64,000 bases of DNA, from assembly GCA_965203905.1 (NCBI GenBank), contig CBDBDQ010000005.1, forward strand, positions 1,312,001 to 1,376,000. The letters are read 5' to 3'. This document shows, one piece after another, positions 1 through 64,000 of this stretch; within the stretch, counting starts at the first letter, position 1, and each line of letters begins with the position of its first letter. A program made the translations under genes and the position numbers. Source of the stretch: Spirochaetia bacterium (GTDB lineage: Bacteria; Spirochaetota; Spirochaetia; SZUA-6; Bin103). The notes below the pieces were generated by a model that was given only the letters and a program-made list of their open reading frames with translations, had not been told where the DNA came from and did not search any database.

Positions 1-201
1 GAGCAAAGGCGTGATGATCTTGTTAAAGATCATCACAATGAATACGTAGTGATACACAATTGCGAGATCATTAAGTTCTTTGACGAGTACGATGAAGCAT
101 ACCTATTTGCAGATAAGAATTTCGAACAAGAGACCTACTTAGTGGGACAGTGTATAACTAGGGAAGAAAATAGAGCTGTGTTTAGATCGCGAGTAAAATA
201 G
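1..201 (+). CDS. 3' end of a small AT-rich hypothetical protein (DUF5678-like), truncated by the window edge
   Basis: Frame 1 reads EQRRDDLVKDHHNEYVVIHNCEIIKFFDEYDEAYLFA...FRSRVK*; pattern resembles DUF5678 proteins. Confidence 0.5.
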   Translation, partial: EQRRDDLVKDHHNEYVVIHNCEIIKFFDEYDEAYLFADKNFEQETYLVGQCITREENRAVFRSRVK

Positions 202-283
202 CCAACGAATGCAAAAAATCGACGGTATAGGAGTTGAACCTTACGAGTCTGTAGTATCAGAATTAGTCACAACGATAGTTATC

Positions 284-576
284 GGCCATGACAGCCACTG
301 GCGCGAGTCGGTGTTCGGCGACGAACTGATGATCGGCGGCGCGCGAGGCGTCCGGGGTTCGAACCACTCAGCAGGGCGACCGTCGCCTCCTTGGCCGACC
401 TCGGCTATGCAGTCAATTACGCAGCCGCGGATGCCTTCCGGCTGCCGCGTCCCAGCTCCGCGCTCCGCGACGCGCTGCAACGCGGTACCATCCACTTTGC
501 CGGCGATACCTTCCCGGAACCGCCGACGGTGGTAGATCTGCCCGAGACCGTCGCCCGCGTCCTTAACCGCGACTGA
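284..576 (+). pseudogene. C-terminal fragment of a leishmanolysin-like (M8) zinc metallopeptidase, frameshifted
   Basis: DSHWRESVFGDELMIG, then in a shifted frame EPLSRATVASLADLGYAVNYAAADAF, the typical M8-like C-terminal motifs; no N-terminus. Confidence 0.7.
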
Positions 577-613
577 CCGTGCCGCATCGAAAGCACGCCC
601 CACTGATGTACAT

Positions 614-1186
614 TCACTCGCCTCGTGGTGGATCGCACCGACTCCTGTAGTCTCCAGTCGCGGATGCACTGTCCGTATTCGAATAGTCAATACGCACCAA
701 TGCATCCCGTATCTCGAATACAAGAGTCGCTTCAATCTGAGACAACTCGGCAACAAATCTCGTCACTATGTCTACGGCATCCGTCACGGCGCCACCATTC
801 TCAGTTATCCATGCTTCCTCATATATGCCGCCTTTATCAAAGCGATAACGTACGTCGATCGGATTGGCTCCGTCATAATAACTTCGAGCATCGAGATTCG
901 GTCTCATCATGATGCTATGGCGCACCTCGCCATCGCACGACAGGAACACCATATCTTGAGAGATGCGCGCCACTCTTTTGTCGAGAGACATCAGTTTCGC
1001 AGGCTCGATGCTATAACCTGGGACACAAATCAATCCGTGCGTCATCTCGTCGCTAAAACCATCGATATCCGTGAACACCTCACAAATACCGTACGACTTT
1101 ACGTCCTTTACTTCAGCCCACATAGATATCGGAGAAAGAACCAACAAAACAAGCATCGATAGTCGTCTGAAAACCGTCAACATCAT
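614..1186 (-). CDS. hypothetical secreted protein (lower GC)
   Basis: 190-aa ORF with signal-peptide-like N-terminus (LVLLVLSPISMWA) and protein-like composition. Confidence 0.7.
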   Translation of the reverse strand: MMLTVFRRLSMLVLLVLSPISMWAEVKDVKSYGICEVFTDIDGFSDEMTHGLICVPGYSIEPAKLMSLDKRVARISQDMVFLSCDGEVRHSIMMRPNLDARSYYDGANPIDVRYRFDKGGIYEEAWITENGGAVTDAVDIVTRFVAELSQIEATLVFEIRDALVRIDYSNTDSASATGDYRSRCDPPRGE

Positions 1187-1416
1187 TCAGTGCGCGAGTC
1201 TCACAGGGGCCCCGCTGCCGGTTGGGTTTGGACCTCGACATGGTGCCCTCCCGGTGACAAGTGCACTATGGGCGAGGCGCCGCCGCGCCCGCATGAGGAC
1301 GGCCCGCGCCCCGACTGGAGCCGTGTTGCTCCGAGGCACCGACCGTTGCCCTATCGGTTGGTCGCGACCCGGCCAGTCGCACGAATGAACCGCGCCGGGT
1401 ACCGCCGCTGCGTAGT

Positions 1417-1530
1417 TATATTGCGGACCGAATGCACCGCAGGATCAACAGTGGAAGCAAGGTTCTTGTGGTAGCTGGTCGTACGCCTCGCTAACTACCG
1501 ATTCGGCAGATGTCGACCGTCGTTGGCAAT
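1417..1530. repeat. ~110-bp dispersed intergenic element, copy 1, containing palindrome CTACCGA-T-TCGGCAG
   Basis: Near-identical to 7248-7375 and diverged at 4820-4900. Confidence 0.85.
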
Positions 1531-1590
1531 CGCACGTCACCCTGGAGTGCACTCAACGACAGGCCGCCTGAGGTCGACCTCCCAACTAAA

Positions 1591-4419
1591 CTAGGACTCG
1601 GACCGTGACGAGCGTGCCTCCGACACGTCCTCATAGGGTGGAAGGATCCCGCGGGCGCGGGCGCGGTGCACGGCGTCGAGGCGCCCGCGCGCACCTAACT
1701 TGGCGAAGATGCTACGTACCCGGTAACGCACGCCATCGTAGGATAGCTTGAGGTCCCACGCGATCTCCTTGTCCCGATACCGTTCGAGGCGCTCCAGCAC
1801 GTCGAACTCGCGCTTGCTGAGCGGTCGGTCCGGGACGGCGTCGGCGTCCCGGTTCATGGCCGCCCGCAGCGTAGCCGCCGCTTGGACAACGGCGACATCC
1901 GCGCAGTCGCCGGCGGCGATGTCGTCGAGTAGCGCATGGGCAGATGGTGCGCGCTCGCGGGCGAGCGGCCACCCGTAGTCGGCCCCGGCGAACAGCCGCA
2001 GAAACTCCTCCAAGTGCGCGCGCGCACGGTCTTCGTCGCCGGCCTGGTGCTCCAGCACAGTCGCCAGCGCCAGCCCCCGCATTCGCGTCCGCATGAGACC
2101 GCACTCGGCCGCGATTGCGTGCAGAGCGGCGGCGAGCTCGCGGGCGGCGTCGAACTCGCCGCGGGCGATGAACAACCGTAGCCGCGCGCAAGCGAGCATC
2201 TCGGCCTCGCGCCAGGTCTGACCTTGCAGGTCCGTGCACGCGGCCGCTTGCTCAGGCAGCCGGTCGAAGCGCCAGGCGCGGCTCGCCTCCTCGACATCGC
2301 CGGCAGCCAGCAGCACGGACACGCGCAGGGCTGCCAGCCAGCGCGTCAGCCCCGGCCGCTCGGTTCGCAGCGCGTACTCGCGCGCGTCCTCGACCAGCCG
2401 GAGCGCCTCCTGCGGATTGCCGCGCACCAGTGCAAGCTCCACCTCACCACCGATGCTCGCCGCGTATATGTCGAGCCAGGCGCCACACTCGCCGAGCAGT
2501 CGTGGCGTCAGCCGCGCGCCAGCCACGCGCGGCACTCCTGCCGAGCACTCCAGCTCCAGTTCGGCCGCCAGCACCTCTCCGATCATCACCGCCCCCGCGT
2601 CGCGAAGGTGGCTCGCCCGGGCTGCCTTCAGCGCACGCTGGTAACAGTCCCGGGCCTCCTGCGGACGTCCCATCGCCATGGCGACGGAACCCGCGTGGAA
2701 ATCGACGTGGGCCTGGTACGGCGAGCCTCGTCTGAGCGCCGCCCGGGCACGCCCTGCCCACTCGATGGACTGGTCAAATGCGGTCACGTGGTGGTAGTAG
2801 ATGCACACTCCCAGGCTGAACAATCCGCGCAGCAATGGGTCGGTGCCCGGTGCGTCCGCGATCGTCTTCGCACCCGCGATCGGGAGCGTCCCGTCGCTGA
2901 ACGGCATGCACCCGCACAGGTACTGCTGGCCCACGACAAAGAAGTGGTCAATCTGCAGGGCCCGATCGTCTCCGCCCGCGCGGTCCCGCGTAAAGCCAGC
3001 GGTCGCCGCGGACGCGGCCTGGTAGGCCCGCTTCGTGGCGCCGACATCGCCGGAAGCGGTCAGCACGATGCAATGCGCGAGCGCCAGGCGCGGATAGTTC
3101 GCCAGCACCTGCTCGCTCAGCAGCCCGTCGACCGCGCGCAACGCGTCCAGGCCCTGCTCCAGCCACAGCCTGACGCCACCGGCTCCCTCCGCGATCGGAC
3201 CGAGCAGCTCGGCGTCGCTCGCCTCCAGTGCGTGGCGCAGCGCCTCGACAGCGCGGCCGCGGCGCGCGAGCGCAAGCGCAATGCCGCGGTGGATCGCTCG
3301 ATAGCGCTGCGGGTCTTCCTCGAACCGCCGTTTCTCGCAGTGGTCCTTGATGAGCGGATGCAGCCGCATCGCCGATCGGGGCCCGGCCGTGGTCGACCAC
3401 AGCCCCGCCAGGGCCCGCAGCGACGCGAGCCGCCGTGCCGCGTTGCCCGCCCCGGTCACCTCGTCGATCAGCTCCGGGGCGACTTCGTCGAACAGCGCGA
3501 CATCAAGCACGAAGTCGCGATCCTCCGCCGAAATGCCCCGCCACAGCCGCGTCTCGATCCACCCGGCCACCGTGTCGTCGCCAGCACCGGCGCTTGCCGC
3601 CCCGTGCCGCCCGGCGTTGCGGTACATGCGCAGCGCGATGGGCCAGCCCGCCGAGTCAGCTACCACCGTCGCCAACTCCCGCCGCGACAGCCGCCGCTCG
3701 AAGAACCGGGACACGTCGCGGGCCGAAAACCGCAGGTCCTCCGCCCCGACCGTGCCACCCCGCCCTTCCAGCGCGAACATGGCGATGTCCAGGCCCGGCG
3801 GACGTTCCCGGAACGCCATCCCCACGTGCAGCGTGGGCGGCGCGTGTCGCAGCAGCGCGTTGATCACCGCGACCGCCTCCGGACTGTGCAGCCGCTCCAC
3901 TTCGTCGAGCGCCAGCACACACGGCGCACCGTGCCGCTCCAGCGCCCGGAACAGCAGGTTGAGCCGATACTCGGCTTGACTGTCCGCGGCCCGGTCCGAC
4001 TCCGCCCCGCCGGATCCCGTGGGCGCAGCCCGTTGCTCGGCCGAGTCGAAGGTCGCCACTCCGGCGCGCTCGAAAGCAAGGGCAAGATAGGCCGCCACCG
4101 ACCCCCGCCCGTCCTCTTCCTCGAGTGAAAGCCAGGCCACCGCCACGCCCCGCCGCCGCAGCTCCCGGCAGCGCTCGCCCAGCAGGGCGGTTTTGCCGAA
4201 GCCACCGGGAGCGCAGAGGACCGTCAAACGGTGCTCCAGCAGCGCGCACCGTTGCTCCACCTCCGTACGCCGGATGTAGCCCTCGATGGGATCGGGCAAC
4301 TCCACCCGGTAACGCTGCAGCCAGCGCGCCTCCTGCGGCGCCGGTTCAGGAACCCGCGCCGCGGCGGGTCTCGCCACGGACTCCGGTGCGAGCTCACCGC
4401 GGTCTCCCTCGTTCTTCAT
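1591..4419 (-). CDS. MalT-like STAND ATPase / LuxR-family transcriptional regulator
   Basis: Walker A APGGFGKT, Walker B VLALDE, GWPIAL motif, TPR-like region, C-terminal LuxR HTH (LSKREFDVL...KEIAWDLKLSYDGVRYRVRSIFAKLGA). Confidence 0.93.
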   Translation of the reverse strand: MKNEGDRGELAPESVARPAAARVPEPAPQEARWLQRYRVELPDPIEGYIRRTEVEQRCALLEHRLTVLCAPGGFGKTALLGERCRELRRRGVAVAWLSLEEEDGRGSVAAYLALAFERAGVATFDSAEQRAAPTGSGGAESDRAADSQAEYRLNLLFRALERHGAPCVLALDEVERLHSPEAVAVINALLRHAPPTLHVGMAFRERPPGLDIAMFALEGRGGTVGAEDLRFSARDVSRFFERRLSRRELATVVADSAGWPIALRMYRNAGRHGAASAGAGDDTVAGWIETRLWRGISAEDRDFVLDVALFDEVAPELIDEVTGAGNAARRLASLRALAGLWSTTAGPRSAMRLHPLIKDHCEKRRFEEDPQRYRAIHRGIALALARRGRAVEALRHALEASDAELLGPIAEGAGGVRLWLEQGLDALRAVDGLLSEQVLANYPRLALAHCIVLTASGDVGATKRAYQAASAATAGFTRDRAGGDDRALQIDHFFVVGQQYLCGCMPFSDGTLPIAGAKTIADAPGTDPLLRGLFSLGVCIYYHHVTAFDQSIEWAGRARAALRRGSPYQAHVDFHAGSVAMAMGRPQEARDCYQRALKAARASHLRDAGAVMIGEVLAAELELECSAGVPRVAGARLTPRLLGECGAWLDIYAASIGGEVELALVRGNPQEALRLVEDAREYALRTERPGLTRWLAALRVSVLLAAGDVEEASRAWRFDRLPEQAAACTDLQGQTWREAEMLACARLRLFIARGEFDAARELAAALHAIAAECGLMRTRMRGLALATVLEHQAGDEDRARAHLEEFLRLFAGADYGWPLARERAPSAHALLDDIAAGDCADVAVVQAAATLRAAMNRDADAVPDRPLSKREFDVLERLERYRDKEIAWDLKLSYDGVRYRVRSIFAKLGARGRLDAVHRARARGILPPYEDVSEARSSRSES

Positions 4420-4819
4420 CGAATGAGCGCCTTGTGTTGCGCAGTCCGCCGTCGCCGCGGATACGTGACGCGACTCAGGTCACCGGCCTCCTCCCACACA
4501 CCGACCCGAGCGTCCGCGCAGCGCCGGACGCCGTGGCGCTCCACCGCGGCCTCGATCCCTCCAGCGATCCTGCCACTCCTCCGGTCCTCCGATTGATCGG
4601 CAGTCTGGCTCGGTTTGGTGGTCAGTGTCCCCCTCGGAGGTGTTCCACGGCCGTGCAATCGACCGGGATCAAGCGGATCGAGCGTCTGCGAACGTGCGGA
4701 ATACCGGATTCTACCGCCCGACGGGGGCCGGAGCGCCTCTGGCCCCGACCGGTGCCGGGTACCGCCGTTTGTCGCGTAGTCAGTGCTGAAGGCGATGTCC
4801 GGAGCATAACCGCCGACTA

Positions 4820-4900
4820 GACGGTAGGATCAATAGTACAAGGGGTTTTTTATGGTAGCCGTCGCGAATCCCCGTAACTACTGACTCGGTAGATGTCGAT
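4820..4900. repeat. dispersed intergenic element, diverged copy 2 (palindrome CTACTGA-C-TCGGTAG), upstream of the MalT-like gene
   Basis: Shares AGGATCAA...GGTAG...TAACTAC...TCGGTAGATGTCGA with copies 1 and 3. Confidence 0.7.
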
Positions 4901-4984
4901 CACCGTGCCAAGCCCACGCCTCAGGGGCCATTCCGGCTGCAGCTCCTCGCCGAGGCAGACCGCCTTCGCAGCGAGAACCTGCGG

Positions 4985-5110
4985 GTGGATTACCATGAGG
5001 TCCGATCCGCGGCACCTGTCCGCGGACGCCCCTGCACTTCACGGCGCTGCACGAGATCGGTCACGTGCTTGGCTTCGGTACGCTCTGGGAACGCTTCGGC
5101 TACCTGCTTG
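4985..5110 (+). pseudogene. internal fragment of a leishmanolysin-like metallopeptidase (HEXXH region)
   Basis: LHFTALHEIGHVLGFGTLWERFGYLL; homologous piece at 18418-18465. Confidence 0.75.
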
Positions 5111-5278
5111 CAGGCCTTGGACCCGCTCGGCGAGTGAGCGCTTACGGCGACCCCGTATCTGTCCATGGGCGTGCGGCAAGCAGCAGAGACAAACCGCATT
5201 CGTTCTGCGCATCAGAATCGGCTCCATCCTGCGCCAAGTCCTGCGTTCCTTCACCTCCACGGATGGCCCGAGAACCTC

Positions 5279-7154
5279 TCAAGGACTCAGAAACACCTCC
5301 CTCATCCGGGTGATCGTCTCATCTTCCAACTCATCTATGGCATCCCCAATCGACTCACGTAACTTATCACGGCCCAACAGTTCCTCAAGTTTGCGAAGTG
5401 CGGTGTTTATAACTACCGCACCAGCGACAGCGCCTACTGCTGCGCCTACTGCTGCGCCGATCACACTACCTACAGGCCCGCCGGCGGCACCAGCAGCAAG
5501 ACCTGTCCCAGCACCCGCCGCCGCACCCGCCAAACGACCGAGAATCCGTCGCGCCACCGTGCGCGGCACGGCCTCAAGAAGGGCCGCCGACGCTCTTTTT
5601 ATCAATCCCTTCGCCGCAAGGCGAGCAACAACCCTCGAACCTATCACTCGACCGACTGCAGCGCCCAAAGCTGCGCCACCGGCGCTGCCCCAAAGCCTCG
5701 TCTCGAACGGGATACTCTCAGCAGCAAACGCACGAGCGAGCTCGGAAGCGGAGAGCTCCTTTGATGTCTCCAGCGGAATGCCATCTTCCACTTCAATTGC
5801 GCGCGCCTCGATAAGCCCATCGCGCTCTTCCCGAAAGCGTATTATCATTGTGTCTCACATGATCCAGAACGGCCAGCTCTGCTTCAACCCTCGCGAACGG
5901 ATCTCCTTCCATCACATACTCGAACATTCTCTCTCTCATCTTCTGCTCGTGACTTCCCTCGACCGCAGCGACAAACCGAAATACCTCCGCCGACATACTA
6001 TAGTACCAATCCAAGAATCGTGGGACGTTGTTCCTCATCTGATCGAAGGCCACTCCAAGTTCAGGCTCAATTAATTCTCTATAACTATCTGCACTTATTT
6101 CTCCGATATACGATGTCGTCTGTTCCTCCAGTTCGTGAATCATTGAGATGGTCCCAGGGCGAACCATCCTGTTCTCTACGAGTTCCACGTCTCGACGAAT
6201 GTCAAAGAACAGTAACGCGTATACGCAGCACAGCAATGTAATCGTGATAATTATTATAGATCTCTTCGGTAGCCCCGGTGGCTTCGGTACGTTCTTTGAG
6301 CTTGGTGCGATGGTGCGATTGATAAGCTCGCTTGGTCTAACCAAGAATGGAGACAATGCCGCCGTTATACTAACAAAGAACCCAAAAACGCTTAGAAAAT
6401 ATACAACTATATAGGCCAAGCGACCAACATCATCGTTTGTGCGCAGAACAGTCAACCCGAAGTCGCTCAAAGCGTTTATCGTTCTCATGATGTTGAACAA
6501 TTGCTCGACAGGCGCGCTAGATCCGGAATAGGTCGCCTGAGCTTCTATAGCGGAAGACAGGTCATTGTACCGCGGATGATCAGCACCCCAGTTATCAGCA
6601 ATACCAAATACGAGCGTAGCCACCAAGGCTGTGGTTACACTAGCGGGCACCGAGAACAGGGCGCCGCAGGCGAATGGTCTGACGCCGTTGGTGAGCAAAG
6701 GCTTTGACACATAATGCAGAAAGAAGTAGAGCAACGGTATCGACACGAGCACGGACGCCCATAGAGACCACTCCGAGCCTGGTGAGAAAGTGACTCGCAC
6801 AACCAGATAAATGGACGCCCAAACGGACAGGATCATGGCCAATACCATTCGCCACCAGTAGCCCGCCAGAAGGCGAACTAACCAACTGCGCTCTTTCAGT
6901 GCACCCTGCCAAAAAATAATGCGCGTCACCGCAGAACAATAGGCGGATATGGCAACAATCGGAATCGCGACAACGAGGCTCGACAGAAATGTCGAGAACG
7001 GTCCGAGTTTATTCAATGAATTGGAGACGGCGTACAGAATTGCCACGTATGAGATCGACAAAAACGAATACCGTATGGGCGACGAGAACGGTTGATCGAT
7101 GCTCCCATCGTCGCTCGTTGGCGTGGTATTGCTGTGCAGATCGTCGCTCTTCAC
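5279..7154 (-). pseudogene. multi-pass membrane protein with C-terminal glycine zipper, split into two overlapping ORFs (5793-7154 and 5279-5848)
   Basis: TM-rich N-terminal part with FLDWYYS motif; the overlapping downstream frame has GAAAGAG...GAAVGAAVG and looks like the continuation, implying a frameshift near 5850; lower GC. Confidence 0.6.
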
Positions 7155-7247
7155 AATGGTGTTACCCCCTCCGTCCGATAAGGCTTGCTACGGGCAGCGT
7201 TACGAGGACGCGACATCCGAAACAGTTGGGAGACGTATGGCCGGAGG

Positions 7248-7375
7248 TATATTGCGGTCCCGAGTGCACCGCAGGATCAACAGTGGAAGCAAGGTTTTTA
7301 CGGTAGCTGGTCGTACGCCTCAGTAACTACCGATTCGGCAGGTGTCGCGGGTGTCGACCGTCGGAACAATCGCAT
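7248..7375. repeat. dispersed intergenic element, copy 3
   Basis: Near-identical to 1417-1530. Confidence 0.85.
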
Positions 7376-7574
7376 GTACCCATGACCTACCTTGGAGGAA
7401 GCGGCCTTCGCGGCTCCTTTGGCTCGTAACGATCAGCCCGTCCTAGCGCCCCTACAACTGCTTCGCCAGGACGCCCTGTTTCCCCCCATGGCGATAGTCT
7501 TCCTGCCGCCGGCGACCGTCTATGCGTGGTGCTGGCGTCGGTGCAGTCAACTCGCTAAAGGCGCGAGGGGACGA

Positions 7575-7935
7575 TCGATTCCGCCGGCACCCAGACCAAG
7601 CTGGCGCTGCGCATCGCTCGCCGCTACGGCTGCGTTCTGGAGAGCACGTTGCCGATGAGCGGCAGCCTCAGCTCCCTGAGCACCGCGGCGTTCTATGCCC
7701 GAGCCGCCAAGTATCGCATCGCCAGCTACCACAACCTGCGCCGCAACCTCTCCCGGTGGTGCCGCTGGCTCTCCAACCAGGGACCGATTCTGGCACGCGT
7801 GGCGGTGGACCGTACCTGGGACCGGGCCACGCGCACCCACGGCGAGCTGGAGGTGTATCGACCGGACACCGAGCGCGGCGGGCACGCGGTGTGCCTGGTG
7901 GGATACACCGAGCACGGCTTCATCGTGCGCAACAG
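7575..7935 (+). pseudogene. internal fragment copied from the C1 peptidase gene (38854-39642)
   Basis: About 360 bp matching ~39188-39548 with about 5 substitutions by eye. Confidence 0.92.
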
Positions 7936-7955
7936 TCGGACCGGCATCGGACCAG

Positions 7956-8939
7956 GTGGACCCCGGCACGCCTGAGCCGGAGGTCAGCCGTCCGCACGAC
8001 AAGTACTTCCAGAGGGTGTTCTCCAATGCAGAGGACGCCGCCAGCCTGTTGCGCTCCTGCGTACCGGCGGCGCTCGCGCGGACGTTGCGGTGGTCGACGC
8101 TGACCCACCTGCCGGGTCGCTTCGTCAGCGACGACTGGCACGACAGCGAGGGCGACCTGGTGTTCTCGGTGCAGCGGAAGGGCAGCGACGAGGTGCCGGT
8201 GCTGGTGTACGTGGTGCTGGAACATCAGTCGACCCCGGACCGGTGGATGCCACTGCGGATGCTGAACTACTGCACGCAGGTATGGGTGGCGTGGCAGGAC
8301 AGCCACCAGCAGGAGGAGAGGTTGCCGCTGATCGTGCCGCTGGTATTCTATCAGGGAGGCCAGCGGTGGGAGTACGCGAGGGAGTTTGCGGAGCTGGTAG
8401 CGGATGCGGAGGAATGGCGGTGGGTACCGAGGTTCGAGCACCTGCTGATCGACCAGACGGAGCAGAGTCCGGATTCGGTGACCGGGGCGGTGGCAGCGAG
8501 GCTGCTGCAGATCTCGATGATGGCGAGGTTTCGGGAGGCGTCGGGCGAGCTATTGGAGCAGGCGACGCGATTGATACGGGAGTTGTACCGCGCCAGAGGG
8601 TTCGACGCAGTAGCCAAGCACGTGGAGTACGTGCTGGCGACGCAGCCAAAAGCAAACCGGAGGCTGTTTGCGGAGGCGTTGCGGAGGAACGTGCCGGGAC
8701 GGGGAGGAGACCTGATGAACTACGTTGAGGAGTTGATCGAGCAGGGCCGGCAGGAAGGCCGCCGCGAAGGTGAGCTGAAGGGCCGCCAGGAAGGCCGCCA
8801 GGAAGGCCGCCACGAAGGGCAGGTGCACACCATCGAGGGCTTCCTGCGACAGGATTTGCCGTGGTCCGCCATCGAGGCGGCTACCGGGATCGACGAGGCC
8901 GCGTTCCGGCGCCTCAAGCAGCAACTGGAACGCCGCTGA
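7956..8939 (+). CDS. rpn: Rpn family recombination-promoting nuclease / YhgA-like PD-(D/E)XK protein
   Basis: PHDKYFQRVF, SEGDLVFSV, YVVLEHQSTPDRWMPLRML, LPLIVPLVFYQG, C-terminal (EGRQ)n repeats; probable GTG start at 7956. Confidence 0.9.
   Translation: MDPGTPEPEVSRPHDKYFQRVFSNAEDAASLLRSCVPAALARTLRWSTLTHLPGRFVSDDWHDSEGDLVFSVQRKGSDEVPVLVYVVLEHQSTPDRWMPLRMLNYCTQVWVAWQDSHQQEERLPLIVPLVFYQGGQRWEYAREFAELVADAEEWRWVPRFEHLLIDQTEQSPDSVTGAVAARLLQISMMARFREASGELLEQATRLIRELYRARGFDAVAKHVEYVLATQPKANRRLFAEALRRNVPGRGGDLMNYVEELIEQGRQEGRREGELKGRQEGRQEGRHEGQVHTIEGFLRQDLPWSAIEAATGIDEAAFRRLKQQLERR
8715..8939 (+). CDS. putative in-frame internal small protein (RpnS-like antitoxin, 74 aa)
   Basis: Strong SD GGGAGGAG just before the in-frame ATG (MNYVEELIEQGRQEG...). 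Confidence 0.65.
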   Translation: MNYVEELIEQGRQEGRREGELKGRQEGRQEGRHEGQVHTIEGFLRQDLPWSAIEAATGIDEAAFRRLKQQLERR

Positions 8940-8976
8940 CGGCGGCGCCGTCCAGTTGCGCTATACGCGGGGGGGA

Positions 8977-9116
8977 GAACCAGATGCTGCGCAGGGCGCC
9001 GGGGGAGTGGATCACCGGCTCCTCGGCGAAGATCACGTCGTCCCACACGAAGCCGCCCTGCAGAGCCGGGAAGTAGCTCACCACCGCCAGTACCGCCAGC
9101 GCCGCCGGCCCGTCCT
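8977..9116 (-). pseudogene. inverted fragment of the TMTC-like TPR gene (52103-54814)
   Basis: Reverse complement matches ~52290-52432 (VVSYFPALQGGFVWDDVIFAEEPVIHSPGALRSIW). Confidence 0.9.
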
Positions 9117-9509
9117 GCTCCGGTCATCTGGGGGCCGTCGTCGCGCAGGATCTCCACCGCCGCTCCGGTGCCCAGAAACGCACCTCGCTCGCCGAGCCAT
9201 CGCCTGCAAGGACCGCTCTCACGGGGCTGGTCTTCTTCTCTCTGCTGTTTGGGCTGTCAGCAGGGACCAGGATCTCGTGGGGCAGACGGCCGCCAGGCGA
9301 TCGCGGACCACAAGGGCCGCAGGGTGGACGCGGGCCACAAGGATCACCCGGATCGGGAGGAACATCAACTTCCTCGGCGGATGGAGGTACGGCTCATCAC
9401 CGTACGCAGTGCCGATTCTCGGCGTGAATAACTCTGGCACGCTTGGCCAAGCTATCTATCAGGTCCCTGCGGATCGGCGACAAACGGGAGCGGCGGCCGG
9501 AGCAGGGCG

Positions 9510-10050
9510 GCCGTCACCCTGTGCGCCGCCCTGCTGACCGCATGCAGCTTCGAATACTCCGATGCCGACGCATCACCCTCGCAACTGCTTGAGCACATAC
9601 CGAAACCGAGCTCACCGAGGTAACCCACACCATCGTCCGCAACGGGCGCGTGGCGGCCGAGTTCCGCGCCCGGCAGGTGCGCAACTTCCCCCGCGCCGGC
9701 CGCACGGAGTTGGATGACGTGCTCTACCACGAGTACGACCGCAACGGCCTTCCGGTGACCGGCGGCAACGCCGACCGCGCCGTGTACTTCACCGAGCGCG
9801 AGGACGCCGAGGTGGCCGGCGCGATCCGCTTGCGCTCCCAGTCGCAGGGCGTCTGGCTGGAAGCCGAGACCCTGCGCTGGGAGGACGCCAGCCACCGGCT
9901 GTTCTCCGGCCCCGACGAGACCGTGGCGCTCACCCGCGACGACGGCTCGCAGGTGACCGGCGTCGGTCTCCAGGTAGACGTGTGCCGCAAGACATCCGGT
10001 TCTCGGGCCCCGTCAGCGGAACCCTGGTCGGCGAAACCGGGGCGGGGGAG
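9510..10050 (+). pseudogene. LptC-like (spirochaete-type LPS export periplasmic lipoprotein) gene with frameshifts
   Basis: LLTACSFEY lipobox, ...LEAETLRWEDASHRL...TRDDGSQVTGVGLQVD; frameshifts near 9605 and 9993 (the latter seen by comparison with the copy at 23345). Confidence 0.65.
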
Positions 10051-10404
10051 TAGGCGGAAAGCGCGCGGCGGGGGCGCGGGAGGCGGTGTGCGGCCGCTAC
10101 GGCGATCGGTCATGCGCGGCAGGCGCCTGCAACCGAACCGGGCGCCCTGGGACCGCCGGCGCGGCGCCCGCGCGGGGCGTTGCAGCCACGACCTCGCCGG
10201 GCCGTCGTGCAATAGTGCGTGAAGCCCCAGGTAGTCGAGTGTTGCTGCATTGCCCACCCCGCGCTGGCCGAATGCGACGTTGATCAGGACCTTGTGACTG
10301 CCGGCATCGCCGAGCCCGCGTATACCACACGGAACGCGCGGACTCCGAGTCTAAGGGCTGCGGGCGGAGGCGCTGCGCTGGGAGCAACGAACGCCGACGG
10401 CTGG

Positions 10405-10530
10405 TCACCGGAGCCGGTGGAGCTCTACCGTGAGAACGGCTCCGAGATGCGCGGCACCGGTCTTGAGGCGGACGTGCTCAGCAGGACGATCCGGGTCTCG
10501 GGACCGGTCAGCGGAACGGTGGTCGCCGTC
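10405..10530 (+). pseudogene. C-terminal fragment of a diverged LptC-like paralogue
   Basis: EPVELYRENGSEMRGTGLEADVLSRTIRVSGPVSGTVV, homologous to the 9900-10030 region. Confidence 0.6.
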
Positions 10531-10610
10531 ACCGCCGGCGAAGAGTCAACGATTCATTCACACGTGTGGGGTGTGAGGTCGTGTTTGGCTTCCGGAGTAC
10601 TAAAGAAGCC

Positions 10611-11282
10611 TCAAAATGGCCTGATTTCATAGATAGTATCGTACCACACAAGTTGTCCATTGTTGTAGTAGAAAGTTGCTGCATATGGGACAATAAATGT
10701 TCCATAGTACGGATCATGAATATAGATATTTCCGCTTGAATCATATCCATATACTACGACTACGTGTCCACTAAAAGCACCACGGTAGGCCGCGATAATT
10801 GGCCTGCCTAAGTCAATTTCATTCCTTATTTCATTCAGGGAAAGGGGACCGCCCCTTAGACTTGAAGTGAGCCGGCCGAACGCAAATAACGTCTGTTGAA
10901 TAACTTGCAAACTTGGTGCGCCCTGTCGACAGTACGGATGCGGAGGACTCAAGCAACAGTTTGCAGTCAACCATGCGGAAAGGATCTCACATTGAACTGA
11001 TCCTCTTCCATAGTACCGAAACACCATTTCGGACGTAGCCGCCCAGCACCAGACTTCAGTTTGCTGTCGTACAAGTGGCAAACTCAGGAGTTGCCTGCGA
11101 TGCACGTTGTCAACAGGATTCGGAGTTGTGATTCGCGGAGGTATCGGGTCAGGATCCGGCGCCGGCGGTGGTGGCAAGAACAAATCGCACGAGACAAATG
11201 CTACACTGGCAACCGAGGTGACCAGAATGGTGCTTGACCGTGCCACTGTTGACAGCGCTCTGGTAATCATTCTATCCGACAT
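10611..11282 (-). CDS. papain-like cysteine protease lipoprotein (C39/C70-like)
   Basis: Lipobox AFVSC, QQTEVWCWAA (catalytic Cys), GHVVVVYGY (His), IHDPYYG (Asp); lower GC than its flanks. Confidence 0.85.
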   Translation of the reverse strand: MSDRMITRALSTVARSSTILVTSVASVAFVSCDLFLPPPPAPDPDPIPPRITTPNPVDNVHRRQLLSLPLVRQQTEVWCWAATSEMVFRYYGRGSVQCEILSAWLTANCCLSPPHPYCRQGAPSLQVIQQTLFAFGRLTSSLRGGPLSLNEIRNEIDLGRPIIAAYRGAFSGHVVVVYGYDSSGNIYIHDPYYGTFIVPYAATFYYNNGQLVWYDTIYEIRPF

Positions 11283-11727
11283 AGGAACAACCTCCGATTA
11301 AGTGGGATTCACGGACAAGCCCATCGATAGTCCGATAGTCGCCGTCTTAGACACGCTGCACCAGCTCCAGATAGCCGTCGATGCCGATTTGACCCGTTCG
11401 GCCAGGTAGGCCGCCGTATGGCGCCCAGGAACCCGTCAGCCAAGTCACCGCGGCAATCGCACCAACCACACTGGTCCTTGAAATGCGCATCTCTCGTCAT
11501 CCTTGTGGAGTTCCGACGGTCGATCATATTCCCGGCGTCTGCCACTCGGCAAGCTCGCGCACATGATCTCCAAGTTCATCGCCTTCCACTTCGGCGCTTC
11601 CGCGTAGTGGAGCTCGGGACTTCGGAGGCGAGCGCTCCGCGGAGTTCATCGACGACATAGCGCCTTGCGGCGTCCCTTCCGTTTTGGTGACACGCACATC
11701 GGTAGTTGAGTACGCGACGCAATTCGA

Positions 11728-12822
11728 CTATTGCCGTTGGAAGTGCATCCAATAGGCCCCGTAGTCGCTATAATAATCATCTTCCGGGTTTTCCTGCCAG
11801 AAGGACACTATCATTCCGTCCGGCCACTGATCGGTAGGAGCGAAGGCGAACCGAGACGCAATGGTTCGAGGTCTCGGTACTTCACCGGTTGGGGTACTGG
11901 TGGCGCTAGCGTCGGTCAGATTGAGATAATACTCATCCTCATGGAGCTGCCACTTCGCAGTCACCTTCGTAACTCCGTTGCGCGACGAATAGTCGAATAG
12001 CAACGTGCCATCGGCGTTTACCGTAAGCGTAAAGTCCCGATTTTCGTGCAGATCGGAATTCTGCCATACGCCCACGACCGACGACGGCGATACATTGTAC
12101 ACGCGCTCGTAGCGCCTAAACCTCGTCTCCAAGCCGCCGGCATCCCACCAGTCCGGAACGAACAATGTGTTACCTTCATCCGATAGTACATAGTCGTATT
12201 CCAAACTCGTGAGGACGTCCGGAGTCGCGCGGTCGTTGTCGTCATCGTGATACCGAGTCTTCGTCACCGTGTCGTCAGATGCTGCCCAGGTACCACTCCC
12301 CCAATGCCTACCGTCCAACGAACCGTCCTTGCTATATAATGACTCATGATGGACATACCTGCTGTTGGTAAATGTCAGAGTCTCCACGATTGTTCCCACG
12401 ATTTCTCCATCATGGTACCATCTGCGGGTGTGACGCCAAGAGCCCCACAGTGTCGGTCTTACCGTGACCGTGAAGCTCAGGGTGGCCGCGGCGCCGTCTT
12501 CATCCGTCGCCGTGTAGCGTAACGGAAAGCTTCCGGCCGTAGTCGGTGTCCCGCTCAACTGTCGGGTCTCGGGGTCGAACGCAAGGCCCGGGACCTCGGG
12601 AGTCAGGGCATAGGTGAAAGCACCTTCTCCCCCGGACGCCTCCGGCAACACGATTGCGGATATGGCCGTGTCTATCACCATTGCCGGTAGCGTCAGCGTA
12701 AGGTCGCCCGCGGCAAAACTGATCGGCATCTTGACCGCCCTTGGGCAACCTGCCAAGAGCACCACCGCTGCGGCGACGGCAGTGGCAACCGCCAGCAGTC
12801 TACTGAGTCGACGAAACTTCAC
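11728..12822 (-). CDS. lipoprotein with putative Ig (He_PIG) domain and variable beta-rich C-terminal domains, paralogue A
   Basis: SD GAGGAG + GTG start, lipobox LLAGC, LPEASGG..GLAFDPETRQLSGTPT. Confidence 0.85.
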   Translation of the reverse strand: MKFRRLSRLLAVATAVAAAVVLLAGCPRAVKMPISFAAGDLTLTLPAMVIDTAISAIVLPEASGGEGAFTYALTPEVPGLAFDPETRQLSGTPTTAGSFPLRYTATDEDGAAATLSFTVTVRPTLWGSWRHTRRWYHDGEIVGTIVETLTFTNSRYVHHESLYSKDGSLDGRHWGSGTWAASDDTVTKTRYHDDDNDRATPDVLTSLEYDYVLSDEGNTLFVPDWWDAGGLETRFRRYERVYNVSPSSVVGVWQNSDLHENRDFTLTVNADGTLLFDYSSRNGVTKVTAKWQLHEDEYYLNLTDASATSTPTGEVPRPRTIASRFAFAPTDQWPDGMIVSFWQENPEDDYYSDYGAYWMHFQRQ

Positions 12823-13048
12823 CTGATTCTCCTCATCTTGCACTTTCGAAGCCTGCGCCATAAGCGAATACCATCCCATCCACTAACCTGCGTCCCCAAC
12901 CGCCAACCGCCTTCCCAAGCACTTGCACCACGCCCTCAGAGCGGGTGGGATCGCTTGCCGAGGTTTGGGACGGCCGCGCTTGCCTTGCACGCAGGTCGGA
13001 GTCGGGTGACTGACGAGAACGATCCTCTGACACGACTGCACGAGAGTC

Positions 13049-13066
13049 CCTACCAGGATTGGTAGG
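13049..13066. promoter_or_regulatory. palindromic operator-like box CCTACCA-GGAT-TGGTAGG upstream of lipoprotein A
   Basis: Perfect 7-bp arms; identical copy at 14820-14837. Confidence 0.55.
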
Positions 13067-13126
13067 ACTGAGAACCAGCCAAGCAACAATTGGACTGCTC
13101 ACCGAGGAGGCGGGTGGCGGTTGCGG

Positions 13127-13190
13127 TTAGTAGCCCAACTCGGCGACCGACAGCACCAGCCGCACCAGATCCGGCTGCCGTGAGATGTGC
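13127..13190 (-). pseudogene. 3'-terminal remnant of a PAS-LuxR gene
   Basis: ISRQPDLVRLVLSVAELGY* matches the end of 14895-16037. Confidence 0.75.
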
Positions 13191-13472
13191 ACCATCAACA
13201 GCGGCAAGTTCATGACCGACCTATCAGATCCTTGACAGATCAGGCAGGATCGTCGTCCTGCCTGATCTCCTTGTCGATAGCCGTCTCACGGGCCCGGTGA
13301 GGCACCTTCTCCAGTCGGATGAGCCGGCATGACGCCCGCCGCTGTAGTCTCCCGCGGAGAGCATCCAGTATCAGTGGACCACGCCAACCGAGGTCACGCC
13401 GCCAGCGCCACAGCCGCAAGAAGCCTCGCAGAGGATGGCACATCGGTAGCTTGAGTACGCGTCGCAATTCGA

Positions 13473-14597
13473 CTATTGCCGTTGGAAGGTCATCCAGTAG
13501 TCTCCATACTCTCTATAACTATCACCAAAGGCCGGGTCTTCGTTCCAGAAGGGCGACACTATCATCTCGTCCGGCCACTTGTCGGTGAGAGCGAAGGCAT
13601 ACCGAGACGCACCCTCAAAATTGGAGTCCGGTTCCGGTACTCCACCGGTTGGGGTCCAGGTAACGCTAGCGTTGGTCAGATTGAGATAGTACTCATCCTC
13701 AACAAGCTGCCAGTTTGCAGTCATCTCCCAAACTCCTCCGGACTCTCGTCCAGACCACGAATTCTCATATAGCAACGTGCCATCGGCGTTTACCGTAAGC
13801 GTGTCAACGACAGACCAATCGTCTCCCATATCCGACCTCTGCCATACGCCGACTACCGACGACGGTGATACACTTTGAACGCGCTCGTAGCGATCGAAAC
13901 TCTGACTGTCGCTCCAACCGCGCCATTCGTGCAACAGTAACACATCGCGCGCCTCATCCGGCCACACATAGTCCTTGTCCAGACTCGTGAGGACTTCCGG
14001 AGTATCGCGGTCATCGTCGTCATCGACATTCCAAGTCTTCGTCACGGTGTCGTCAGATGCTGTCCAGGTACCACTCTCCAACCCTCTGCCGTCAAACGAA
14101 CCATCGGTCCGATAGTGTGCTCTGTACATGATGAACCTGCTGGTAGTGAACGTCAGAGTCTCCACGATCGTTCCCACGATTTCTCCGTCATCGTGCCATC
14201 TGCTGGTGGTACGCCAAGAGCCCCACAGCGTCGGTCTTACCGTGACCGTGAAGCTCAGGGTGGCCGCGTCGCCGTCTTCATCCGTCGCCGTGTAGCGCAA
14301 CGGATAGCTTCCGGCCGTAGTCGGTGTCCCGCTCAACTGCCGGGTCTCGGGGTCGAACGCAAGGCCCGGGACCTCGGGAGCCAGGGCATAGGTGAAAGCA
14401 CCTTCTCCCCCGGACGCCTCCGGCAACACGATTGCGGATATGGCCGTGTCTATCACCATTGCCGGTAGCGTCAGCGTAAGGTCGCCCGCGGCAAAACTGA
14501 TCGGCGTCTTTACCGCCCTTGGGCAACCTGCCAAGAGCACCACCGCGGCGACGGCAGTGGCAACCGCCAGCAGTCTACTGAGTCGACGAAACTTCAC
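13473..14597 (-). CDS. He_PIG lipoprotein, paralogue B
   Basis: First ~125 aa nearly identical to paralogue A; C-terminal part diverged. Confidence 0.85.
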   Translation of the reverse strand: MKFRRLSRLLAVATAVAAVVLLAGCPRAVKTPISFAAGDLTLTLPAMVIDTAISAIVLPEASGGEGAFTYALAPEVPGLAFDPETRQLSGTPTTAGSYPLRYTATDEDGDAATLSFTVTVRPTLWGSWRTTSRWHDDGEIVGTIVETLTFTTSRFIMYRAHYRTDGSFDGRGLESGTWTASDDTVTKTWNVDDDDDRDTPEVLTSLDKDYVWPDEARDVLLLHEWRGWSDSQSFDRYERVQSVSPSSVVGVWQRSDMGDDWSVVDTLTVNADGTLLYENSWSGRESGGVWEMTANWQLVEDEYYLNLTNASVTWTPTGGVPEPDSNFEGASRYAFALTDKWPDEMIVSPFWNEDPAFGDSYREYGDYWMTFQRQ

Positions 14598-14819
14598 TTG
14601 ATTCTCCTCATCTTGCACTTTCGAAGCCTGCGCCATAAGCGAATACCATCGTATCCACTAACCTGTGTCCCCAACCGCCTTCCCAAGCACTTGCACCCGC
14701 CCTCCGGAGCGGGTGGGATCGCTTGCCGAGGGTGGGCGCGCGGTCGCGCATGCCTTGCACGCGGGTTGGAGTCGGGTGACTGGGCGAGACCGATCCTCTG
14801 ACACGATTGCCCGAGAATC

Positions 14820-14837
14820 CCTACCAGGATTGGTAGG
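14820..14837. promoter_or_regulatory. palindromic operator-like box upstream of lipoprotein B
   Basis: CCTACCAGGATTGGTAGG, same as 13049-13066. Confidence 0.55.
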
Positions 14838-14894
14838 ACTAGACGCGAGCAAGCAAACCGGACTGCCCACCGAGGAGGCGGGTGCCGTTGCGGG

Positions 14895-16037
14895 TTAGTA
14901 GCGCAACTCGGTGACCGACAGCACGATGCGTACCAAGTCCGCCTGCCGGGAGATGCGCAGTTTCTGGTAGATTTGCTTCAGGTGCCAATAGATGGCGCCA
15001 CTGGTGTGGCCGGTGGCTCGGGCCATCTGGTCCACGCTTCTGCCTTCCGCCAACCAGGCAGCGACTTGACTTTCACCCGACGTCAGCCCCAGAGCCGTGG
15101 CTAGCAAGTCGGGATCGACGGGATGCGGGCGCCCCGGCTCGACAATCAGTACCAGCGCCGCGATGTACCGCGCTCGGTAGTAGTGCGGTTGGGGGACTGG
15201 CACGGGTTTGACGTGCGCCACCAACGGCCGCAGCACCGACGAGCGGCGGAGCGGCATCGACCCACTGACCGCGACGTCATCGGACGTCGGCACTGCGGCG
15301 GCCACCAGCCGCTCAAGGCGGAGCCGGTCGTCCGGCGACCGGGCACGCAGCAACCCGTCCCGGTCAGACAACGCGTCACCGCGTCGCAGGATGTCGCGCG
15401 CGCGGTCGTTGACCGCCATGATACGTCCCCGCTGATCCAGGTGTACCGCGCCTATGCGAGGGTTATCGAGCAAAGTGCCCGCGGTCATGACTTGCGCCTT
15501 GGCGCTGACCAGCGCCTGCCGGACGCGAAAAAACTGTCGGATATGGGGCACCAGCCGCGTGATCATCGCGATCTGCGACGCCCCCCAACCCTCCGAGCCG
15601 ACGGGATTACCGAGGCCCCAGGTCAAGTGGGAGCCATCCGCACCGTCCATGCGCACGTTCAGGCCATCCTGATATTTCCCCACGAGGAGTGCCTCGTTGT
15701 AGACCGGCGATGCCTTCAGCTCGTCGGCCGTATACAGGTCGGCCATGCGCACCAGTCGACTGTCGGGCAGTTGCCGAAGGCGCGGTATCCGTTCGTCGAT
15801 GGGATAGTAGACTTCGACGTACTGGCGCTCCAGGTCCGGACGCCGCTGCCCACGGTAGTAGAGGCCCACGAAGTGGGTCCGACCTTCGGTGATCGGGCCT
15901 TCCCCTACCGTTAGCGCATTGCCGCTCAGACCGCACGCTTCGTCAATCAGTGCGGAGGTAGCTGCCCAAACGGTTTCGTCGAGCATGGCATCGTACAGCG
16001 ACGCCAGGATGCGCTCGAATGCGTCTCGATCGCTCAT
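14895..16037 (-). CDS. LuxR/CsgD-family HTH regulator with PAS-like region
   Basis: C-terminal LGLTSGESQVAAWLAEGRSVDQMA...HLKQIYQKL; paralogous to 48519-49724. Confidence 0.9.
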   Translation of the reverse strand: MSDRDAFERILASLYDAMLDETVWAATSALIDEACGLSGNALTVGEGPITEGRTHFVGLYYRGQRRPDLERQYVEVYYPIDERIPRLRQLPDSRLVRMADLYTADELKASPVYNEALLVGKYQDGLNVRMDGADGSHLTWGLGNPVGSEGWGASQIAMITRLVPHIRQFFRVRQALVSAKAQVMTAGTLLDNPRIGAVHLDQRGRIMAVNDRARDILRRGDALSDRDGLLRARSPDDRLRLERLVAAAVPTSDDVAVSGSMPLRRSSVLRPLVAHVKPVPVPQPHYYRARYIAALVLIVEPGRPHPVDPDLLATALGLTSGESQVAAWLAEGRSVDQMARATGHTSGAIYWHLKQIYQKLRISRQADLVRIVLSVTELRY

Positions 16038-16227
16038 GATGATTCCGCCTCCAGCAACTTCGGGATGGGCGCAATTGGGTGATCGACAACAAGCGACGGA
16101 ATCTCCTAACGTGTTACCGCGTCCCGAATCACTACCACAATTGGGAGGATTCCTACGGATTTGGGAGTTGCAGAGAGTGCTGGGCGCCCGTCCCGGACCG
16201 GCTCGGGGTGTGGCACACCATCGGCGG

Positions 16228-16345
16228 CCGCTCGTCGACGTGCGCCGCGACGGCCGCTACCGCATCGAGTTGCGGCGCTGGCCGGAGGACGCCGGCTACG
16301 CGCTGGACGCCGGCATCGACGGCGACGACGTGGAGTGCCGCCGTC
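16228..16345 (+). pseudogene. possible fragment of an arylsulfatase C-terminal domain
   Basis: LVDVRRDGRYRIELRRWPEDAG resembles the G.Y.I.LRRWP.EA motif. Confidence 0.4.
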
Positions 16346-16582
16346 GCCGTCCAGCACCAGGCTGGCCGGCGCTTCGCGCAGCACCGTGACCCGCGGATCG
16401 GGCGCGACAACGCTACGGTCAAGCGTCATCGCTTGTAATGGCGCGATTTAGCCCGCGTGGTCCTGGTCGGTGTTGCTCGTCGACGAGAGCAAGGAGGTCG
16501 CGAAGCGTGAACGGGCGTCCGCAAGTCCAGCGGCCATCGCTAACGTGACTCAGAGCTTGGCTCGCGACAGCGTTTGGTGCGG

Positions 16583-16642
16583 TGCAAAATCCGGTGCAGA
16601 AGAGCCACTGATCCGATTTAGGGGAGCCAGCCGTCCAGAAAT
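16583..16642 (+). mobile_element. orphan IS21 left end (60 bp)
   Basis: TGCAAAATCCGGTGCAGAAGAGCCACTGATCCGATT...GGGAGCCAGCCGTCC matches the reverse complement of 36469-36529 with a few mismatches. Confidence 0.85.
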
Positions 16643-16645
16643 GCT

Positions 16646-16832
16646 GGCGGGTCTGCTGCCGCCCGGCGAGCGCCCCTCACCACGCTTCACCTGGATGGGC
16701 AACAAGGAGACCGACCGGCTCACCTCTTTCCCCACCACCTTCATCGAGTCCGCCGGCACCCAGACCAAGCTGGCGCTGCGCATCGCTCGCCGCTACGGCT
16801 GCGTTCTGGAGAGCACGTTGCCGATGAGCGGG
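16646..16832 (+). pseudogene. second fragment copied from the C1 peptidase gene
   Basis: AGLLPPGERPSPRF.WM.NKETDRLTSFPTTFI...ESTLPMSG, matching ~39090-39275. Confidence 0.9.
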
Positions 16833-17159
16833 CTGTAGACGGAGATTTCGAACTATTGCTGAATAGGAAAAAGTGGACTTCGGAGTTTGTATCCGACATG
16901 GGGGATACTTTTGCACAGCATGGAATCGAAGATGAGCCATCACCCGTTACATCATTTTTCTAATGACAGTAGTTGAATTATATGATCCAAGTAAGCGTGC
17001 CACTCCCTCGGAACACAAGGAGAGTAGGAATGCCGGTTGCGACGGGCGGAACCAGGCCAGCTATAGCTGCTAAATCACGGGTTACAGGGGCGCCAGTATG
17101 CCCCCAACCTCCTAAGGAGAGATCACTGTGAAGGCAAAGTGCGTCGCTTTCGTGCTGAT

Positions 17160-17417
17160 GCAGGACAGCCACCAGCAGGAGGAGCGGTTGCCGCTGATCG
17201 TGCCGCTGGTATTCTATCAGGGAGGCAAGCGGTGGGAGTACGCGAGGGACTTTGCGGAGCTGGGTAGCGGATGCGGAGGATTGGCGGTGGGTACCGAGGT
17301 TCGAGCACCTGCTGATCGACCAGACGGAGCAGAGCGCGGATTCGGTGACCGGGGCGGTGGCAGCGAGGCTGCTGCAGATCTCGATGATGGCGAGGTTTCG
17401 GGAAGCGTCGGGCGAGC
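17160..17417 (+). pseudogene. internal fragment copied from rpn (7956-8939)
   Basis: Near-identical to ~8293-8550 with a 1-nt insertion. Confidence 0.9.
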
Positions 17418-17502
17418 GGCCCATAACGGCCCGGTACGGCCTTCTGGTTAGCGGCGGGTATGAGTTCAAAGCGCTGGCGAACCACTTCCCGTTGTACTGG
17501 GT

Positions 17503-18333
17503 ATGGCCGGCGAGATCACCACGCCCCACAACAACCTGTTCCGTTCCGTGTTCGGCGACACCGCCGAGGCGTCCGCCCTGCTGCGCGCACATCTGCCGCA
17601 GGCGATCGGCCGTCAGTTGCTCTGGTCGACCCTCGCGCTCAAGTACTGCATCCGAATCTGGGAACGCGATCGCAGGCGGCATCGGAACGAGAAGCAACTG
17701 CGCCCCATCGTGCCTCTGGTGTTGTACCAGGGCAGGCGCCGCTGGCGTCACGGCCGCGAGTTCTCGGAGCTGTTTGCGCAGCAGGTCCGTCACTGGCCGT
17801 GGGTGCCGCACTACGCACACCTCTTGATCGACCAGACCAGGGCACGGCCGGACCACGTGCGCGGCGAGTTGCGCGGGCGCATCGCGCAACTCGCGATGAT
17901 GGCGACGTTCCGGAAGAACTGGCCCCTGTTGCAGCGGTTGGTGCCGCTGCTGGCGGAGTTGGCACGGGTCGGCGCCGCCGCCGAGGACTGGGAGGAGATC
18001 GTAGTGTACATTGCAGCCACGACAACGCGAGAACCGCGGCGCTGGCAACGGTTCGCAGACGCGGTACGGCGGCGCGTACCGGGAGGTGAAGAACTGATGA
18101 ACAAGACTGAACGGATGCGTCAGATCTACGGCGACGTCAGGGAACAGGAAGGGCGTCGAGAGGGCCGCAAGGAAGGGGAGTTACGAGGCAAGGTGCTGAC
18201 CATCGAGGCACTCCTCGGACGAGATGTCCCCTGGACCACCATCCAGACCGCGACCGGAATCGACCAGGCCACTTTCCACCGGCTCAAGCACGAGCTCGAG
18301 GCCGCCGCCGGCAACCGCCCCCATCCCAACTGA
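17503..18333 (+). pseudogene. Rpn-family gene with an in-frame deletion of the catalytic core
   Basis: PHNNLFRSVF...WSTLAL is joined directly to KYCIRIW; the D..F/EHQS segment present in 7956-8939 is missing. Confidence 0.75.
18097..18333 (+). CDS. putative internal RpnS-like small protein (78 aa)
   Basis: SD GGAGGTG before the in-frame ATG (MNKTERMRQIYG...EGRREGRKEG). Confidence 0.55.
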   Translation: MNKTERMRQIYGDVREQEGRREGRKEGELRGKVLTIEALLGRDVPWTTIQTATGIDQATFHRLKHELEAAAGNRPHPN

Positions 18334-18417
18334 GTCGCTCCGCGCTCGGTCCATGGCACGGCACGGACCGCGGCCGGGACGGTTCACACTCGACTGCGAG
18401 CGCTGGACCGGGGCCAG

Positions 18418-18465
18418 GCCGCGGACGCCGTGCACTTCTCGCGCTACACGAGATCGGTCACGTGC
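18418..18465 (+). pseudogene. leishmanolysin HEXXH micro-fragment
   Basis: CTACACGAGATCGGTCACGTG (LHEIGHV), homologous to 5020-5070. Confidence 0.65.
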
Positions 18466-18666
18466 CAGGGCGGTCTTGCCGAAGCCAGCGGGAGCGCAGA
18501 GGACCGTCCAACGGTGCTCCAGCAGCGCGCACCGTTCCTCCACCTCCGTACGCCGCATGTAGCCCTCGATGGGATCCGGCAACTCCACCCGGTAACGCTG
18601 CAGCCAGCGCGCCTCCTGCGGCGCCGGTTCGGGAACCCGCGCCGCGGCGGGTCTCGCCACCGACTC
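18466..18666 (-). pseudogene. 5' fragment copied from the MalT-like gene
   Basis: ESVARPAAARVPEP...CAPAGFGKTAL, near-identical to 4184-4385. Confidence 0.9.
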
Positions 18667-18825
18667 GGGGCCTCCTGACGACCTCAGCATAACACGCGGC
18701 TGCGGCTGCGATAGTCGTATCGGGGCGGGGGCGCTGGCGGGAGCGGTGGGGGCGTCCGGTGCCTGGAGAGGTTGCGATTCATACTCTCTACAACGGGAGC
18801 CGGCTCGCTCGCGCTTTCGGGAACC

Positions 18826-18910
18826 GTCGCCGAGCACCTCCACACGTCGGAGGAGATGGCCGCATATCTGGAAGCGTGTCTAAAGGAGGCCGACGGCGAT
18901 GCAGCGTTCA
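18826..18910 (+). pseudogene. fragment of a putative addiction-module antidote (HI1420-like)
   Basis: VAEHLHTSEEMAAYLEACLKEADGDAAF. Confidence 0.6.
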
Positions 18911-18967
18911 GCTAGTTTGTCGCAACCGCAAGCGGATGGAGTATGCGGGGGCAGCCGAGTTCCTGCG

Positions 18968-19125
18968 ATGACTGCACCGCCAGACCGGTGATCCTGCCGA
19001 TCAGCAGGCGCGCGACGCGGTCGTTCTGCATCAGGTACTTGAAGACCACGTCGTAGATCGGGTTGGCGACGTCCACGTCGGCATTGAACCTGCGCTCCGC
19101 GGCGCGGGTCAATCGCCCGCCTCGG
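18968..19125 (-). pseudogene. 5' fragment copied from the PD-(D/E)XK gene 22299-23294
   Basis: DVANPIYDVVFKYLMQNDRVARLLIGRITGLAVQS plus upstream DNA, matching ~23188-23342. Confidence 0.9.
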
Positions 19126-19258
19126 ATCGCGACTGGCCGCCTGCGATTTCGTACCTCAAAGGGAGCGCGGCGCGTTTACTTGGTGTCGTTCCCGTAACCT
19201 GGTTAGTAGGGAGGGTTGGGTGACAAGTAGGTAAGCCGCGCCGCGCTCCGGTTCTCTG

Positions 19259-20827
19259 TCACTGCCGGTCGTACAGCTGCCAATAGCCGCCGTACCGGTG
19301 GATCGGATGGTCGACCCAGGTGCCGTCGTCCTGCCGCTGCTGCTCTGCCCAGTAGGACGATATGAGGATCGCGTCCCGGCTTTGGCCGGGCGCGTACGCC
19401 AGCCGCAAGAGCGCTCCGGTTACGTCGTCGAATTCCGGGTTGGGGCCGGTGAACACCACCTCCGAGAGGTGCACCGTGTAGCCCTCGCCCGCCGTCCAAG
19501 TGGCGTCAAATGAGAAGATGGTCGCATCCTCCCCCTCGACGGTGTAGGTGAAGCCGCCGGCGGCCTCGAAGCTGAACGAGAGCGCCACGCCGCTGTCGAG
19601 TACGTGCGTCCAGGTGCCGAGCGGCGGCTCCGGTACCGGGTCGGCGACCCTCGTGAAGGTGACGAACTCGTCAGCCGGGTCTCCGAAGTCCCACGGGTGG
19701 ACCACGAGCTCGTCGTCGTCAGCGCCGCGCTCGAACTGCTTGTCGACGTTCCGGGGCGCCGGCGGATCCTGCTCGTAGTCGATCCAGGTGCGCGTGACGG
19801 TGTAGCCCTCGACGCTCCAGGTGCCACTCTCGGCCCACGATTCCTCAGCGGCGCCGTCGCTCCCGATCAGCGCGAAGTGGTGGATCCAGCGGCTCGCCGT
19901 GAAGGTGAGCGTCTGAAGGTAGCCGTCGGCATCGGTCATCCTCCAGGTACCGATCAGCGCGGGCGGGGGCGGAAGCACCGTCAACGTCGCGTCGTAGCGC
20001 CCGTACCGGTGGACCGGATGGTCGGTCCAGGAGCCGTCGGTCTGTAGCTGCTGCTCGTTCCAGAACGGAGACACGACGATCTGGTCGCGCCGGTTGGTGG
20101 GCGCGTACGCGAGGCGCAGCGTGGCGGCGGCAGAAATCAGCGGCGAGGACGACGTTACGTTGCTCAGGACGACCGTATGGTCGGGCCCTTGCGTCCACGA
20201 CGCCGTAATGGAGACATCGGCGTCCTCGTCACCTCCTTCAACATCGAGCGGGAGGGGGCCACGATAGGTAAAGGCGTCGGCGGCAAACTCGACCGTGGCG
20301 CCACTCCCCATTCTCCAGGTCCCGATCAGTGAATCGGGCAGGGGGGTGTCGACTCTGGAGTACGTGACCAACTCGTCGGCCGGGTCTCCGAGGTCCCAGG
20401 GGTGGATCGCGAGCTCGTTGTCGTCAGCACCGCGTGCGAACAGCTTGTCGACACTACGGACGGTCGGCGGGTCCTGCTCGTAGTCGACCCAGGTGCGCGT
20501 GACGACATCGCCCACTTCGTGCCAGGCGCCGCTCTCGGCCCAGGATTCTTCCACGGCGCCGTCGCTCCCGGTCCGCGCAAAGTGGTGGACCCAGCGGGTG
20601 TCCGTGAAGGTGAGCGTCTGCACGAGATCCTCCTCCGTGATGGTCCAGGTCCCGACCAGCGAGAACGGCGTCGGCTCCGGTGGAGCTACCGGCGCGGGCG
20701 TCACCACTCGGCGACATCCGCCGAGCAGCGTAGCGGCGGCGGCCAGCGCTACCAGTAGCGCGACCATGACGAACCTGACGAACCCATTGCGTGGCAACAT
20801 GGAAATCACCGTAGCGCCCGCCGCCAT
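19259..20827 (-). CDS. lipoprotein with internally duplicated beta-rich domains
   Basis: Lipobox LLGGC; two ~240-aa repeats (GTW...QTLTFT..RW.HHFA...HRYG.Y); related to the 11728, 13473 and 27798 lipoproteins. Confidence 0.85.
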   Translation of the reverse strand: MAAGATVISMLPRNGFVRFVMVALLVALAAAATLLGGCRRVVTPAPVAPPEPTPFSLVGTWTITEEDLVQTLTFTDTRWVHHFARTGSDGAVEESWAESGAWHEVGDVVTRTWVDYEQDPPTVRSVDKLFARGADDNELAIHPWDLGDPADELVTYSRVDTPLPDSLIGTWRMGSGATVEFAADAFTYRGPLPLDVEGGDEDADVSITASWTQGPDHTVVLSNVTSSSPLISAAATLRLAYAPTNRRDQIVVSPFWNEQQLQTDGSWTDHPVHRYGRYDATLTVLPPPPALIGTWRMTDADGYLQTLTFTASRWIHHFALIGSDGAAEESWAESGTWSVEGYTVTRTWIDYEQDPPAPRNVDKQFERGADDDELVVHPWDFGDPADEFVTFTRVADPVPEPPLGTWTHVLDSGVALSFSFEAAGGFTYTVEGEDATIFSFDATWTAGEGYTVHLSEVVFTGPNPEFDDVTGALLRLAYAPGQSRDAILISSYWAEQQRQDDGTWVDHPIHRYGGYWQLYDRQ

Positions 20828-20928
20828 CGGCAGTACCGACCGGTCGAGAAATCCAGCGCGAGAGGTTGTCCTCCGTCAGGTCGTGCATCTCGGGACGGTT
20901 CGCCCGGTCAGTTCGCGGCGCACGACCT

Positions 20929-21786
20929 TCAAGGAGTCGGAGTCTGGCCGTCGTAGCGTTGTCTCGCTGCTGCACGAAATGGCCGACTAACCGGCACCAC
21001 CTCGCCGCTCGTGAGACGCAGCGCCATATGCCCGTCCGCCCGGCGCTCAACGGCCGCGACGTGGGCATGCGCGACCCAGCGGCCGCGGTGTACCTGCATC
21101 CCGCGGTCGCCAAGCTCCGCCATGGCGTCTCGGAAGCGCAGCAGGACAATCGCCGTGCCCGTCGTCGTGACCACGTTCACGTAGTGCCCGGCGGCCTTGA
21201 GGTAGACGACATCGCGCCCGACCTCTTCGGGTAGCCGCTGGTGGAACGCGTCTGGCTCAGCGGGCGGGCGCACTTCGGCGCCGTCGCCAAGGGCCGCCGG
21301 CGCCCGCGCGACGGGTTGCCGCGGCGCAGCAACCGAACCCTGGCGCAGTCGGATCACGTGGTAGAGCAGCGCTTGCGCCAAAATCAGGCTCGGCACCGTC
21401 GCGAGGTAGGCGCCACCAATAAGGGGGCGGAAGTCCCGGACCGGCTGCGAGTGCAGGTCCGCGTACAGGCTGTAGACCGCGTAGGTGATTGCCGCACAGG
21501 GCGCGGAGAAAATCACGGCCTCCAGCACGAACGCCGCCACGGTCTGCAGCTCCGTGCGGTCGCGCATCAGGTAGAGCACGGCGACGAAGCCCGCATAGGC
21601 GACCACCAGGTGCAGCCCGTGCGCCAGGGCGCAGTAGGGAAGCCGCGACAGCACCGGCAAGACGAGCGCTGTCCCGTAGGGTCCGATCAGCCCGCACATC
21701 AGCGCGAAGATGGCGGCAACCGCCGCCCCGACGCCGAAGATGGGCGCAGTAAGAGCCTCGCGGTACGCGAGTTGGCCGCCGCTCAC
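20929..21786 (-). CDS. membrane-anchored LytTR-family regulator
   Basis: About 4 TM helices, then DVVYLKAAGHYVNVVT...GMQVHRGRWVA...LTSGEVVPVSRPF; GTG start overlaps the upstream stop. Confidence 0.88.
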   Translation of the reverse strand: MSGGQLAYREALTAPIFGVGAAVAAIFALMCGLIGPYGTALVLPVLSRLPYCALAHGLHLVVAYAGFVAVLYLMRDRTELQTVAAFVLEAVIFSAPCAAITYAVYSLYADLHSQPVRDFRPLIGGAYLATVPSLILAQALLYHVIRLRQGSVAAPRQPVARAPAALGDGAEVRPPAEPDAFHQRLPEEVGRDVVYLKAAGHYVNVVTTTGTAIVLLRFRDAMAELGDRGMQVHRGRWVAHAHVAAVERRADGHMALRLTSGEVVPVSRPFRAAARQRYDGQTPTP

Positions 21787-21983
21787 GGGTTCGCCGCCGG
21801 CGCCGGCGCCAGGTCGCGGCTCGTGTCGTGCAGCCAATCGGGGTCCGCGACGTCCTCGTCCGGGTCCGGCTTCCAGGTCGCGCCCTCCAGCGCTACCTGG
21901 TGCCCGCCTCCGTCCGCCGCGCCCAGCACCTCCGCCGCGGTCGCGCTCCTGGTGCGGCACACGCCGCTCAGAAAGTGAGCCAT
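21783..21983 (-). CDS. small hypothetical protein, possibly translationally coupled to the LytTR gene
   Basis: 66-aa ORF with GTGA overlap. Confidence 0.35.
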   Translation of the reverse strand: MAHFLSGVCRTRSATAAEVLGAADGGGHQVALEGATWKPDPDEDVADPDWLHDTSRDLAPAPAANP

Positions 21984-22054
21984 TTGCCGCTTAGAAATTG
22001 ACCCACCCCCTGCAAGCGAACCCTCCGGGCGATAGGACGCCACCGAGCGGGTGC

Positions 22055-22250
22055 CTGCCCGCCTCAACGGCGCCTCGGGTCGCGCGCCGCCTCACGGCGG
22101 CGGCCAGGGCCGCCGGGATCGACGGCAGGATAACCGGCCACTCAGGCCGCGTCGGCCTAGCTTCCGAATTGACCGCGCGCGGCGCCAGCACCACCGAAAC
22201 CGTGCTGGCCGGTGGCTGGAAGACGGCCCCGCATGGCCGCGCACTGCGCC
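22055..22250 (+). pseudogene. C-terminal fragment of a Cre-like tyrosine recombinase
   Basis: RRLTAAARAAGIDGRITGHSGRVGLASELTARGASTTETVLAGGWKTA (HxxR motif and GGW), then frameshifted RMAAH. Confidence 0.75.
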
Positions 22251-22298
22251 GATCCACCCGATATCTGCGCCGCCCACGTCTCCGCCTGCGCAGGGCTG

Positions 22299-23294
22299 TC
22301 ACCCCGACAGCACGCGCCGCACCTCGTCCGCATCCACCGCCAGCGCCGCGGCGATCGCTTCGACATCCTGCCCCAGACCATGCAGGCTGCGGATCGCCTG
22401 CGCGAGCAGCAGGCCCCGCTCCTGCTCGGCCTGCTGCTGCGCCCGCTCCGCTCGCTGTGCCCGCTGCCGCTCCTGCTGCACCCGCTGCCGCTCCTGTGCC
22501 ACAAGGCGGTCGCGATGCTCCACCTGCCGCGCCAACAGCATCGAGTCCCGCAGCAGCAGGTCCTCCCCCTCCATGGTGCGCCGCACCTCTTCTTCCGCCA
22601 TCGCCTCCCGCAACTGCCGCAGCACGAACCCGCACTCCTCCGGATACTCCCCTTCCTCTATCGTCAGCACGTGCGCGTCACCCCGTCCGTCGCCCTTCAC
22701 CAGTCCCTGGTCGAAGATCGCCAGCAGCCGCTCCAGCTCGTCCCGCCGCCGGCTCGCCAGCCGCGGGATCTGGATGATGTGGCTGCGGTGATGGATCCCC
22801 TCCACCAGCGGATGGCTCGCCGCCAGCTCCCGCCCCGTGCGCCGCTCGGTCACCCGCGGACAGACGTCGATCACCGCCTCGTCCGACAGACCATCCAGCG
22901 CGTAGCCCAGGATGTAGATCGTCACGATCGGCACCGCCTCGGTGCGGCCCGAAGGGTGAGTGAGGATGTTATCCCCGCTGCCGATCTGTTGGCCCAGGTA
23001 GCGTCGGAAGCGCTCGATCACGGTGGGCGCGCTGGCCTTTTGAATCTCGATCAGCACCTGCCGCTCACTGCCGTCGGCGGTCTGCACCCGAGCCGCGAAG
23101 TCCATCCGCAGCAGGGTCAGCGGCAGGTCGTGCGCGGGGGCGTCCGGGGTGCGGCGGACGGCGGTCTCCTGCGGGCTGACGGTGAGCGACTGCACCGCCA
23201 GGCCGGTGATCCTGCCGATCAGCAGGCGCGCGACGCGGTCGTTCTGCATCAGGTACTTGAACACCACGTCGTAGATCGGGTTGGCGACGTCCAC
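22299..23294 (-). CDS. PD-(D/E)XK nuclease-family (Rpn/PDDEXK_2-like) protein with C-terminal coiled coil
   Basis: ANPIYDVVFKYLM, RMDFAA, LIEIQKA, IVTIYILG; QERQR repeats. Confidence 0.8.
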   Translation of the reverse strand: MDVANPIYDVVFKYLMQNDRVARLLIGRITGLAVQSLTVSPQETAVRRTPDAPAHDLPLTLLRMDFAARVQTADGSERQVLIEIQKASAPTVIERFRRYLGQQIGSGDNILTHPSGRTEAVPIVTIYILGYALDGLSDEAVIDVCPRVTERRTGRELAASHPLVEGIHHRSHIIQIPRLASRRRDELERLLAIFDQGLVKGDGRGDAHVLTIEEGEYPEECGFVLRQLREAMAEEEVRRTMEGEDLLLRDSMLLARQVEHRDRLVAQERQRVQQERQRAQRAERAQQQAEQERGLLLAQAIRSLHGLGQDVEAIAAALAVDADEVRRVLSG

Positions 23295-23344
23295 CCAGGC
23301 ATTGAACCTGCGCTCCACGGCGCGGGTCAATCGCCCGCCTCGAA

Positions 23345-23650
23345 TGGCATCCTGGTGACCGCCGGCAACGCGGAGCGTGCCGTGTACTTCACCGAGCGCG
23401 AGGACGCCGAGCTGGCCGGCGCGATCCGCTTGCACTCCCAGTCGCAGGGCGTCTGGCTGGAAGCCGAGACCCTGTGCTGGGAGGACGCCAGCCACCGGCT
23501 GTTCTCGGGACCCGAGGAGACGGTGGCGGTTACCCGCGACGACGGCTCGCAGGTGACCGGCGTCGGTCTCCAGGTCGACGTGCGCCGCAAGACAATCCGC
23601 TTCTCGGGACCCGTCAGCGGGACCCTGGTCGCCGAAAACCAGCGCGGAGG
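23345..23650 (+). pseudogene. fragment of the LptC-like gene (homology to 9745-10200 continues to ~23800)
   Basis: GNAERAVYFTEREDAELAGAIRL...RKTIRFSGPVSGTLV. Confidence 0.8.
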
Positions 23651-23794
23651 AGTAGGCGGGAGGCGCGCGGCCGGGGGCGCGGGGAGGCGGTGTGCGACGC
23701 TACGGCAGGTCGGTCATGCGCGGCAGGCGCCTGCAGCCGAAACCGGTGCGCTGGGACCGCCCGCGCAGCGGCGTAGCGCCCGCGCGGGCGTTGC

Positions 23795-24415
23795 AGCCTG
23801 CGGTGACACGATCCGCCCGCGGCGGTCGAGATGAATCAACCCCGTACCGGCATTCTCGAGAAGCTGGCCGTGCGCCGTCGCGAGGGCCCCGGATTCGACT
23901 AGCGCCAAGCGCACCCGCACGAACTGGCGTATGTGAGGCAACAGTCTCTTGACGAAGTTGAGCTGCTCCGACGACCAGTCGCTCCCGGCGACGGGATCTG
24001 CGACCCCGAAGATGATGCGCGACTCGAACGGTGCATCCATACGCACGTTCAGCCCATTCTGGAACCCGAAGCGCGGCATCGCCTCGTTGTACATCACCGA
24101 TTTCGCGAGATCCTGGCCGCGAAACGTGTCCCGGACGTGCGCGATCTGGCCATCCGGGAGTCGGCGCAGGCCCGGGAGATGATCGTCGACCGGGTAGTAG
24201 ATCCGGAAGTACTCGCGCTCCAAGGCCGTATGGTGCTCTCCGCGGTAGCAGAACCTCACGAAGACGATGTCGATGTCCGCGTTCGACGACTGACTGCTGA
24301 ACACCAGGTGATTGCCCTTCGACCCGAGGGCTTGGTCGATCAGCGCCGAGGTCGGCAGCCAGAGGGCCTCGTTGAGCGAATCGATGACGCGCTCGAAGGC
24401 ATCCTGGCGGTTCAT
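23795..24415 (-). pseudogene. PAS-LuxR paralogue truncated before the HTH and internally deleted
   Basis: MNRQDAFERVIDSLNEALW... homologous to 14895-16037; ends at HLDRRGRIV, fused to the LptC-flank copy. Confidence 0.85.
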
Positions 24416-24619
24416 TGCATTCGCACTCCGTGGAACATCGGGGCAGCGTCACTGCGCCCGCCGCGCCGAGCGTCGAGTCGTTGCGCGGGCTCGTGCGTCT
24501 CCCGGAAGGATGCTACAAGAACGAGAGCCGCTTGCCGCCCTCGGAATCGAGGGGGTGCCGGTCCCGCGATGCCGCGGGCCACGCGCGAAGATGGCGAAGC
24601 GGTACAGCTCGCCCTGACG

Positions 24620-25080
24620 GCCACGGCGATACGGTGGACCGACCAACGGCACGAACGTGCTCAGCCGCAATCGACGAGACCGTCGGTCCGGGCCACCCCG
24701 GCGTTGAGTTCGTCACCGGAACCGGTGACGACGGGATCCCGTCGAAGACACAGAACCGCGCCGCCGGAGAATTGCCCGACGGTGGGAACCGTGACCTTCG
24801 ATTCGCGCTCGACACAGGCATCGCCGACCTTGAGGTGTGGTACCCATCGGCCGTCAGCTGACCGGTGAGGGTGAAGTTGGTGAGTTGTGGACCGGCAGCA
24901 GCGTGGGACCGACCGTTGACGGGCGCATCGGCGTGGACGTCTCCGGCCCGGAGACAGGATCGTCACGACATACGCCCAGGGTCGTACTGGGCTTCCTTCA
25001 GGTCCAATCTCATCGTGGATGGCGGCGGACTGTATGGAGTTGCAGGGGCCGTGAGCGCCGCGGTGCCGGTGGTGGCAGGC
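24620..25080 (+). pseudogene. fragments of a subtilisin-like S8 peptidase
   Basis: AIDETVGPGHPGVEFVTGTGDDG...LEVWY, and GLYGVAGAVSAAVPVVAG resembling the catalytic-Ser region. Confidence 0.45.
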
Positions 25081-25145
25081 TTGTCCTCCCCCGTTCGGCG
25101 AACCGTCAGCGATCCGACCAGCGCGGCAAACGCGGACTGCGGGTG

Positions 25146-25460
25146 TCAGGCTGGCCAGGCGGGGTCGAACCGGGCGAAGAACGCGGCGGCGGTGTCGCAG
25201 CGCACCAGCCAGTCACCGACCTCGGCCAGCCGTTCCGGGTCTGAGATCGGCGCCAGCAGGTCGGCCAGGCGGGCGGCGGTGTCGGCATCGAAGCGCGCCG
25301 CCGCCTGCCGGCACAGCAGTGCCCGTTGCTGGTCAACTCCCTGGGTAAGGCCCTGTTCGCGACCTTCTGCAACGCCTTGTGCGCGGCCCTGTTCACGGCC
25401 TTCCCGGAGCCACTGCTTGGGCCATTCGGCGACCCGTTCGACCAACGATCGCGGCAGGCG
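25146..25460 (-). pseudogene. isolated C-terminal (DUF4351/RpnS-like) portion of an Rpn protein
   Basis: SLVERVAEWPKQWLREGREQG...QRALLCRQAAARFDADTA...LAEVGDWLVRC. Confidence 0.7.
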
Positions 25461-25531
25461 CACAGCGGCGCTCGGTGACCCGACACGATCGCGCCGCATC
25501 ATTCCGGAGGTGCGGCAGACGCTGCCGACGG

Positions 25532-27121
25532 TCAACGCGCCGAAAAGCGGATTCCCGCGTTCGCCGGCGGAGTGGGGGCGTTCGCGTCCACCCGGCCCAT
25601 CACCCGGATCTCCGACTCGTGGACCGGGGTCGGGGTGTAGTCCTGCCACTGCCGGACCGGCGGCGCGCCGGCGTCTCGGCGCAGGATGCGGACGCCGCCG
25701 AACTCCCGCTCCAGGGAGTAGCCGGCAACCGCCACCGCGGGGTCGGCCGACAGCACGTGACTGACCGCGGTGGAGAGCGTCGCCAGGTCCTGGCTCACGC
25801 CGCGCCCGGTGAACGCGTCGTAGAACGGGATCCGGCGATGCAGATAGTAGTAGCCGGGTAGGCTGTGGTAGGCGCGATCCACCTGCCACACCGCATCGAC
25901 ACCCGAGGCTCGCGCCAGGTACCGGTAGGCGGCGAAGACAGGATCCTGGACACGGCGGCGAATGAAACTCACCTTGCCGGTCTCCTGCGACCAGGCGCGG
26001 TACACCTGCTCCTGGTACGGCAGCGCGTTCAGCAGCCCGGCCAGGGACACGCCCAGGCACGCGGCGCCGGCCACGCTCGCCGCCCAGCGCAGCCAGGGCG
26101 TACGCCGCACCCTTGCGGACGCCGCCGCCACGGCGCGCGTCGCCAGGTCCGCGCCGAGCAGCAGCCACAGCGGAATCACGACGAAGATGAACCGGTATTC
26201 CTTGTGCGCCTGGAGCGAATGAGCCAGCAGCGCGATGGCGATCAGCGCGAGCAGCAGCCCGTAGCGCCGCGGCGCGACCAGGGCCAGCGCGAGGCTCAGC
26301 ACGCTGAGCCCGCCGCCGCCCAGCGTGAGCCACCAGAGGTACTGATACGGCGGACTCTCGCCCACCCGCCACTCAGCGATGACCATATTGAACTGGAGGT
26401 TGGTGAGGTAGGAGTGGAACAGGCCGCGCCCCCAGGTGAGTCCGTCGAGCACGCCGATCGCAAACAGGAGCATCACCGAGGCCAGGACCAGGTGCAGCCG
26501 GTCTCGGGTACGCCACAACACGATCCCCAACAGCAGCAACGCCAGAGGGGCGTACTGCAACCTTATCGCCGCCGCCAGCACGGCCAGGCCGGCCCCCTGC
26601 CACACCACCCGGGAACCGTCCGCGTTCGGCCGCAGGCACAGCGCCAGCAGTGCCAGCAGCGGCGCGGTCGCCACGAACTCGGTCATCGGCTTGTGTGCGA
26701 ACGCGACCAGCTCGTACCAGAAGGAGCCGGCCAGCAGTGCCATCCTGGCGGCGGCTTCCCCGAAGTGGCGGCGGCCGGTCCAGTACATGGCCGCCGGAAC
26801 CGCCAGCGACAGCGCGCACAACAGCAGCTTGACGGCGCCGACGTACCACCACGGCTGCCCGAGGCCGACCAGGTCGAACAGCTTGAGCACCCCCGCCACC
26901 ACGCCCGGCACCAGCCACGAACGTGCGCCGTAGAAGTACTCCCAGTAGATCACCCCGTTGCCGAACGCCAGCCGATGGGCCGGTTCCAGGTACTGCATTA
27001 TTTCGTCCGGGTGCAGCACGAAGTCGCCGGACAGGGCCACCGCGGCGCGCGCGGCGAACGCCAGCGCCAGCACCAGCGGCAGGTACTTCCAGGGCTGTTC
27101 GTCCCCGGTCCGCCGGTGCAC
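25532..27121 (-). CDS. GT22 (Alg9/PIG-B-like) membrane mannosyltransferase
   Basis: HPDEIMQYLEPAHRLAFG..YWEY..GARSW, many TMs, AHKEYRFIF. Confidence 0.88.
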   Translation of the reverse strand: MHRRTGDEQPWKYLPLVLALAFAARAAVALSGDFVLHPDEIMQYLEPAHRLAFGNGVIYWEYFYGARSWLVPGVVAGVLKLFDLVGLGQPWWYVGAVKLLLCALSLAVPAAMYWTGRRHFGEAAARMALLAGSFWYELVAFAHKPMTEFVATAPLLALLALCLRPNADGSRVVWQGAGLAVLAAAIRLQYAPLALLLLGIVLWRTRDRLHLVLASVMLLFAIGVLDGLTWGRGLFHSYLTNLQFNMVIAEWRVGESPPYQYLWWLTLGGGGLSVLSLALALVAPRRYGLLLALIAIALLAHSLQAHKEYRFIFVVIPLWLLLGADLATRAVAAASARVRRTPWLRWAASVAGAACLGVSLAGLLNALPYQEQVYRAWSQETGKVSFIRRRVQDPVFAAYRYLARASGVDAVWQVDRAYHSLPGYYYLHRRIPFYDAFTGRGVSQDLATLSTAVSHVLSADPAVAVAGYSLEREFGGVRILRRDAGAPPVRQWQDYTPTPVHESEIRVMGRVDANAPTPPANAGIRFSAR

Positions 27122-27377
27122 AGCAGCTTCGAGAAACGCCGCCGCGGACGACGCTAAAAAATGCCTCCTCCTGCGCGGCCGCCCCGGGTGCCGCACTCCC
27201 GGTGCGCAAACTGCCGCCCTGCCAGTCCCGTTCGGCATGACCCTCGCAACCGAAAGCGTACTACACACGCCGCCGTTACGCTTCCGAGCAGCGCATCAAC
27301 CCCATGCTCCGTCGGATAGTCTGCTCGGTATTGCACGGTGCGTTCGCGGCCGGATCCAGGACCAGGGCGCGCCCGAA

Positions 27378-27625
27378 GCTCCGAAGCAAGCGGTGGGGCG
27401 AGTTGGCCAACAAGATGGGTACCGTGGTCGAGGACATCGTCGCTCCCAGTGTCCGCCGGCTCGCGCGCGAGGTGTTCGAGTGTGGCGACCTGGTCTACAT
27501 CGCAGCTATTGGGTGGCCCAGGCCCACGTAGCTGCCATCGTACAACCGGACGAACTACGGCTCACTACCGGCGACATGGTGCCCGTGAGCCGGCCGTTTC
27601 GGCGCCACCTGCGTCAACGACATCC
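27378..27625 (+). pseudogene. fused fragments: DUF3782-like piece plus LytTR C-terminal piece
   Basis: KRWGELANKMGTVVEDIVAPSVRRLARE, then LHRSYWVAQAHV...LRLTTGDMVPVSRPF. Confidence 0.65.
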
Positions 27626-27797
27626 CGTTCGTGATGCATGAGCCGGGGCCGCGGCGCCGCGACGCCGCTACCACTCGGCCGCTGGTGCGGCACGAGTCGG
27701 CTTTGCGAGAAAACCGCGGCGGTCCGCGTTGATTTTCCCCGGCGGTGTCGAGGGTACCGGCAACGGGGCACTACAGTCGCCCGCAGGAGGCCCTCCC

Positions 27798-28646
27798 ATG
27801 AAGTACTCGCTTCTAACCGGCGCAGCCCTGCTGGTCTGCGCCGCCATGATCGGCTGTCGCGCCGCCGTTCCGACCCCGGAGCCGGAGCCCGAGCCGGAGC
27901 CGCTGCCCACCCTGCAAGGCACATGGCAGTGGACCGACAGCTACGTCGACGACCGCGACGGCCGCACCTACCGCGAGGTGCAAGTAGTGACGTTCACGGG
28001 CGCCGGGCGCTTCATCGCCTACAACGCGGTAGACGCCGACACGGGCGCCCGTATCGACGACTGGCAGGAATCCGGTGGCTGGTCCGCGACCGACACGACG
28101 ATAACTCGGACGTGGCTTGACGACCATGACGGCGACGACGAAACCCCGGCGATCCGGCGCGAGCAAGTGAAAGCCTACTACTGGCAAGAGGAACGGCAAG
28201 CGGTGTTCCTGGCGCCGGGATGGAGCGCGGATGCGGGCGCCGCCCCGCACCGGTACACGCGGGTGGCGGACCCCCTGGCGGCGCTGATCGGTACAACCTG
28301 GAACTGGCGCCGGAATGAGGGCTCCTACTCTCTGGCCGGTACGCTCACCTTCAACGCTGACGGCACTTTCGTGGCCGAATCGGTGCGCCCTGACGACACG
28401 CACCGCGTCGAGGGCGCCTACACGTGGGACGCCGAGGCGCTGGCCCTGGTTCCGAGCGATATGACGTTGACCATTACCCCCGCGGACGGCGGCGCACCGT
28501 CGACCGAATCGTTCGCGCCGGATGGTCCGTTCCGGTGGGCCGTTGCGCCGACCGACACGCCGACCGCCATCATCGTCTCCGCGCCCCATGTCGACGTGGC
28601 GTTCGAGTTTGGCGACTACCGGGACAGGTACGACGCGGCTCCCTGA
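27798..28646 (+). CDS. lipoprotein of the same family as 19259-20827
   Basis: SD AGGAGG, lipobox MIGC, (PE)n linker, LQGTW...VTFT...ESGGW, ends FGDY. Confidence 0.85.
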   Translation: MKYSLLTGAALLVCAAMIGCRAAVPTPEPEPEPEPLPTLQGTWQWTDSYVDDRDGRTYREVQVVTFTGAGRFIAYNAVDADTGARIDDWQESGGWSATDTTITRTWLDDHDGDDETPAIRREQVKAYYWQEERQAVFLAPGWSADAGAAPHRYTRVADPLAALIGTTWNWRRNEGSYSLAGTLTFNADGTFVAESVRPDDTHRVEGAYTWDAEALALVPSDMTLTITPADGGAPSTESFAPDGPFRWAVAPTDTPTAIIVSAPHVDVAFEFGDYRDRYDAAP

Positions 28647-28676
28647 GACGGCCTGAGACGGTTCCGTGGCGCCCCG

Positions 28677-28705
28677 GACCACCCCCGGTTCGGTCGGGGG
28701 TGGTC
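28677..28705. terminator. GC-rich hairpin after the lipoprotein gene
   Basis: GACCACCCCCG...CGGGGGTGGTC, 11-bp stem; no U tract. Confidence 0.45.
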
Positions 28706-28944
28706 GTGAGGCGAGAATGACGCGACTCCGGCGCGCGCCGCGAGTGACCGGAGGCGGAGCAGCGACGCGCGCCGCGAGACCATCCGCTTCTCGCGAGCCG
28801 TCAGCGGCACCGTGGTACCGGCGGCCTCGGGCGCCCAAGTGCGTAGCGCGCCGCCGCACTTACCAGTCGCCGCCTGTTTCTTCGGACGCCGTTTGAAGCG
28901 CCACCGACGCGCGGCCGTTGTCAGGTATCGGAGGTACCTGAATC

Positions 28945-29015
28945 ATGCTTCACGACGAGAACTACCAGCGCGCCTGTTCGCCTCACCGCTCATGGTCGAG
29001 CACCTGCTGTGCGCG
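28945..29015 (+). pseudogene. N-terminal micro-fragment of an Rpn protein
   Basis: SD GGAGGT, MLHDENYQR then frameshifted LFASPLMVEHLL. Confidence 0.55.
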
Positions 29016-29147
29016 CCGATCGCCGCGGTGGGGCCGCGCCTGGCTCTCCATCAGGCCCCGCGCAGCGCTGGTTCGCGGTCGCCATATCCTATCGATGGTT
29101 GAACGGCGCGCTCCGCAGGCGTAGGATAGAGTTAAGAGAATCTAGCT

Positions 29148-29948
29148 GTGCCTTTTACCGTTGAGGACTTTCGAGATTTGACGCGGCTTCTGGAAGCCAA
29201 GCCGGAGTGGCGCAGTCAGATCCGCCGCCTGGTGCTCAGCGACGAATTCGCTGAACTGCCGGAGGACTTGGCCGCGCTCCGTTACGCTACCGAGCGCCGG
29301 TTCGACAAGATCAGCAAGGCGCAGCAGCAGTTCGCGGAACACACCGCCGCTCTGCGGGAGACCCAGGCTCAGTTCGCGAAAGACCTTGCCGCTCTGCGAC
29401 GGGACACCGATTCGCGGTTCCAGGAAGTTGCCGCGCAGGTCGGCGAGGTTGCCAGAGAGCTCGCAGTATTGCCCCGTACCACGTTCGGCCTCGTCGATGA
29501 CGTGGGACGGTTGAAAGGATCCGATCTTGAGCGCCGCTACCGGGAGCGGGCGTACGCCCACTTCGGCAGCTTCATCCGCCGCGCGCGGCTGCTGACCGAT
29601 GACGAGCTTGCCGATGAGCTCGAGACGGGCGCGGACGACGGCGTGATCACCGAGGCTGACGCGGACGAGGTCATGTGGGCCGACCTGGTGGTTCGTGGCC
29701 GGCGCCGCGACTCCGGGAGCGATGTGTACCTGGTCGTGGAAGTCTCATGGGGCGTCGGGCCCGGCGACGTTGAGCGCGCCCTGCGTCGCGCGCGGATTTT
29801 CGGGCGCCTGGTTTCCCCAGTGTTGCCGGTAGTGGCAGGAGAGGCCGCGACCGCCGAGGCCGATCGTCGAGCTCGCTCCGGGGGCGTGTGGCAACTGCTT
29901 CATGGAAGGGTAGTTGCGCCCGACCAGGTGGCAACCATCGACAAATGA
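29148..29948 (+). CDS. coiled-coil plus PD-(D/E)XK-like hypothetical protein
   Basis: Heptad region, LKGSDLE, ADLVVRGR...YLVVEVS..V..GDVERA, PVVAG; paralogue of 56420-57151. Confidence 0.8.
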   Translation: MPFTVEDFRDLTRLLEAKPEWRSQIRRLVLSDEFAELPEDLAALRYATERRFDKISKAQQQFAEHTAALRETQAQFAKDLAALRRDTDSRFQEVAAQVGEVARELAVLPRTTFGLVDDVGRLKGSDLERRYRERAYAHFGSFIRRARLLTDDELADELETGADDGVITEADADEVMWADLVVRGRRRDSGSDVYLVVEVSWGVGPGDVERALRRARIFGRLVSPVLPVVAGEAATAEADRRARSGGVWQLLHGRVVAPDQVATIDK

Positions 29949-30351
29949 CGTCGTGCGCGACCGGAAAGCAGCGAACCTGAACGGGCCCCTTTATACCCGG
30001 CAGCTGAGCGCGCCGCCGAGCGCCAGTATCGCTCACGGACAGTCGCTCGGCACCACCGGGCACCACGAGCCCGACAGCTCCGCGTCAAGGTAGGCGATCC
30101 GATTGGGGATCGTGACGCTGATCAGGTCGACCATGGCCTCCGTTGCCCGCTCCGCTCGATACCGAACTATCAGGTACGGCACGAAACTCTCCACGAGGTC
30201 CTCACGTATCGGACGTCCCCGTAGACTGCGGCTGCCGGACCCAAAAGACGAATCCATCTCGGTCTGGACGGGCGTACCGAGGAAATTGCGCTGTCCATAG
30301 GTGCAATGTAGGCAACGAAATAGCGAGGCAGGGACTTTCTTTACCCACAGC

Positions 30352-30490
30352 CTACCGGAGCCGCGCGCTCGGTCTGGGCATGCGGTAGCCGACCCCGCGC
30401 TCGGTCAGGATATAGGTGGGCTTGGCGGGGACATCACCGAGCTTGCGGCGCAGAGTCTTCACCAGGGTGCGCACCCGCTCCGCATGCCCT
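30352..30490 (-). pseudogene. OmpR-type winged-helix C-terminal fragment
   Basis: VRTLVKTLRRKLGDVPAKPTYILTERGVGYRMPRP, paralogous to the end of the 31160 gene. Confidence 0.75.
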
Positions 30491-31159
30491 GGGCCCTACC
30501 GGCACTCTCGGCCCAGATGCGGCCGCCGTGGGCATGCCACGTTTCGCCTCGGTGTTGCAAGCGAAATGACCGACATTACCCTTCGACCTCTCGTCCGTAC
30601 GATGCGCCATCCGCGTGCTCTACATTGCCGTGGTCTGAGGTGCCTGATTCGCCACCTCGCAACCTCCACAATTCTCAGTTTGGTCGTCGGTTGACGAGTT
30701 CAATGAGTTCGATAAACCAACTCTGCCACTCTGTCGAAATCTTGGAAAGCTCGACCGTTTTTGCAACTCGAAGAATCTCATCTTGCTGTCTTTGCAGGTC
30801 CCGAACTCGATCCCGGATTTCGTTGAGTATGATTCGATCACCGTTTGTCATGAGAATCCCCTTCAAGTCGGCCACCGCGACCACAAACAAAGCACGCAAT
30901 CTGCGAATCCACCTCGTTCCTCCACGTTCGCCAAGGGGAAACCGGCTGGCGTACACCGCCCTCCGCCTGGACTTCCACCCCTCCACCCCTCACTGTCTCC
31001 ACCTGTTGAGAGACGGAGGGGTGGGCTATCAACCAACGGAATACTCTATAGGTGAATCGGATGTGGGCGTCTATGAACGACTGGTGGAGCTTGACGGTAG
31101 AACAGTGTCTTTGTAGTGAATTATTCCTGCCGCGGTACCCGTCATGGGTATCGCCGCCA

Positions 31160-32372
31160 CTACCGGTCGCCGGGTGCGGGCATGCGGTAGCCTACCCCGC
31201 GCTCGTTGAAGATGTAGGCGGGGCGGGCGGGGGCGTCGCCCAGCTTGCCGCGCAGCTTCTTCACGAACGTACGCACCAATTCCGAATCGCCGGTGGGGAG
31301 CCTGCCCCACACCTGCCGCAGCAGCGAATCGTAGGTCAATACCCGTCCCGCGTTGACCGAGAGCACCCGCAGCAGTTCGTATTCGGTCACCGTCAGCCGT
31401 ATCGGCCGCCCGCCCACGGTCACGCGCCGCTGCTCGTAGTCGATCGCCAGGTCGGCCAGCAGGAACGGTTCCGGCCTGGATCGCTTGCGCAGCGCCGCCC
31501 GCACTCGCGCCGTCAACTCCGTCGGTGAGAACGGCTTGACGATGTAGTCGGCGGCGCCCGCTTCCAACGCCCGGGCGATCGTCTCGTCCCGGCCGTAGGC
31601 GGAGATGAAGATGACCGGAATGTCGGACAGCTCGGGGACCGACTCCAGCAGCTCGATGCCATCGGACCCGGGCAACAGCAGGTCGAGCAGCACCAGCTGC
31701 GGCTTCCTGGTCTCGATGAGGTGCGACAACTCCCGCGGATCGCCCGTCATCGATGGGGCGTAGCCGGCCGTGGTGAGCGCGTCGCGGACGTAGTGCAGGG
31801 TCAGCGGGTCGTCATCCACCACCAGAATGCCAGCGCGCTCACTGCCGTCGCGGGGCGGGCGCGCACGGATCGGGGCGGCGACAGCCTCTTCGACCGCCGG
31901 CAGCGTAAACGTGAACCGCGTCCCCCGGCCCGGCCCCTCGCTCTCGGCCCGGATGCGCCCTCCGTGAGCCTCCACCAGCCCCTTGCAGATAGCCAGCCCC
32001 AGGCCCGCCCCGCGACCCAGCGCGCCCTCGTCGCCGCCCACCGCGACGTGCTTGCGGAACAGGTACGGCAGCCGCTCCGGCGCCACGCCCCTGCCTTCGT
32101 CGGTAACCGAGATCGCCACCTCGGCGCCATCGTGCAACGCCTCGACCCGGATCGGGGCGGACTCCTGAGAGTACCGCGCGGCGTTGGAGAACAGGTTGTT
32201 CAGCACCTGCACGATGCGCCGCTCATCCGCCATCACCCGCGGCAGCTCCGGCGGCAGGTCGATGTGCAGGGTGTGCCGGGCGCCGCCACTCAGGAACGTG
32301 CTGCGCGCCTGGTCCACCAGGGCGGACACCTCCACGGGACCGAGGTCCACCGACAGCGTGCCGGTGTCAATG
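31160..32372 (-). pseudogene. 3' part (HATPase-REC-winged helix) of a hybrid sensor kinase/response regulator interrupted by IS21
   Basis: QVLNNLFSNAARYS, DEGRG, GLGLAICK, ILVVDDD, DLLLPG, ADYIVKPFS, GVGYRM. Confidence 0.9.
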
Positions 32373-32639
32373 TGCGTATTCCGGTGAAAAAAGCCACCCA
32401 TTCCGGAAATAAAAAGCCACCGGGGAGTGGTCCGACCCTGCACCAGCCAGTATAGCGGGGTGGCTTTTTTGAATCAATCTGACAGTGCGCTCAGAGCGCT
32501 CAGAGGGGGTTAAGAGCGGTAACGGCCACTTGGCCGGAGTCCTCCAGGGTGGCCTGTTGCCGGTGCCTGGTACACCGCCCTGGCTGAGGAGACTGCATCG
32601 GCGGTGGTTGGATCTGTGTAAGCGACACCGTGATGCGCT

Positions 32640-33960
32640 GGAGAGTAGCATCTGGCTGGCGGAGCGCCGTGTCGAATGGTTTGTTCGAGGTGCAGGCGTG
32701 GCGAATCGCGCGGGCCAGCGGCGCTGAGAAACGGCGTTGACGGGCATTTTTCGGATGTTCGGGGGTACCCTGGAGTACCGCCGCGGGTTGGGAAGGGCCT
32801 CAGGGGGCCGCTGAGAGGCTGACTCTGACGCCGAGCGGCGCGCTGACGGCGAAACGGCGGTGGCGGCCGGCGGCGGAGGGGTGCGAATGCCGCGATCGCG
32901 GGCGCGACGGTGTTCATGCTGGCGTGCTGCCGCGACCTCGACCGGTGGCCCGGCGGCAGGCAGCGGTAGTCGGCGCGGAACAGCAACCGGCGACCGCACG
33001 CGGTGCCTTCGATTTGTGGGTCCAGGCGGAGCCGGTGCGGGCGGACCGCGCGGGCCAGCGGCGCTGAGAAACGGCGTTGACGGGCATTTTTCGGATGTTC
33101 GGGGGTACCCTGGAGTACCGCCGCGGGTTGGGAAGGGCCTCAGGGGGCCGCTGAGAGGCTGACTCTGACGCCGAGCGGCGCGCTGACGGCGAAACGGCGG
33201 TGGCGGCCGGCGGTAGAGGGGTGCGAATGCCGCGATCGCGGGCGCGACGGTGTTCATGCTGGCGTGCTGCCGCGACCTCGACCGGTGGCCCGGCGGCAGG
33301 CAGCGGTAGTTGGCTCGGAATAGCAACCGACAATCGCTCGCGGGGTGCCCTTCGATTGCGGGTCCAGGCGGACGCCGGTGTGGCGGACCGCGCGGGCCAG
33401 TGGCGCTGAGAAACGGCGTTGACGGGCATTTTTCGGATGTTCGGGGGTACCCTGGAGTACCGCCGCGGGTTGGGAAGGGCCTCAGGGGGCCGCTGAGAGG
33501 CTGACTCTGACGCCGAGCGGCGCGCTGACGGCGAAACGGCGGTGGCGGCCGGCGGTAGAGGGGTGCGAATGCCGCGATCGCGGGCGCGACGGTGTTCATG
33601 CTGGCGTGCTGCCGCGACCTCGACCGGTGGCCCGGCGGCAGGCAGCGGTAGTTGGCTCGGAATAGCAACCGACAATCGCTCGCGGGGTGCCCTTCGATTG
33701 CGGGTCCAGGCGGACGCCGGTGTGGCGGACCGCGCGGGCCAGTGGCGCTGAGAAACGGCGTTGACGGGCATTTTTCGGATGTTCGGGGGTACCCTGGAGT
33801 ACCGCCGCGGGTTGGGAAGGGCCTCAGGGGGCCGCTGAGAAGCCGACCCTGACGCCGAGCGGCGCGCTGACGGCCAAACAGCGCTGCCAGACGGTCGTGG
33901 AGGGGTCCGCATGCCCGAGATCGCCGCCGCGACGGTGCTCGTTGCTGCCGCGACCTCGTG
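32640..33960. repeat. tandem array of ~3.9 units of 340-342 bp inside the IS
   Basis: Invariant 96-bp core at 32721, 33061, 33403 and 33745. Confidence 0.95.
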
Positions 33961-34029
33961 GTGGACCACGGAGCGCCGCGCGCGGCAGCACGGCTCCTGC
34001 CCGGCGCGGTCGTGGCGCCGGCCGGGGCG

Positions 34030-34791
34030 CTATCCCAGCGGCTCGGCTGGATCCCGGTTGGCGCGCTCGGCATACAGCTTGCGCACCGAATCTCCTTCCA
34101 GGTCGATGCGGTGGGCGCCGTGCACGAGGCGATCACAGATCGCGTCGGCGATGGTGGGCTCGCCGATCACCTCATGCCAGGACGACACCGGCAACTGCGA
34201 CACCATCAGCGTCGAGGCTCGACCGTGGCGATCTTCGAGCATCTCCAGCAGTGCCAGCCGCGCCAGTGCGTCCAGCGGCTCCAGCGCAAAGTCATCGATG
34301 ATCGTCAAAGCCTGCTTGCTGATCTTCTCCAGCTCGCGGACGTAACTGCCGTCAGCCTTGGCCAGGCGCAGTTCCGCGAACAGCCGCGAGGACGCATGGT
34401 AGCCGACCCGGAACCCGCGCAGACACGCCTGGTGGCCCAGTGCGGAGGCCAGGAAGCTCTTCCCGGAGCCACATTTGCCGGTGATGATCAGGTCCTGGTG
34501 GTGCTGCACCCAGCGGCAGTCGGCCAGCCGCAGCAACTGGTTCCGGTCCAGGTTGCGGCGCAGTGCGAAGTCGACCTCCTCGATGGCGGCCGGGTAGCGA
34601 AAACGGGCCGCCTTCAGCAGCCGCTTCAGCCGCCGCTCATGGCGGTCGTCCCACTCGGCATCCACCAGGTGAGCCAGCAACTCGTCGGCGGTCCACTGGC
34701 CCTGGGTGTCGAGGCTGGTGCGCAACGCCCGCGCCATGCCGTGCAGGCGCATCTGGTCGAGCTTGTGGAGGGTAGCTTGGTTATTGGTCAT
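34030..34791 (-). CDS. istB: IS21 helper ATPase IstB
   Basis: GKCGSGKSFLA Walker A, IIDDFAL Walker B, ADAICDRLVH. Confidence 0.95.
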   Translation of the reverse strand: MTNNQATLHKLDQMRLHGMARALRTSLDTQGQWTADELLAHLVDAEWDDRHERRLKRLLKAARFRYPAAIEEVDFALRRNLDRNQLLRLADCRWVQHHQDLIITGKCGSGKSFLASALGHQACLRGFRVGYHASSRLFAELRLAKADGSYVRELEKISKQALTIIDDFALEPLDALARLALLEMLEDRHGRASTLMVSQLPVSSWHEVIGEPTIADAICDRLVHGAHRIDLEGDSVRKLYAERANRDPAEPLG

Positions 34792-34804
34792 CGTCGGACC
34801 CCCC

Positions 34805-36361
34805 TCAGTGGTAGTAGCGGCTGCCACGCACGTTGTCATGGCTGGGGAAGCTCAGCGGCTGCTGCTCTTGCTCCTCCTCCAAGCCCAGCTTCAGCATGTT
34901 CTGAATGCGGCGGTAGGAGCACAGACCGTAGGACAGCGCCCGCCGGCAGGCGCGATCGAGCCGCGCTGCGCCGTAGCTCTTCTCCAGGTTCAGGATGCCG
35001 AGGCAGGCACGGAACCCCTGCGGCGGGTACTTGGCGTCCCCTAGCACCTGCTCGATCACCGCCTCGACGTTGGGGCCGAGCGCCCGTCCCCAACGCAGAA
35101 ATCGTTCCGGACTCCACTCGGCGTACCAGCGGTGCTGCGGCGGCATGTGGTCGGGCAGCGTGGTGTAGCCACCCGGACGGCGATCACGCTGGTACTCGGC
35201 GATGCGCACGTTGTCGTAGTAGATCGTGACGGTGCGCTCGTCGTACAGCAGTTTCACCTTGGTGCGCGGATCGCGGGTGCGTAGTTGCCAGGGCACGCTG
35301 TAGTGGTGCCGGTCTTCGCGCAGCTCGACGTGATAGTTGAACCCGACCGTCACTTCGCGGGTCTGCTGCAGCGGGAAGTGGTGCGCAGGCAACGGCGCCA
35401 GGGCCGGCTGCTCGATCTGCTCGAACAGCTCACGGCGTGAGTAGGGCAGCCGCTGAAAGCGGCGCCGGTTGTGCTGCTCGAGCAGCGGCCTGATCGCCGC
35501 GTTGAGCGCCTCGAGCGAGTGGAAGGTACGATCACGCAACGGGGCGTAGATGCGCTGATAGGTCAGCCGCACCGCGTTCTCGACCAGAGCCTTGTCCCGT
35601 GCCTGGCGGACGCGGGCGGGCATGATGACGAGCCCATAGTGCTCGGCGAACGCGTCGAAGGTGGGATTGATGCCCGGCTCATAGGGGTCTGAGCGGCTCA
35701 CGGCGCTGCGCAGGTTGTCCGGGATGATGACCTGCGGGCAGCCGCCGCAGTAGCGCAGCGCGCGCTCGTTGGAGCGGATCCAGTCCTCGCTCTGTTGCGT
35801 GGCGCTGGCCTCCACGTAGGTCAGCTCGCTGGCCCCGAGGATCGCGACGAAGGTTTCCACCGCCTGCTCCTTGCCGCCCTCCGGGTCCACGATCGCCAGC
35901 CGGTCGCCGGCGTAGTCGACGAACAGCTTCTCGCCGGCCTTGTGGTCGATGTGCATGGCCACCTCGGCGCTCTTGCGCCAGCGGTGGAAATGGTGGCAGA
36001 ACTGGCTGTTCTGATAGCCGTCCGGGTGTTCGCGCAGGTACTCCTCCCAGAGCAACTGCAGCGTCACTCCCTTGCGCCGCAGCTCCTTGACCATCATCGG
36101 AAACCGCTCGACCAGCCGCTCATAGCGCGCGTTGGTGCGCGCCGCACGATTGCCCTCCAACACGCTCAGCAACTCGCTGTCGGGCAACTCCTGCGCCTGC
36201 TCCCAGGTCAGTCCGCTGCCGCGGAAGCACTCCAGGTACTTCGCCACCGCGGTGCGCGACACCTGCAGCGCGCGGCCAATCGCTCGCTCACTCAGACCGG
36301 TGGTCACCCCGTAGCGGATGACCTCCTTGATCTTCTCCATGTTGATCCTCCTGCGTGCCAT
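34805..36361 (-). CDS. istA: IS21 DDE transposase IstA
   Basis: N-terminal HTH, GEKLFVDYAG, IPDNLRSAV, ARDKALVENAV, HDNVRG..YY. Confidence 0.95.
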   Translation of the reverse strand: MARRRINMEKIKEVIRYGVTTGLSERAIGRALQVSRTAVAKYLECFRGSGLTWEQAQELPDSELLSVLEGNRAARTNARYERLVERFPMMVKELRRKGVTLQLLWEEYLREHPDGYQNSQFCHHFHRWRKSAEVAMHIDHKAGEKLFVDYAGDRLAIVDPEGGKEQAVETFVAILGASELTYVEASATQQSEDWIRSNERALRYCGGCPQVIIPDNLRSAVSRSDPYEPGINPTFDAFAEHYGLVIMPARVRQARDKALVENAVRLTYQRIYAPLRDRTFHSLEALNAAIRPLLEQHNRRRFQRLPYSRRELFEQIEQPALAPLPAHHFPLQQTREVTVGFNYHVELREDRHHYSVPWQLRTRDPRTKVKLLYDERTVTIYYDNVRIAEYQRDRRPGGYTTLPDHMPPQHRWYAEWSPERFLRWGRALGPNVEAVIEQVLGDAKYPPQGFRACLGILNLEKSYGAARLDRACRRALSYGLCSYRRIQNMLKLGLEEEQEQQPLSFPSHDNVRGSRYYH

Positions 36362-36529
36362 GCATCTCCCTCCGGTACGGATCGGGAGAGCGTAGTGGAG
36401 GATCGGACCAGACCCCGTCCGGGCAGCAGCCTCAAATTGGCTTTTTTCCGCCGGACGGGTGGCTTTTTATTTCCGGACGGCTGGCTCCCTTATAATCGGA
36501 TCAGTGGCTCTTTTGCACCGGATTCTGCA

Positions 36530-37669
36530 AATGCGACCGGCATCGAGCAGATCCCTGATCAGGCCGTCCATGTAATCGGCCTGCTGGTCGATGATGCGGA
36601 AGAACTGCCGCACCTCGGCCGGGTCCACCACGCGCAGGTTGCCCAGCGCAGTGGCCGCCAGCCCCTTGATGGAGCTCAACGGCGCCCGCAACTCGTGACT
36701 CACCATCCCCAGGAACTCCGCCCGCTGGCGCTCCAGCTCCTCCAGCGGTCCCAGGTCCTGAAGGGTCACGACCAACGACTCGACGGTACCGCCTTCGAAC
36801 TTGATCGGCGTCGCGTTCATCAGCGTCGTCACGCTCCTGCCGTCGTCCACCGACAGTACGATTTCCTCGGCGCGCACCGTGGTGGCGCTGCGCAGCGCCG
36901 CCGCCAGGGGGAACTCGTCAGAGTTGATCTCCTGCCCATCGGCGCGCCGGCAGGTCACCACCTGTAGCAGCTCCTCCATTGTCTGCCCCGGATCGAGCAG
37001 GTCCCTGACGATCCGCCGCGCCTCCTGGTTGTGCGAGACCAATTGCGCGGTCCTGGCATCGAACACCACGACGCCCACCGGGGAGGTGTCGATCAGGGCC
37101 TCCAGGTCGGCCCGCACCCGCTGCTCGTCGCGGTGCGTACGGGCGTTGGCGATCGCGGTCGCGGCCTGCGAGGCGAACAGCACCAGCACCTCCTCGTCCT
37201 CGCCCGAATACTCCTGTCCTTCTTCCTTGTCGCCGAGAAAGAAGTTGCCGATCAGCACCCCGCGATGGCGCATCGGCGTTCCCTGGAAGGTCTTTGCGGT
37301 TATGAAGTCCGAACGAAAGCCGAGCGACTGCACGTAGGCGGGCAGGTCCCGCACGCGCAGCGGGGAGGGCAGATCTCGCAAGTGTTTGAACAGCTTCATT
37401 CCGTCCGGCCAGTCCTTCAACCCCCGGCGCTCCTCCGGCGTGAGGCCGCACATGAGAAGGTCATCCAGTTTCCCCGCCTCGTCGACGGTGGTGATCAACG
37501 CATAGCGGGAGCCGGTGAGAGCGCGCGCGTTCTCGGCGATCTCGTGCAGGACGGTGTCGATATCGAGGCTCGCGCTGACGCGCAGCGCCGCCGCGCTCAG
37601 GTTCGAGATACGGTTGCGCAGCGCCTCATTCTCCCGGCCGAGCTCGTCTGCACTCTTCAATGGGCCCAT
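36530..37669 (-). pseudogene. 5' part (GAF-PAS-HisKA) of the interrupted hybrid kinase
   Basis: GAF-like region, DTSPVGVVVFD PAS, EFLGMVSHELRAPL H-box. Confidence 0.9.
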
Positions 37670-37954
37670 CCCCGTCGCGCCCCGTCGCCATGCGGTTCGA
37701 CTTCACCGGGGTGCGCACTGGTGCTGCCGAACCGTCCCATTTGGGCGAGTCCCAACGGGAATCAACAATATCGCCACTGTTTCTATCCCATTATACACAC
37801 TATGATCACCATGTTCCTCCTACAATCTCGATATGATCGCGATTGGTCACGCGGGGCAGGATGCAACGCGATGCCTATTTGAGGTCGAGCACGAAACGCG
37901 TGGCCGCCCCCGGTGGCGGGCGGGCGGCCGTGTCCGGATGCGACAGACGGACAC

Positions 37955-37983
37955 TTGCATCCTGCACGGTATTGCCGTACATA
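37955..37983 (+). promoter_or_regulatory. sigma70-like promoter with overlapping palindromic operator for higBA
   Basis: TTGCAT-17 bp-TACATA; inverted repeat TGCACGG-N5-CCGTACA. Confidence 0.55.
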
Positions 37984-37991
37984 CGCGGCAC

Positions 37992-38138
37992 ATGATCGTC
38001 CGTTCCATTCGCCATCGGGGCCTGCGCCAGCTCTACGAGAACGACTCGTCCCGGCTGCTGAAACAGGACCTCGTGGAGCGGGTGCGCGGCATCCTGGCCG
38101 CGCTGGCCATGGCGGACAACATGGAGGGGTTCATTTGA
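37992..38138 (+). pseudogene. higB: truncated HigB (RelE-like killer) toxin
   Basis: MIVRSIRHRGLRQLYE..., only 48 aa; lacks the H.L.G...S..V..NWRITF half. Confidence 0.75.
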
Positions 38139-38443
38139 TGACCAGCGGCGGCATCAAGATGGGGATGGCTCCCCCGCATCCCGGAACCTTCATCCGCATC
38201 GAGGCCCTTGAGGAGTTGGGGTTGAGCGTTTCCGCGGCGGCGCGGATTCTGGGCGTGCGCCGTGCGACGCTCTCCGACGTGCTGAACGGCAACGCGTCGC
38301 TTTCGCCGGAAATGGCGATGCGGGTCGAGAAGGCGTTCGGTCTCAGCATGGACCTGCTGTTGCGGATGCAGGCATGGCACGACGCCATGCAGATGCGGGC
38401 GCGGGCCGACGAAATCGACGTTCAGCGGTATCAGCCGGCATGA
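38138..38443 (+). CDS. higA: HigA antitoxin (Xre HTH)
   Basis: PPHPG..I....LEELGLSVSAAARILGVRRATLS..LNG..SLSPEMA.R.EKAFG. Confidence 0.92.
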   Translation: MTSGGIKMGMAPPHPGTFIRIEALEELGLSVSAAARILGVRRATLSDVLNGNASLSPEMAMRVEKAFGLSMDLLLRMQAWHDAMQMRARADEIDVQRYQPA

Positions 38444-38853
38444 GGGTCAGCCGTCCGCCACCTCGAATGCGGTGACGTTGCGCGTCTCGCGGCTGAACTC
38501 CGCCGCGGCTTCCGCCGGCGTTGGTGGTCCCGGTGTGGTCGCGGGCCGACACGGCGGCGGTGCTGCCGAGCACCTCGAATTGCGCGCTGCACTGGGTTCA
38601 ACGCGTTCTACGAAGCCCGCCGCGGTTGTCTTGCCGTACCGACACGCCTATCCTGGGACGGATAGGGACCGAGAGCCGTGGCTACGCTTGCACAATGGAC
38701 ACGGAACCTCGAACAGCGGGTGGATAGTCTGGAGATCAACCTGGCACGCTCTAAGGCCATCGGCGACGAGGCCGATGCTCAACCTGCAGGCGGTACGGAG
38801 CCGCCCCGCGGCTACCTGACCGCGCTGGTGTAGCGTGCCGGTCTGAGCTTGCC

Positions 38854-39642
38854 ATGGCATCACGTGGACCGCGCCCGGGGCGCTTCATTCTCAACTGCGA
38901 GCCGTCCGCCGGCGCCGACACCGACTGGACCTACGAGGACGCCGTCGCGGCCGGGGTCGTCGCGGCTGCCGCGGCCCGTTCGGCCGTCGACCTGCGCCGC
39001 CCCGACTGGCCGGTCAGCGACCAGGGAACTACCGGCGCCTGCGTCGGTTTCGCCACCGCCGGCGGCGTGCTTCACTGGCACTACTGGAAGGCGGGTCTGC
39101 TGCCGCCCGGCGAACGCCCCTCGCCACGCTTCATCTGGATGGCCAACAAGGAGACCGACCGGCTCACCTCCTTCCCCACCACCTTCATCGATTCCGCCGG
39201 CACCCAGACCAAGCTGGCGCTGCGCATCGCTCGCCGCTACGGCTGCGTTCTGGAGAGCACGTTGCCGATGAGCGGCAGGCTCAGCTCCCTGAGCACCGCG
39301 GCGTTCTATGCCCGAGCCGCCAAGTACCGCATCGCCAGCTACCACAACCTGCGCCGCAACCTCTCCCGGTGGCGCCGCTGGCTCTCCAACCAGGGACCGA
39401 TTCTGGCGCGCGTGGCGGTGGACCGTACCTGGGACCGGGCCACGCGCACCCACGGCGAGTTGGAGGTGTATCGACCGGACACCGAGCGCGGCGGGCACGC
39501 GGTGTGCCTGGTGGGATACACCGAGCACGGCTTCATCGTGCGCAACAGCTGGGGCGCGGGCTGGGGCGACGGCGGCTTCGCCTACGCCGCCGACGACTAC
39601 GCCGCCGACGCCATCACCGAGGCCTACGGCGCGGTACTGTAA
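38854..39642 (+). CDS. C1A papain-family cysteine peptidase
   Basis: VDLR...DQGTTGACVGFA, GGHAVCLVGY, VRNSWG.GWGDGG. Confidence 0.92.
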   Translation: MASRGPRPGRFILNCEPSAGADTDWTYEDAVAAGVVAAAAARSAVDLRRPDWPVSDQGTTGACVGFATAGGVLHWHYWKAGLLPPGERPSPRFIWMANKETDRLTSFPTTFIDSAGTQTKLALRIARRYGCVLESTLPMSGRLSSLSTAAFYARAAKYRIASYHNLRRNLSRWRRWLSNQGPILARVAVDRTWDRATRTHGELEVYRPDTERGGHAVCLVGYTEHGFIVRNSWGAGWGDGGFAYAADDYAADAITEAYGAVL

Positions 39643-39899
39643 CGCCTACCCGGTCGCCTTAGTCCATCGATTTGTCTTGCGGTTGATTGCGGCGCCGGCG
39701 GTCCACTTGCCGGGTCAGTCGGCCGCGGAGCGCAGCGACCATGATCAGGAGTGACATCACCCCGAACACGGCTGCCAGGGCGAGAAGGTCTGGATCGATC
39801 AAAGGACTCCTCCCGGTAGCCCCTCCCAGTCCCATGGTCGGCAGGCCGAATGCAAGGCTTTACCGTGGGGCCGAAAGCACACCTCTGTGCAGCCGGCAG

Positions 39900-40157
39900 G
39901 GCGTGCAGGAGCGCCTGCAGCGGGTCTGGGTCGATCTCGCAACCGGCTATGACCTGGATGGCATCCACCACGACTTCATCCGGCTTGCCACCTCGGCGTA
40001 CGACTACTCCCGTTCCTCCCTGCAGCAGTTCCAGTCCTGGGTGCGGCCCTGGTCGACGCCCAGCGGTACGAGGAACTGGCGGCCGCATTGCCGGACGACC
40101 CCTACGCCATGACCGACGCGCTGCCCGAGTTGTGGGACCGCTTCCGCCGCGACCGTG
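39900..40157 (+). pseudogene. fragment copied from the adjacent GHL10 gene
   Basis: VQERLQRVWVDLATGYDLDGIHHDFIR...ELWDRFRRD, matching ~40988-41240. Confidence 0.9.
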
Positions 40158-40339
40158 ACCGCTGGCTGGCCGGCGCCGCAGGTTCGCGCATGCGCCGCAT
40201 GCGCCGGCACCGGTTGCCCGGGATCGCCTCCGCGGGTCACAATGAGGCGTGGGGAACCGCGGGGAACGGGGTTGCCATCCCGCACTCCACGATTATCTTC
40301 TTGGGTATATCTTCTTGTGTAACGAAGTAGGTTGAGGAA

Positions 40340-41665
40340 ATGAGAACTACGAACCGGTGGCGCACCAGCGCTGTGGATCGCCAGCCAGCTCTCCGACGCG
40401 CCGCGGGCGCCGGGCTCTTGATCGTCGCTGCCCTGCTGCTCTCCTGCGCGTCAGAGCCTCCGGCGGTGCTTCCGGCCGAGACCACCGCCGAAGAACAGCC
40501 GCCTCCCGCGCGGCAGTTCGACGAGGTGCGGGCGCTGTGGGTGGCGCGTACCTCGCTCGACAGTCCGGCCGCGGTGCGAACGCTGGTGGAGCAGGCAGCC
40601 ACCAGTGGATTCAACACGCTGTTCGTCCAGGTGCGCGCCCGCGGCGACGCGCTGTACCGCTCGCTGCTGGAGCCGCCCCCGGAGTTCCTGCGCGACCAAC
40701 CGGGGTTCGATCCGCTGCAACTGGTAATCGAGGAAGCACACGCACGCGGGTTGGCGGTGCATGCGTGGGTGAACGCGTACCTGGTCTGGGGCCCCACGGA
40801 TCCGCCCGGCGACCCGAGCCACCTGGTGAATGCCCACCCCGAGTGGCTGGCCGTGCCACGGGCCCTGGGCCGTCAATTGTACGATCGCGACCCGTACGAT
40901 CCGACCTACGTGCAGCGGTTGATCGACTACGCGGCAGCCAACAGCGGGGTGGTTGAAGGACTGTATACCAGTCCGTCGCACCCGGATGTCCAGGAGCGCC
41001 TGCAGCGGGTCTGGCTCGATCTCGCAACCGGCTATGACCTGGATGGCATCCACCACGACTTCATCAGGTTTGCCACCTCGGCGTTCGACTATTCCCGCTC
41101 CTCCCTGGAGCAGTTCCAGGCCTGGGTGCGGCCTCTGATCGACGCGCAGGGGTACGAGGAACTGGCGAGCGCAGTCGGGGATGACCCCTACGCCATGGCC
41201 GACGCGCTGCCCGAGTTGTGGGACCGGTTCCGCCGCGACACCGTCACCGACCTGGTGCGCCGCGTCTACCGCGACGTAAAGGCACGGCGCCCCGAGCTCG
41301 TGGTCTCCGCGGCGGTGCTCCCCGATTGGCGCTCCGCGGCAATCTGGCAGTTTCAGGATTGGTCGTCCTGGTTGACGGACGACATCATCGATGTCGCCGT
41401 CCCGATGGCGTACACCGGCGACGACGACCAGTTTCAGGGCTGGGTCGGCGCGGCCCTGGCCACGGCCGGAGCATCCGACCGGGTGTGGGCCGGCGTCGGC
41501 GCCTACCGCAACCCGGTGGAACATACGGTACGCCAGATTGACCTGGCACGCGCCATCGGCGTCGGCGGGGTCGCCGTGTTCGCCTACCACCTGGCCTCCG
41601 CCACTCCGCCTCCTGCAGGCGCGACGCCATCCCTGGAGCGAATCGGCAACGCCGCCTTCCGCTGA
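40340..41665 (+). CDS. GHL10 / YddW-like glycoside hydrolase lipoprotein
   Basis: Lipobox LLSC, EVRALWV, FVQVRARGDALY, FDPL...AH.RGL.VHAW.N, YDLDGIH.D. Confidence 0.9.
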   Translation: MRTTNRWRTSAVDRQPALRRAAGAGLLIVAALLLSCASEPPAVLPAETTAEEQPPPARQFDEVRALWVARTSLDSPAAVRTLVEQAATSGFNTLFVQVRARGDALYRSLLEPPPEFLRDQPGFDPLQLVIEEAHARGLAVHAWVNAYLVWGPTDPPGDPSHLVNAHPEWLAVPRALGRQLYDRDPYDPTYVQRLIDYAAANSGVVEGLYTSPSHPDVQERLQRVWLDLATGYDLDGIHHDFIRFATSAFDYSRSSLEQFQAWVRPLIDAQGYEELASAVGDDPYAMADALPELWDRFRRDTVTDLVRRVYRDVKARRPELVVSAAVLPDWRSAAIWQFQDWSSWLTDDIIDVAVPMAYTGDDDQFQGWVGAALATAGASDRVWAGVGAYRNPVEHTVRQIDLARAIGVGGVAVFAYHLASATPPPAGATPSLERIGNAAFR

Positions 41666-42057
41666 GCTGCCCATGCTGCTCCGGTAGTGCCCGCACTGCC
41701 GCCGAGACCTTCTTGGCGGCCCTCCCATTCCCTCTGTGGTCGATCAGCAGGTGCGCGTAGCGCGCCACGGCCAGGTGCGTTCGGACGCCACCGAAGGGCG
41801 TCTGTCGTCCTTTTGATCTACTCCAAATGAGGGGCGCGGCGAACCTTCCAATCTCCATAAACTGACGTGCGCGCGCAACAACTCGATGGCACAGCCAACG
41901 CGACGCACCCGTTTGCTGCCAGAGAAACAAAGGATTGCAGGCGCACCGTTGCCGACGAGTGAGCCGGATCGGAGGACTACGGCGTGGATTCCAACCTGTC
42001 GGCGGGAAGTGCGTTTTCATGAGCGACTAGGACCGCGCTGCTCATGGGACATTCCTA

Positions 42058-45000
42058 GTGGACCTTGGCCGCAAACACCGCTTCCCCGACGGCGCCCACT
42101 GCCGCGCGGCCTTCCTTCTGGTGGTCTGGCTGGTTGCCGCGGCTGGCGCTGCGAGAGCCCAGCAAACGGCCGTGTGCAGCAACACGCCTGCAAGCAACCA
42201 GCGGGTCGAGTGCAAGGAGGATTCCGATTCGACCAGCGCCATCGACATCGACCTGGCAGGCGTCAGCATCGAAACAACGACTGACCATAAGCAGGGAGTT
42301 CATGGCGAGCATATGGGCGCAGGAAACGTCGCTATCGATGTCGCAGCTTCCAGCGGGGGAGATCGCAGCATGGTCACCACGTCAGGGGCCGGGGCAACGG
42401 CAATTCAGGGCGCCCAGTATGGTACCAGTGGCGACGCTGCGATCTACCTCGAAGATACCACCATTACGACCGCGGGAACGAACGCCATGGGGGTCTTTGG
42501 GATCATTCAGCAACCGAACTCGCAGGGCAATGTCGTTATCGATGCCGACGCCGTGGATATCACGACAACGGGCGTCAATGAGTTCCGTTCGTACGGTTTC
42601 GGCCTTTATGGCCGCAATCAGGCCAGCGTCGGAAATGTCAATATCGACGCCCGAAGCTACACCTATCACGGGACCGGTTATGGCGTCTTCGGATGGCGCG
42701 ACGAAGGTGGGCGCGGCTCCGTTACCATCTCCGTCGAGGATTCGGATATCACGACCACCGGTACCTCGGGTCAGGGCATTGAGCGGCGTGGCCTGGACAG
42801 TCACGGCATCTACGCGAGGCAATTGTCGGAGGACGCTACGACCGGCGATGTCATCGACATCGACGTAAAGAATACCATCATCACTACGGAAGACATGCGC
42901 AGCCACGGCGTCAGTGCCTGGAGCATAGGGCCTGCGGCGATTGACATCGACCTGGAGGACGTAACCATCCGTTCGGAATCTACCGACACGGACACCCATC
43001 CGCCGCACCTCTTCGACACGCTGTCCCATGGCGTCTTTGCCAGGAATGCTCCCTATCTGACGAGCGGTAACACCGGCGATATTCGCATCACGGACACCGG
43101 CGGCGATATCATCACGAAGGGTACGCAGTCCTACGGCATTGGTGCGCTTCATGAATCCGCGGTCGACGACACCGACAGCTTGACCAGGGACAACGAGGGC
43201 GGCATCACGATTACGACCGTCAGAACAGCCATCGACACGAGTGGTCCCAATTCCCCCGCCATCCATGCCGAGCATCAAGGCAGCGGAGACATCTGGATCA
43301 TCCCGCAAGGCGTCGACATCGAGACCACGGGCCTTGACGGCTACGGCGTCGGTGGCCTGCATGAGGGCACCGGCGACATCAGCCTTGACGTCGGCTACAG
43401 CATCCTTCAAGAAGATGAAACAACCACCGTCGTATACAGCGACATCACCACGGCGGGAGAGAGTGGCTCCGGCGTTTACGGCCGCCACACCGGCGCCGGC
43501 GACATCACCATCGATGTTGAATTTGCCGACATCACCACGACGGGTGCCAAAGCCTCAGGCATCGAAGCGTTCATTGGTCATACGGATCTGGAGACCGATG
43601 ACCCGCCGTCGGCGGCCGGCAACATCGACATCGACGGTGGTTTTTTTGTGACCATCGAAGCGGTCTTCCACGGTGTTTTTGTCCGTCATAGCGGAGGCGC
43701 GGGCCGGGTCGACATCGACTTGACGTCCCCGGATATAACCACGACAGGAACCTTCGGCAGCAATGGCGTCTACGTGTGGCGTCAAGGGACCGACACCGGC
43801 CCCGTGAACGTGACCGTCAACCGCTCCGACATCATTACGGAGGGTCGTTCGTCTCACGGAGTCTTCGTCGACCATCAAGGAAAGGATACCGCCGACATCT
43901 GCATCATCGTTGATGGCAGCAGCGTCGGCGACATCGAGACCGCAGGTTATAACTCCTACGGTGTCCGCGGCTTTCGCAACGGAGGCCTCGATAGTGTTGG
44001 CACGGGCACCGTCAAGATCGACGTTCGAGATCTTCGGATCACCACGACAGGTTCCAGGGGTCGCGGCATCGATGCCTACCATACCGGTACCGGCGATATC
44101 GACATCGACGTCGAAGGTGGCAGCATCAACACATCGGGCGAGCTGGCCTATGGAATCAGAGCTCGACATCAACCCATCGCCAAGGACGAAGACGACAACT
44201 TCATCCTGAGGGATGGCGATATCACGATCGACCCCACGAACGTCACCATCACCACAAGCGGTGTCGCTGCCGATGGCATTCAGGGTTATCACCAAAGCCG
44301 GGGCGACCTCATTATCAGACCGCAAGACGCCATAATCAGGACGCTGAGCCGGGGTATCTACCGGAATACCGGGACCTTGGCGAACGGCATCTATGGCATT
44401 CATACCGGTGTCGGCGACCTGGAGATCGACGCCCGCGGCGGTACGATCAGGACTCGCGGAACCTATTCCTACGGCATCCAGGGTCGCCATTCGGGGGACG
44501 GCGATGTCGGCATCACCACTGACGACAGCCATTCCATCATCACGCGGGGCGCCAACGCCCACGGCATCGTGGCCTACCACTTCGGTACGATGGACTCCAG
44601 GGCCATGGCGGTAACGGTCGATGGGACGGTGGAGACCAGAGGGGCGGGCGCGAATGGCGTCCAGATCGGCGCGCTCGATTCCAACGGAGTCCCGGAGCGG
44701 GTAGCCGGGTTGGACGCGGAGGGCTACCTCCGGCAGAGCGTCACGGTGAACGACTCGGTCCACGGAGGCTCGGGTGACGCGGCGGGTGTCTTTCTGGCTG
44801 GAGGCGGCCGGGTGTACATCGGCCCGGCGGGAACCGTCGGCGCGGATTCCGACATCGCCATTCGCGCGTCAGGCGGCTCGCCCAAGCTATACGTCGACAT
44901 GGATCTCAACGGCCGCCGGCTGGCGGCGGTCATCGGGGACGACTGGATCATCAACGACGGCGGTGAGACCACCATCGTGGTCAACGACGTGAAGCTGCAT

Positions 45001-46734
45001 GACGGCGCTACCGGCAGCACCGGAATGAGCGCTCCCAACGGCGCATGGGACGTGATGGTAAGGGAAGATGGCCTGACCGTGGATACCAGCACCAGTCCGT
45101 GGACCATCTCAGCGCGATCGACCGGGACCATCAACGACCGCGACTTCAACTTCGAGGATTTCACCGGGGAAGACGACACAACGCCACCGCCTCCGCCGCC
45201 GCCGCCGCCGCCTCCTCCGCCGCCGCCTCCTCCGCCGCCGCCGCCTCCTCCGCCTCCTCCTCCTCCTCCGCCGCCTCCGCCGCCTCCTCCGCCTCCGCCT
45301 CCGCCTCCGCCGCCGCCGCCGCCTCCTCCGCCGCCTCCGCCGGAACCGCCGGAACCACCGGAGCCGCCAGAACCGCCGGAGCCGCCAGAACCACCAGAAC
45401 CGCCAGAACCACCAGAACCGCCGGAGCCACCGGAACCGCCGGAACCGCCAGAACCACCGGAACCACCAGAACCGCCAGAGCCGCCAGAACCGCCGGAGCC
45501 GCCAGAACCGCCAGAACCGCCAGAACCACCGGAACCACCAGAGCCGCCAGAACCGCCAGAACCACCAGAGCCGCCGGAACCGCCGGAACCACCAGAACCA
45601 CCGGAGCCGCCAGAACCGCCAGAACCACCAGAACCGCCAGAACCGCCGGAACCGCCGGAACCACCAGAGCCGCCGGAACCGCCAGAACCGCCAGAACCAC
45701 CGGAACCGCCGGAACCACCAGAACCACCAGAACCACCAGAACCACCGGAACCACCAGAACCGCCAGAGCCGCCAGAACCGCCAGAGCCGCCAGAACCGCC
45801 AGAACCGCCAGAACCGCCAGAGCCGGAGGGTCCCTTCATTGAAGAGTTCGCGCCCCGCGCAGCCCTTTATGAGGTCCTGCCAGACTTTCTGCTGCGTCTG
45901 ATGCGGCCCACGCAGATGTGCCCCTCATCCGCGGGCTGGGGCATAGCGGGCCGGATATCGGGCGGTAACGGGTCATACACAGCGCGACGCTCGACGGTGG
46001 GTGCGTCGTACGACTTCGACCGTCTGGATACCAAGGCGGGTGTGAACCTCGGCCTTGGCAGCGAGGTAACTGGAGGGGCTTCGGCGCGCTACCTGAGCAG
46101 TACGGCGAACGTTTCCGCTCCCACGGGGGGAGGAACGATAACCGCCCAGGGGGTCGGCGCCGTGGCCGGCGTTTTCTGGCACAGCGAGAGCAACTTCTAC
46201 GCCGCCGGCTGCGGTTCTCTGGTGTACTTTGGTGTGGACTTCGACTCCAACAAGCGTGGCAGGCTCAAGACCGGCGCCGCGGCCACCGGGCACTCTCTGG
46301 GTGCTGAGTTGGGGTATGGGTTGGGCCTCGGCGCACACCTCGGCGTGACGCCTCATGCGTGGGTCTATTGGCCGAACATCGCCGTGGACGACTTCACGGA
46401 CGCGGTGAACTCACGCGTGTCGGTAAATGCCGCCGATCGCTTGATCGGCGGCATTGGGCTGGCGTTGGAGAGCACGCACCATTCGGGGACTGGAGAGATC
46501 TCGCTGCGTGGTGCGCTGGGCCTGGAGCATATCTTCGGTGGCACCGAGACGATCGCCGTGGTATCGGGAGAGAATCTGGTGTCGGTGGCAGCCGAGAACG
46601 GGATTTGGATTGGTCTTGACAGCGCCTATCGGCAGGAAGACTTCTCCCTCGGCGCGGGTCTAAGGTCGGCGCTGCAGTTTGGCACCGATACCCAGTCATA
46701 CTCCGGCTACCTCAGGTTTGGAGTGCATTTTTAG
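42058..46734 (+). CDS. autotransporter (type Va) adhesin-like protein with beta-helical passenger and proline stalk
   Basis: Signal peptide, repeated I.T.G..S.G(V/I) motifs, Pro tract, ~290-aa C-terminal barrel ending YLRFGVHF. Confidence 0.9.
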   Translation: MDLGRKHRFPDGAHCRAAFLLVVWLVAAAGAARAQQTAVCSNTPASNQRVECKEDSDSTSAIDIDLAGVSIETTTDHKQGVHGEHMGAGNVAIDVAASSGGDRSMVTTSGAGATAIQGAQYGTSGDAAIYLEDTTITTAGTNAMGVFGIIQQPNSQGNVVIDADAVDITTTGVNEFRSYGFGLYGRNQASVGNVNIDARSYTYHGTGYGVFGWRDEGGRGSVTISVEDSDITTTGTSGQGIERRGLDSHGIYARQLSEDATTGDVIDIDVKNTIITTEDMRSHGVSAWSIGPAAIDIDLEDVTIRSESTDTDTHPPHLFDTLSHGVFARNAPYLTSGNTGDIRITDTGGDIITKGTQSYGIGALHESAVDDTDSLTRDNEGGITITTVRTAIDTSGPNSPAIHAEHQGSGDIWIIPQGVDIETTGLDGYGVGGLHEGTGDISLDVGYSILQEDETTTVVYSDITTAGESGSGVYGRHTGAGDITIDVEFADITTTGAKASGIEAFIGHTDLETDDPPSAAGNIDIDGGFFVTIEAVFHGVFVRHSGGAGRVDIDLTSPDITTTGTFGSNGVYVWRQGTDTGPVNVTVNRSDIITEGRSSHGVFVDHQGKDTADICIIVDGSSVGDIETAGYNSYGVRGFRNGGLDSVGTGTVKIDVRDLRITTTGSRGRGIDAYHTGTGDIDIDVEGGSINTSGELAYGIRARHQPIAKDEDDNFILRDGDITIDPTNVTITTSGVAADGIQGYHQSRGDLIIRPQDAIIRTLSRGIYRNTGTLANGIYGIHTGVGDLEIDARGGTIRTRGTYSYGIQGRHSGDGDVGITTDDSHSIITRGANAHGIVAYHFGTMDSRAMAVTVDGTVETRGAGANGVQIGALDSNGVPERVAGLDAEGYLRQSVTVNDSVHGGSGDAAGVFLAGGGRVYIGPAGTVGADSDIAIRASGGSPKLYVDMDLNGRRLAAVIGDDWIINDGGETTIVVNDVKLHDGATGSTGMSAPNGAWDVMVREDGLTVDTSTSPWTISARSTGTINDRDFNFEDFTGEDDTTPPPPPPPPPPPPPPPPPPPPPPPPPPPPPPPPPPPPPPPPPPPPPPPPPPPPPEPPEPPEPPEPPEPPEPPEPPEPPEPPEPPEPPEPPEPPEPPEPPEPPEPPEPPEPPEPPEPPEPPEPPEPPEPPEPPEPPEPPEPPEPPEPPEPPEPPEPPEPPEPPEPPEPPEPPEPPEPPEPPEPPEPPEPPEPPEPPEPPEPPEPPEPPEPPEPPEPEGPFIEEFAPRAALYEVLPDFLLRLMRPTQMCPSSAGWGIAGRISGGNGSYTARRSTVGASYDFDRLDTKAGVNLGLGSEVTGGASARYLSSTANVSAPTGGGTITAQGVGAVAGVFWHSESNFYAAGCGSLVYFGVDFDSNKRGRLKTGAAATGHSLGAELGYGLGLGAHLGVTPHAWVYWPNIAVDDFTDAVNSRVSVNAADRLIGGIGLALESTHHSGTGEISLRGALGLEHIFGGTETIAVVSGENLVSVAAENGIWIGLDSAYRQEDFSLGAGLRSALQFGTDTQSYSGYLRFGVHF
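45184..45819 (+). repeat. coding microsatellite: ~53 Pro followed by ~53 x EPP
   Basis: CCN run 45184-45342, then 9-bp GARCCRCCR units to 45819. Confidence 0.95.
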
Positions 46735-47009
46735 GAAGTGAGGAGCGCGAAGTCCAGGGTGTCTCGACACCCGTGGCAGCGCACTGCGGAGAGTTCATTG
46801 TGAGCGAGAAGAACGGGGATACCGTCTCAGTTTGTCGACCTGACGACGCATGGGTACGGCTCGCAGGCCGACTGGAGGAGATCTCCGATCACTTACTCCT
46901 GGACGCCGCTCGCGATCCGTCGGGTGCCAACGCCGTCTATCGACAGACGGCGTTGGCCGTAGCGTCTCTGGCCGTCAAGGTGCGTAACACATCCCTACTT
47001 CTGAACTGA

Positions 47010-47095
47010 TTTACGCCGGCGGAGACCGAGCTCACGGTCTCGCGACAATTCGAGGTGGCGCCTGCCGAGAACCCGCGACCAGGCGGCGACCGATT
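47010..47095 (+). pseudogene. deleted remnant of the 3' end of the PAS-LuxR gene 48519-49724
   Basis: ACGCCGGCGGAGACCGAG, GGTCTCGCGACAATTCGAGGTGGC and GCGACCAGGCGGCGACCG blocks match 49473-49680 in order. Confidence 0.75.
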
Positions 47096-47349
47096 TCGGA
47101 CGGTACCGGACGGGGCATTCATCCTGCTGGACTACTGCAAATGAGGGGCGACCTTTCCGTCGAACGTGGTAGGCTGCAACGCCGTATGGACACTGCGGGA
47201 TGGCATTCGAGCGCGTGGCGAATTGAGCGGTATCTGACCGTTCTGCGGCGTGAGGTTGCACAAGCCGTCTTGCGGCTGCGGCGCTGGCGTCGTGACCTGA
47301 CGTGCTCCGTGGAACGCCGCCGTGACAAGCGGCGTGCAGGCTCGTTCCG

Positions 47350-48318
47350 GTGATGCCGTCCAAACCGCCGACCGGTTCCATCCCTTCGCCGGCGGACGCT
47401 GCGAACGCCGCCGAGCAGTTCTACGCCAATTCCTCCCTTGGCCTGAACCAGTGGTGGCGGTGGGTCGCAGGCCTGCTCATCATCCTCGCCGCCTGGCTGG
47501 GACTGGGGATCCTCATACAATTCGCCGGCTGCACCGTTCTGGCGCGCACCAACGCCTTCGCAACGACCTGCGGCGACTCCACCGTCGCCCGGCTGTTCCT
47601 GGGTGGCCTGGGGTTCGCGACCGGCATCGCCGGTGCCTGGCTGGCGGCCCGGGCGCTGCACCGGAAGGAGTTCAGGCGGTTCCTCACCGGGCGCAAGTCG
47701 TTCGCATGGCGGCGCTACCTGTTCGGCGTGCTGGTAGCGCTGATCGTCTCCCTGGCCACCTTCCTGGTCAACCGGTTCATCCTCCGGCTGGAAATGACGT
47801 TCCAACCGCCGGGTGCCGAGTTCCTGATCTTTCTGCTGTTCGCGATCGTGCTGGTTCCGATTCAGTCCGGCTTCGAAGAGGTGTTCTTCCGCGGCTACAT
47901 TCTGCAGGGGTTGATGCGGTTGCTGGGCAGCAGGGTTCTGCTGGTCATCGCCGCGGGGGTGGCCTTCATGCTCCCCCATCTTGCCAATCCGGAACCGCTG
48001 AAGTACGGGTTCGCCCCCTACGCCCTCGCCCTGCTCTCCTCCGGGGTCTTCTTCAGCATCATGGTGCTGCTCGACGGCGGCATCGAGGTGGCGGCCGGCT
48101 ACCACGCGATGAGCAATCTGTTCATGGGGATGGTCGCGAACACGGCGGCGGCCGCGATCGAAAGCCCCGCCCTGTTCCTGATCCAGAGCGACGCCTTCCG
48201 CCTGTTTCCCGACATCTTCATCAGCGTCCTGGGCTTCGTGCTCGCACTGACGATCCTCAACCTGAAGTACCGGTGGCTGCGCGGTCAGGGCACAAACGCC
48301 TCGCAGCAGGGCATATAG
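47350..48318 (+). CDS. CPBP (CAAX/Abi) intramembrane metalloprotease
   Basis: EEVFFRGY, F.LPH..N, H.M.N motifs, multiple TMs. Confidence 0.9.
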   Translation: MMPSKPPTGSIPSPADAANAAEQFYANSSLGLNQWWRWVAGLLIILAAWLGLGILIQFAGCTVLARTNAFATTCGDSTVARLFLGGLGFATGIAGAWLAARALHRKEFRRFLTGRKSFAWRRYLFGVLVALIVSLATFLVNRFILRLEMTFQPPGAEFLIFLLFAIVLVPIQSGFEEVFFRGYILQGLMRLLGSRVLLVIAAGVAFMLPHLANPEPLKYGFAPYALALLSSGVFFSIMVLLDGGIEVAAGYHAMSNLFMGMVANTAAAAIESPALFLIQSDAFRLFPDIFISVLGFVLALTILNLKYRWLRGQGTNASQQGI

Positions 48319-48384
48319 CACGCAACTCGGCACAAAGCCGCCGCTGGCTTTGGCGGTCGCCGTCGCGAAGCGATCTGCCCAGCA

Positions 48385-48400
48385 TCCTCCAATTGGAGGA
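48385..48400. promoter_or_regulatory. perfect 16-bp palindrome TCCTCCAATTGGAGGA upstream of the PAS-LuxR gene
   Basis: Self-complementary; related boxes at 16132-16167. Confidence 0.55.
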
Positions 48401-48518
48401 TAGACCGGTCGATCCGACCCGACTATAAGTGGACCAAAGTGGACTCGGGTTACCGCAACTGAGGGAGCTCGCGGGGTAGACAGCGTCCGCCGGGGTGGTC
48501 CGCCGGGGTGGAAGTGAA

Positions 48519-49724
48519 TTGAGTCAGCAGGATGCACTCGATCGTATCGTGGGCTCGCTCAACGAGGCCATGCTCGACGACGGCCTCTGGCCGGAAACCT
48601 CCGCGCTCCTCGACGAGGCCTGCGGGGCCAGGGGCAGCATTCTCTTGTTCGGGGGCGGGGCCTTGACCGAGAACTCCGAGATCTACTTTGCGAAATGCTA
48701 CCAACGGGGGGTAGAGCGCTCGGAGTGGCGCCGCGAGTACTTTCGGCACTACTTCCCGACCGACGAATGCCTGCCGCGACTGGCGAAGCTCCCGGACTCC
48801 AGGATCGTTCACGTTGCCGACCTCTTCAGCGACGACGAACGGAAGACGTCGCTCACCTATACCGAGGCATTGCGGCGCTACGGGGCTCAGAATGGGCTGG
48901 GCGTACGTCTGGACGGCCCCGGCGGCGCGCACATTGTCTGGGGGATTGGGGATCCCGTTGATACGAGCGGCTGGTCGTCATCCCGCGTCGAGATGGTCGC
49001 GCGCGTCCTGCCCCACCTGCGCCAGTATGTTCGGGTGCGCTCCATGCTCGCCGAAGCGGGGGCGCTCGGCGCGACCGTGACCGGGCTCCTCGACAACACC
49101 CGCGCCGGGGTGATCCAGCTCGACCGGGGCGGGCGGATCGTGGACGCGAACGACAGCGCGAGGGAACTGCTGCGCCAAAACGACGGGCTGTTCGATGTAG
49201 ACGGAGCGCTGCGTGCCGCCTGGCCGGAGGACGACTCGAGGCTCCGGGACCTGGTGACCCGGGCGTTGCCGCGCATCGACGAACAGGGCGCGAGCGGCTC
49301 GATGCTGGTGCGGCGACGGTCGTCGCTGGCGAGGTTCGCGCTGCACGTGAAGCCGGTGGCGAACCGAGAGGTGGACTGTCGCTCCCGGCACGCGGGGGCA
49401 CTCGTGCTGATCGTCGACCCGGTGAGCCGGGCGCGGATCGAGCCGCACGTCGCGGCGGCGGTGTTGGGGCTCACGCCGGCGGAGACCGAGATCGCGGTGC
49501 TGCTCGCCGAGGGCCGGACCCTGCGCCAGATCGCCGCGACGACGGGTCGCGGATACAGCACGGTGCGGACGCACCTCAAGCACCTGTTCGCCAAGCTCGG
49601 GGTCTCGCGACAATTCGAGGTGGCCCAGGCCGTCCTTGCGCTGTCGAGCCTGCCGAGAACCGGCGACCAGGCGGCGACCGGCTTCGCACGGCGCCCGAGG
49701 GGCCCGCGCCATGAGTCCAGTTGA
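48519..49724 (+). CDS. LuxR/CsgD-family HTH regulator with PAS-like region
   Basis: LGLTPAETEIAVLLAEG.TLRQIA...TVRTHLKHLFAKLG. Confidence 0.9.
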   Translation: MSQQDALDRIVGSLNEAMLDDGLWPETSALLDEACGARGSILLFGGGALTENSEIYFAKCYQRGVERSEWRREYFRHYFPTDECLPRLAKLPDSRIVHVADLFSDDERKTSLTYTEALRRYGAQNGLGVRLDGPGGAHIVWGIGDPVDTSGWSSSRVEMVARVLPHLRQYVRVRSMLAEAGALGATVTGLLDNTRAGVIQLDRGGRIVDANDSARELLRQNDGLFDVDGALRAAWPEDDSRLRDLVTRALPRIDEQGASGSMLVRRRSSLARFALHVKPVANREVDCRSRHAGALVLIVDPVSRARIEPHVAAAVLGLTPAETEIAVLLAEGRTLRQIAATTGRGYSTVRTHLKHLFAKLGVSRQFEVAQAVLALSSLPRTGDQAATGFARRPRGPRHESS

Positions 49725-49787
49725 TCTATTGCGAATCCTTGTTCTGCCACCGGCGGGTCCGGCGGCATACGGGCTGCTAGCACCTCC

Positions 49788-50885
49788 CTAGCACCTCCCG
49801 CTTGCGATATCCGGGTAGAGGAGGGCGTAGAACAGCGCAGAAGTACCGCCGGCCGCCAATAGGTGCCACCACGCGTGCAGCGTTTTCCATATCAATGGCC
49901 GGCTCTTGGCGCTCGGCCTGGGTTCCGCCGGCGCAGCGTCCGCTGAGCGGTTGCGCTCCGCTTCCCTCTCGCTCTGGTGGAAATCGATCCGATGCAAGAT
50001 GAACGCAACGCCGAACACGACCACCGAGCCGAGCAGCGCCATCCATCCCGGACTCCAACCCGCGCTCGGTGCTCTCGGACCCGGTCGCAGGAGCAGGTAG
50101 ACAGCGCACCCGTAGGTCAGGCCGAGCAGCACCGCCAGCTTCACCATGACCGCTTGCGCCGACTGCCGGAACAACATCCGCAGTATCACCGACCCCACCA
50201 TCCCCACCAGCAGCATCAGTTCGGCCGTGTACAGGCGCAGTTCTGCCAGGATGCCGGTAGACGGCAGCGCCTTGGCCAGCGCCAGGACTGCCAGCACGCT
50301 GTAGACGAAGTACGTTACCGTGACGTCGAGGTGGCCGGACCAGCGGGTGGGCACGCCGTGGAACAGTGCCGAACCGATACACAGCACGATCATGGACAGC
50401 ATGAAGACCAGGCCGATCGAGCTGTTGCCGGCGAAGTGGAACGCGGAGAAGGTTCCGGCGCTGGCGAAGCTGACCGTGGAGTAGGTATTGAACGGCTGAT
50501 GCGGAACCGCGGTCAGGCCGGCGCAGCCGTTGAGCCGTCCCTCGTACCACTCGCACCCGGCGCGCGGCAGGTAGGGAACATCCTGCGGCTTGATCTCGGA
50601 GAACGTCACGATCAGCACCGCCGTCAGCAACAACCCGGTAGCGAGCGCCCATATCACGGCGTCTTGCAGCCGGCTTCCCGCTTCGCCGCCGCACACCAGG
50701 GGCGTGTCGTCCGCCCCCCGATGCCGGTCCGACGCGTCCGCGGCATCGAGATGACAGGACAGCACACCCAAGCCCAGGAGCGCAGCGCACGCCACCACGG
50801 CGCAGCGCGGGATCACGGCGCGCCGGCCCGTGCGCTCGCGCAGCATGGCCGCGAGTTCGAGTTGGTCGCGCATCGTCTCAGGCAA
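49788..50885 (-). CDS. CREST-superfamily (ceramidase-like) membrane hydrolase
   Basis: CE...QPFNTYS, GSALFHG, LDV, HAWWH motifs. Confidence 0.8.
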   Translation of the reverse strand: MPETMRDQLELAAMLRERTGRRAVIPRCAVVACAALLGLGVLSCHLDAADASDRHRGADDTPLVCGGEAGSRLQDAVIWALATGLLLTAVLIVTFSEIKPQDVPYLPRAGCEWYEGRLNGCAGLTAVPHQPFNTYSTVSFASAGTFSAFHFAGNSSIGLVFMLSMIVLCIGSALFHGVPTRWSGHLDVTVTYFVYSVLAVLALAKALPSTGILAELRLYTAELMLLVGMVGSVILRMLFRQSAQAVMVKLAVLLGLTYGCAVYLLLRPGPRAPSAGWSPGWMALLGSVVVFGVAFILHRIDFHQSEREAERNRSADAAPAEPRPSAKSRPLIWKTLHAWWHLLAAGGTSALFYALLYPDIASGRC

Positions 50886-50981
50886 TGATCTTCGGCGCCA
50901 TTCGCACCGCCGTTGACGAAAACACCGGCCCGAGGGCGCGTCGGTTCAGCACACGGCGTCCAAGCTCCGACCCTTGAACGT

Positions 50982-51629
50982 ATGCCACGTTGGATGCTTG
51001 CGTTCGCCACGCTGCTGCTGGCGCCCGGTGCCGCCGCCCCGCTGCTGGCCCTCGATCCGCCGGTCGTCACCGCAACCTACGAGACCGCCCGCGGCATCGA
51101 GGAGGATGACGAGGAGGAGTTGCAGCCCGACTACGTGCGCCACACGGTGCTGGTGAGCGCCCGCCAGGAGTTGGGCGAGCGCGTCCGGCTGACGGCGCCG
51201 GTGCGGGTCACCCAGCGCCGTGACCCGCAGGTCTCCGACTCGGAGAGCCTGGCGGTAAGCCTGCAGCCGCGCCTCGACCTGGAGCTGAGCGACCGGCTCG
51301 ACCTGGGGACGGAGCTGATTCTGCGCCATACGGATGCTCCCGAGCTGCTGACCGTCGGCGGCCGGCTGGCGTCGAGCCTGAAGCTCGGCGACGTGACCGT
51401 GGATGGCTGGCTCAAGCCGTTGTTCGATTCCTACGTGGAGGAGCCGGAGCGCAACCGCCAGCGCTACACGGCGTCGCTGGGCATCGTCTACCGGCACCAG
51501 GCGGTGCGCGTCAGCGGCCGCTACCGCGGCACCGCCCGCCTCGGCCTGGGCGACGCCAGCGAGGTGGACCTGCGGCTCTCCCACCTGGTCAACGTCAGCC
51601 TCCGGCTCGACCTCGCCAGGCTCCGCTGA
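50982..51629 (+). CDS. exported, probably beta-barrel hypothetical protein
   Basis: Signal peptide and alternating amphipathic strands. Confidence 0.65.
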   Translation: MPRWMLAFATLLLAPGAAAPLLALDPPVVTATYETARGIEEDDEEELQPDYVRHTVLVSARQELGERVRLTAPVRVTQRRDPQVSDSESLAVSLQPRLDLELSDRLDLGTELILRHTDAPELLTVGGRLASSLKLGDVTVDGWLKPLFDSYVEEPERNRQRYTASLGIVYRHQAVRVSGRYRGTARLGLGDASEVDLRLSHLVNVSLRLDLARLR

Positions 51630-52102
51630 TGCTGCACAGCCCGATGATCGACGTGGCCATCGGCCCGGTCTTCTCTACGTCTCGCTGAGCCTGGCGTGCA
51701 GCTCGATCCAGGAGATCGTCGGCGGCGTTCGGCCCGCGCTCGCGCGATCTGAGACCGGGCATCTGGGGGCATCTGAGGTCGCGGCGCTGTCCGAGCGGTC
51801 GCGGCCGGGTACGTCGGCCACCTGGCGCCGGAGTTGGGAGGGTTGCCGGCGGGAACCGGCCCCCCAAAAAAAGGAAGGACCGCCAGGAGGCCATCCCCAA
51901 CGGTCCGATCCAAAATCGAGGGGGAGGGTTCTAAGCCCCCTCTCCATAATCTTGTCGGCGGTTCCGCGGGGTTCTTGAGTGTCATGTGCCGAATGGCGTC
52001 GGCGCAGCGCAAGTAGCACTGGCGCGGGCCGCGGGCCGCCGCTTCCATGCCGCCGCTTCCCTCCGGCTGCGGGGCGTCCGTGGTATCGTTCGCGCGGCGG
52101 AG

Positions 52103-54814
52103 ATGGCGAAGCGGAAGAAGGCCAGAGGGCCGCACCACCCGAGGCCGGCCGCCGGCGCGGCGGCGGACCAGCCCCCGCAGGTGGCGGCGCCCCCGCGCCG
52201 GTCCCGGAACCGGTTCGCGCCTGGTGGGCCCGGTGGGGCGGGTTGGCCGGGTTGGCCGGCGGCATGGCTGGGGACGTTCTCGGCGCACGACGGGCCGGCG
52301 GCGCTGGCGCTGGCGGTGCTGGTGGTGGTGAGCTACTTCCCGGCCCTGCAGGGCGGCTTCGTGTGGGACGACGTGATCTTCGCCGAGGAGCCGGTGATCC
52401 ACTCCCCCGGTGCCCTGCGCAGCATCTGGTTGGCCCCCGCCGAGATCAAGAACGAGGGCCACTACTGGCCCCTGGTCTACACCAGCTTCTGGCTGGAGCA
52501 CCGGCTGTGGGGTCTGCGGCCCGCCGGCTACCACGCCGTCAACATCTTCCTGCACCTGCTCAACTGCCTGCTGCTGTGGCGCCTGCTGCGGCGCCTTGCG
52601 GTGCCCGGCGCGCTGCTGATCGCCGCGGTGTTCGCGGTGCACCCGCTGCACGTGGAGTCGGTGGCCTGGATCATCGAGCGCAAGGACCTGCTGTCGGCGC
52701 TGTTCTACCTGGGGGCGGTGCTGGCCTGGCTACGCCTGGTGGAGGTGGCGCGGGTGGGCCACTACCTGCTGCTGGTGCTGCTGTTCACGGCCGGGCTGCT
52801 GAGCAAGTCGGTGGTGGTGACGCTGCCGCTGGCGCTGCTGCTGGTGCAGTGGTGGCGCCGTGGCCGGGTGACGCGGCTGGATCTGCTGCGGGTGGCGCCG
52901 CTGATGGTGCTGGGGGCGGTGATCACGGCGGCGGACCTGGCCTTCTACCGCGGGCGGGAGGTGCTGGAGCTGGGCTACACGCTGGCGGAGCGGATGCTGA
53001 TCGCGGGGCGGGCGCTGTGGTTCTACGCCGGCAAGCTGGTGTGGCCGGTGGAGCTGGCGGTGATCTATCCGCTGTGGGAGATCGACGCGGGGTCGCTGGC
53101 GGGGTGGGGCTACGTGGCGGCGGCGGCCGGGTTGGCGCTGGCGCTGTGGCTGGGGCGGGGGCGGATCGGGCGCGGGCCGCTGGCGGGGGCGCTGTACTTC
53201 GCGCTGACGCTGGGGCCGGTGCTGGGGTTCGTGGACTACGGCTACATGCAGTTTTCGTTCGTGGCGGACCGCTTCCAGTACCTGGCGGGGATCGGGGTGC
53301 TGGCGCTGCTGCTGGGGAGCGCAGCGCACGGGATGGGCAGGCTCTCGGCCGCCGGGCGCGTGGCCGTGGGTGCTCCCGGGAGGGCGCGCGCCGAGCCGGG
53401 GGCCCGTGCTGCGCCGGAGGTGCGCGCTACTACGCCGGAGGTGCGCGCTACGCCGGCCAGGCTCGTGCGCTACGGGCAGGGGCTGCGCTACGGCGCTTGG
53501 GGGCTGGCAGTGGCGGTGGTGGTGCTGCTGGGCGCGCTGACCTGGCGTCAGGCCGAAATCTACCGCGACGAAGTCACGCTCTTCAGCCACATCGTGGCAC
53601 ACAACCCCGCGGCGCGCGACGCCCACCTCAACCTCGGCAGCGCGCTGTTCGAAGCGGAGCGGATGGAGGAGGGGCTTGCCGCCAGCCGCATCGCCGTGGA
53701 GCAGCGGCCCGAGTCGGCGGGCGCGCTGGCCAACGTCGGCCGCGCCCTGGTCTATTTCGAGCGCTTCACGGAGGCCGAGGAGCATCTGCGGCGCGCCCTG
53801 GAGCTGGACCGGCGCAGCACCACCGCGCACCAGAATCTGGCCGAGGCGCTCAGGAAGCAGGGGCGCCACCTGGAAGCGGTGGAGTCGTACCGCGCGGTGC
53901 TGGAACTCGACGCCGGGTTTGCGCTCGCCTACGCCGGCATGGGCACGGCGCTGTACGAGGCGCGGCGCTACCCCGAGGCGCTGGCGGCGCTGGAGCAGGC
54001 GCTGGCCCTGCAGCCGGAGCTGGCGGAGCGGGCCACGCTGCGTCTGTTCATGGGCCGCGCGGCGCGCGAGCTGGGCCGCTTCGAGGTCGCCGCGGAGCAC
54101 TTCCAGCGCGCCGCCGAGCTCGATCCCGACAACGTGGAGCCGCTTCTCGACCTGGCGGCCGTGCGCCGCAGCCAACAGCGCGACCGGGACGCGGAGGCGC
54201 TGCTGGACCGAGCCCGCGAGCTGCGCCCGCGCGATCCCTCGGCGCTCCACACCGTCGCCGAGGCGCTCCGAACGCAGGGCCGCGTGGAGGAGGCGATCGC
54301 CGGCTACCGCGCGGTGCTGGAGCTGGACCCCGAGTTCGCCCCGTCGCACGCCGCGCTCGGGATTGCGCTGTATCAGATGCAGCGCTACCGCGCGGGCCTG
54401 GCGTCGATGCAGCGGGCACTGGAGCTGGACCCCGAGCTGCCGGTGGCGGCCTCGCTGCACCTGTTCATGGGCCGCGCCTGGGCCGAGCTGGGAGACACGG
54501 AGGCCGCCGCCGAGCAGTACCAGCGGGCGCTGCGGATCGAGCCGCGCAACCCGGAAGTGCTCGATCACCTGGCCATGGCGCGCTTCGGGCAGAGGCGCTA
54601 CGAGGACGCGCTGGCGCTGTACCGGACGCTGTTGGAAATCAATCCCGACAATGCGTTGACCCACTCCAACGCCGGCGCTGCGTTGTATCATCTCGACCGC
54701 CCGCAGGAGGCGCTGCAGAGCATCGAGCGCGCCCTGACCCTGGACCCGGACCTGGAGATCGCCCGCACCGGCCTGGCCGAGGTGCGCAAGCTCCTGAACC
54801 AGCGCGGACAGTAG
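52103..54814 (+). CDS. TMTC-like GT-C membrane protein with C-terminal TPR repeats
   Basis: GGFVWDD, Y.PL...S, FAVHPLHVESVAWI.ERKD, ADRFQYL, >10 TPRs. Confidence 0.9.
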   Translation: MAKRKKARGPHHPRPAAGAAADQPPQVAAPPRRSRNRFAPGGPGGAGWPGWPAAWLGTFSAHDGPAALALAVLVVVSYFPALQGGFVWDDVIFAEEPVIHSPGALRSIWLAPAEIKNEGHYWPLVYTSFWLEHRLWGLRPAGYHAVNIFLHLLNCLLLWRLLRRLAVPGALLIAAVFAVHPLHVESVAWIIERKDLLSALFYLGAVLAWLRLVEVARVGHYLLLVLLFTAGLLSKSVVVTLPLALLLVQWWRRGRVTRLDLLRVAPLMVLGAVITAADLAFYRGREVLELGYTLAERMLIAGRALWFYAGKLVWPVELAVIYPLWEIDAGSLAGWGYVAAAAGLALALWLGRGRIGRGPLAGALYFALTLGPVLGFVDYGYMQFSFVADRFQYLAGIGVLALLLGSAAHGMGRLSAAGRVAVGAPGRARAEPGARAAPEVRATTPEVRATPARLVRYGQGLRYGAWGLAVAVVVLLGALTWRQAEIYRDEVTLFSHIVAHNPAARDAHLNLGSALFEAERMEEGLAASRIAVEQRPESAGALANVGRALVYFERFTEAEEHLRRALELDRRSTTAHQNLAEALRKQGRHLEAVESYRAVLELDAGFALAYAGMGTALYEARRYPEALAALEQALALQPELAERATLRLFMGRAARELGRFEVAAEHFQRAAELDPDNVEPLLDLAAVRRSQQRDRDAEALLDRARELRPRDPSALHTVAEALRTQGRVEEAIAGYRAVLELDPEFAPSHAALGIALYQMQRYRAGLASMQRALELDPELPVAASLHLFMGRAWAELGDTEAAAEQYQRALRIEPRNPEVLDHLAMARFGQRRYEDALALYRTLLEINPDNALTHSNAGAALYHLDRPQEALQSIERALTLDPDLEIARTGLAEVRKLLNQRGQ

Positions 54815-54997
54815 CCGGCATCCGAGTCACCGCCTGGCGGCACGCACCCGCCGCCACGCTGTCCCGGTTGATGGGGTAGACTCCACCCGCGGCGTGCGTA
54901 CCGCGCGCGCACTGTGCGTCCGGGTACCACGCGACGTACCATGCGACCGCGCCCTGGGCGGCTGCATCCGGCGCGCGGCACTGCGACGAATTGCACC

Positions 54998-55843
54998 ATG
55001 CTGACTGAACTCTCGCTGAGCGGGTTCCTGGCCTTCGCGGCAGCCTACCCGTTGTGTTTCTGGTCCAACGCCGGCGCCACCATCGACCGCGGCTTCTATC
55101 GCTTCAACCTGGGGGTGAGCTGCTTCATCCTCAGCCTGGGCCTGTTCGCGCTGCTGTTCGCGGCGCCGGGCGGCGCGGCGGCGGCGCGGCAGATGGCCTC
55201 GCAGGCGGCAGGCGGGGGGATGGCGGTGCCGGGCGCCGTGCTGGCGGCGCTGGCGGTGGCATGGCTGGCAGGCCTGCTGGCGGTGACCTGGAGCCAGTGG
55301 GAGCGGCCGCGGCCGAGCCTGCCGCTGATCACGCTGCCTTCGCTGGTCGGGCTCGCGGTGACCGCGGCCGCCACGGTGGCGCGTACCCCGCCGGCCGCGG
55401 CGCCGGTGGGTGCGGCGGCGCTCACCCTGCTCGGCGGGCTGACCCTGGGCATGGCGCTGTACACCATGGTGCTCGGCCACTGGTACCTGAACGTGGCCCG
55501 GCTGCCGATCGCCATCCTCTCGCGGGCGGTGGCCGTGTACAGCGTGCTGCTGGCGCTGCGGCTGCTGTGGGACGCCGTGGCCTTCGCCACCCACAGCCTG
55601 CCCTACCAGGGGCTGCCGCTGCCGCTGTACGCCTTCGTCGGAACCCTGGACGGCTTCCTGGTGGCGGTGGCGGTGTTCTTCGGCACCCTGTTTCCGCTGG
55701 CCGCCACCTGGCTGGTGCAGCGCACGCTGGCCGCCAAGTCCACCCAGGCCGCCACCGGTATCCTCTACGTGGTGGTGGTGGCCGCCATCATCGGCGATTT
55801 TTCCTATCGCTTCTTCCTGCTCCGCTACGGAGTGGTGCTGTAG
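54998..55843 (+). CDS. multi-pass membrane protein
   Basis: About 8 TMs, MVLGHWYLN and STQAATGILY motifs. Confidence 0.8.
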   Translation: MLTELSLSGFLAFAAAYPLCFWSNAGATIDRGFYRFNLGVSCFILSLGLFALLFAAPGGAAAARQMASQAAGGGMAVPGAVLAALAVAWLAGLLAVTWSQWERPRPSLPLITLPSLVGLAVTAAATVARTPPAAAPVGAAALTLLGGLTLGMALYTMVLGHWYLNVARLPIAILSRAVAVYSVLLALRLLWDAVAFATHSLPYQGLPLPLYAFVGTLDGFLVAVAVFFGTLFPLAATWLVQRTLAAKSTQAATGILYVVVVAAIIGDFSYRFFLLRYGVVL

Positions 55844-55844
55844 C

Positions 55845-56270
55845 ATGCTCCAGGTACGCGCGCAGTGCGATGCCTGTGACGCGGCGCTGGCCGGCGGCGC
55901 GGAGCAAGGGGTCCTGGAGTGCCCTTCGTGCCGGCGCCGGTATCCGCTCGGCGAGGCGGCCGCGCGCCTGGAGCAATGTCCGATCTGCGACTGCCGCCGG
56001 TTTTTCCGCCAGAAGGCGTTTCCCAAGGTGCTCGGCATCGGCCTGGTGGTGGTGGGTGCCATCCTGGTGCCGTTCACCTACGGCGTCAGCCTGATGGTCC
56101 TGGCGCTGGTCGATCTGCTGATCTACCGCAGCGTGCCGCTGATGGCGGTCTGCTACCTGTGCCGCGCCGAATTCCGGGGCGTGCCGGTCCCCGACCGCAT
56201 CCTCCCGTTCCGCCATCACATGGCGGAGGGCTTCGAGAAGCGGCGCGAGGAACGCCGGCAGCAGCGCTGA
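55845..56270 (+). CDS. zinc-ribbon membrane protein
   Basis: Four CxxC motifs and a TM hairpin. Confidence 0.75.
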
Positions 56271-56419
56271 CCGCCGCCCCCGCCGCCGCGGGCCGCCACC
56301 GCCACCGCGAGCCGCCATCGCCACCGCGAGCCGCCATCGCCACCGCGGGCCGCCACCCGGATCGCTTGAACTCTCCAGGCGATGGCAGTACGTTGCTGGT
56401 TCCTCCATGGCGCCCGACG

Positions 56420-57151
56420 ATGAGTGAACCGGAATCCGAACACCTCGATCCCGAATCCCTGGTTGCGCGCATCATTGCGGAGTTGCGGGCCAACCCGCAG
56501 GCACAACGGTTGCTGCTGCGCGCGCTGCTGACCAACGAGTTCCTCGGCATGCCGGCACGCCTGGACCGCATCGAGAAGGACGTTGCGGAACTCAAGGTCG
56601 ATGTACGCCAGCTCAAGGTGGACGTGGGCCAGCTCAAGGTCGACGTGGGTCAGCTCAAGGTGGACGTGGGCCAGCTTACGGTCGACGTGGGCCAGCTTAA
56701 GGACAATGTGGGATCGCTCAAAGGATCCGACTTGGAGGTTCGGCTGCTGCGGAGAATTCGCCCGCTGCTCAGTCAACACCTCCAGCTCAGGCGCGCCCGC
56801 ATCGTGCACAGCGCGCTGCACCAGGCCGATACCGAGTTCGATGCTACGATCGCCGACGCTGCGGATGCCGGCCGGATCAGTTCCGACCAGGAGGACCGCA
56901 TCACTGCGACCGACGTCATCATGCATGCGCAACGGAGGCACCAACGGACTCGGGTCTGGGTAGCCGTCGAAGTGGCCGGCAGAGTCGACGCCGACGATAT
57001 CAGGCGCAGCCGGGAGACTGCGGCCACGCTTGCGGCAGTGTTCGGAGAGGAGGCAATACCGGTCGTGGCGGGGTATCGGATCGACACCGCAGACCGGAGC
57101 CGGGCCGACGCCGCGGGAGTGTGCTGCCTGGAAGTCCCCGAACGGACCTAG
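56420..57151 (+). CDS. coiled-coil (LKVDVGQ heptad repeat) plus PD-(D/E)XK-like hypothetical protein
   Basis: 21-bp tandem repeats at ~56590-56720; TDVIM...VAVEVA, PVVAG. Confidence 0.8.
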
Positions 57152-57613
57152 CGATGCCGGTAGCGGCGGTCGATCTCCTCGACCACCGGGGTACGTTGCG
57201 AGATCCAGGGCCAACCCTACTGAACGACTTCTGCATCCCGTGTGGCGGCACCTGCCAGATCGCCGTCTTCAGGTGCGTGGGTTCGTTCGCTGTACGATGT
57301 GTCCAGAAATGAACGGAGCGCCGCCTCCCGCAACGCCGGTCTTCGCCGATGCATTGCTGCCACGTCGGCGCCGCCGTGCAGGATTCGCAGGATTCTGCGA
57401 AAAGTGCCAAAAAAACGCGCTAATCACTTGACGGGTTTGGCGCTGCTCATAGCGGCCTCCTGCCGCACGTTCCGGCCCCTCCGACCCTTCGAACATCCCG
57501 CCACGCCCTCCAGGACCGTCAGCACCCCGCCAGCGCCGGCCTGAGCCCTTCCAGGTGCCCGTCCCGGGACTTGCCGCAACCGGTCATTTCTCAACCATGA
57601 TTATATTTACGCC

Positions 57614-59296
57614 ATGGTTGCCGCGACCGCCACCAGCTTCTCCTCCTCCCTCTCCGGGCTCCCCGACCAGGTGCTGCTGGCGCATACCAGGTCCCTCGTC
57701 CTGCACGAGCAGGCGCTGCAGCTCGCCGTCCTCGACCACCTGCGCGAGATCCACGCCCGCCACCTGCACCTGCGCCTCGGGTTCTCCAGCCTGTTCGACT
57801 ACGCCGTGCGCGAGTTGGGCTACAGCGAGGGTGCCGCTTGGCGTCGCATAAAGGCCATGCGCCTGTGCTCCGAGACCGCCGGGTCACGCGAGCGGCTGCA
57901 GGACGGCTCGCTCTCCCTGAGCGCCGCGGCGCAGTTGCAGAACACCTTCGATCTCCTGCAGCGCACGGCCACCGCCGCCGCGGCCCCCGGCTCGGCACCG
58001 GCGGCAGCGGAGCTGCTGCCGGGCGGCACGGGTCCGGCGCCGGAGGCGGGGGCTGCGGGGACCGCGGCAGCGACGCCGGCGGGACCGGTGCCGGCGCTGG
58101 ACGCGGCGCAGCGGCAGGAGCTGGTGGCGCAGGCGAGCGGCAAGAGCACCCGCGAGGTGAAGCAGTTGTTGGCCGGGGTGGCTCCCGAGCTGGCGCGGCC
58201 GGCCGATCGCCTGCGGGCGCTGGGCGACGGGCGCTGGGAGCTGAAGGTGGCGATCGACTCTGCCTGTCAGCGCGGGATCGAGCAGCTACGGGCACTGCTG
58301 TCGCACGTCGACCCGCACCTGACGCTGGGGCAACTGGTGGAGCGGCTGGTGCAGGACGGCCTGCAGCGCTACGACCCGGGGCGACCGCCGCGCGGTCGCA
58401 GAGGCGGGAGCCGGGAGGCAAGCGCGGGCCAGGCGCCGGAGCCGAAGCCGCAGCAAGGGCCGGAAGGCGGAGCGACTTCGCCGGCGAAGCGGGACGCGCA
58501 AGAGCAACCCGGAGTGCCATCGACGCCGGCGGGCACGACCGCCGGTGGCAGCACCCCGGCGCCGGCAGCGCTGCCAGCAGAGGAACCCGCGCGCGGGATT
58601 GGCGGCGCCGGCACCTCGGCGGTGGCAGCGCTATCCGCAGAGGAACCCGCGTGCGGGATTGGCCGTGCCGGCACCCCGGCGGTGGCAGCGCTGTCCGTGC
58701 CACCGTCGAGGCGGGAGACTTGCGGCGGCAGCACCCCGGTGCGTGGCAAGCCAGCGGCGGGGGCGCCCGGCACCACTACTTCGGCGCCGAAGTTGGTGGC
58801 TGGTTGCGGGTCCCGCGCCTCCGTACCGACGCCGCCGGCAGACCAGAGCTTGCCGACCGCGCGGGCAGCGGTGGACCGCGGTCGCAGCGCTCCTTCGCCA
58901 GCGAAGCGGGCAGGGGCGGCGCAGCGGGCAGGAGCGGCGCAGCGGGCAGGGGCGGCAAAGCGGGCAGGAGCGCAGCTCGATGGCCGTTCGCGGCAGCAGG
59001 CGGCGGCATCCGACCCGTCCGCAGGCAGCGCGCAGCCGGCCCACCGGGCGCGCCGATCCCGCTACATTCCGGCACCGGTGCGGCGCGAGGTGTGGCGGCG
59101 CGACGGCGGCTGCTGCAGTTACGTCGATCCGCACAGCGGGCGGCGCTGCGGCTCCCGCTTTCTGCTGGAGCTCGACCACATCGTTCCCTTCGCGCTCGGC
59201 GGCAGCGCCGAGCCGGGGAACTTGAGGCTGCATTGTGCTGCTCACCACCGCTTCCGGCATCGGGAGCACGGATCGCCGCCAGACGGGGCCACGTGA
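57614..59296 (+). CDS. DUF222-like HNH endonuclease
   Basis: HL.EI..R.L....GFSSLFDYA..ELGYSE.AA.RRI; C-terminal VRREVW.RDGG.C...C...LELDHIVPFALGG....NLRLHC..HH. Confidence 0.88.
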   Translation: MVAATATSFSSSLSGLPDQVLLAHTRSLVLHEQALQLAVLDHLREIHARHLHLRLGFSSLFDYAVRELGYSEGAAWRRIKAMRLCSETAGSRERLQDGSLSLSAAAQLQNTFDLLQRTATAAAAPGSAPAAAELLPGGTGPAPEAGAAGTAAATPAGPVPALDAAQRQELVAQASGKSTREVKQLLAGVAPELARPADRLRALGDGRWELKVAIDSACQRGIEQLRALLSHVDPHLTLGQLVERLVQDGLQRYDPGRPPRGRRGGSREASAGQAPEPKPQQGPEGGATSPAKRDAQEQPGVPSTPAGTTAGGSTPAPAALPAEEPARGIGGAGTSAVAALSAEEPACGIGRAGTPAVAALSVPPSRRETCGGSTPVRGKPAAGAPGTTTSAPKLVAGCGSRASVPTPPADQSLPTARAAVDRGRSAPSPAKRAGAAQRAGAAQRAGAAKRAGAQLDGRSRQQAAASDPSAGSAQPAHRARRSRYIPAPVRREVWRRDGGCCSYVDPHSGRRCGSRFLLELDHIVPFALGGSAEPGNLRLHCAAHHRFRHREHGSPPDGAT

Positions 59297-59324
59297 TCGG
59301 CGCTCGCCGGGGTGCGAGTTGGGC

Positions 59325-59420
59325 GATCGGGTGGCCAGCAAGGAGACCGCCCGCCTCACGGCACCCAGACCAAGCTCTCTCTGCACATCGCCCGGTCGCT
59401 ACCGCTGCGTGTCGGAGAGC
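59325..59420 (+). pseudogene. degenerate third copy of a C1 peptidase segment
   Basis: GGCCAGCAAGGAGACCG...GGCACCCAGACCAAGCT...GCATCGC...GCTGCGT..GGAGAGC, similar to 39140-39258 with a ~30-bp deletion. Confidence 0.7.
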
Positions 59421-59649
59421 GTCGCAACGTTTGGCTCGACCGACGCCCTGATCCGTACTGGGGCAATTTGTGGTGGCATGATGTCCTCGGGACTGTGCCC
59501 GCTGCCGCGTGTCGCGGGTGACGGCCCGATCAGCGGAGCCGATTGGCGTCGGGGCCCAGCAGGGGGCGAGACGGATGTGGGCGTGGCGAACGGGTGGCGA
59601 ACGGTGGTCGCGGTGCTTCCCCGGCTGTGCGGTCGCCGATACGCTGCTA

Positions 59650-59732
59650 TTCGATCGGGAAGGAAAGGCGAGGGCGCGGGAATCTCGGACAGCACCCGGC
59701 AGTTTGGGGCAAAATCCCGCGCCCTCTCTTTC
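59650..59732 (+). ncRNA. candidate small RNA or terminator hairpin
   Basis: TACGCT -10 box at 59640; 12-bp perfect stem GAGGGCGCGGGA/TCCCGCGCCCTC followed by TCTTTC. Confidence 0.3.
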
Positions 59733-59929
59733 AGAGTATCGGCAAGGCTGGAGCGCTTCCGCTCCGCCAGATTGTCGAGGCTGTCTGTCGCACCACCGAC
59801 AGTGATGCGCGCGGCATCTCGCGGCGCAGGTTGGCCAGGGGAGGTCGGTCTCGCGGTGGACAGCTATTCGAGGGTCATGGGAGGGCACCGGGCGCCGGCC
59901 GGGCGTGGGAAACGGGGATTATGGGCAAT

Positions 59930-59997
59930 CACACAAAGAGCCGCCTCCCCTGGGTTCTGGAGGGAAGGCGGCAGGCTGGGAGGGGAACAACTCCCAC
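59930..59997 (-). ncRNA. candidate ~65-70-nt two-hairpin small RNA
   Basis: Minus-strand TTGCCT-17 bp-TACGTT promoter (60030-60002), TGGGAG/CTCCCA hairpin, GCCGCC/GGCGGC hairpin, then TCTTTG. Confidence 0.4.
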
Positions 59998-60085
59998 TCA
60001 CAACGTAGCGGGTGTACCGGTAACAGGCAAGGCACGAACCCGCGAACCGGAATCCGAATCCCCGCCTTAAAGACGAATTCTCTCT

Positions 60086-60296
60086 CGCGAAGTCGCGAAT
60101 TGGCGGAAAGTTCCCGAATCTACTCTGAAGTTCGCTATTTCGCGACTGATCGGAGAGCGAATAAATCGTCTCTCTATAATAAACTGATGAGAAGCGTCAG
60201 AATCGTAGAGCAATGCGACGGAATCAATCGGTCAAATTCACGAATTGGCGTAAAGTCGTGAAACCCACAACGAATTCGCCATTTCGCGACTTTGCG
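60086..60296. repeat. 211-bp AT-rich element bounded by 20-bp inverted repeats, with internal copies of the same motif
   Basis: CGCGAAGTCGCGAATTGGCG ... CGCCATTTCGCGACTTTGCG (18/20); internal motifs at 60131 and 60235-60263. Confidence 0.7.
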
Positions 60297-60358
60297 GCCT
60301 CGTCAAGTCGTCAGTTCGCCGTCTGGCACTGCGCAACGTGATACTGAATGCGCTGGAA

Positions 60359-60967
60359 TCAGTCGGTTTTCCGGGGCGGGAGCGGTGCGATCGCCGTATT
60401 CTGGCTGAAGATCACCCGCCACTGACCATCGATCCGTTGCAGTACGTCGACCAATCGTGTCTCCAGGGCCCCCGGAGCCGTCTCTCGAATGCCGGGTGGC
60501 AGCGCCTCGTAGCCGGTGAGCCGCAGCCGCGCCTCGACGATCGCAGTGTCAGGCGCCGCGAATCGCACTTCCAGTGGCTCCACGGTGAGTGTGCTGTTAT
60601 GAAAGATCGTGGCGAACAGCGCCGCATGGCGCTGCTCGTTGCTGGCGCGGTCGGGGAACCGCATCCCCAGGATGTTGATGAACCGGCTGTCGCCGGCGAA
60701 GTCCTTGACCCAGGCGGTCGCATCCCGCGTATTCCAGGCCTGCTCCCGGTCTGTCAGGATCCGCCGGACGGCCTGCTCGTCCGCGACGGACTGTGCCCAC
60801 AGCAGACCTCCCGACGGCACCGCCAGGATCATGGCGGCGCTGCAAAAAAGACGCAGCAGCCCGATGCTGCGGTTGCACGCTCGCCCTTGGCGCCGGAGCC
60901 TCATCTTGGGCCCGACTCTACCACGCCAGTTCACTATTGCGACAGTTCCGGCGTCGGACGGGTCCAT
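60359..60967 (-). CDS. SnoaL/NTF2-like (SgcJ/EcaC, DUF4440) protein
   Basis: DEQAVRRIL...AWN..DA.....FA.D..FIN..G; W.V...QNT; the true start may be downstream. Confidence 0.85.
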   Translation of the reverse strand: MDPSDAGTVAIVNWRGRVGPKMRLRRQGRACNRSIGLLRLFCSAAMILAVPSGGLLWAQSVADEQAVRRILTDREQAWNTRDATAWVKDFAGDSRFINILGMRFPDRASNEQRHAALFATIFHNSTLTVEPLEVRFAAPDTAIVEARLRLTGYEALPPGIRETAPGALETRLVDVLQRIDGQWRVIFSQNTAIAPLPPRKTD

Positions 60968-61198
60968 GCGCCAGGGGGAGAACCGCTGCCACTACGCACT
61001 ACCGCACCACATGTCCACATATTCGGCGCATTCGAGGTACTGTGTCGGTGTGTGGCGTTTCCTTGGCGCTCCCCGCTACAGCCGCCGGATCTCGGTCTCG
61101 ATGCTGGACTAGTTGCCACTGCCGGGGTTGCGTCGCGGCCAAGAGCCGGAGGCTCCTCCGGCGCGCGCGACCTAAAGTGACGGAGGATACTTCTCACC

Positions 61199-61396
61199 GT
61201 GTCAGGCTTGCACAACCTGAGGACCAGCGGCCGGCGCTGGCTCGTGAGCCGCCGCCGCACTCCTCCCTGGGTAGTGGTGCTCATCGTGGCGACCGTCATG
61301 TTCCTCGCCAGCGTCGGCCTCACCGTCGCGGTCGGCCTCATTCTCGGCGAGCGCATCGCCGCCATTGAGACGGTCTTGGATATCGAGGACCCGTAG
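61199..61396 (+). CDS. small single-TM hypothetical protein
   Basis: SD GGAGG, GTG start, hydrophobic stretch. Confidence 0.4.
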   Translation: MSGLHNLRTSGRRWLVSRRRTPPWVVVLIVATVMFLASVGLTVAVGLILGERIAAIETVLDIEDP

Positions 61397-61413
61397 GCTC
61401 ACTCCTCCCGCGA

Positions 61414-62502
61414 CTACTCCGCGGCCGGCCACCGCCGCGCGCGCCGCATGAAGACCATTTCGTCGTCCAGCCACTCTCGATAGCCGATGCGGCCGTGATC
61501 GGTCAGCCAGCCGATGTGACCGTCGAGGCACGCCACCAACTCCGTGTCCGCGGCCGCCAGCGCAAAGCCGGCGGTCTCCGCCCGCGAGTCCAGGGCCGCT
61601 ACCACGAAGGCGCCACCATGGCTGCGTGCGTCGGCCCGATTGCCGATCTCGCCCCTCGCGATCGCATCGATCCGCCCGTCCGCCAGCGCCTCGATCAGCG
61701 CCCGGTCATCCCGGAAGTAGATCACCTGGGGCTGACCGGCCATGGCGGGACGCAGATGCCGGCGCCCGTCAAGCACCGGCGTCGCCGCGGCGGCGGTGAT
61801 CGCGTAGGCGGCACTGCCGTCGGCTACCACTGTGCCGCCCGTCGCCGTGGCGACTAGCGTGCCGGCCGCCAGGACTCCGGCGGCGTCGGTGATGCCGGTC
61901 AGCTCCAGCAACCGCGCCTCCCCGGTGGTCCCGGCCAGCGCTCCCACCCGGTCCGCGCTGGTCAGGTCCCGGTGTCGCCCCAGGCGCCCCGCGTCCACGG
62001 CACGCACCAACAGCGACTGGCGGAACACGATGTGGCCAGCGGTAAAGACGATCTCCGGCTTGCCGTCACCGGCGTGCGTGCGCGCCTCGAGGATCGTGAT
62101 GCCGCCGCCCACAACATCGAACTGCGGCCCGGCCGGCAGCAGCCAGATGCCATCCCAGGCCGCGATGCCACGGCGCGAGAACGACAGGTTCAGCCCCTCC
62201 ATCGCTTCGAGCGCGGTCAACAGGTCGGCCTCGTAGCCGAGATGCGCGTTGAACCCGGAGGATGCCGGATCGGGATCCACGCTGTAGCTCACCGGCTCGA
62301 AGTGCGCGTAGAAGCCGAACTGCAGCGTCCTCTCCTGCGGAGGACAGCCACGTACCGATTCGGGCGCGGCGCTGCCAGGCGCGAGGCCCAGCAGCAACGC
62401 CATGATCAACCCGAAGACACAGGGCTGCCGCTGACAGCCCAGCCGCTCCCGGCCCATGACGTGGACCTCCGGCACCAGGTTCCCAGGTAGTTCGTTCTCC
62501 AT
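61414..62502 (-). CDS. ABC transporter substrate-binding protein (family 3-like)
   Basis: FEPVSY...GYEADLL.A, FDVVGGGITI...R, VGALAGTTGE, LADGRIDA. Confidence 0.8.
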   Translation of the reverse strand: MENELPGNLVPEVHVMGRERLGCQRQPCVFGLIMALLLGLAPGSAAPESVRGCPPQERTLQFGFYAHFEPVSYSVDPDPASSGFNAHLGYEADLLTALEAMEGLNLSFSRRGIAAWDGIWLLPAGPQFDVVGGGITILEARTHAGDGKPEIVFTAGHIVFRQSLLVRAVDAGRLGRHRDLTSADRVGALAGTTGEARLLELTGITDAAGVLAAGTLVATATGGTVVADGSAAYAITAAAATPVLDGRRHLRPAMAGQPQVIYFRDDRALIEALADGRIDAIARGEIGNRADARSHGGAFVVAALDSRAETAGFALAAADTELVACLDGHIGWLTDHGRIGYREWLDDEMVFMRRARRWPAAE

Positions 62503-62573
62503 GCACGCCTCTCGCAGCAGCATTTGCGTTCCGCCCCGGTGTGCGGCCGAGCAGGCCCTGAGCAGGTGAGGGG

Positions 62574-62912
62574 TCAGCCCTTCTTGAGCCCCAAGATGAG
62601 ACCAGGAACAGCCCCTACCAGGGCCGGCACGTTGGCGAACAGGACCCCATGGACCACCTGCCACTGGCGCTCCAGGTTCTCCGGGCGCCGCACCTGGTCC
62701 CACCAGGTGGCGACCGGTGCCCAGTTGATGCTGATCACCTCGAAATAGGCCAGCACCTGCAGCAGCGCGAAGGTGAAGCCCAGGAACAACGCCACGAGCT
62801 TGCCCACCTTCTTCATCAGGTACCCCACGCAGAAGCCCAGCGCTCCGCCCAGCGTGACTTGCGCCGCCACCGGAATCAGTTGCTCGCTCACCCCCACGCG
62901 CTTTGCTGCCAA
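62574..62912 (-). CDS. FUN14-family membrane protein
   Basis: Q.TLGG..GFCVGY..KKVGKL.A..LG..F..LQ.L.Y...I.INW. Confidence 0.85.
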   Translation of the reverse strand: MAAKRVGVSEQLIPVAAQVTLGGALGFCVGYLMKKVGKLVALFLGFTFALLQVLAYFEVISINWAPVATWWDQVRRPENLERQWQVVHGVLFANVPALVGAVPGLILGLKKG

Positions 62913-63434
62913 CTCCCGTGCTGCCTGGATCTCCGCCCCGGAAGCGGCACCCCTTACAGCGTTGTCATACGCCGGCTCCTGCTCACGGAGCCAGGGCCGG
63001 CAACAGGTCAGGAGCCACCGTCAGCGCCACGGCCGCCACCACGAGCACTCCCAGCACGATGGCCGTCGCCATCCCCAAGCGGATCCCAACCCGGTCCATA
63101 CCCCATAATCATCGGCAGCCGCCGAGCCGAGTACGACTGCTCCGGCGCGCGGGCGAGCCGATGGGCGCGTGGGGGCGGGCGGCGACGACCGGCGCCCGCG
63201 TCGCTGGGCCGGCGAGTTGGGCGCGGCGGGCGAGCGGGGCCCACCGGCGCCCGCCTCGGGGGGCAGGCGCGGCAGGCTGTCCGGGGTCTGTCTTGGGCCG
63301 GGCCGGTTGACAGCGCGCGGGGGGTTGACGTAGCTTCTTGCCGAGTCGGATTTTTCTAATATGCCCGCCGGCTCGCTACTGCCGATTCAGCTTTGCCAAG
63401 CCCAACCCGATACACCCCAGGAGGCCCGCCCATC

Positions 63435-64000
63435 ATGTTCTTCCGGACTGTGTTCTTCCGGACCGTGCTCTTCCGGACCGTGCACGACAGGAACGTGCTT
63501 GCCGACCTCAGGCTCGCCGGCGTACCGCGCGGCGACTCTTTGCGCCGCGGCCCGGCGCACCCGCGTTTCATGACGCGCCTCGGGCTGGTCCTCGTAGCCA
63601 TGGTCATGGTGCTGGCGCTGGCCGCCTGCGGCGGAGACGACGACGATGACGGCGGTGGCGGCAGTGCCGCCGAACCGGCCCCCGACAGCGGCCAGGGCGC
63701 CAAGGAGCCGGCGCCGGTGGCCGACAGCAACGACGCCTCGATCAGCGGCACCGTGAGCTTCAAGGGCGATGCGCCGGAAATGGCGGTGCTGGACATGGCG
63801 GCCGATCCGGTGTGTGCCGAGAAGAACCAGGAAGACCCCAAGCGGCGCCAGGTGCTGGTGCTCGGCGACAGCCAGCGCATCGCCAACGTGCTGGTGCAGA
63901 TCAAGGGCGGCCTGCCGTCGATGGAGCATGATGCGCCCGCCGAGGTGGTGGAGTTCGACCAGGGCGGCTGCCAGTACAGCCCGCACGTGTTCGCGCTGCG
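63435..64000 (+). CDS. lipoprotein with carboxypeptidase-regulatory/cupredoxin-like domain, partial at the window edge
   Basis: SD AGGAGG; LAACGG lipobox, ISGTVSFKG, DPVC, DQGGCQYSPHV; alternative start at 63570. Confidence 0.75.
   Translation, partial: MFFRTVFFRTVLFRTVHDRNVLADLRLAGVPRGDSLRRGPAHPRFMTRLGLVLVAMVMVLALAACGGDDDDDGGGGSAAEPAPDSGQGAKEPAPVADSNDASISGTVSFKGDAPEMAVLDMAADPVCAEKNQEDPKRRQVLVLGDSQRIANVLVQIKGGLPSMEHDAPAEVVEFDQGGCQYSPHVFAL

Follow-up and report, generated by a model that had tools for sequence, protein, structure and literature searches.

The window, as we call the whole 64-kb stretch of DNA analysed here, is a recombination-scarred, pseudogene-rich part of a ~7.8-Mb chromosome. 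Short copies of genes that stand intact elsewhere in the window lie between its genes, and these pieces have the look of scars left by careless mending of DNA breaks and not of a new genetic system. We give an about even chance to the explanation that they arose by short-patch capture, in which homology-independent repair makes use of copies of nearby DNA, with decay superimposed.

Inventory of the gene pieces

The window was compared with itself by blastn at word size 11, after which the ends of pieces were refined and a protein-level comparison was added. Self-BLAST yielded 12 short pairs of 49-458 bp with 88-99 % identity, whose E-values (7e-9 to 0) exclude chance, and about six weaker pieces were added when protein-level comparison was included (Table 1). 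A small control sample of two 20-kb loci from other genomes (L001 and L002) gave 0 and 1 such self-matches, the sole match being collinear paralogy. The window makes up 0.8 % of its 7,785,191-bp contig, and about ten shards have their partners inside it. The named relatives nearest to the window are metagenome-assembled genomes labelled Spirochaetia or Spirochaetaceae.

Table 1. Gene pieces, partner genes and related features of the window.
Feature	Position	Partner segment	Strand	Remarks
C1A peptidase gene, intact	38854-39642		+	partner of C1 shards I and II; domain search
C1 shard I	7574-7939	39187-39552	+	aa 112-232, 98.6 % nt; adjoins rpn1; Pfam C1/C39 on ORF 7559-7954
C1 shard II	16643-16831	39087-39275	+	aa 80-141, 96.8 %
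C1-like piece	59359-59420		+	62 bp, 82 %; 63 bp downstream of HNH-domain gene 57614-59296
rpn1, Rpn-family nuclease gene	7937-8948		+	PF04754 E 6.5e-38; TIGR01784 60.5 bits (cut-off 52.1)
rpn1-like shard	17157-17417	8291-8550	+	aa 109-198, 96.9 %; PF04754 on ORF 17116-17448
rpn2, diverged Rpn paralogue	17503-18333		+	PF04754 E 3.5e-16, profile 90-196 only
Gene X, candidate third Rpn-family / PDDEXK_2-type nuclease gene	22299-23348		-	atlas score 0.97, 20 concordant Rpn-family clusters
Gene X shard	18970-19130	23188-23348	-	51 bp upstream and ~first 36 codons, 95 %
MalT-like regulator shard	18466-18669	4183-4386	-	aa 11-79 of gene 1591-4419, 95.6 %
56-bp piece	18414-18469	5015-5072	+	~90 %; directly adjoins MalT-like shard
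Partner locus of abutting pair 18414-18669	4183-5072			its two segments 629 bp apart
TMTC shard, inverted	8969-9122	52440-52281	-	aa 116-154 of gene 51986-54814, 91 %; 6-bp deletion
GHL10 shard	39849-40161	40988-41249 (core 39903-40161)	+	aa 201-294 of gene 40340-41665; core 90.5 %; frameshift
LuxR end copy	13127-13191		-	last 65 bp of LuxR gene 14895-16037
LuxR shard	47013-47114	49473-49700	+	three near-identical collinear micro-pieces
IS21-family end relic	16583-16642	36529-36469		60 bp, inverted, 91.8 %
LytTR C-terminal shard	27555-27623		+	70 % aa to aa 314-336 of gene 20929-21960, inverted; weaker piece
Trans_reg_C shard	30355-30495	31178-31277	-	aa 385-427 of kinase/regulator gene 31160-32443; Pfam E 5e-9; 80 % nt to partner segment; weaker piece
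105-bp non-coding repeat	7242-7347	1411-1515		90 %
LptC-like lipoprotein pseudogene, full length	9459-10050		+	aa 3-202 of relative P0241 (tblastn); two frameshifts
Second LptC-like copy	10267-10545		+	aa 95-202, 38 % to P0241; older, heavily decayed
LptC-like shard	23343-23798	9743-10187	+	88.6 % nt; aa 100-197, then out-of-frame tail
LptC-like micro-shard	28763-28838	23576-23629	+	aa 178-201; 87 % nt

An earlier note on this DNA had described a patchwork of self-derived fragments. Short near-identical copies with abrupt ends are indeed present, and the copies of the C1 peptidase, rpn, MalT, TMTC (inverted), PD-(D/E)XK (gene X here) and GHL10 genes that it named were all recovered by self-BLAST, but its count, its coverage and several of its identities are overstated or not confirmed. 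About 18 pieces could be verified instead of about 25. Said to fill most intergenic gaps, the verified pieces cover ~3.0-3.6 kb of 20,088 gap bases (~15-18 %, calculated from coordinates), and the orientation described as mixed comes down to 2 inverted pieces among the 13 located relative to a partner. Three fragments attributed to leishmanolysin and others attributed to a Cre-like integrase and an S8 peptidase gave no Pfam or NCBIfam match in six-frame searches of 296 + 69 gap ORFs with a length of at least 28 aa, and the sole HigA match of these profile searches, sought for a supposed antidote fragment, is the intact gene 38135-38443. For leishmanolysin there is a single weak lead, at 4999-5310 (atlas score 0.83), together with an HExxH-type motif in one frame of the copy at 18414-18469.

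The partner genes of the MalT-like, TMTC and GHL10 pieces have full domain sets in a domain search, and the C1A gene, compared with a conserved 262-aa family, is complete. Since the gene partners are intact, the high-identity pieces are duplicative copies. They are also nearer to the local genes than to other sampled sequences: C1 shards I and II are 97-99 % identical to the local gene, compared with 87 % for the best database relative of that gene, and the rpn1-like shard, which carries a 1-bp frameshift, is 97 % identical to rpn1 and 90 % to the rpn gene of L001. Given identities that range over 88-99 %, not every event is recent, and paralogues since lost may have been the true sources. Differences at codon positions 1, 2 and 3 number 22, 14 and 36 in the shards, versus 42, 18 and 57 and 41, 38 and 63 in two functional controls, counts that would fit either copies in decay or diverged functional paralogues. 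Much of the intergenic filler lacks coding periodicity. The region is rich in pseudogenes, examples being a kinase gene that IS21 has interrupted and the core-less rpn2.

Cassette-based variation is known in spirochaetes, and the persistence of some shards at 88-91 % identity might suggest a functional silent-cassette or regulatory array in which shards serve as gene-conversion donors, decoys or antisense elements. However, the shards come from at least nine unrelated genes and not from one expressed gene, some are frameshifted, and none is framed by repeats. The 105-bp non-coding repeat has no significant RNA fold and no Rfam family. We consider such an array scarcely credible.

Boundaries and order of the pieces

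Tabulation of junction microhomology, one of the checks that the earlier note had proposed, revealed abrupt, blunt-like shard junctions with 0-4 bp of ambiguous overlap, but no useful microhomology was demonstrable. The refined junctions share no motif, no residual similarity extends past the shard edges, and neither terminal repeats, terminal inverted repeats nor target duplications were found at the pieces. Unrelated pieces directly adjoin without a common terminal repeat, as had been claimed, although between 18418 and 19125 three pieces could be identified and not the four genes reported. By self-BLAST the shards do not follow the order of their partners, as they would after one large duplication.

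Two pairs of pieces adjoin directly, and their partners lie no more than 0.63 and 2.6 kb apart, an arrangement with a joint chance of ~0.002 within the window. The pair at 18414-18669 copies 5015-5072 and then 4183-4386, such that orientation is kept and order is reversed relative to the partner locus. Such a permutation is characteristic of a template switch in the backward direction, of a circle or of the junction of a tandem duplication. In the LuxR shard the copying was “jumpy”, with skips of 110 bp and 23 bp between its micro-pieces.

Joins of this kind could also be artefacts of assembly, through chimeric joins or collapsed strain variants, particularly as the window may be a metagenome-assembled genome like its nearest relatives. 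Yet divergence between shards and partners amounts to 1-11 %, and the shards have indels and frameshifts of their own, whereas wrong joins of one and the same molecule would leave the sequences identical. Very short pieces (54-366 bp) are embedded in a 7.79-Mb contig, and truncated LptC-like copies occur independently on contigs of relatives. An artefact is therefore very improbable.

Association with Rpn-family genes

Three Rpn-family genes lie within 64 kb, and relatives have numerous Rpn genes, paralogues as well as truncated forms. rpn1 is a genuine member of the Rpn (YhgA-like) nucleases, including the array of 12-nt (4-aa) tandem repeats at 8745-8818; about four N-terminal codons, including the native start, are gone at its joint with C1 shard I. 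Its similarity to the rpn gene of L001, the nearest relative, is confined to 7937-8948, ending within ~10-20 bp of the gene ends, and the surrounding context is unrelated. By this comparison, rpn1 is a discrete ORF-sized module. rpn2 is 37-38 % identical to rpn1 in amino acids and is missing ~53 aa spanning the nuclease core. Gene X is probably the third member; it has a sub-threshold match to TIGR01784 (E 0.007) and none in a Pfam search. The end of its shard coincides with the joint between gene X and the LptC-like shard at 23343-23348.

Twelve of the 17 patches are no more than 2 kb away from an Rpn-family gene, compared with 36 % of gap bases (P 0.004), a clustering that becomes marginal when events are counted (8/13, P 0.054) and is partly circular, because gaps near rpn genes are large precisely on account of the patches. 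Clustering of the pieces around the three genes is moderate. At the two other rpn loci (L001 and L002, 20 kb each), neither has self-derived patches (0/2), so that causation by Rpn is unproven. For the earlier suggestion that Rpn or HNH nucleases drive the process, the moderate clustering speaks in favor, the partial circularity and the unpatched loci speak against, and the case is circumstantial.

Rpn cleavage has been proposed to feed template-switch joining and “microhomology-mediated sequence assembly” (Kingston et al. 2017, PMC5350276), and RpnL may start the recombination from which duplicated rpn genes arise (Zhong et al. 2023, PMC10400941). These papers propose that the family feeds RecA-independent joining and gives rise to duplicated rpn genes and small homologues. 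The parts of them on which we draw do not tie a natural genomic footprint of joining to Rpn, and the link here is positional only. A process specific to Rpn, in which the nucleases cut in cis or moving Rpn modules carry flanking DNA, would accommodate these proposals, the clustering, the modular rpn1, the two shards that are themselves Rpn-family pieces, and the gene X shard that ends exactly at the module edge. The same clustering is weakened by the count of events and its circularity, and the other loci are unpatched; moreover, rpn2 has no catalytic core, rpn1 has no native start, and terminal repeats and target duplications are absent. We consider this process unlikely.

Pieces of ordinary origin and the case for decay

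Three pieces of ordinary origin count against capture. The LuxR end copy at 13127-13191, which the earlier note had listed beside the one at 47010, was found but rejected as a captured patch, because it forms the edge of a tandem duplication of 1.75 kb (11694-13191 / 13438-14959, 83 %). The IS21 end at 16583 is likewise present but is a relic of ordinary insertion: it has a true IS terminus as its outer edge and passes into C1 shard II at its inner edge, which indicates an IS insertion that was later internally deleted. The LptC-like gene at 9459-10050, with matches to LptC in Pfam and to TIGR04409, was also rejected as a captured fragment, since a full-length gene with two frameshifts reflects ordinary decay in situ. 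The LptC-like shard at 23343-23798 is 96 % identical in amino acids to P0241, a protein of another contig, versus 88 % to the local copy. Its source is therefore not local, and locality does not hold for every piece. A further LptC-like half-copy (P0281) lies elsewhere in the genome, where, as on other contigs, intact and truncated sets occur. C1 shard II and the rpn1-like shard are collinear with the C1/rpn1 composite, and by this arrangement a single duplication of the composite may explain both.

These observations raise the possibility, which we hold to be real though doubtful, of pure deletional decay, whereby complete extra gene copies, either segmental duplicates or nested mobile multi-copy modules, were trimmed to stumps. 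The full-length pseudogene, the IS21 relic with its true terminus, the collinear composite, the LptC-like sets and the heavy pseudogene load (the split kinase gene and core-less rpn2) all fit it. So does the involvement of multi-copy families (Rpn, C1 peptidase, LptC-like, LuxR), with three Rpn-family genes in the window and many paralogues and truncated forms in relatives. However, deletional decay demands near-identical full copies of the single-copy-looking MalT-like (2.8 kb), TMTC (2.8 kb) and GHL10 (1.3 kb) genes, scrambled within ~3 kb and each trimmed at both ends. Similarity stops at every shard edge, and no single deletion can produce the permuted pair. Given that the nearest database relative of the C1 gene is only 87 % identical, the lost twins would necessarily be very recent. 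The earlier proposal of recurrent short-patch capture from local donors is thus supported in part, by the duplicative copies with abrupt ends and in-window partners, and weakened by the several pieces that are ordinary or non-local.

Proposed short-patch capture and known systems

In the course of events that we infer, including the trigger of breaks, the repair pathway and any role of Rpn, double-strand breaks or collapsed forks would arise mostly around the three Rpn-family PD-(D/E)XK nuclease genes. End joining or template switching would heal the breaks by stitching in ~50-450-bp copies of DNA located between a few kb and tens of kb from the break, in some events several pieces at once, and most of the high-identity shards would be scars of this kind. 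Frameshifts, deletions, IS21 insertion and loss, and tandem duplication would represent decay on top of this, and the Rpn-family genes, themselves discrete ORF-sized modules, leave shards of their own.

Among eukaryotic processes, FoSTeS/MMBIR are replicative template-switch rearrangements, and Pack-MULEs and Helitrons capture gene fragments. The window resembles their products in its chained short pieces, templated nearby, sometimes permuted or inverted, and directly adjoining, whereas Pack-MULEs and Helitrons have defining ends, of which none were found here. SPDIR likewise integrates ectopic intragenomic DNA without long homology, but produces micro-indel replacements anchored at microhomologies, whereas the inserts here reach ~450 bp and have no demonstrable anchoring microhomology.

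Borrelia plasmids, “a genome in flux”, are a known precedent in spirochaetes. Their intergenic regions are long, with a high share of broken genes and with recurring pieces of families of paralogues (Delihas 2009, PMC2674063, citing Casjens et al. 2000). Fragmented genes and repeated pieces between genes are thus common to both. The Borrelia setting is low-GC linear and circular plasmids, whereas the window belongs to a high-GC chromosome and has many shards copied from single genes that stand intact within a few kb, with a loose Rpn-family association.

[quoted passage not shown] 2018, PMC5869714); NHEJ in Sinorhizobium meliloti also captures DNA fragments (Dupuy et al. 2019, PMC6379672). There the events are single and induced in the laboratory, whereas about a dozen natural events, some of them multi-piece, are read here from 64 kb of sequence. 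Inserts of 30 bp to kilobases, short copies of own DNA at the scar, a source often near the break, a donor left intact, and junctions that are blunt or have little microhomology are the features in which the reported products resemble those of the window.

Copies of resident genes in the intergenic gaps

Self-BLASTN of the window yields 12 short, non-tandem pairs of 49–458 bp at 88–99% identity (E values of 7e-9 to 0), in agreement with the central claim of an earlier note that close copies of genes intact in the window lie between other genes. The pieces that the note traces to genes of the window were all recovered, at or near 7575, 16646 and 59325 (C1 peptidase), 17160 (rpn), 18466 (MalT), 8977 (TMTC, inverted), 18968 (PD-(D/E)XK), 39900 (GHL10), 13127 and 47010 (LuxR) and 16583 (an IS21 end). 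Base-level alignments that include the flanks reveal that similarity ends sharply on both sides of every pair. Protein-level mapping adds a Trans_reg_C stump, a LytTR stump and more LptC-like pieces, and traces these short broken gene copies, or shards, to at least nine unrelated genes. Two 20-kb loci of other genomes, used as controls, give zero and one comparable matches, the one reflecting collinear paralogy.

The extent of the patchwork is smaller than had been proposed. Multiple pieces are present, but about 18, rather than about 25, can be verified in the window. Arithmetic on their coordinates gives roughly 3.0–3.6 kb of 20,088 intergenic bases (about 15–18%), and not most of the gaps. 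Orientation is also less mixed than had been suggested, with only two of 13 located pieces inverted relative to the partner, that is, the matching locus in the window. Fragments of leishmanolysin, a Cre-like integrase and S8 were not borne out: a Pfam/NCBIfam scan of the gaps, which considered only stop-free six-frame ORFs (296 of ≥45 aa and 69 of 28–44 aa), gave no leishmanolysin, tyrosine recombinase or subtilase match, and only the ORF at 4999–5310 hints at leishmanolysin, with a weak atlas score (0.83). As to the supposed antidote fragment, HigA matches a single gene, which is intact. In a tblastx self-comparison of the window, noise from GC composition dominates below about 60 bits.

The C1 partner gene is full length by comparison with its conserved family (about 262 aa), the best member of which is only 87% identical, and the MalT, TMTC and GHL10 partners have full domain sets. 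Because the partner genes are intact, the high-identity shards are copies and not relocated pieces. Several shards bear frameshifts or indels of their own, which makes it less likely that they are an artefact of assembly. About 10 shards have partners within the window, itself 0.8% of the chromosome (a 7,785,191-bp contig that carries the Rpn1 of the window, P0121). Differences between shards and partners are distributed 22/14/36 over codon positions 1/2/3, and functional controls are similarly skewed; this comparison favors neither break repair nor deletional decay. The RNA fold of a 105-bp repeat is no better than that of shuffled sequences.

Much of the remaining gap filler is without coding periodicity, as judged by a segmentation whose strand calls are unreliable. 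Several low-GC islets look like foreign or non-coding filler, and one at 16832–17156 separates a C1 shard from an rpn shard. A 53-nt inverted match (74%) joins 9120–9172, directly after the TMTC shard, to 9908–9960 in an LptC-like pseudogene. It may be a further inverted micro-shard or chance; tblastn gave no support, and it is excluded from the count. The tblastn match of 18424–18501 to LptC-like sequence (E 0.48) was taken as chance.

Pieces with ordinary origins

Remains of a few large tandem duplications would align collinearly, and this explanation does apply to part of the set. The piece at 13127–13191 reproduces the final 65 bp of the LuxR gene at 14895; it came with a tandem duplication (11694–13191/13438–14959), of which it forms the edge. 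The second C1 shard (16643–16831, partner 39087–39275) is followed by an rpn1-like shard (17157–17417, partner 8291–8550) in the order and orientation of the first C1 shard and rpn1 at 7574–8948, and one duplication of the C1/rpn1 composite followed by internal replacement may explain both. The remaining pieces are not collinear with their partners, which are spread over 4–52 kb; two of the pieces are inverted, and in one pair the order is permuted.

The IS21 piece begins precisely at the IS terminus, with a flank unlike that of the resident copy. Thus, an IS21 element entered at 16583, and a later deletion removed what lay inwards of its first 60 bp.

In tblastn, a full-length relative of 202 aa, P0241, matches the LptC-like copy at 9459–10050 over aa 3–202 with two frameshifts; the copy is an entire gene decaying in situ. 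The LptC-like piece near 23 kb (aa 100–197) is 96% identical to P0241 and only 88% to the local copy, and its source is therefore not local. Another LptC-like half-copy (P0281) lies elsewhere in the same genome, and other contigs, from relatives, hold intact and truncated copies side by side, so that the making of LptC-like shards is not limited to the window. Members of this lipoprotein family (P0241–P0285) have 174–202 aa and a lipobox, and the broken copies that share contigs with intact ones in relatives include frameshifted as well as truncated forms. In this genome only broken copies occur among the matches, among them P0281, which lies beyond the window.

With these ordinary origins set aside, about 8–10 pieces are left, which most likely call for duplicative, homology-independent joining.

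Junctions and proposed origin

Both sides are known at four joints, where we find 0–4 ambiguous overlapping bases or brief unassigned filler. Terminal inverted repeats, target duplications and shared boundary motifs were sought among the shards and none was found, in keeping with the earlier observation that no terminal repeat is shared. A search of two patch clusters for plasmid or phage similarity gave no match. The C1/rpn1 joint breaks both genes, such that C1 lacks its last 90 bp and rpn1 lacks the start codon retained in its relative at L001, an rpn locus of another genome.

In the abutting pair at 18414–18669, a copy of 5015–5072 precedes a copy of 4183–4386, with the same orientation as at the partner locus and the opposite order. 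Such an arrangement is characteristic of a backward template switch, or else of a circle or tandem junction. The partners of both directly abutting pairs are near neighbors, separated by 0.63 and 2.6 kb, for which the joint chance within the window is about 0.002. At 47 kb, three collinear, near-identical micro-pieces make up the LuxR shard, and skips of 110 bp and 23 bp separate them. The permuted pair, the close partners and this jumpy copy favor multi-piece copying over serial deletion.

The chief competing reading is deletional decay alone, acting on extra copies that were once complete. That several families are multi-copy supports it, but the MalT, TMTC and GHL10 shards and the permuted joint strain it. 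We consider it less probable than repair by copying. We hold with middling confidence that repeated break repair or template switching patched the region, a reading favored by its match to the pattern of NHEJ capture. Breaks would arise repeatedly in the window, repair or template switching would fill them with copies of nearby DNA, and decay would follow. We infer the polarity of the shards, insertion as opposed to deletion, provisionally.

Comparison with known systems

As in NHEJ-type fragment capture, the pieces are copies whose sources are intact (88–99% identity), and the four joints are blunt or overlap by a few bp, with neither element ends nor target duplications. The pattern matches captures described for two bacteria: in Streptomyces ambofaciens, an induced break healed by NHEJ took endogenous inserts of 30 bp to 18.8 kb, and two of the three short inserts came from near the break (PMC5869714); in Sinorhizobium, NHEJ captures DNA fragments (PMC6379672). 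Ku and LigD are encoded neither in the window nor in four rpn loci from other genomes.

Three other classes fit less well. Cargo of transposons, MITEs or IS elements would have terminal inverted repeats, target-site duplications and a transposase of its own; common ends are lacking, and the only transposase is that of the IS21-family element, whose 60-bp relic at 16583 is a case apart. No recurrent boundary motif suggests an integron cassette array, and no integrase domain was found in 54 + 365 ORFs of the window. Silent cassettes for antigenic variation copy, in part and many times, one expressed gene, whereas the shards derive from many. SPDIR, which may or may not fit, makes short replacements with a microhomology anchor on both sides; here the pieces (54–456 bp) are insertion-like, and at an identity of 88–99% microhomology is hidden from view.

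The plasmids of Borrelia, with a "genome in flux", have long intergenic regions full of fragmented genes, according to one report (PMC2674063). They are the closest natural precedent, and NHEJ capture is the closest mechanism. Casjens reportedly described these fragmented-gene intergenic regions likewise in 2000. Among the papers listed by a literature search for natural self-derived patches in bacterial chromosomes, the nearest bacterial cases were Borrelia, genome plasticity in Francisella and an endosymbiont, which leaves absence unproven; the other papers listed concern eukaryotes or organelles. The pieces are best taken as illegitimate-recombination scars in a variable region, which are of an already known kind. 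Laboratory work has established that bacteria capture short self-DNA at breaks, but accumulated natural patterns of this kind are seldom documented. A stretch with about a dozen such scars would offer natural data on the effects of homology-independent repair on bacterial intergenic DNA, including the seeding of chimeric ORFs.

Rpn-family genes near the pieces

The rpn1 module (7937–8948) scores 130.8 bits for PF04754 (cut-off 21) and 60.5 bits for TIGR01784 (cut-off 52.1). A 12-nt period (6.2 copies, 8745–8818) gives a GRQE-type repeat in translation, and the Rpn family is described as having variable repeats of 4 aa (12 nt) towards the C terminus (Zhong et al. 2023, PMC10400941). By both family features, rpn1 is a member. 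The nearest relative, L001, matches it at 87% (nucleotide) over 7937–8948 alone, with otherwise unrelated surroundings, and the gene behaves as a discrete module. In rpn2, about 53 aa spanning the PD-(D/E)XK nuclease core are absent and the C-terminal repeat-bearing domain is retained; this gene could be an antitoxin-only (RpnS-like) remnant. Gene X, a putative third member, reaches 16.2 bits for TIGR01784 (E 0.007), under the cut-off, and is without a Pfam match. Its atlas feature score to 20 Rpn-family clusters is 0.97, and BLASTP against rpn1 is not significant. The X shard stops precisely where the X module has its edge.

It had been suggested that Rpn/HNH nucleases might drive the process. 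Pieces do cluster near these genes, with 12 of 17 within 2 kb of an Rpn-family gene versus 36% of gap bases (P 0.004, in a partly circular test). Counted by event, however, the association is marginal (8 of 13, P 0.054, again partly circular). Moreover, among the four loci returned by an Rpn1 scan of the genome collection, the two examined for patches (L001 and L002) have no self-derived patches, and their flanks are unrelated to the window.

Kingston et al. (PMC5350276) suggest that Rpn cleavage may supply template-switch joining and the assembly of genome islands. The positions of the pieces fit this proposal, although we think the connection improbable. It is similarly doubtful that, in this spirochaete-like lineage, Rpn genes act as local break-makers or ORF-sized mobile modules, with breaks healed by short copies from at most tens of kb away. 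If they do, the scars would document, in nature, repair that proceeds without RecA by template switching or end joining, and new chimeric reading frames could arise beside toxin-type nuclease genes. Such a process would extend across the clade, as is hinted by contigs of relatives that carry truncated copies of LptC-like and Rpn genes. In this stretch the sources are local, a multi-piece joint is permuted and genes of Rpn-family nucleases lie close by. Should the link hold genome-wide, it would provide a genomic footprint for the long-debated "recombination-promoting" activity; should it fail, what is left is an ordinary variable region rich in pseudogenes.

Gene content of the window

Features of the window (genes are from a map based on Pfam and NCBIfam)
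Feature	Position	Strand	Remark
MalT-like regulator	1591–4419	(−)	
rpn1	7956–8939	(+)	
C39/C70-like peptidase	10611–11282	(−)	
Two He_PIG genes			inside 1.75-kb tandem duplication
He_PIG tandem duplication	11694–14959		83% nt, 72% aa
LuxR-type regulators	14895–16037, 48495–49724		
rpn2	17503–18333		
LytTR regulator	20929–21960		
Gene X	22299–23348		listed in gene map
GT22 glycosyltransferase			
Hybrid histidine-kinase/response-regulator gene	N-part 36467–37669; C-part 31160 to about 32380		interrupted by IS21-family element
IS21-family element	32392–36529		istA/istB 34030–36361; end sequence repeated internally at 32392–32421
Tandem array, 342 bp x 3.6	32698–33937		apparently carried by IS21 element; no recognizable coding content
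HigA-type antitoxin	38135–38443		
C1A peptidase	38854–39642		
GHL10	40340–41665		
Autotransporter	42058–46734		
TMTC-like TPR/PMT protein	51986–54814		
HNH-domain protein	57614–59296		
LptC-like sequences	9459–10050, 10267–10545, 23343–23798, 28763–28838		
Low-GC islets	1–320, 601–1240, 10540–10700, 16800–17080, 60050–60370		38–50% GC in roughly 66% GC region
Joint C1/rpn1	7935–7940		
Joint rpn1/TMTC			20 unassigned bases between
Joint IS21/C1	16642/16643		
Joint 5015-type/MalT	18466–18469		
Left-over piece, C1 shard I	7574–7939		
Left-over piece, TMTC	8977		
Left-over piece, 5015-type	18414–18469		
Left-over piece, MalT	18466–18669		
Left-over piece, 23-kb LptC-like	23343–23798		
Left-over piece, LytTR	27555–27623		
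Left-over piece, Trans_reg_C	30355–30495		
Left-over piece, GHL10	39900		
Left-over piece, LuxR-47k	47013–47114		
Left-over piece, X			

The GC content of the window is rich but uneven (56–74% in 2-kb bins), and among named relatives, MAGs with the label Spirochaetia or Spirochaetaceae come closest. Scans of the window for tRNAs and Rfam families detected nothing. PADLOC identified no defence system in the window, and the label "defence island" is unsupported.

The intact C1A peptidase has no 100% match in the protein collection, where Rpn1 and the LptC-like ORFs of the window have one; it may have been missed, or the opposite strand called, in the source annotation. The domain of the duplicated He_PIG genes also occurs in 19259–20827, itself an internal repeat, and in 27729–28646. 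The autotransporter carries a 9-bp x 54 array and 12/18-bp repeats at 45182–45825, immediately upstream of the beta-domain. The intact HigA-family antitoxin (TIGR02607, E 2.6e-23) is the second gene of a small pair at 37833–38443, and the 101-aa ORF upstream of it, which is without a family match, may be the toxin. The ORF at 23714–24415 matches a LuxR-type regulator over the N-terminal half only (aa 1 to about 216) and is related at 42–45% to the two such regulators of the window; as it has no HTH domain, it is a truncated paralogue.

Follow-up and report, generated by a model that had tools for sequence, protein, structure and literature searches.

Tandem copies of a phased DNA module in the non-coding 3' tail of a Spirochaetia IS21 element

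In an IS21-family element of a Spirochaetia bacterium, four identical cores stand in tandem in a long non-coding tail downstream of istB, and the question they raise is what keeps them identical and at which level, RNA, protein or DNA, the repeated sequence might act. A first-pass annotation of the window (the whole 64,000-nucleotide stretch of DNA that was analysed) had proposed either a repeated structured non-coding RNA or a DNA-level cis module, built on an invariant core.

The IS21 element and its array

The element occupies 4,157 bp on the minus strand (32373–36529), limits given by an identical second copy that spans exactly the same stretch (G000:C5:629942-634098, where G000 is the window genome; L numbers below are compared loci), by TG..CA ends and by target duplications, of 4 bp (AATG) around the window copy and 6 bp around the other. 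Assembled contigs from four public runs have the same element ends with different flanks. istA (34805–36361, minus strand) encodes a DDE transposase of 518 aa (NF033546, 257 bits against a cut-off of 160), and istB, directly downstream (34030–34791, minus strand), an AAA+ ATPase (PF01695, E 4.6e-58). The left end (36360–36529, minus strand) carries AAAAAGCCACC-type terminal repeats, presumably IstA sites. In the right end (32373–32480, minus strand) there are three AAAAAGCCACC repeats, together with a sigma70-like promoter that faces outward (TTGATT-17-TATACT, 32477-32449). By every defining feature tested, namely the IstA DDE transposase, the IstB AAA+ ATPase directly downstream, the TG..CA ends, the multiple terminal repeats and the target duplication, the element is an ordinary IS21; IS21 itself and IS5376 share these features, istA and istB included, with target duplications of 4–6 bp.

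IS21 members are usually 2–3 kb long. What sets the window element apart from the family is that its 3' tail is non-coding over 1.66 kb and repeats a 342-bp module 3.6 times in tandem: the istB stop and the element end are 1,657 bp apart, and the 1.65 kb and 4157 bp first claimed for tail and element agree with our measurements. Within 32373–36529 only istA and istB are protein-like, and no Cas or other guide-binding effector gene was found.

The element interrupts a hybrid histidine kinase/response regulator gene with the domain order GAF-PAS-HisKA-HATPase-receiver-winged-helix. Its 5' part (36530–37669, minus strand) holds GAF, PAS and HisKA, and its 3' part (31160–32372, minus strand) HATPase_c, Response_reg and Trans_reg_C; the promoter-like site at 32477-32449 faces this 3' half. 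Two 125-bp copies at 30361–30485 and 31163–31287, with 76% identity, are a duplicated response-regulator gene 3' end.

The array scores far above chance in TRF (score 2201, 3.6 copies). Its four cores (32720–32816, 33060–33156, 33402–33498 and, closest to istB, 33744–33840) are spaced 340, 342 and 342 bp apart; they are as real as first claimed, and the longest run identical in all four measures 97 bp. Each consists of a short left arm with TTGACGGG, a GGTAC-N6-GTACC centre and the start of a phased arm. The direct repeats that had been described at the core ends, CGCTGAGA, are present, and so are both inverted repeats within, GGTAC-N6-GTACC and CCTCAG..CTGAG. Repeat alignment resolves unit 1 (340 bp, 32721–33060), units 2 and 3 (342 bp each, 33061–33744) and a partial unit 4 (33745–33960), and bears out the earlier description of units 2 and 3 as identical and of the 340-bp unit 1 as diverging from them, which it does at offsets 153–154 and from offset 250 onward. 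The phased arm, at 33129–33260 in unit 2 and at the corresponding position in every unit, has an A/T period of about 10.4–10.6 bp. Part of the unit, at 33146–33304 (minus strand) and at the corresponding position in units 1–3, matches an IS3-family orfB located elsewhere in the genome, over the final codons of that gene and its 3' tail; the match appears both as a profile hit (E 1.9e-17 in L182) and in the alignment. Since the ~130 bp after the core are also 98–100% identical in units 1–3, the core is distinctive only when set against the terminal flanks. In partial unit 4, the arm is 78% identical to the other units and the distal part is orthologous to the last unit of a related element, L001.

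The array did not arise from faulty assembly. Pieces of it reach about 2–5 times the depth of istAB in run X6 (26–66 against 13), which fits collapsed copies in another strain, and the bin 33199–33409, with zero depth in all four public runs, is best read as repeat collapse. The open-access literature searched describes neither an array of this kind nor gyrase sites in IS tails, and the array, which is real, is apparently undescribed so far.

Core identity and the distribution of the module

Copy number ranges from 0 to 4 across related IS21 elements. The closest named IstB relatives, 93–94% identical, sit in a Spirochaetia MAG (L026, L027), in elements with an IstA about 90% identical and no unit, which end 0.4–0.65 kb past istB; a relative in genome G004 has about 1.5 units, one IS21 of genome G005 has two, and the diverged G000 element L001 has three. 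The expectation that the core would recur downstream of istB in IstA homologues holds for the lineage relatives, which share the module, and fails wholly or in part for the relatives at ~90% IstA identity, with no unit or about 1.5.

The core had also been claimed to be invariant in the sense of being more conserved than its flanks. This does not hold between lineages: comparing the window IS21 with L001, identity is 83–86% in the core, 77–82% in the arm, 82–83% in the distal part and 80–84% in the left flank (77–84% over the flanks as a whole), and the core is not above the four-fold sites of istB, which are 86% identical. The cores cluster by element and the terminal flanks by position, the distal part of the last unit being 81% identical across elements and 55–59% identical within them. 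It is the clustering of the terminal flanks by position that places a two-core architecture before the split of the elements and the homogenisation of the cores after it. We thus show, by comparing aligned copies, that arrays of two or more cores are older than the split of the related IS21 copies, and the invariance of the core, as these alignments present it, is concerted evolution within the array and not evidence of strong selection on 97 bp. The array boundaries fall at the core. The variable segments of the units, which had been likened to spacers, turned out to be diverged homologues, 84–87% alike, without other genomic match, and the suggested comparison with insertion targets gave no match to insertion flanks. 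At the greatest distances the core (~70%) and the arm (~60–65%) are still alignable, and the rest falls to ~50%, the random level.

Units also occur downstream of IS110 genes at five loci, in an IS3-bounded element and beside a distant IS21 (L114, IstB 34% identical), and some have no nearby transposase. Diverged sites with a like centre are found in other IS tails (L157, L169, L172/L185, L181, L182, L183, L190), and a looser variant site in another IS21 tail of the window genome. Within this lineage, other IS21 and IS3 elements carry related sites in their tails, and further ones are located next to IS110 genes; related centres recur in tails of several unrelated IstA/IstB lineages. Many homologues sit in broken, nested elements, and IS110, IS3 and DDE remnants abut units. 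Units are confined to IS tails and are not spread between genes. We conclude that IS families exchange modules, for which their tails form a common pool.

Searching related genomes for the tail gave some match in 21 of 61, with long unit matches only in the same genus, and a class-wide sample gave strong matches in 3/401 genomes, all of the same genus (two candidates scored per genome, low sensitivity). The unit had four weak short matches among plasmids and none among phages. Its exact 31-nt degenerate pattern did not occur in the metagenome contigs searched, and a loose pattern matched 17 times in viral contigs, with no match homologous by HMM (best E 0.78). The unit HMM had no match at 80 IstB-relative loci, many of which are short contigs, and two further tail sites had chance matches only among plasmids.

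Several tails hold other features as well. A 95-aa ORF, often the third gene after istB, accompanies the module in several tails and is absent from the window IS21; its protein (L108:2292-2579 and relatives) has 372 homologues, an upstream GTTACGTAAC palindrome and no NCBIfam match, and the gene is present in 14 of the 24 family genomes, also in IS3- and IS110-associated tails. An IS3-family element (L181:925-2830) has a ~1-kb 3' tail with arm, small ORF and variant site, followed by right-repeat-like sequence. In the tails of L167, L169, L181 and L182, paired TTATCCACA-like motifs, which resemble DnaA boxes, precede a CCCC-rich stretch close to the right ends of several IS.

Helical phase, RNA structure and coding signal

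What persists in the module, as the alignments of its homologues show, is a DNA-level pattern, a GGTA..TACC pseudo-palindrome beside an A/T-phased arm. Over the ~130 bp right of the centre, A/T positions recur every 10.4–10.6 bp, with a consensus period of 10.4 bp. Measured against random 130-bp genome windows, 24/29 anchored homologous arms rank within the top 0.5%. These 24 include two of the window's four units, of which the other two lie at 1.7–1.9%, and on the same scale the right arm of the phage Mu SGS scores 6.6 and pSC101 par 6.8, the homologous arms being mostly higher. The periodicity of core plus arm in the window is equalled by 2 of 4,000 genome windows and 4 of 2,000 shuffles. 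For the whole array the peak is at 10.65 bp and the mean periodicity exceeds that of essentially all genome blocks of the same size, a figure inflated by the non-independence of the copies. The distance from TTGACG to the centre falls into two classes one helical turn apart, and, among binned indel events, lengths of 9–12 bp account for 7 of 15 with one reference and 8 of 27 with the other. Slippage within a sequence that was periodic to begin with could have produced these ~10-bp indels. IstB relatives do not as a rule have phased tails (9/62 downstream regions against about 6/39 distant flanks). In an unrelated genome (L050), very strong 10–11-bp periodicity (16.5) lies ~2.5–3.2 kb downstream of istB.

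Of the two possibilities offered in the first-pass annotation, the DNA-level cis module is probable, and a repeated structured RNA of the bridge, seek or guide kind is very unlikely. It is true that the array is present in assembled contigs of RNA libraries, which cover the whole element (such contigs carry no strand, ends or level), and that units lie downstream of IS110 transposases at the five loci noted above. Against an RNA, however, the Rfam scan of the array returned no family (best E 8.6), and neither the unit (z = +0.14 and +1.64 on the two strands) nor the core (z = -1.17 and +0.02) shows an excess of folding over shuffles. The covariation check ended likewise, with an Alifold term of +0.27 on an 18-sequence alignment and a double change in 2/25 pairs, and the two inverted repeats (GGTAC/GTACC and CCTCAG/CTGAG), paired in 73% of cells, are at shuffle level, 227 of 500 shuffles scoring as high. 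The orientation of the unit relative to the transposase is opposite in the IS21 and IS110 contexts, and the promoter scan found no promoter-like site within units; TTGACG was considered as a promoter and rejected, the only -10-like hexamer lying 14 or 22–24 nt away.

The array resembles IS110 bridge and seek RNAs and TIGR and CRISPR arrays in being non-coding sequence beside a transposase and in its repeated units; it differs from them in that the units are without structure, covariation, hypervariable guide segments or effector. A link to CAST-like RNA guidance, raised earlier, is not supported, the element having no Cas or other guide-binding effector gene. The bridge RNA of IS110 is expected in the 5' non-coding region. 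The neighbouring IS110 elements carry a separate, conserved 5' non-coding region of their own, and the G000 copy has no unit directly downstream, and we have rejected the units as IS110 bridge RNA. A ~270-nt conserved non-coding region with short variable stretches lies upstream of IS110 transposases at L106:3040-3330, L108:590-860, L121:140-420, L122:230-520 and L001:9000-9280 and is probably their bridge RNA.

A protein-coding repeat of 114 codons is suggested by the period of 342 bp, divisible by 3, and by open frames of 351 and 589 aa. It is effectively refuted: the period-3.0 power is 0.3 in the array against 54 in istB, the two long ORFs are without Pfam match above threshold, and frame-breaking indels occur in unit 1 and in homologues. 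The array is thus non-coding, as the first reading had it. We also give scarcely any credence to a site-specific recombination site (res-, dif- or attC-like) or an internal IstA-binding enhancer. A pseudo-palindrome with a 6-bp centre and GTCAG/CTGAG-type half-sites, and array boundaries that coincide with the core, would suit a recombination site, but the element is without recombinase, the spacer of the centre differs among related sites and the TTGACG distance varies by ~10 bp; as for an enhancer, no terminal-repeat motif in the units is better than 3 mismatches, which is chance level.

A possible gyrase-type site and its rivals

The reading we prefer, with a confidence that stays somewhat below even, is that the module may be a one-armed gyrase-type DNA-wrapping site, of the kind of Mu SGS and pSC101 par, amplified by unequal recombination. 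A 10–11-bp phased G+C/A+T arm, a feature of strong gyrase sites, is present in the module, and the host genome encodes gyrA. We scored sites with the published 130-bp E. coli matrix from Topo-Seq (PMC6379681, tables DS4A and DS10), from which host specificity may differ; as a control, Mu SGS and pSC101 par each came out as the best site of its replicon, with an offset of 3 bp and a score 1–2 bits below the published one. With the full matrix, 4 of 26 units lie beyond the 95th percentile, with no shared peak, and 4 of 22 do so at the centre, the window site scoring 5.1 against 17.7–18.2 for Mu and pSC101. With the half matrix (centre plus one arm, the split being taken from PMC13284261), 14 of the 22 related sites lie beyond the 95th percentile, against 17% of 218 control sites of the form GGTA-N6-8-TACC, and the window site scores 8.4 (p = 0.004) against 12.3–12.9 for the two known sites. 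Support for the gyrase reading is therefore partial, the half motif fitting those 14 sites and the full motif being at background, and we do not class the module, at best a putative gyrase site, among the strong ones, as it falls short under the full matrix.

The likeness to pSC101 par lies in one arm with a TACC..AAAA(N)GCCCGTCA pattern, an ungapped resemblance to the units and to other IS-tail sites. Comparing one par arm with the genome without gaps, units 2–4 rank 85, unit 1 ranks 187 and a second IS-tail site 147 of 15.6 million positions, and the core profile ranks par 5th–13th of ~18,300 positions in three of four four-letter settings; this comparison is post hoc and the sites are mutually related, so p-values overstate. 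By way of difference, one par arm alone aligns in register, par has a plasmid-stability context and a matrix score higher than that of the units, and the unit HMM misses it, as it does Mu SGS. Mu SGS is, like the module, cis DNA in a transposable element of the Mu superfamily with one long phased arm beside its centre, and the periodicity of the module is of similar or greater strength. The Mu site is single and central (PMC10052514), whereas the window IS21 has four copies near one end; there is no sequence likeness to the units (no match of the Mu SGS arms, and a rank of 285 or worse of ~73,000 with the core profile), and the gyrase-matrix score of the units is much lower.

REPs attract IS110-family elements, and BIME-2/REP arrays share with the array described here a tandem arrangement of palindrome-bearing non-coding units to which other mobile elements are drawn. 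The E. coli BIME-2/REP arrays are gyrase-cleaved repeats (PMC6379681). They differ in that the units here are about 340 bp long, limited to IS tails and without conserved hairpin.

On this account the array is a tandem amplification of double-stranded, non-coding DNA, a module passed around among the 3' tails of the IS of this lineage. Its copy number presumably changed by unequal crossing-over or gene conversion between cores, and the cores were homogenised within each element after the array had formed. If the gyrase reading is correct, host gyrase would cut near the module centre and wrap the arm, making local supercoiling more negative, which might in turn help IstA synapse the ends of the lengthened element. 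IstA binds the ends in a negatively supercoiled geometry (PMC10122671), gyrase binders selected by SELEX are GC-rich, ~10-bp periodic and often one-sided (10.1101/2025.10.21.683783), and gyrase specificity is species-dependent (PMC12324340). Mu requires just one SGS arm, but in a central position (PMC10052514), and the location near one element end here counts against the gyrase reading, as do a core no better conserved than the four-fold sites of istB and close relatives without the module.

We regard as unlikely the wider proposal, drawn from the same comparisons, that several IS families in the host lineage exchange a cis-acting gyrase-recruiting 3'-tail module, and that this IS21 multiplied it fourfold as a means of tuning its own transposition and the supercoiling around it; the module would then be a small-scale equivalent of Mu SGS, adjustable in dose, in a simple IS. 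If the module does recruit gyrase, the principle of Mu SGS, in which host supercoiling is commandeered in cis, would extend to small IS, and near-identical IS21 elements with 0 to 4 copies would be a natural dose series for supercoiling control of IstA synapsis. Gyrase recruitment would then also explain the persistence and inter-family movement of some long non-coding IS tails.

The main rival is neutral amplification, in which the tail would be pieced together from decayed IS ends, one of them the 3' end of an IS3, duplicated by unequal recombination and without present function, its periodicity either inherited or produced by slippage of a ~10-bp GC/AT motif. We judge this on the unlikely side, though a serious contender, and much of what has been described speaks for it: the copy number of 0–4 among close relatives, a core conservation not above that of flanks or synonymous sites, the IS3 remnant sequence in the unit, the many homologues in broken, nested elements, and a unit whose sequence can be recognised in the genus only, with related sites in the family. 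What it explains less readily is that at the deepest distances only core and arm can be aligned (core ~70%, distal part ~50%, the random level), that several unrelated IstA/IstB lineages have related centres in their tails, and that periodicity is retained in 24 of the 29 copies. Were it correct, the array would be a case of ordinary concerted evolution in an IS tail, in which identical array cores need not mean selection or RNA.

The periodicity of the arm would serve equally a bendable stretch of DNA for another protein (IstB, a host nucleoid protein or the transposases of other elements), as a loading site, decoy or landing pad, an alternative to which we assign a small probability. IstB imposes a bend of about 180 degrees on 60 bp and may prefer DNA that is malleable (PMC11208146), a group II intron sits at the site centre five times in G005, and the abutting IS110, IS3 and DDE remnants would be in keeping with a landing pad. 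For IstB the difficulty is that the module is also found in the IS3-bounded element and beside IS110 genes, where no IstB homologue was detected, and for the intron that homing into a multicopy sequence needs no bending.

The intron (TIGR04416) is inserted at the module centre in both orientations of the pseudo-palindrome (L108:3022-10186, L109:3225-5141). Group II introns usually have the ends GTGCG../..AY; those in G005 have GAGCG.. and ..GCC. Among other repeats, the window holds a long CGC-type repeat followed by 54 copies of CCGCCAGAA (45182–45825), and five near-identical dispersed copies of another sequence lie in the genome at G000:C5:3699079, 4835882, 5229351, 6312010 and 6513333, away from the IS genes queried.
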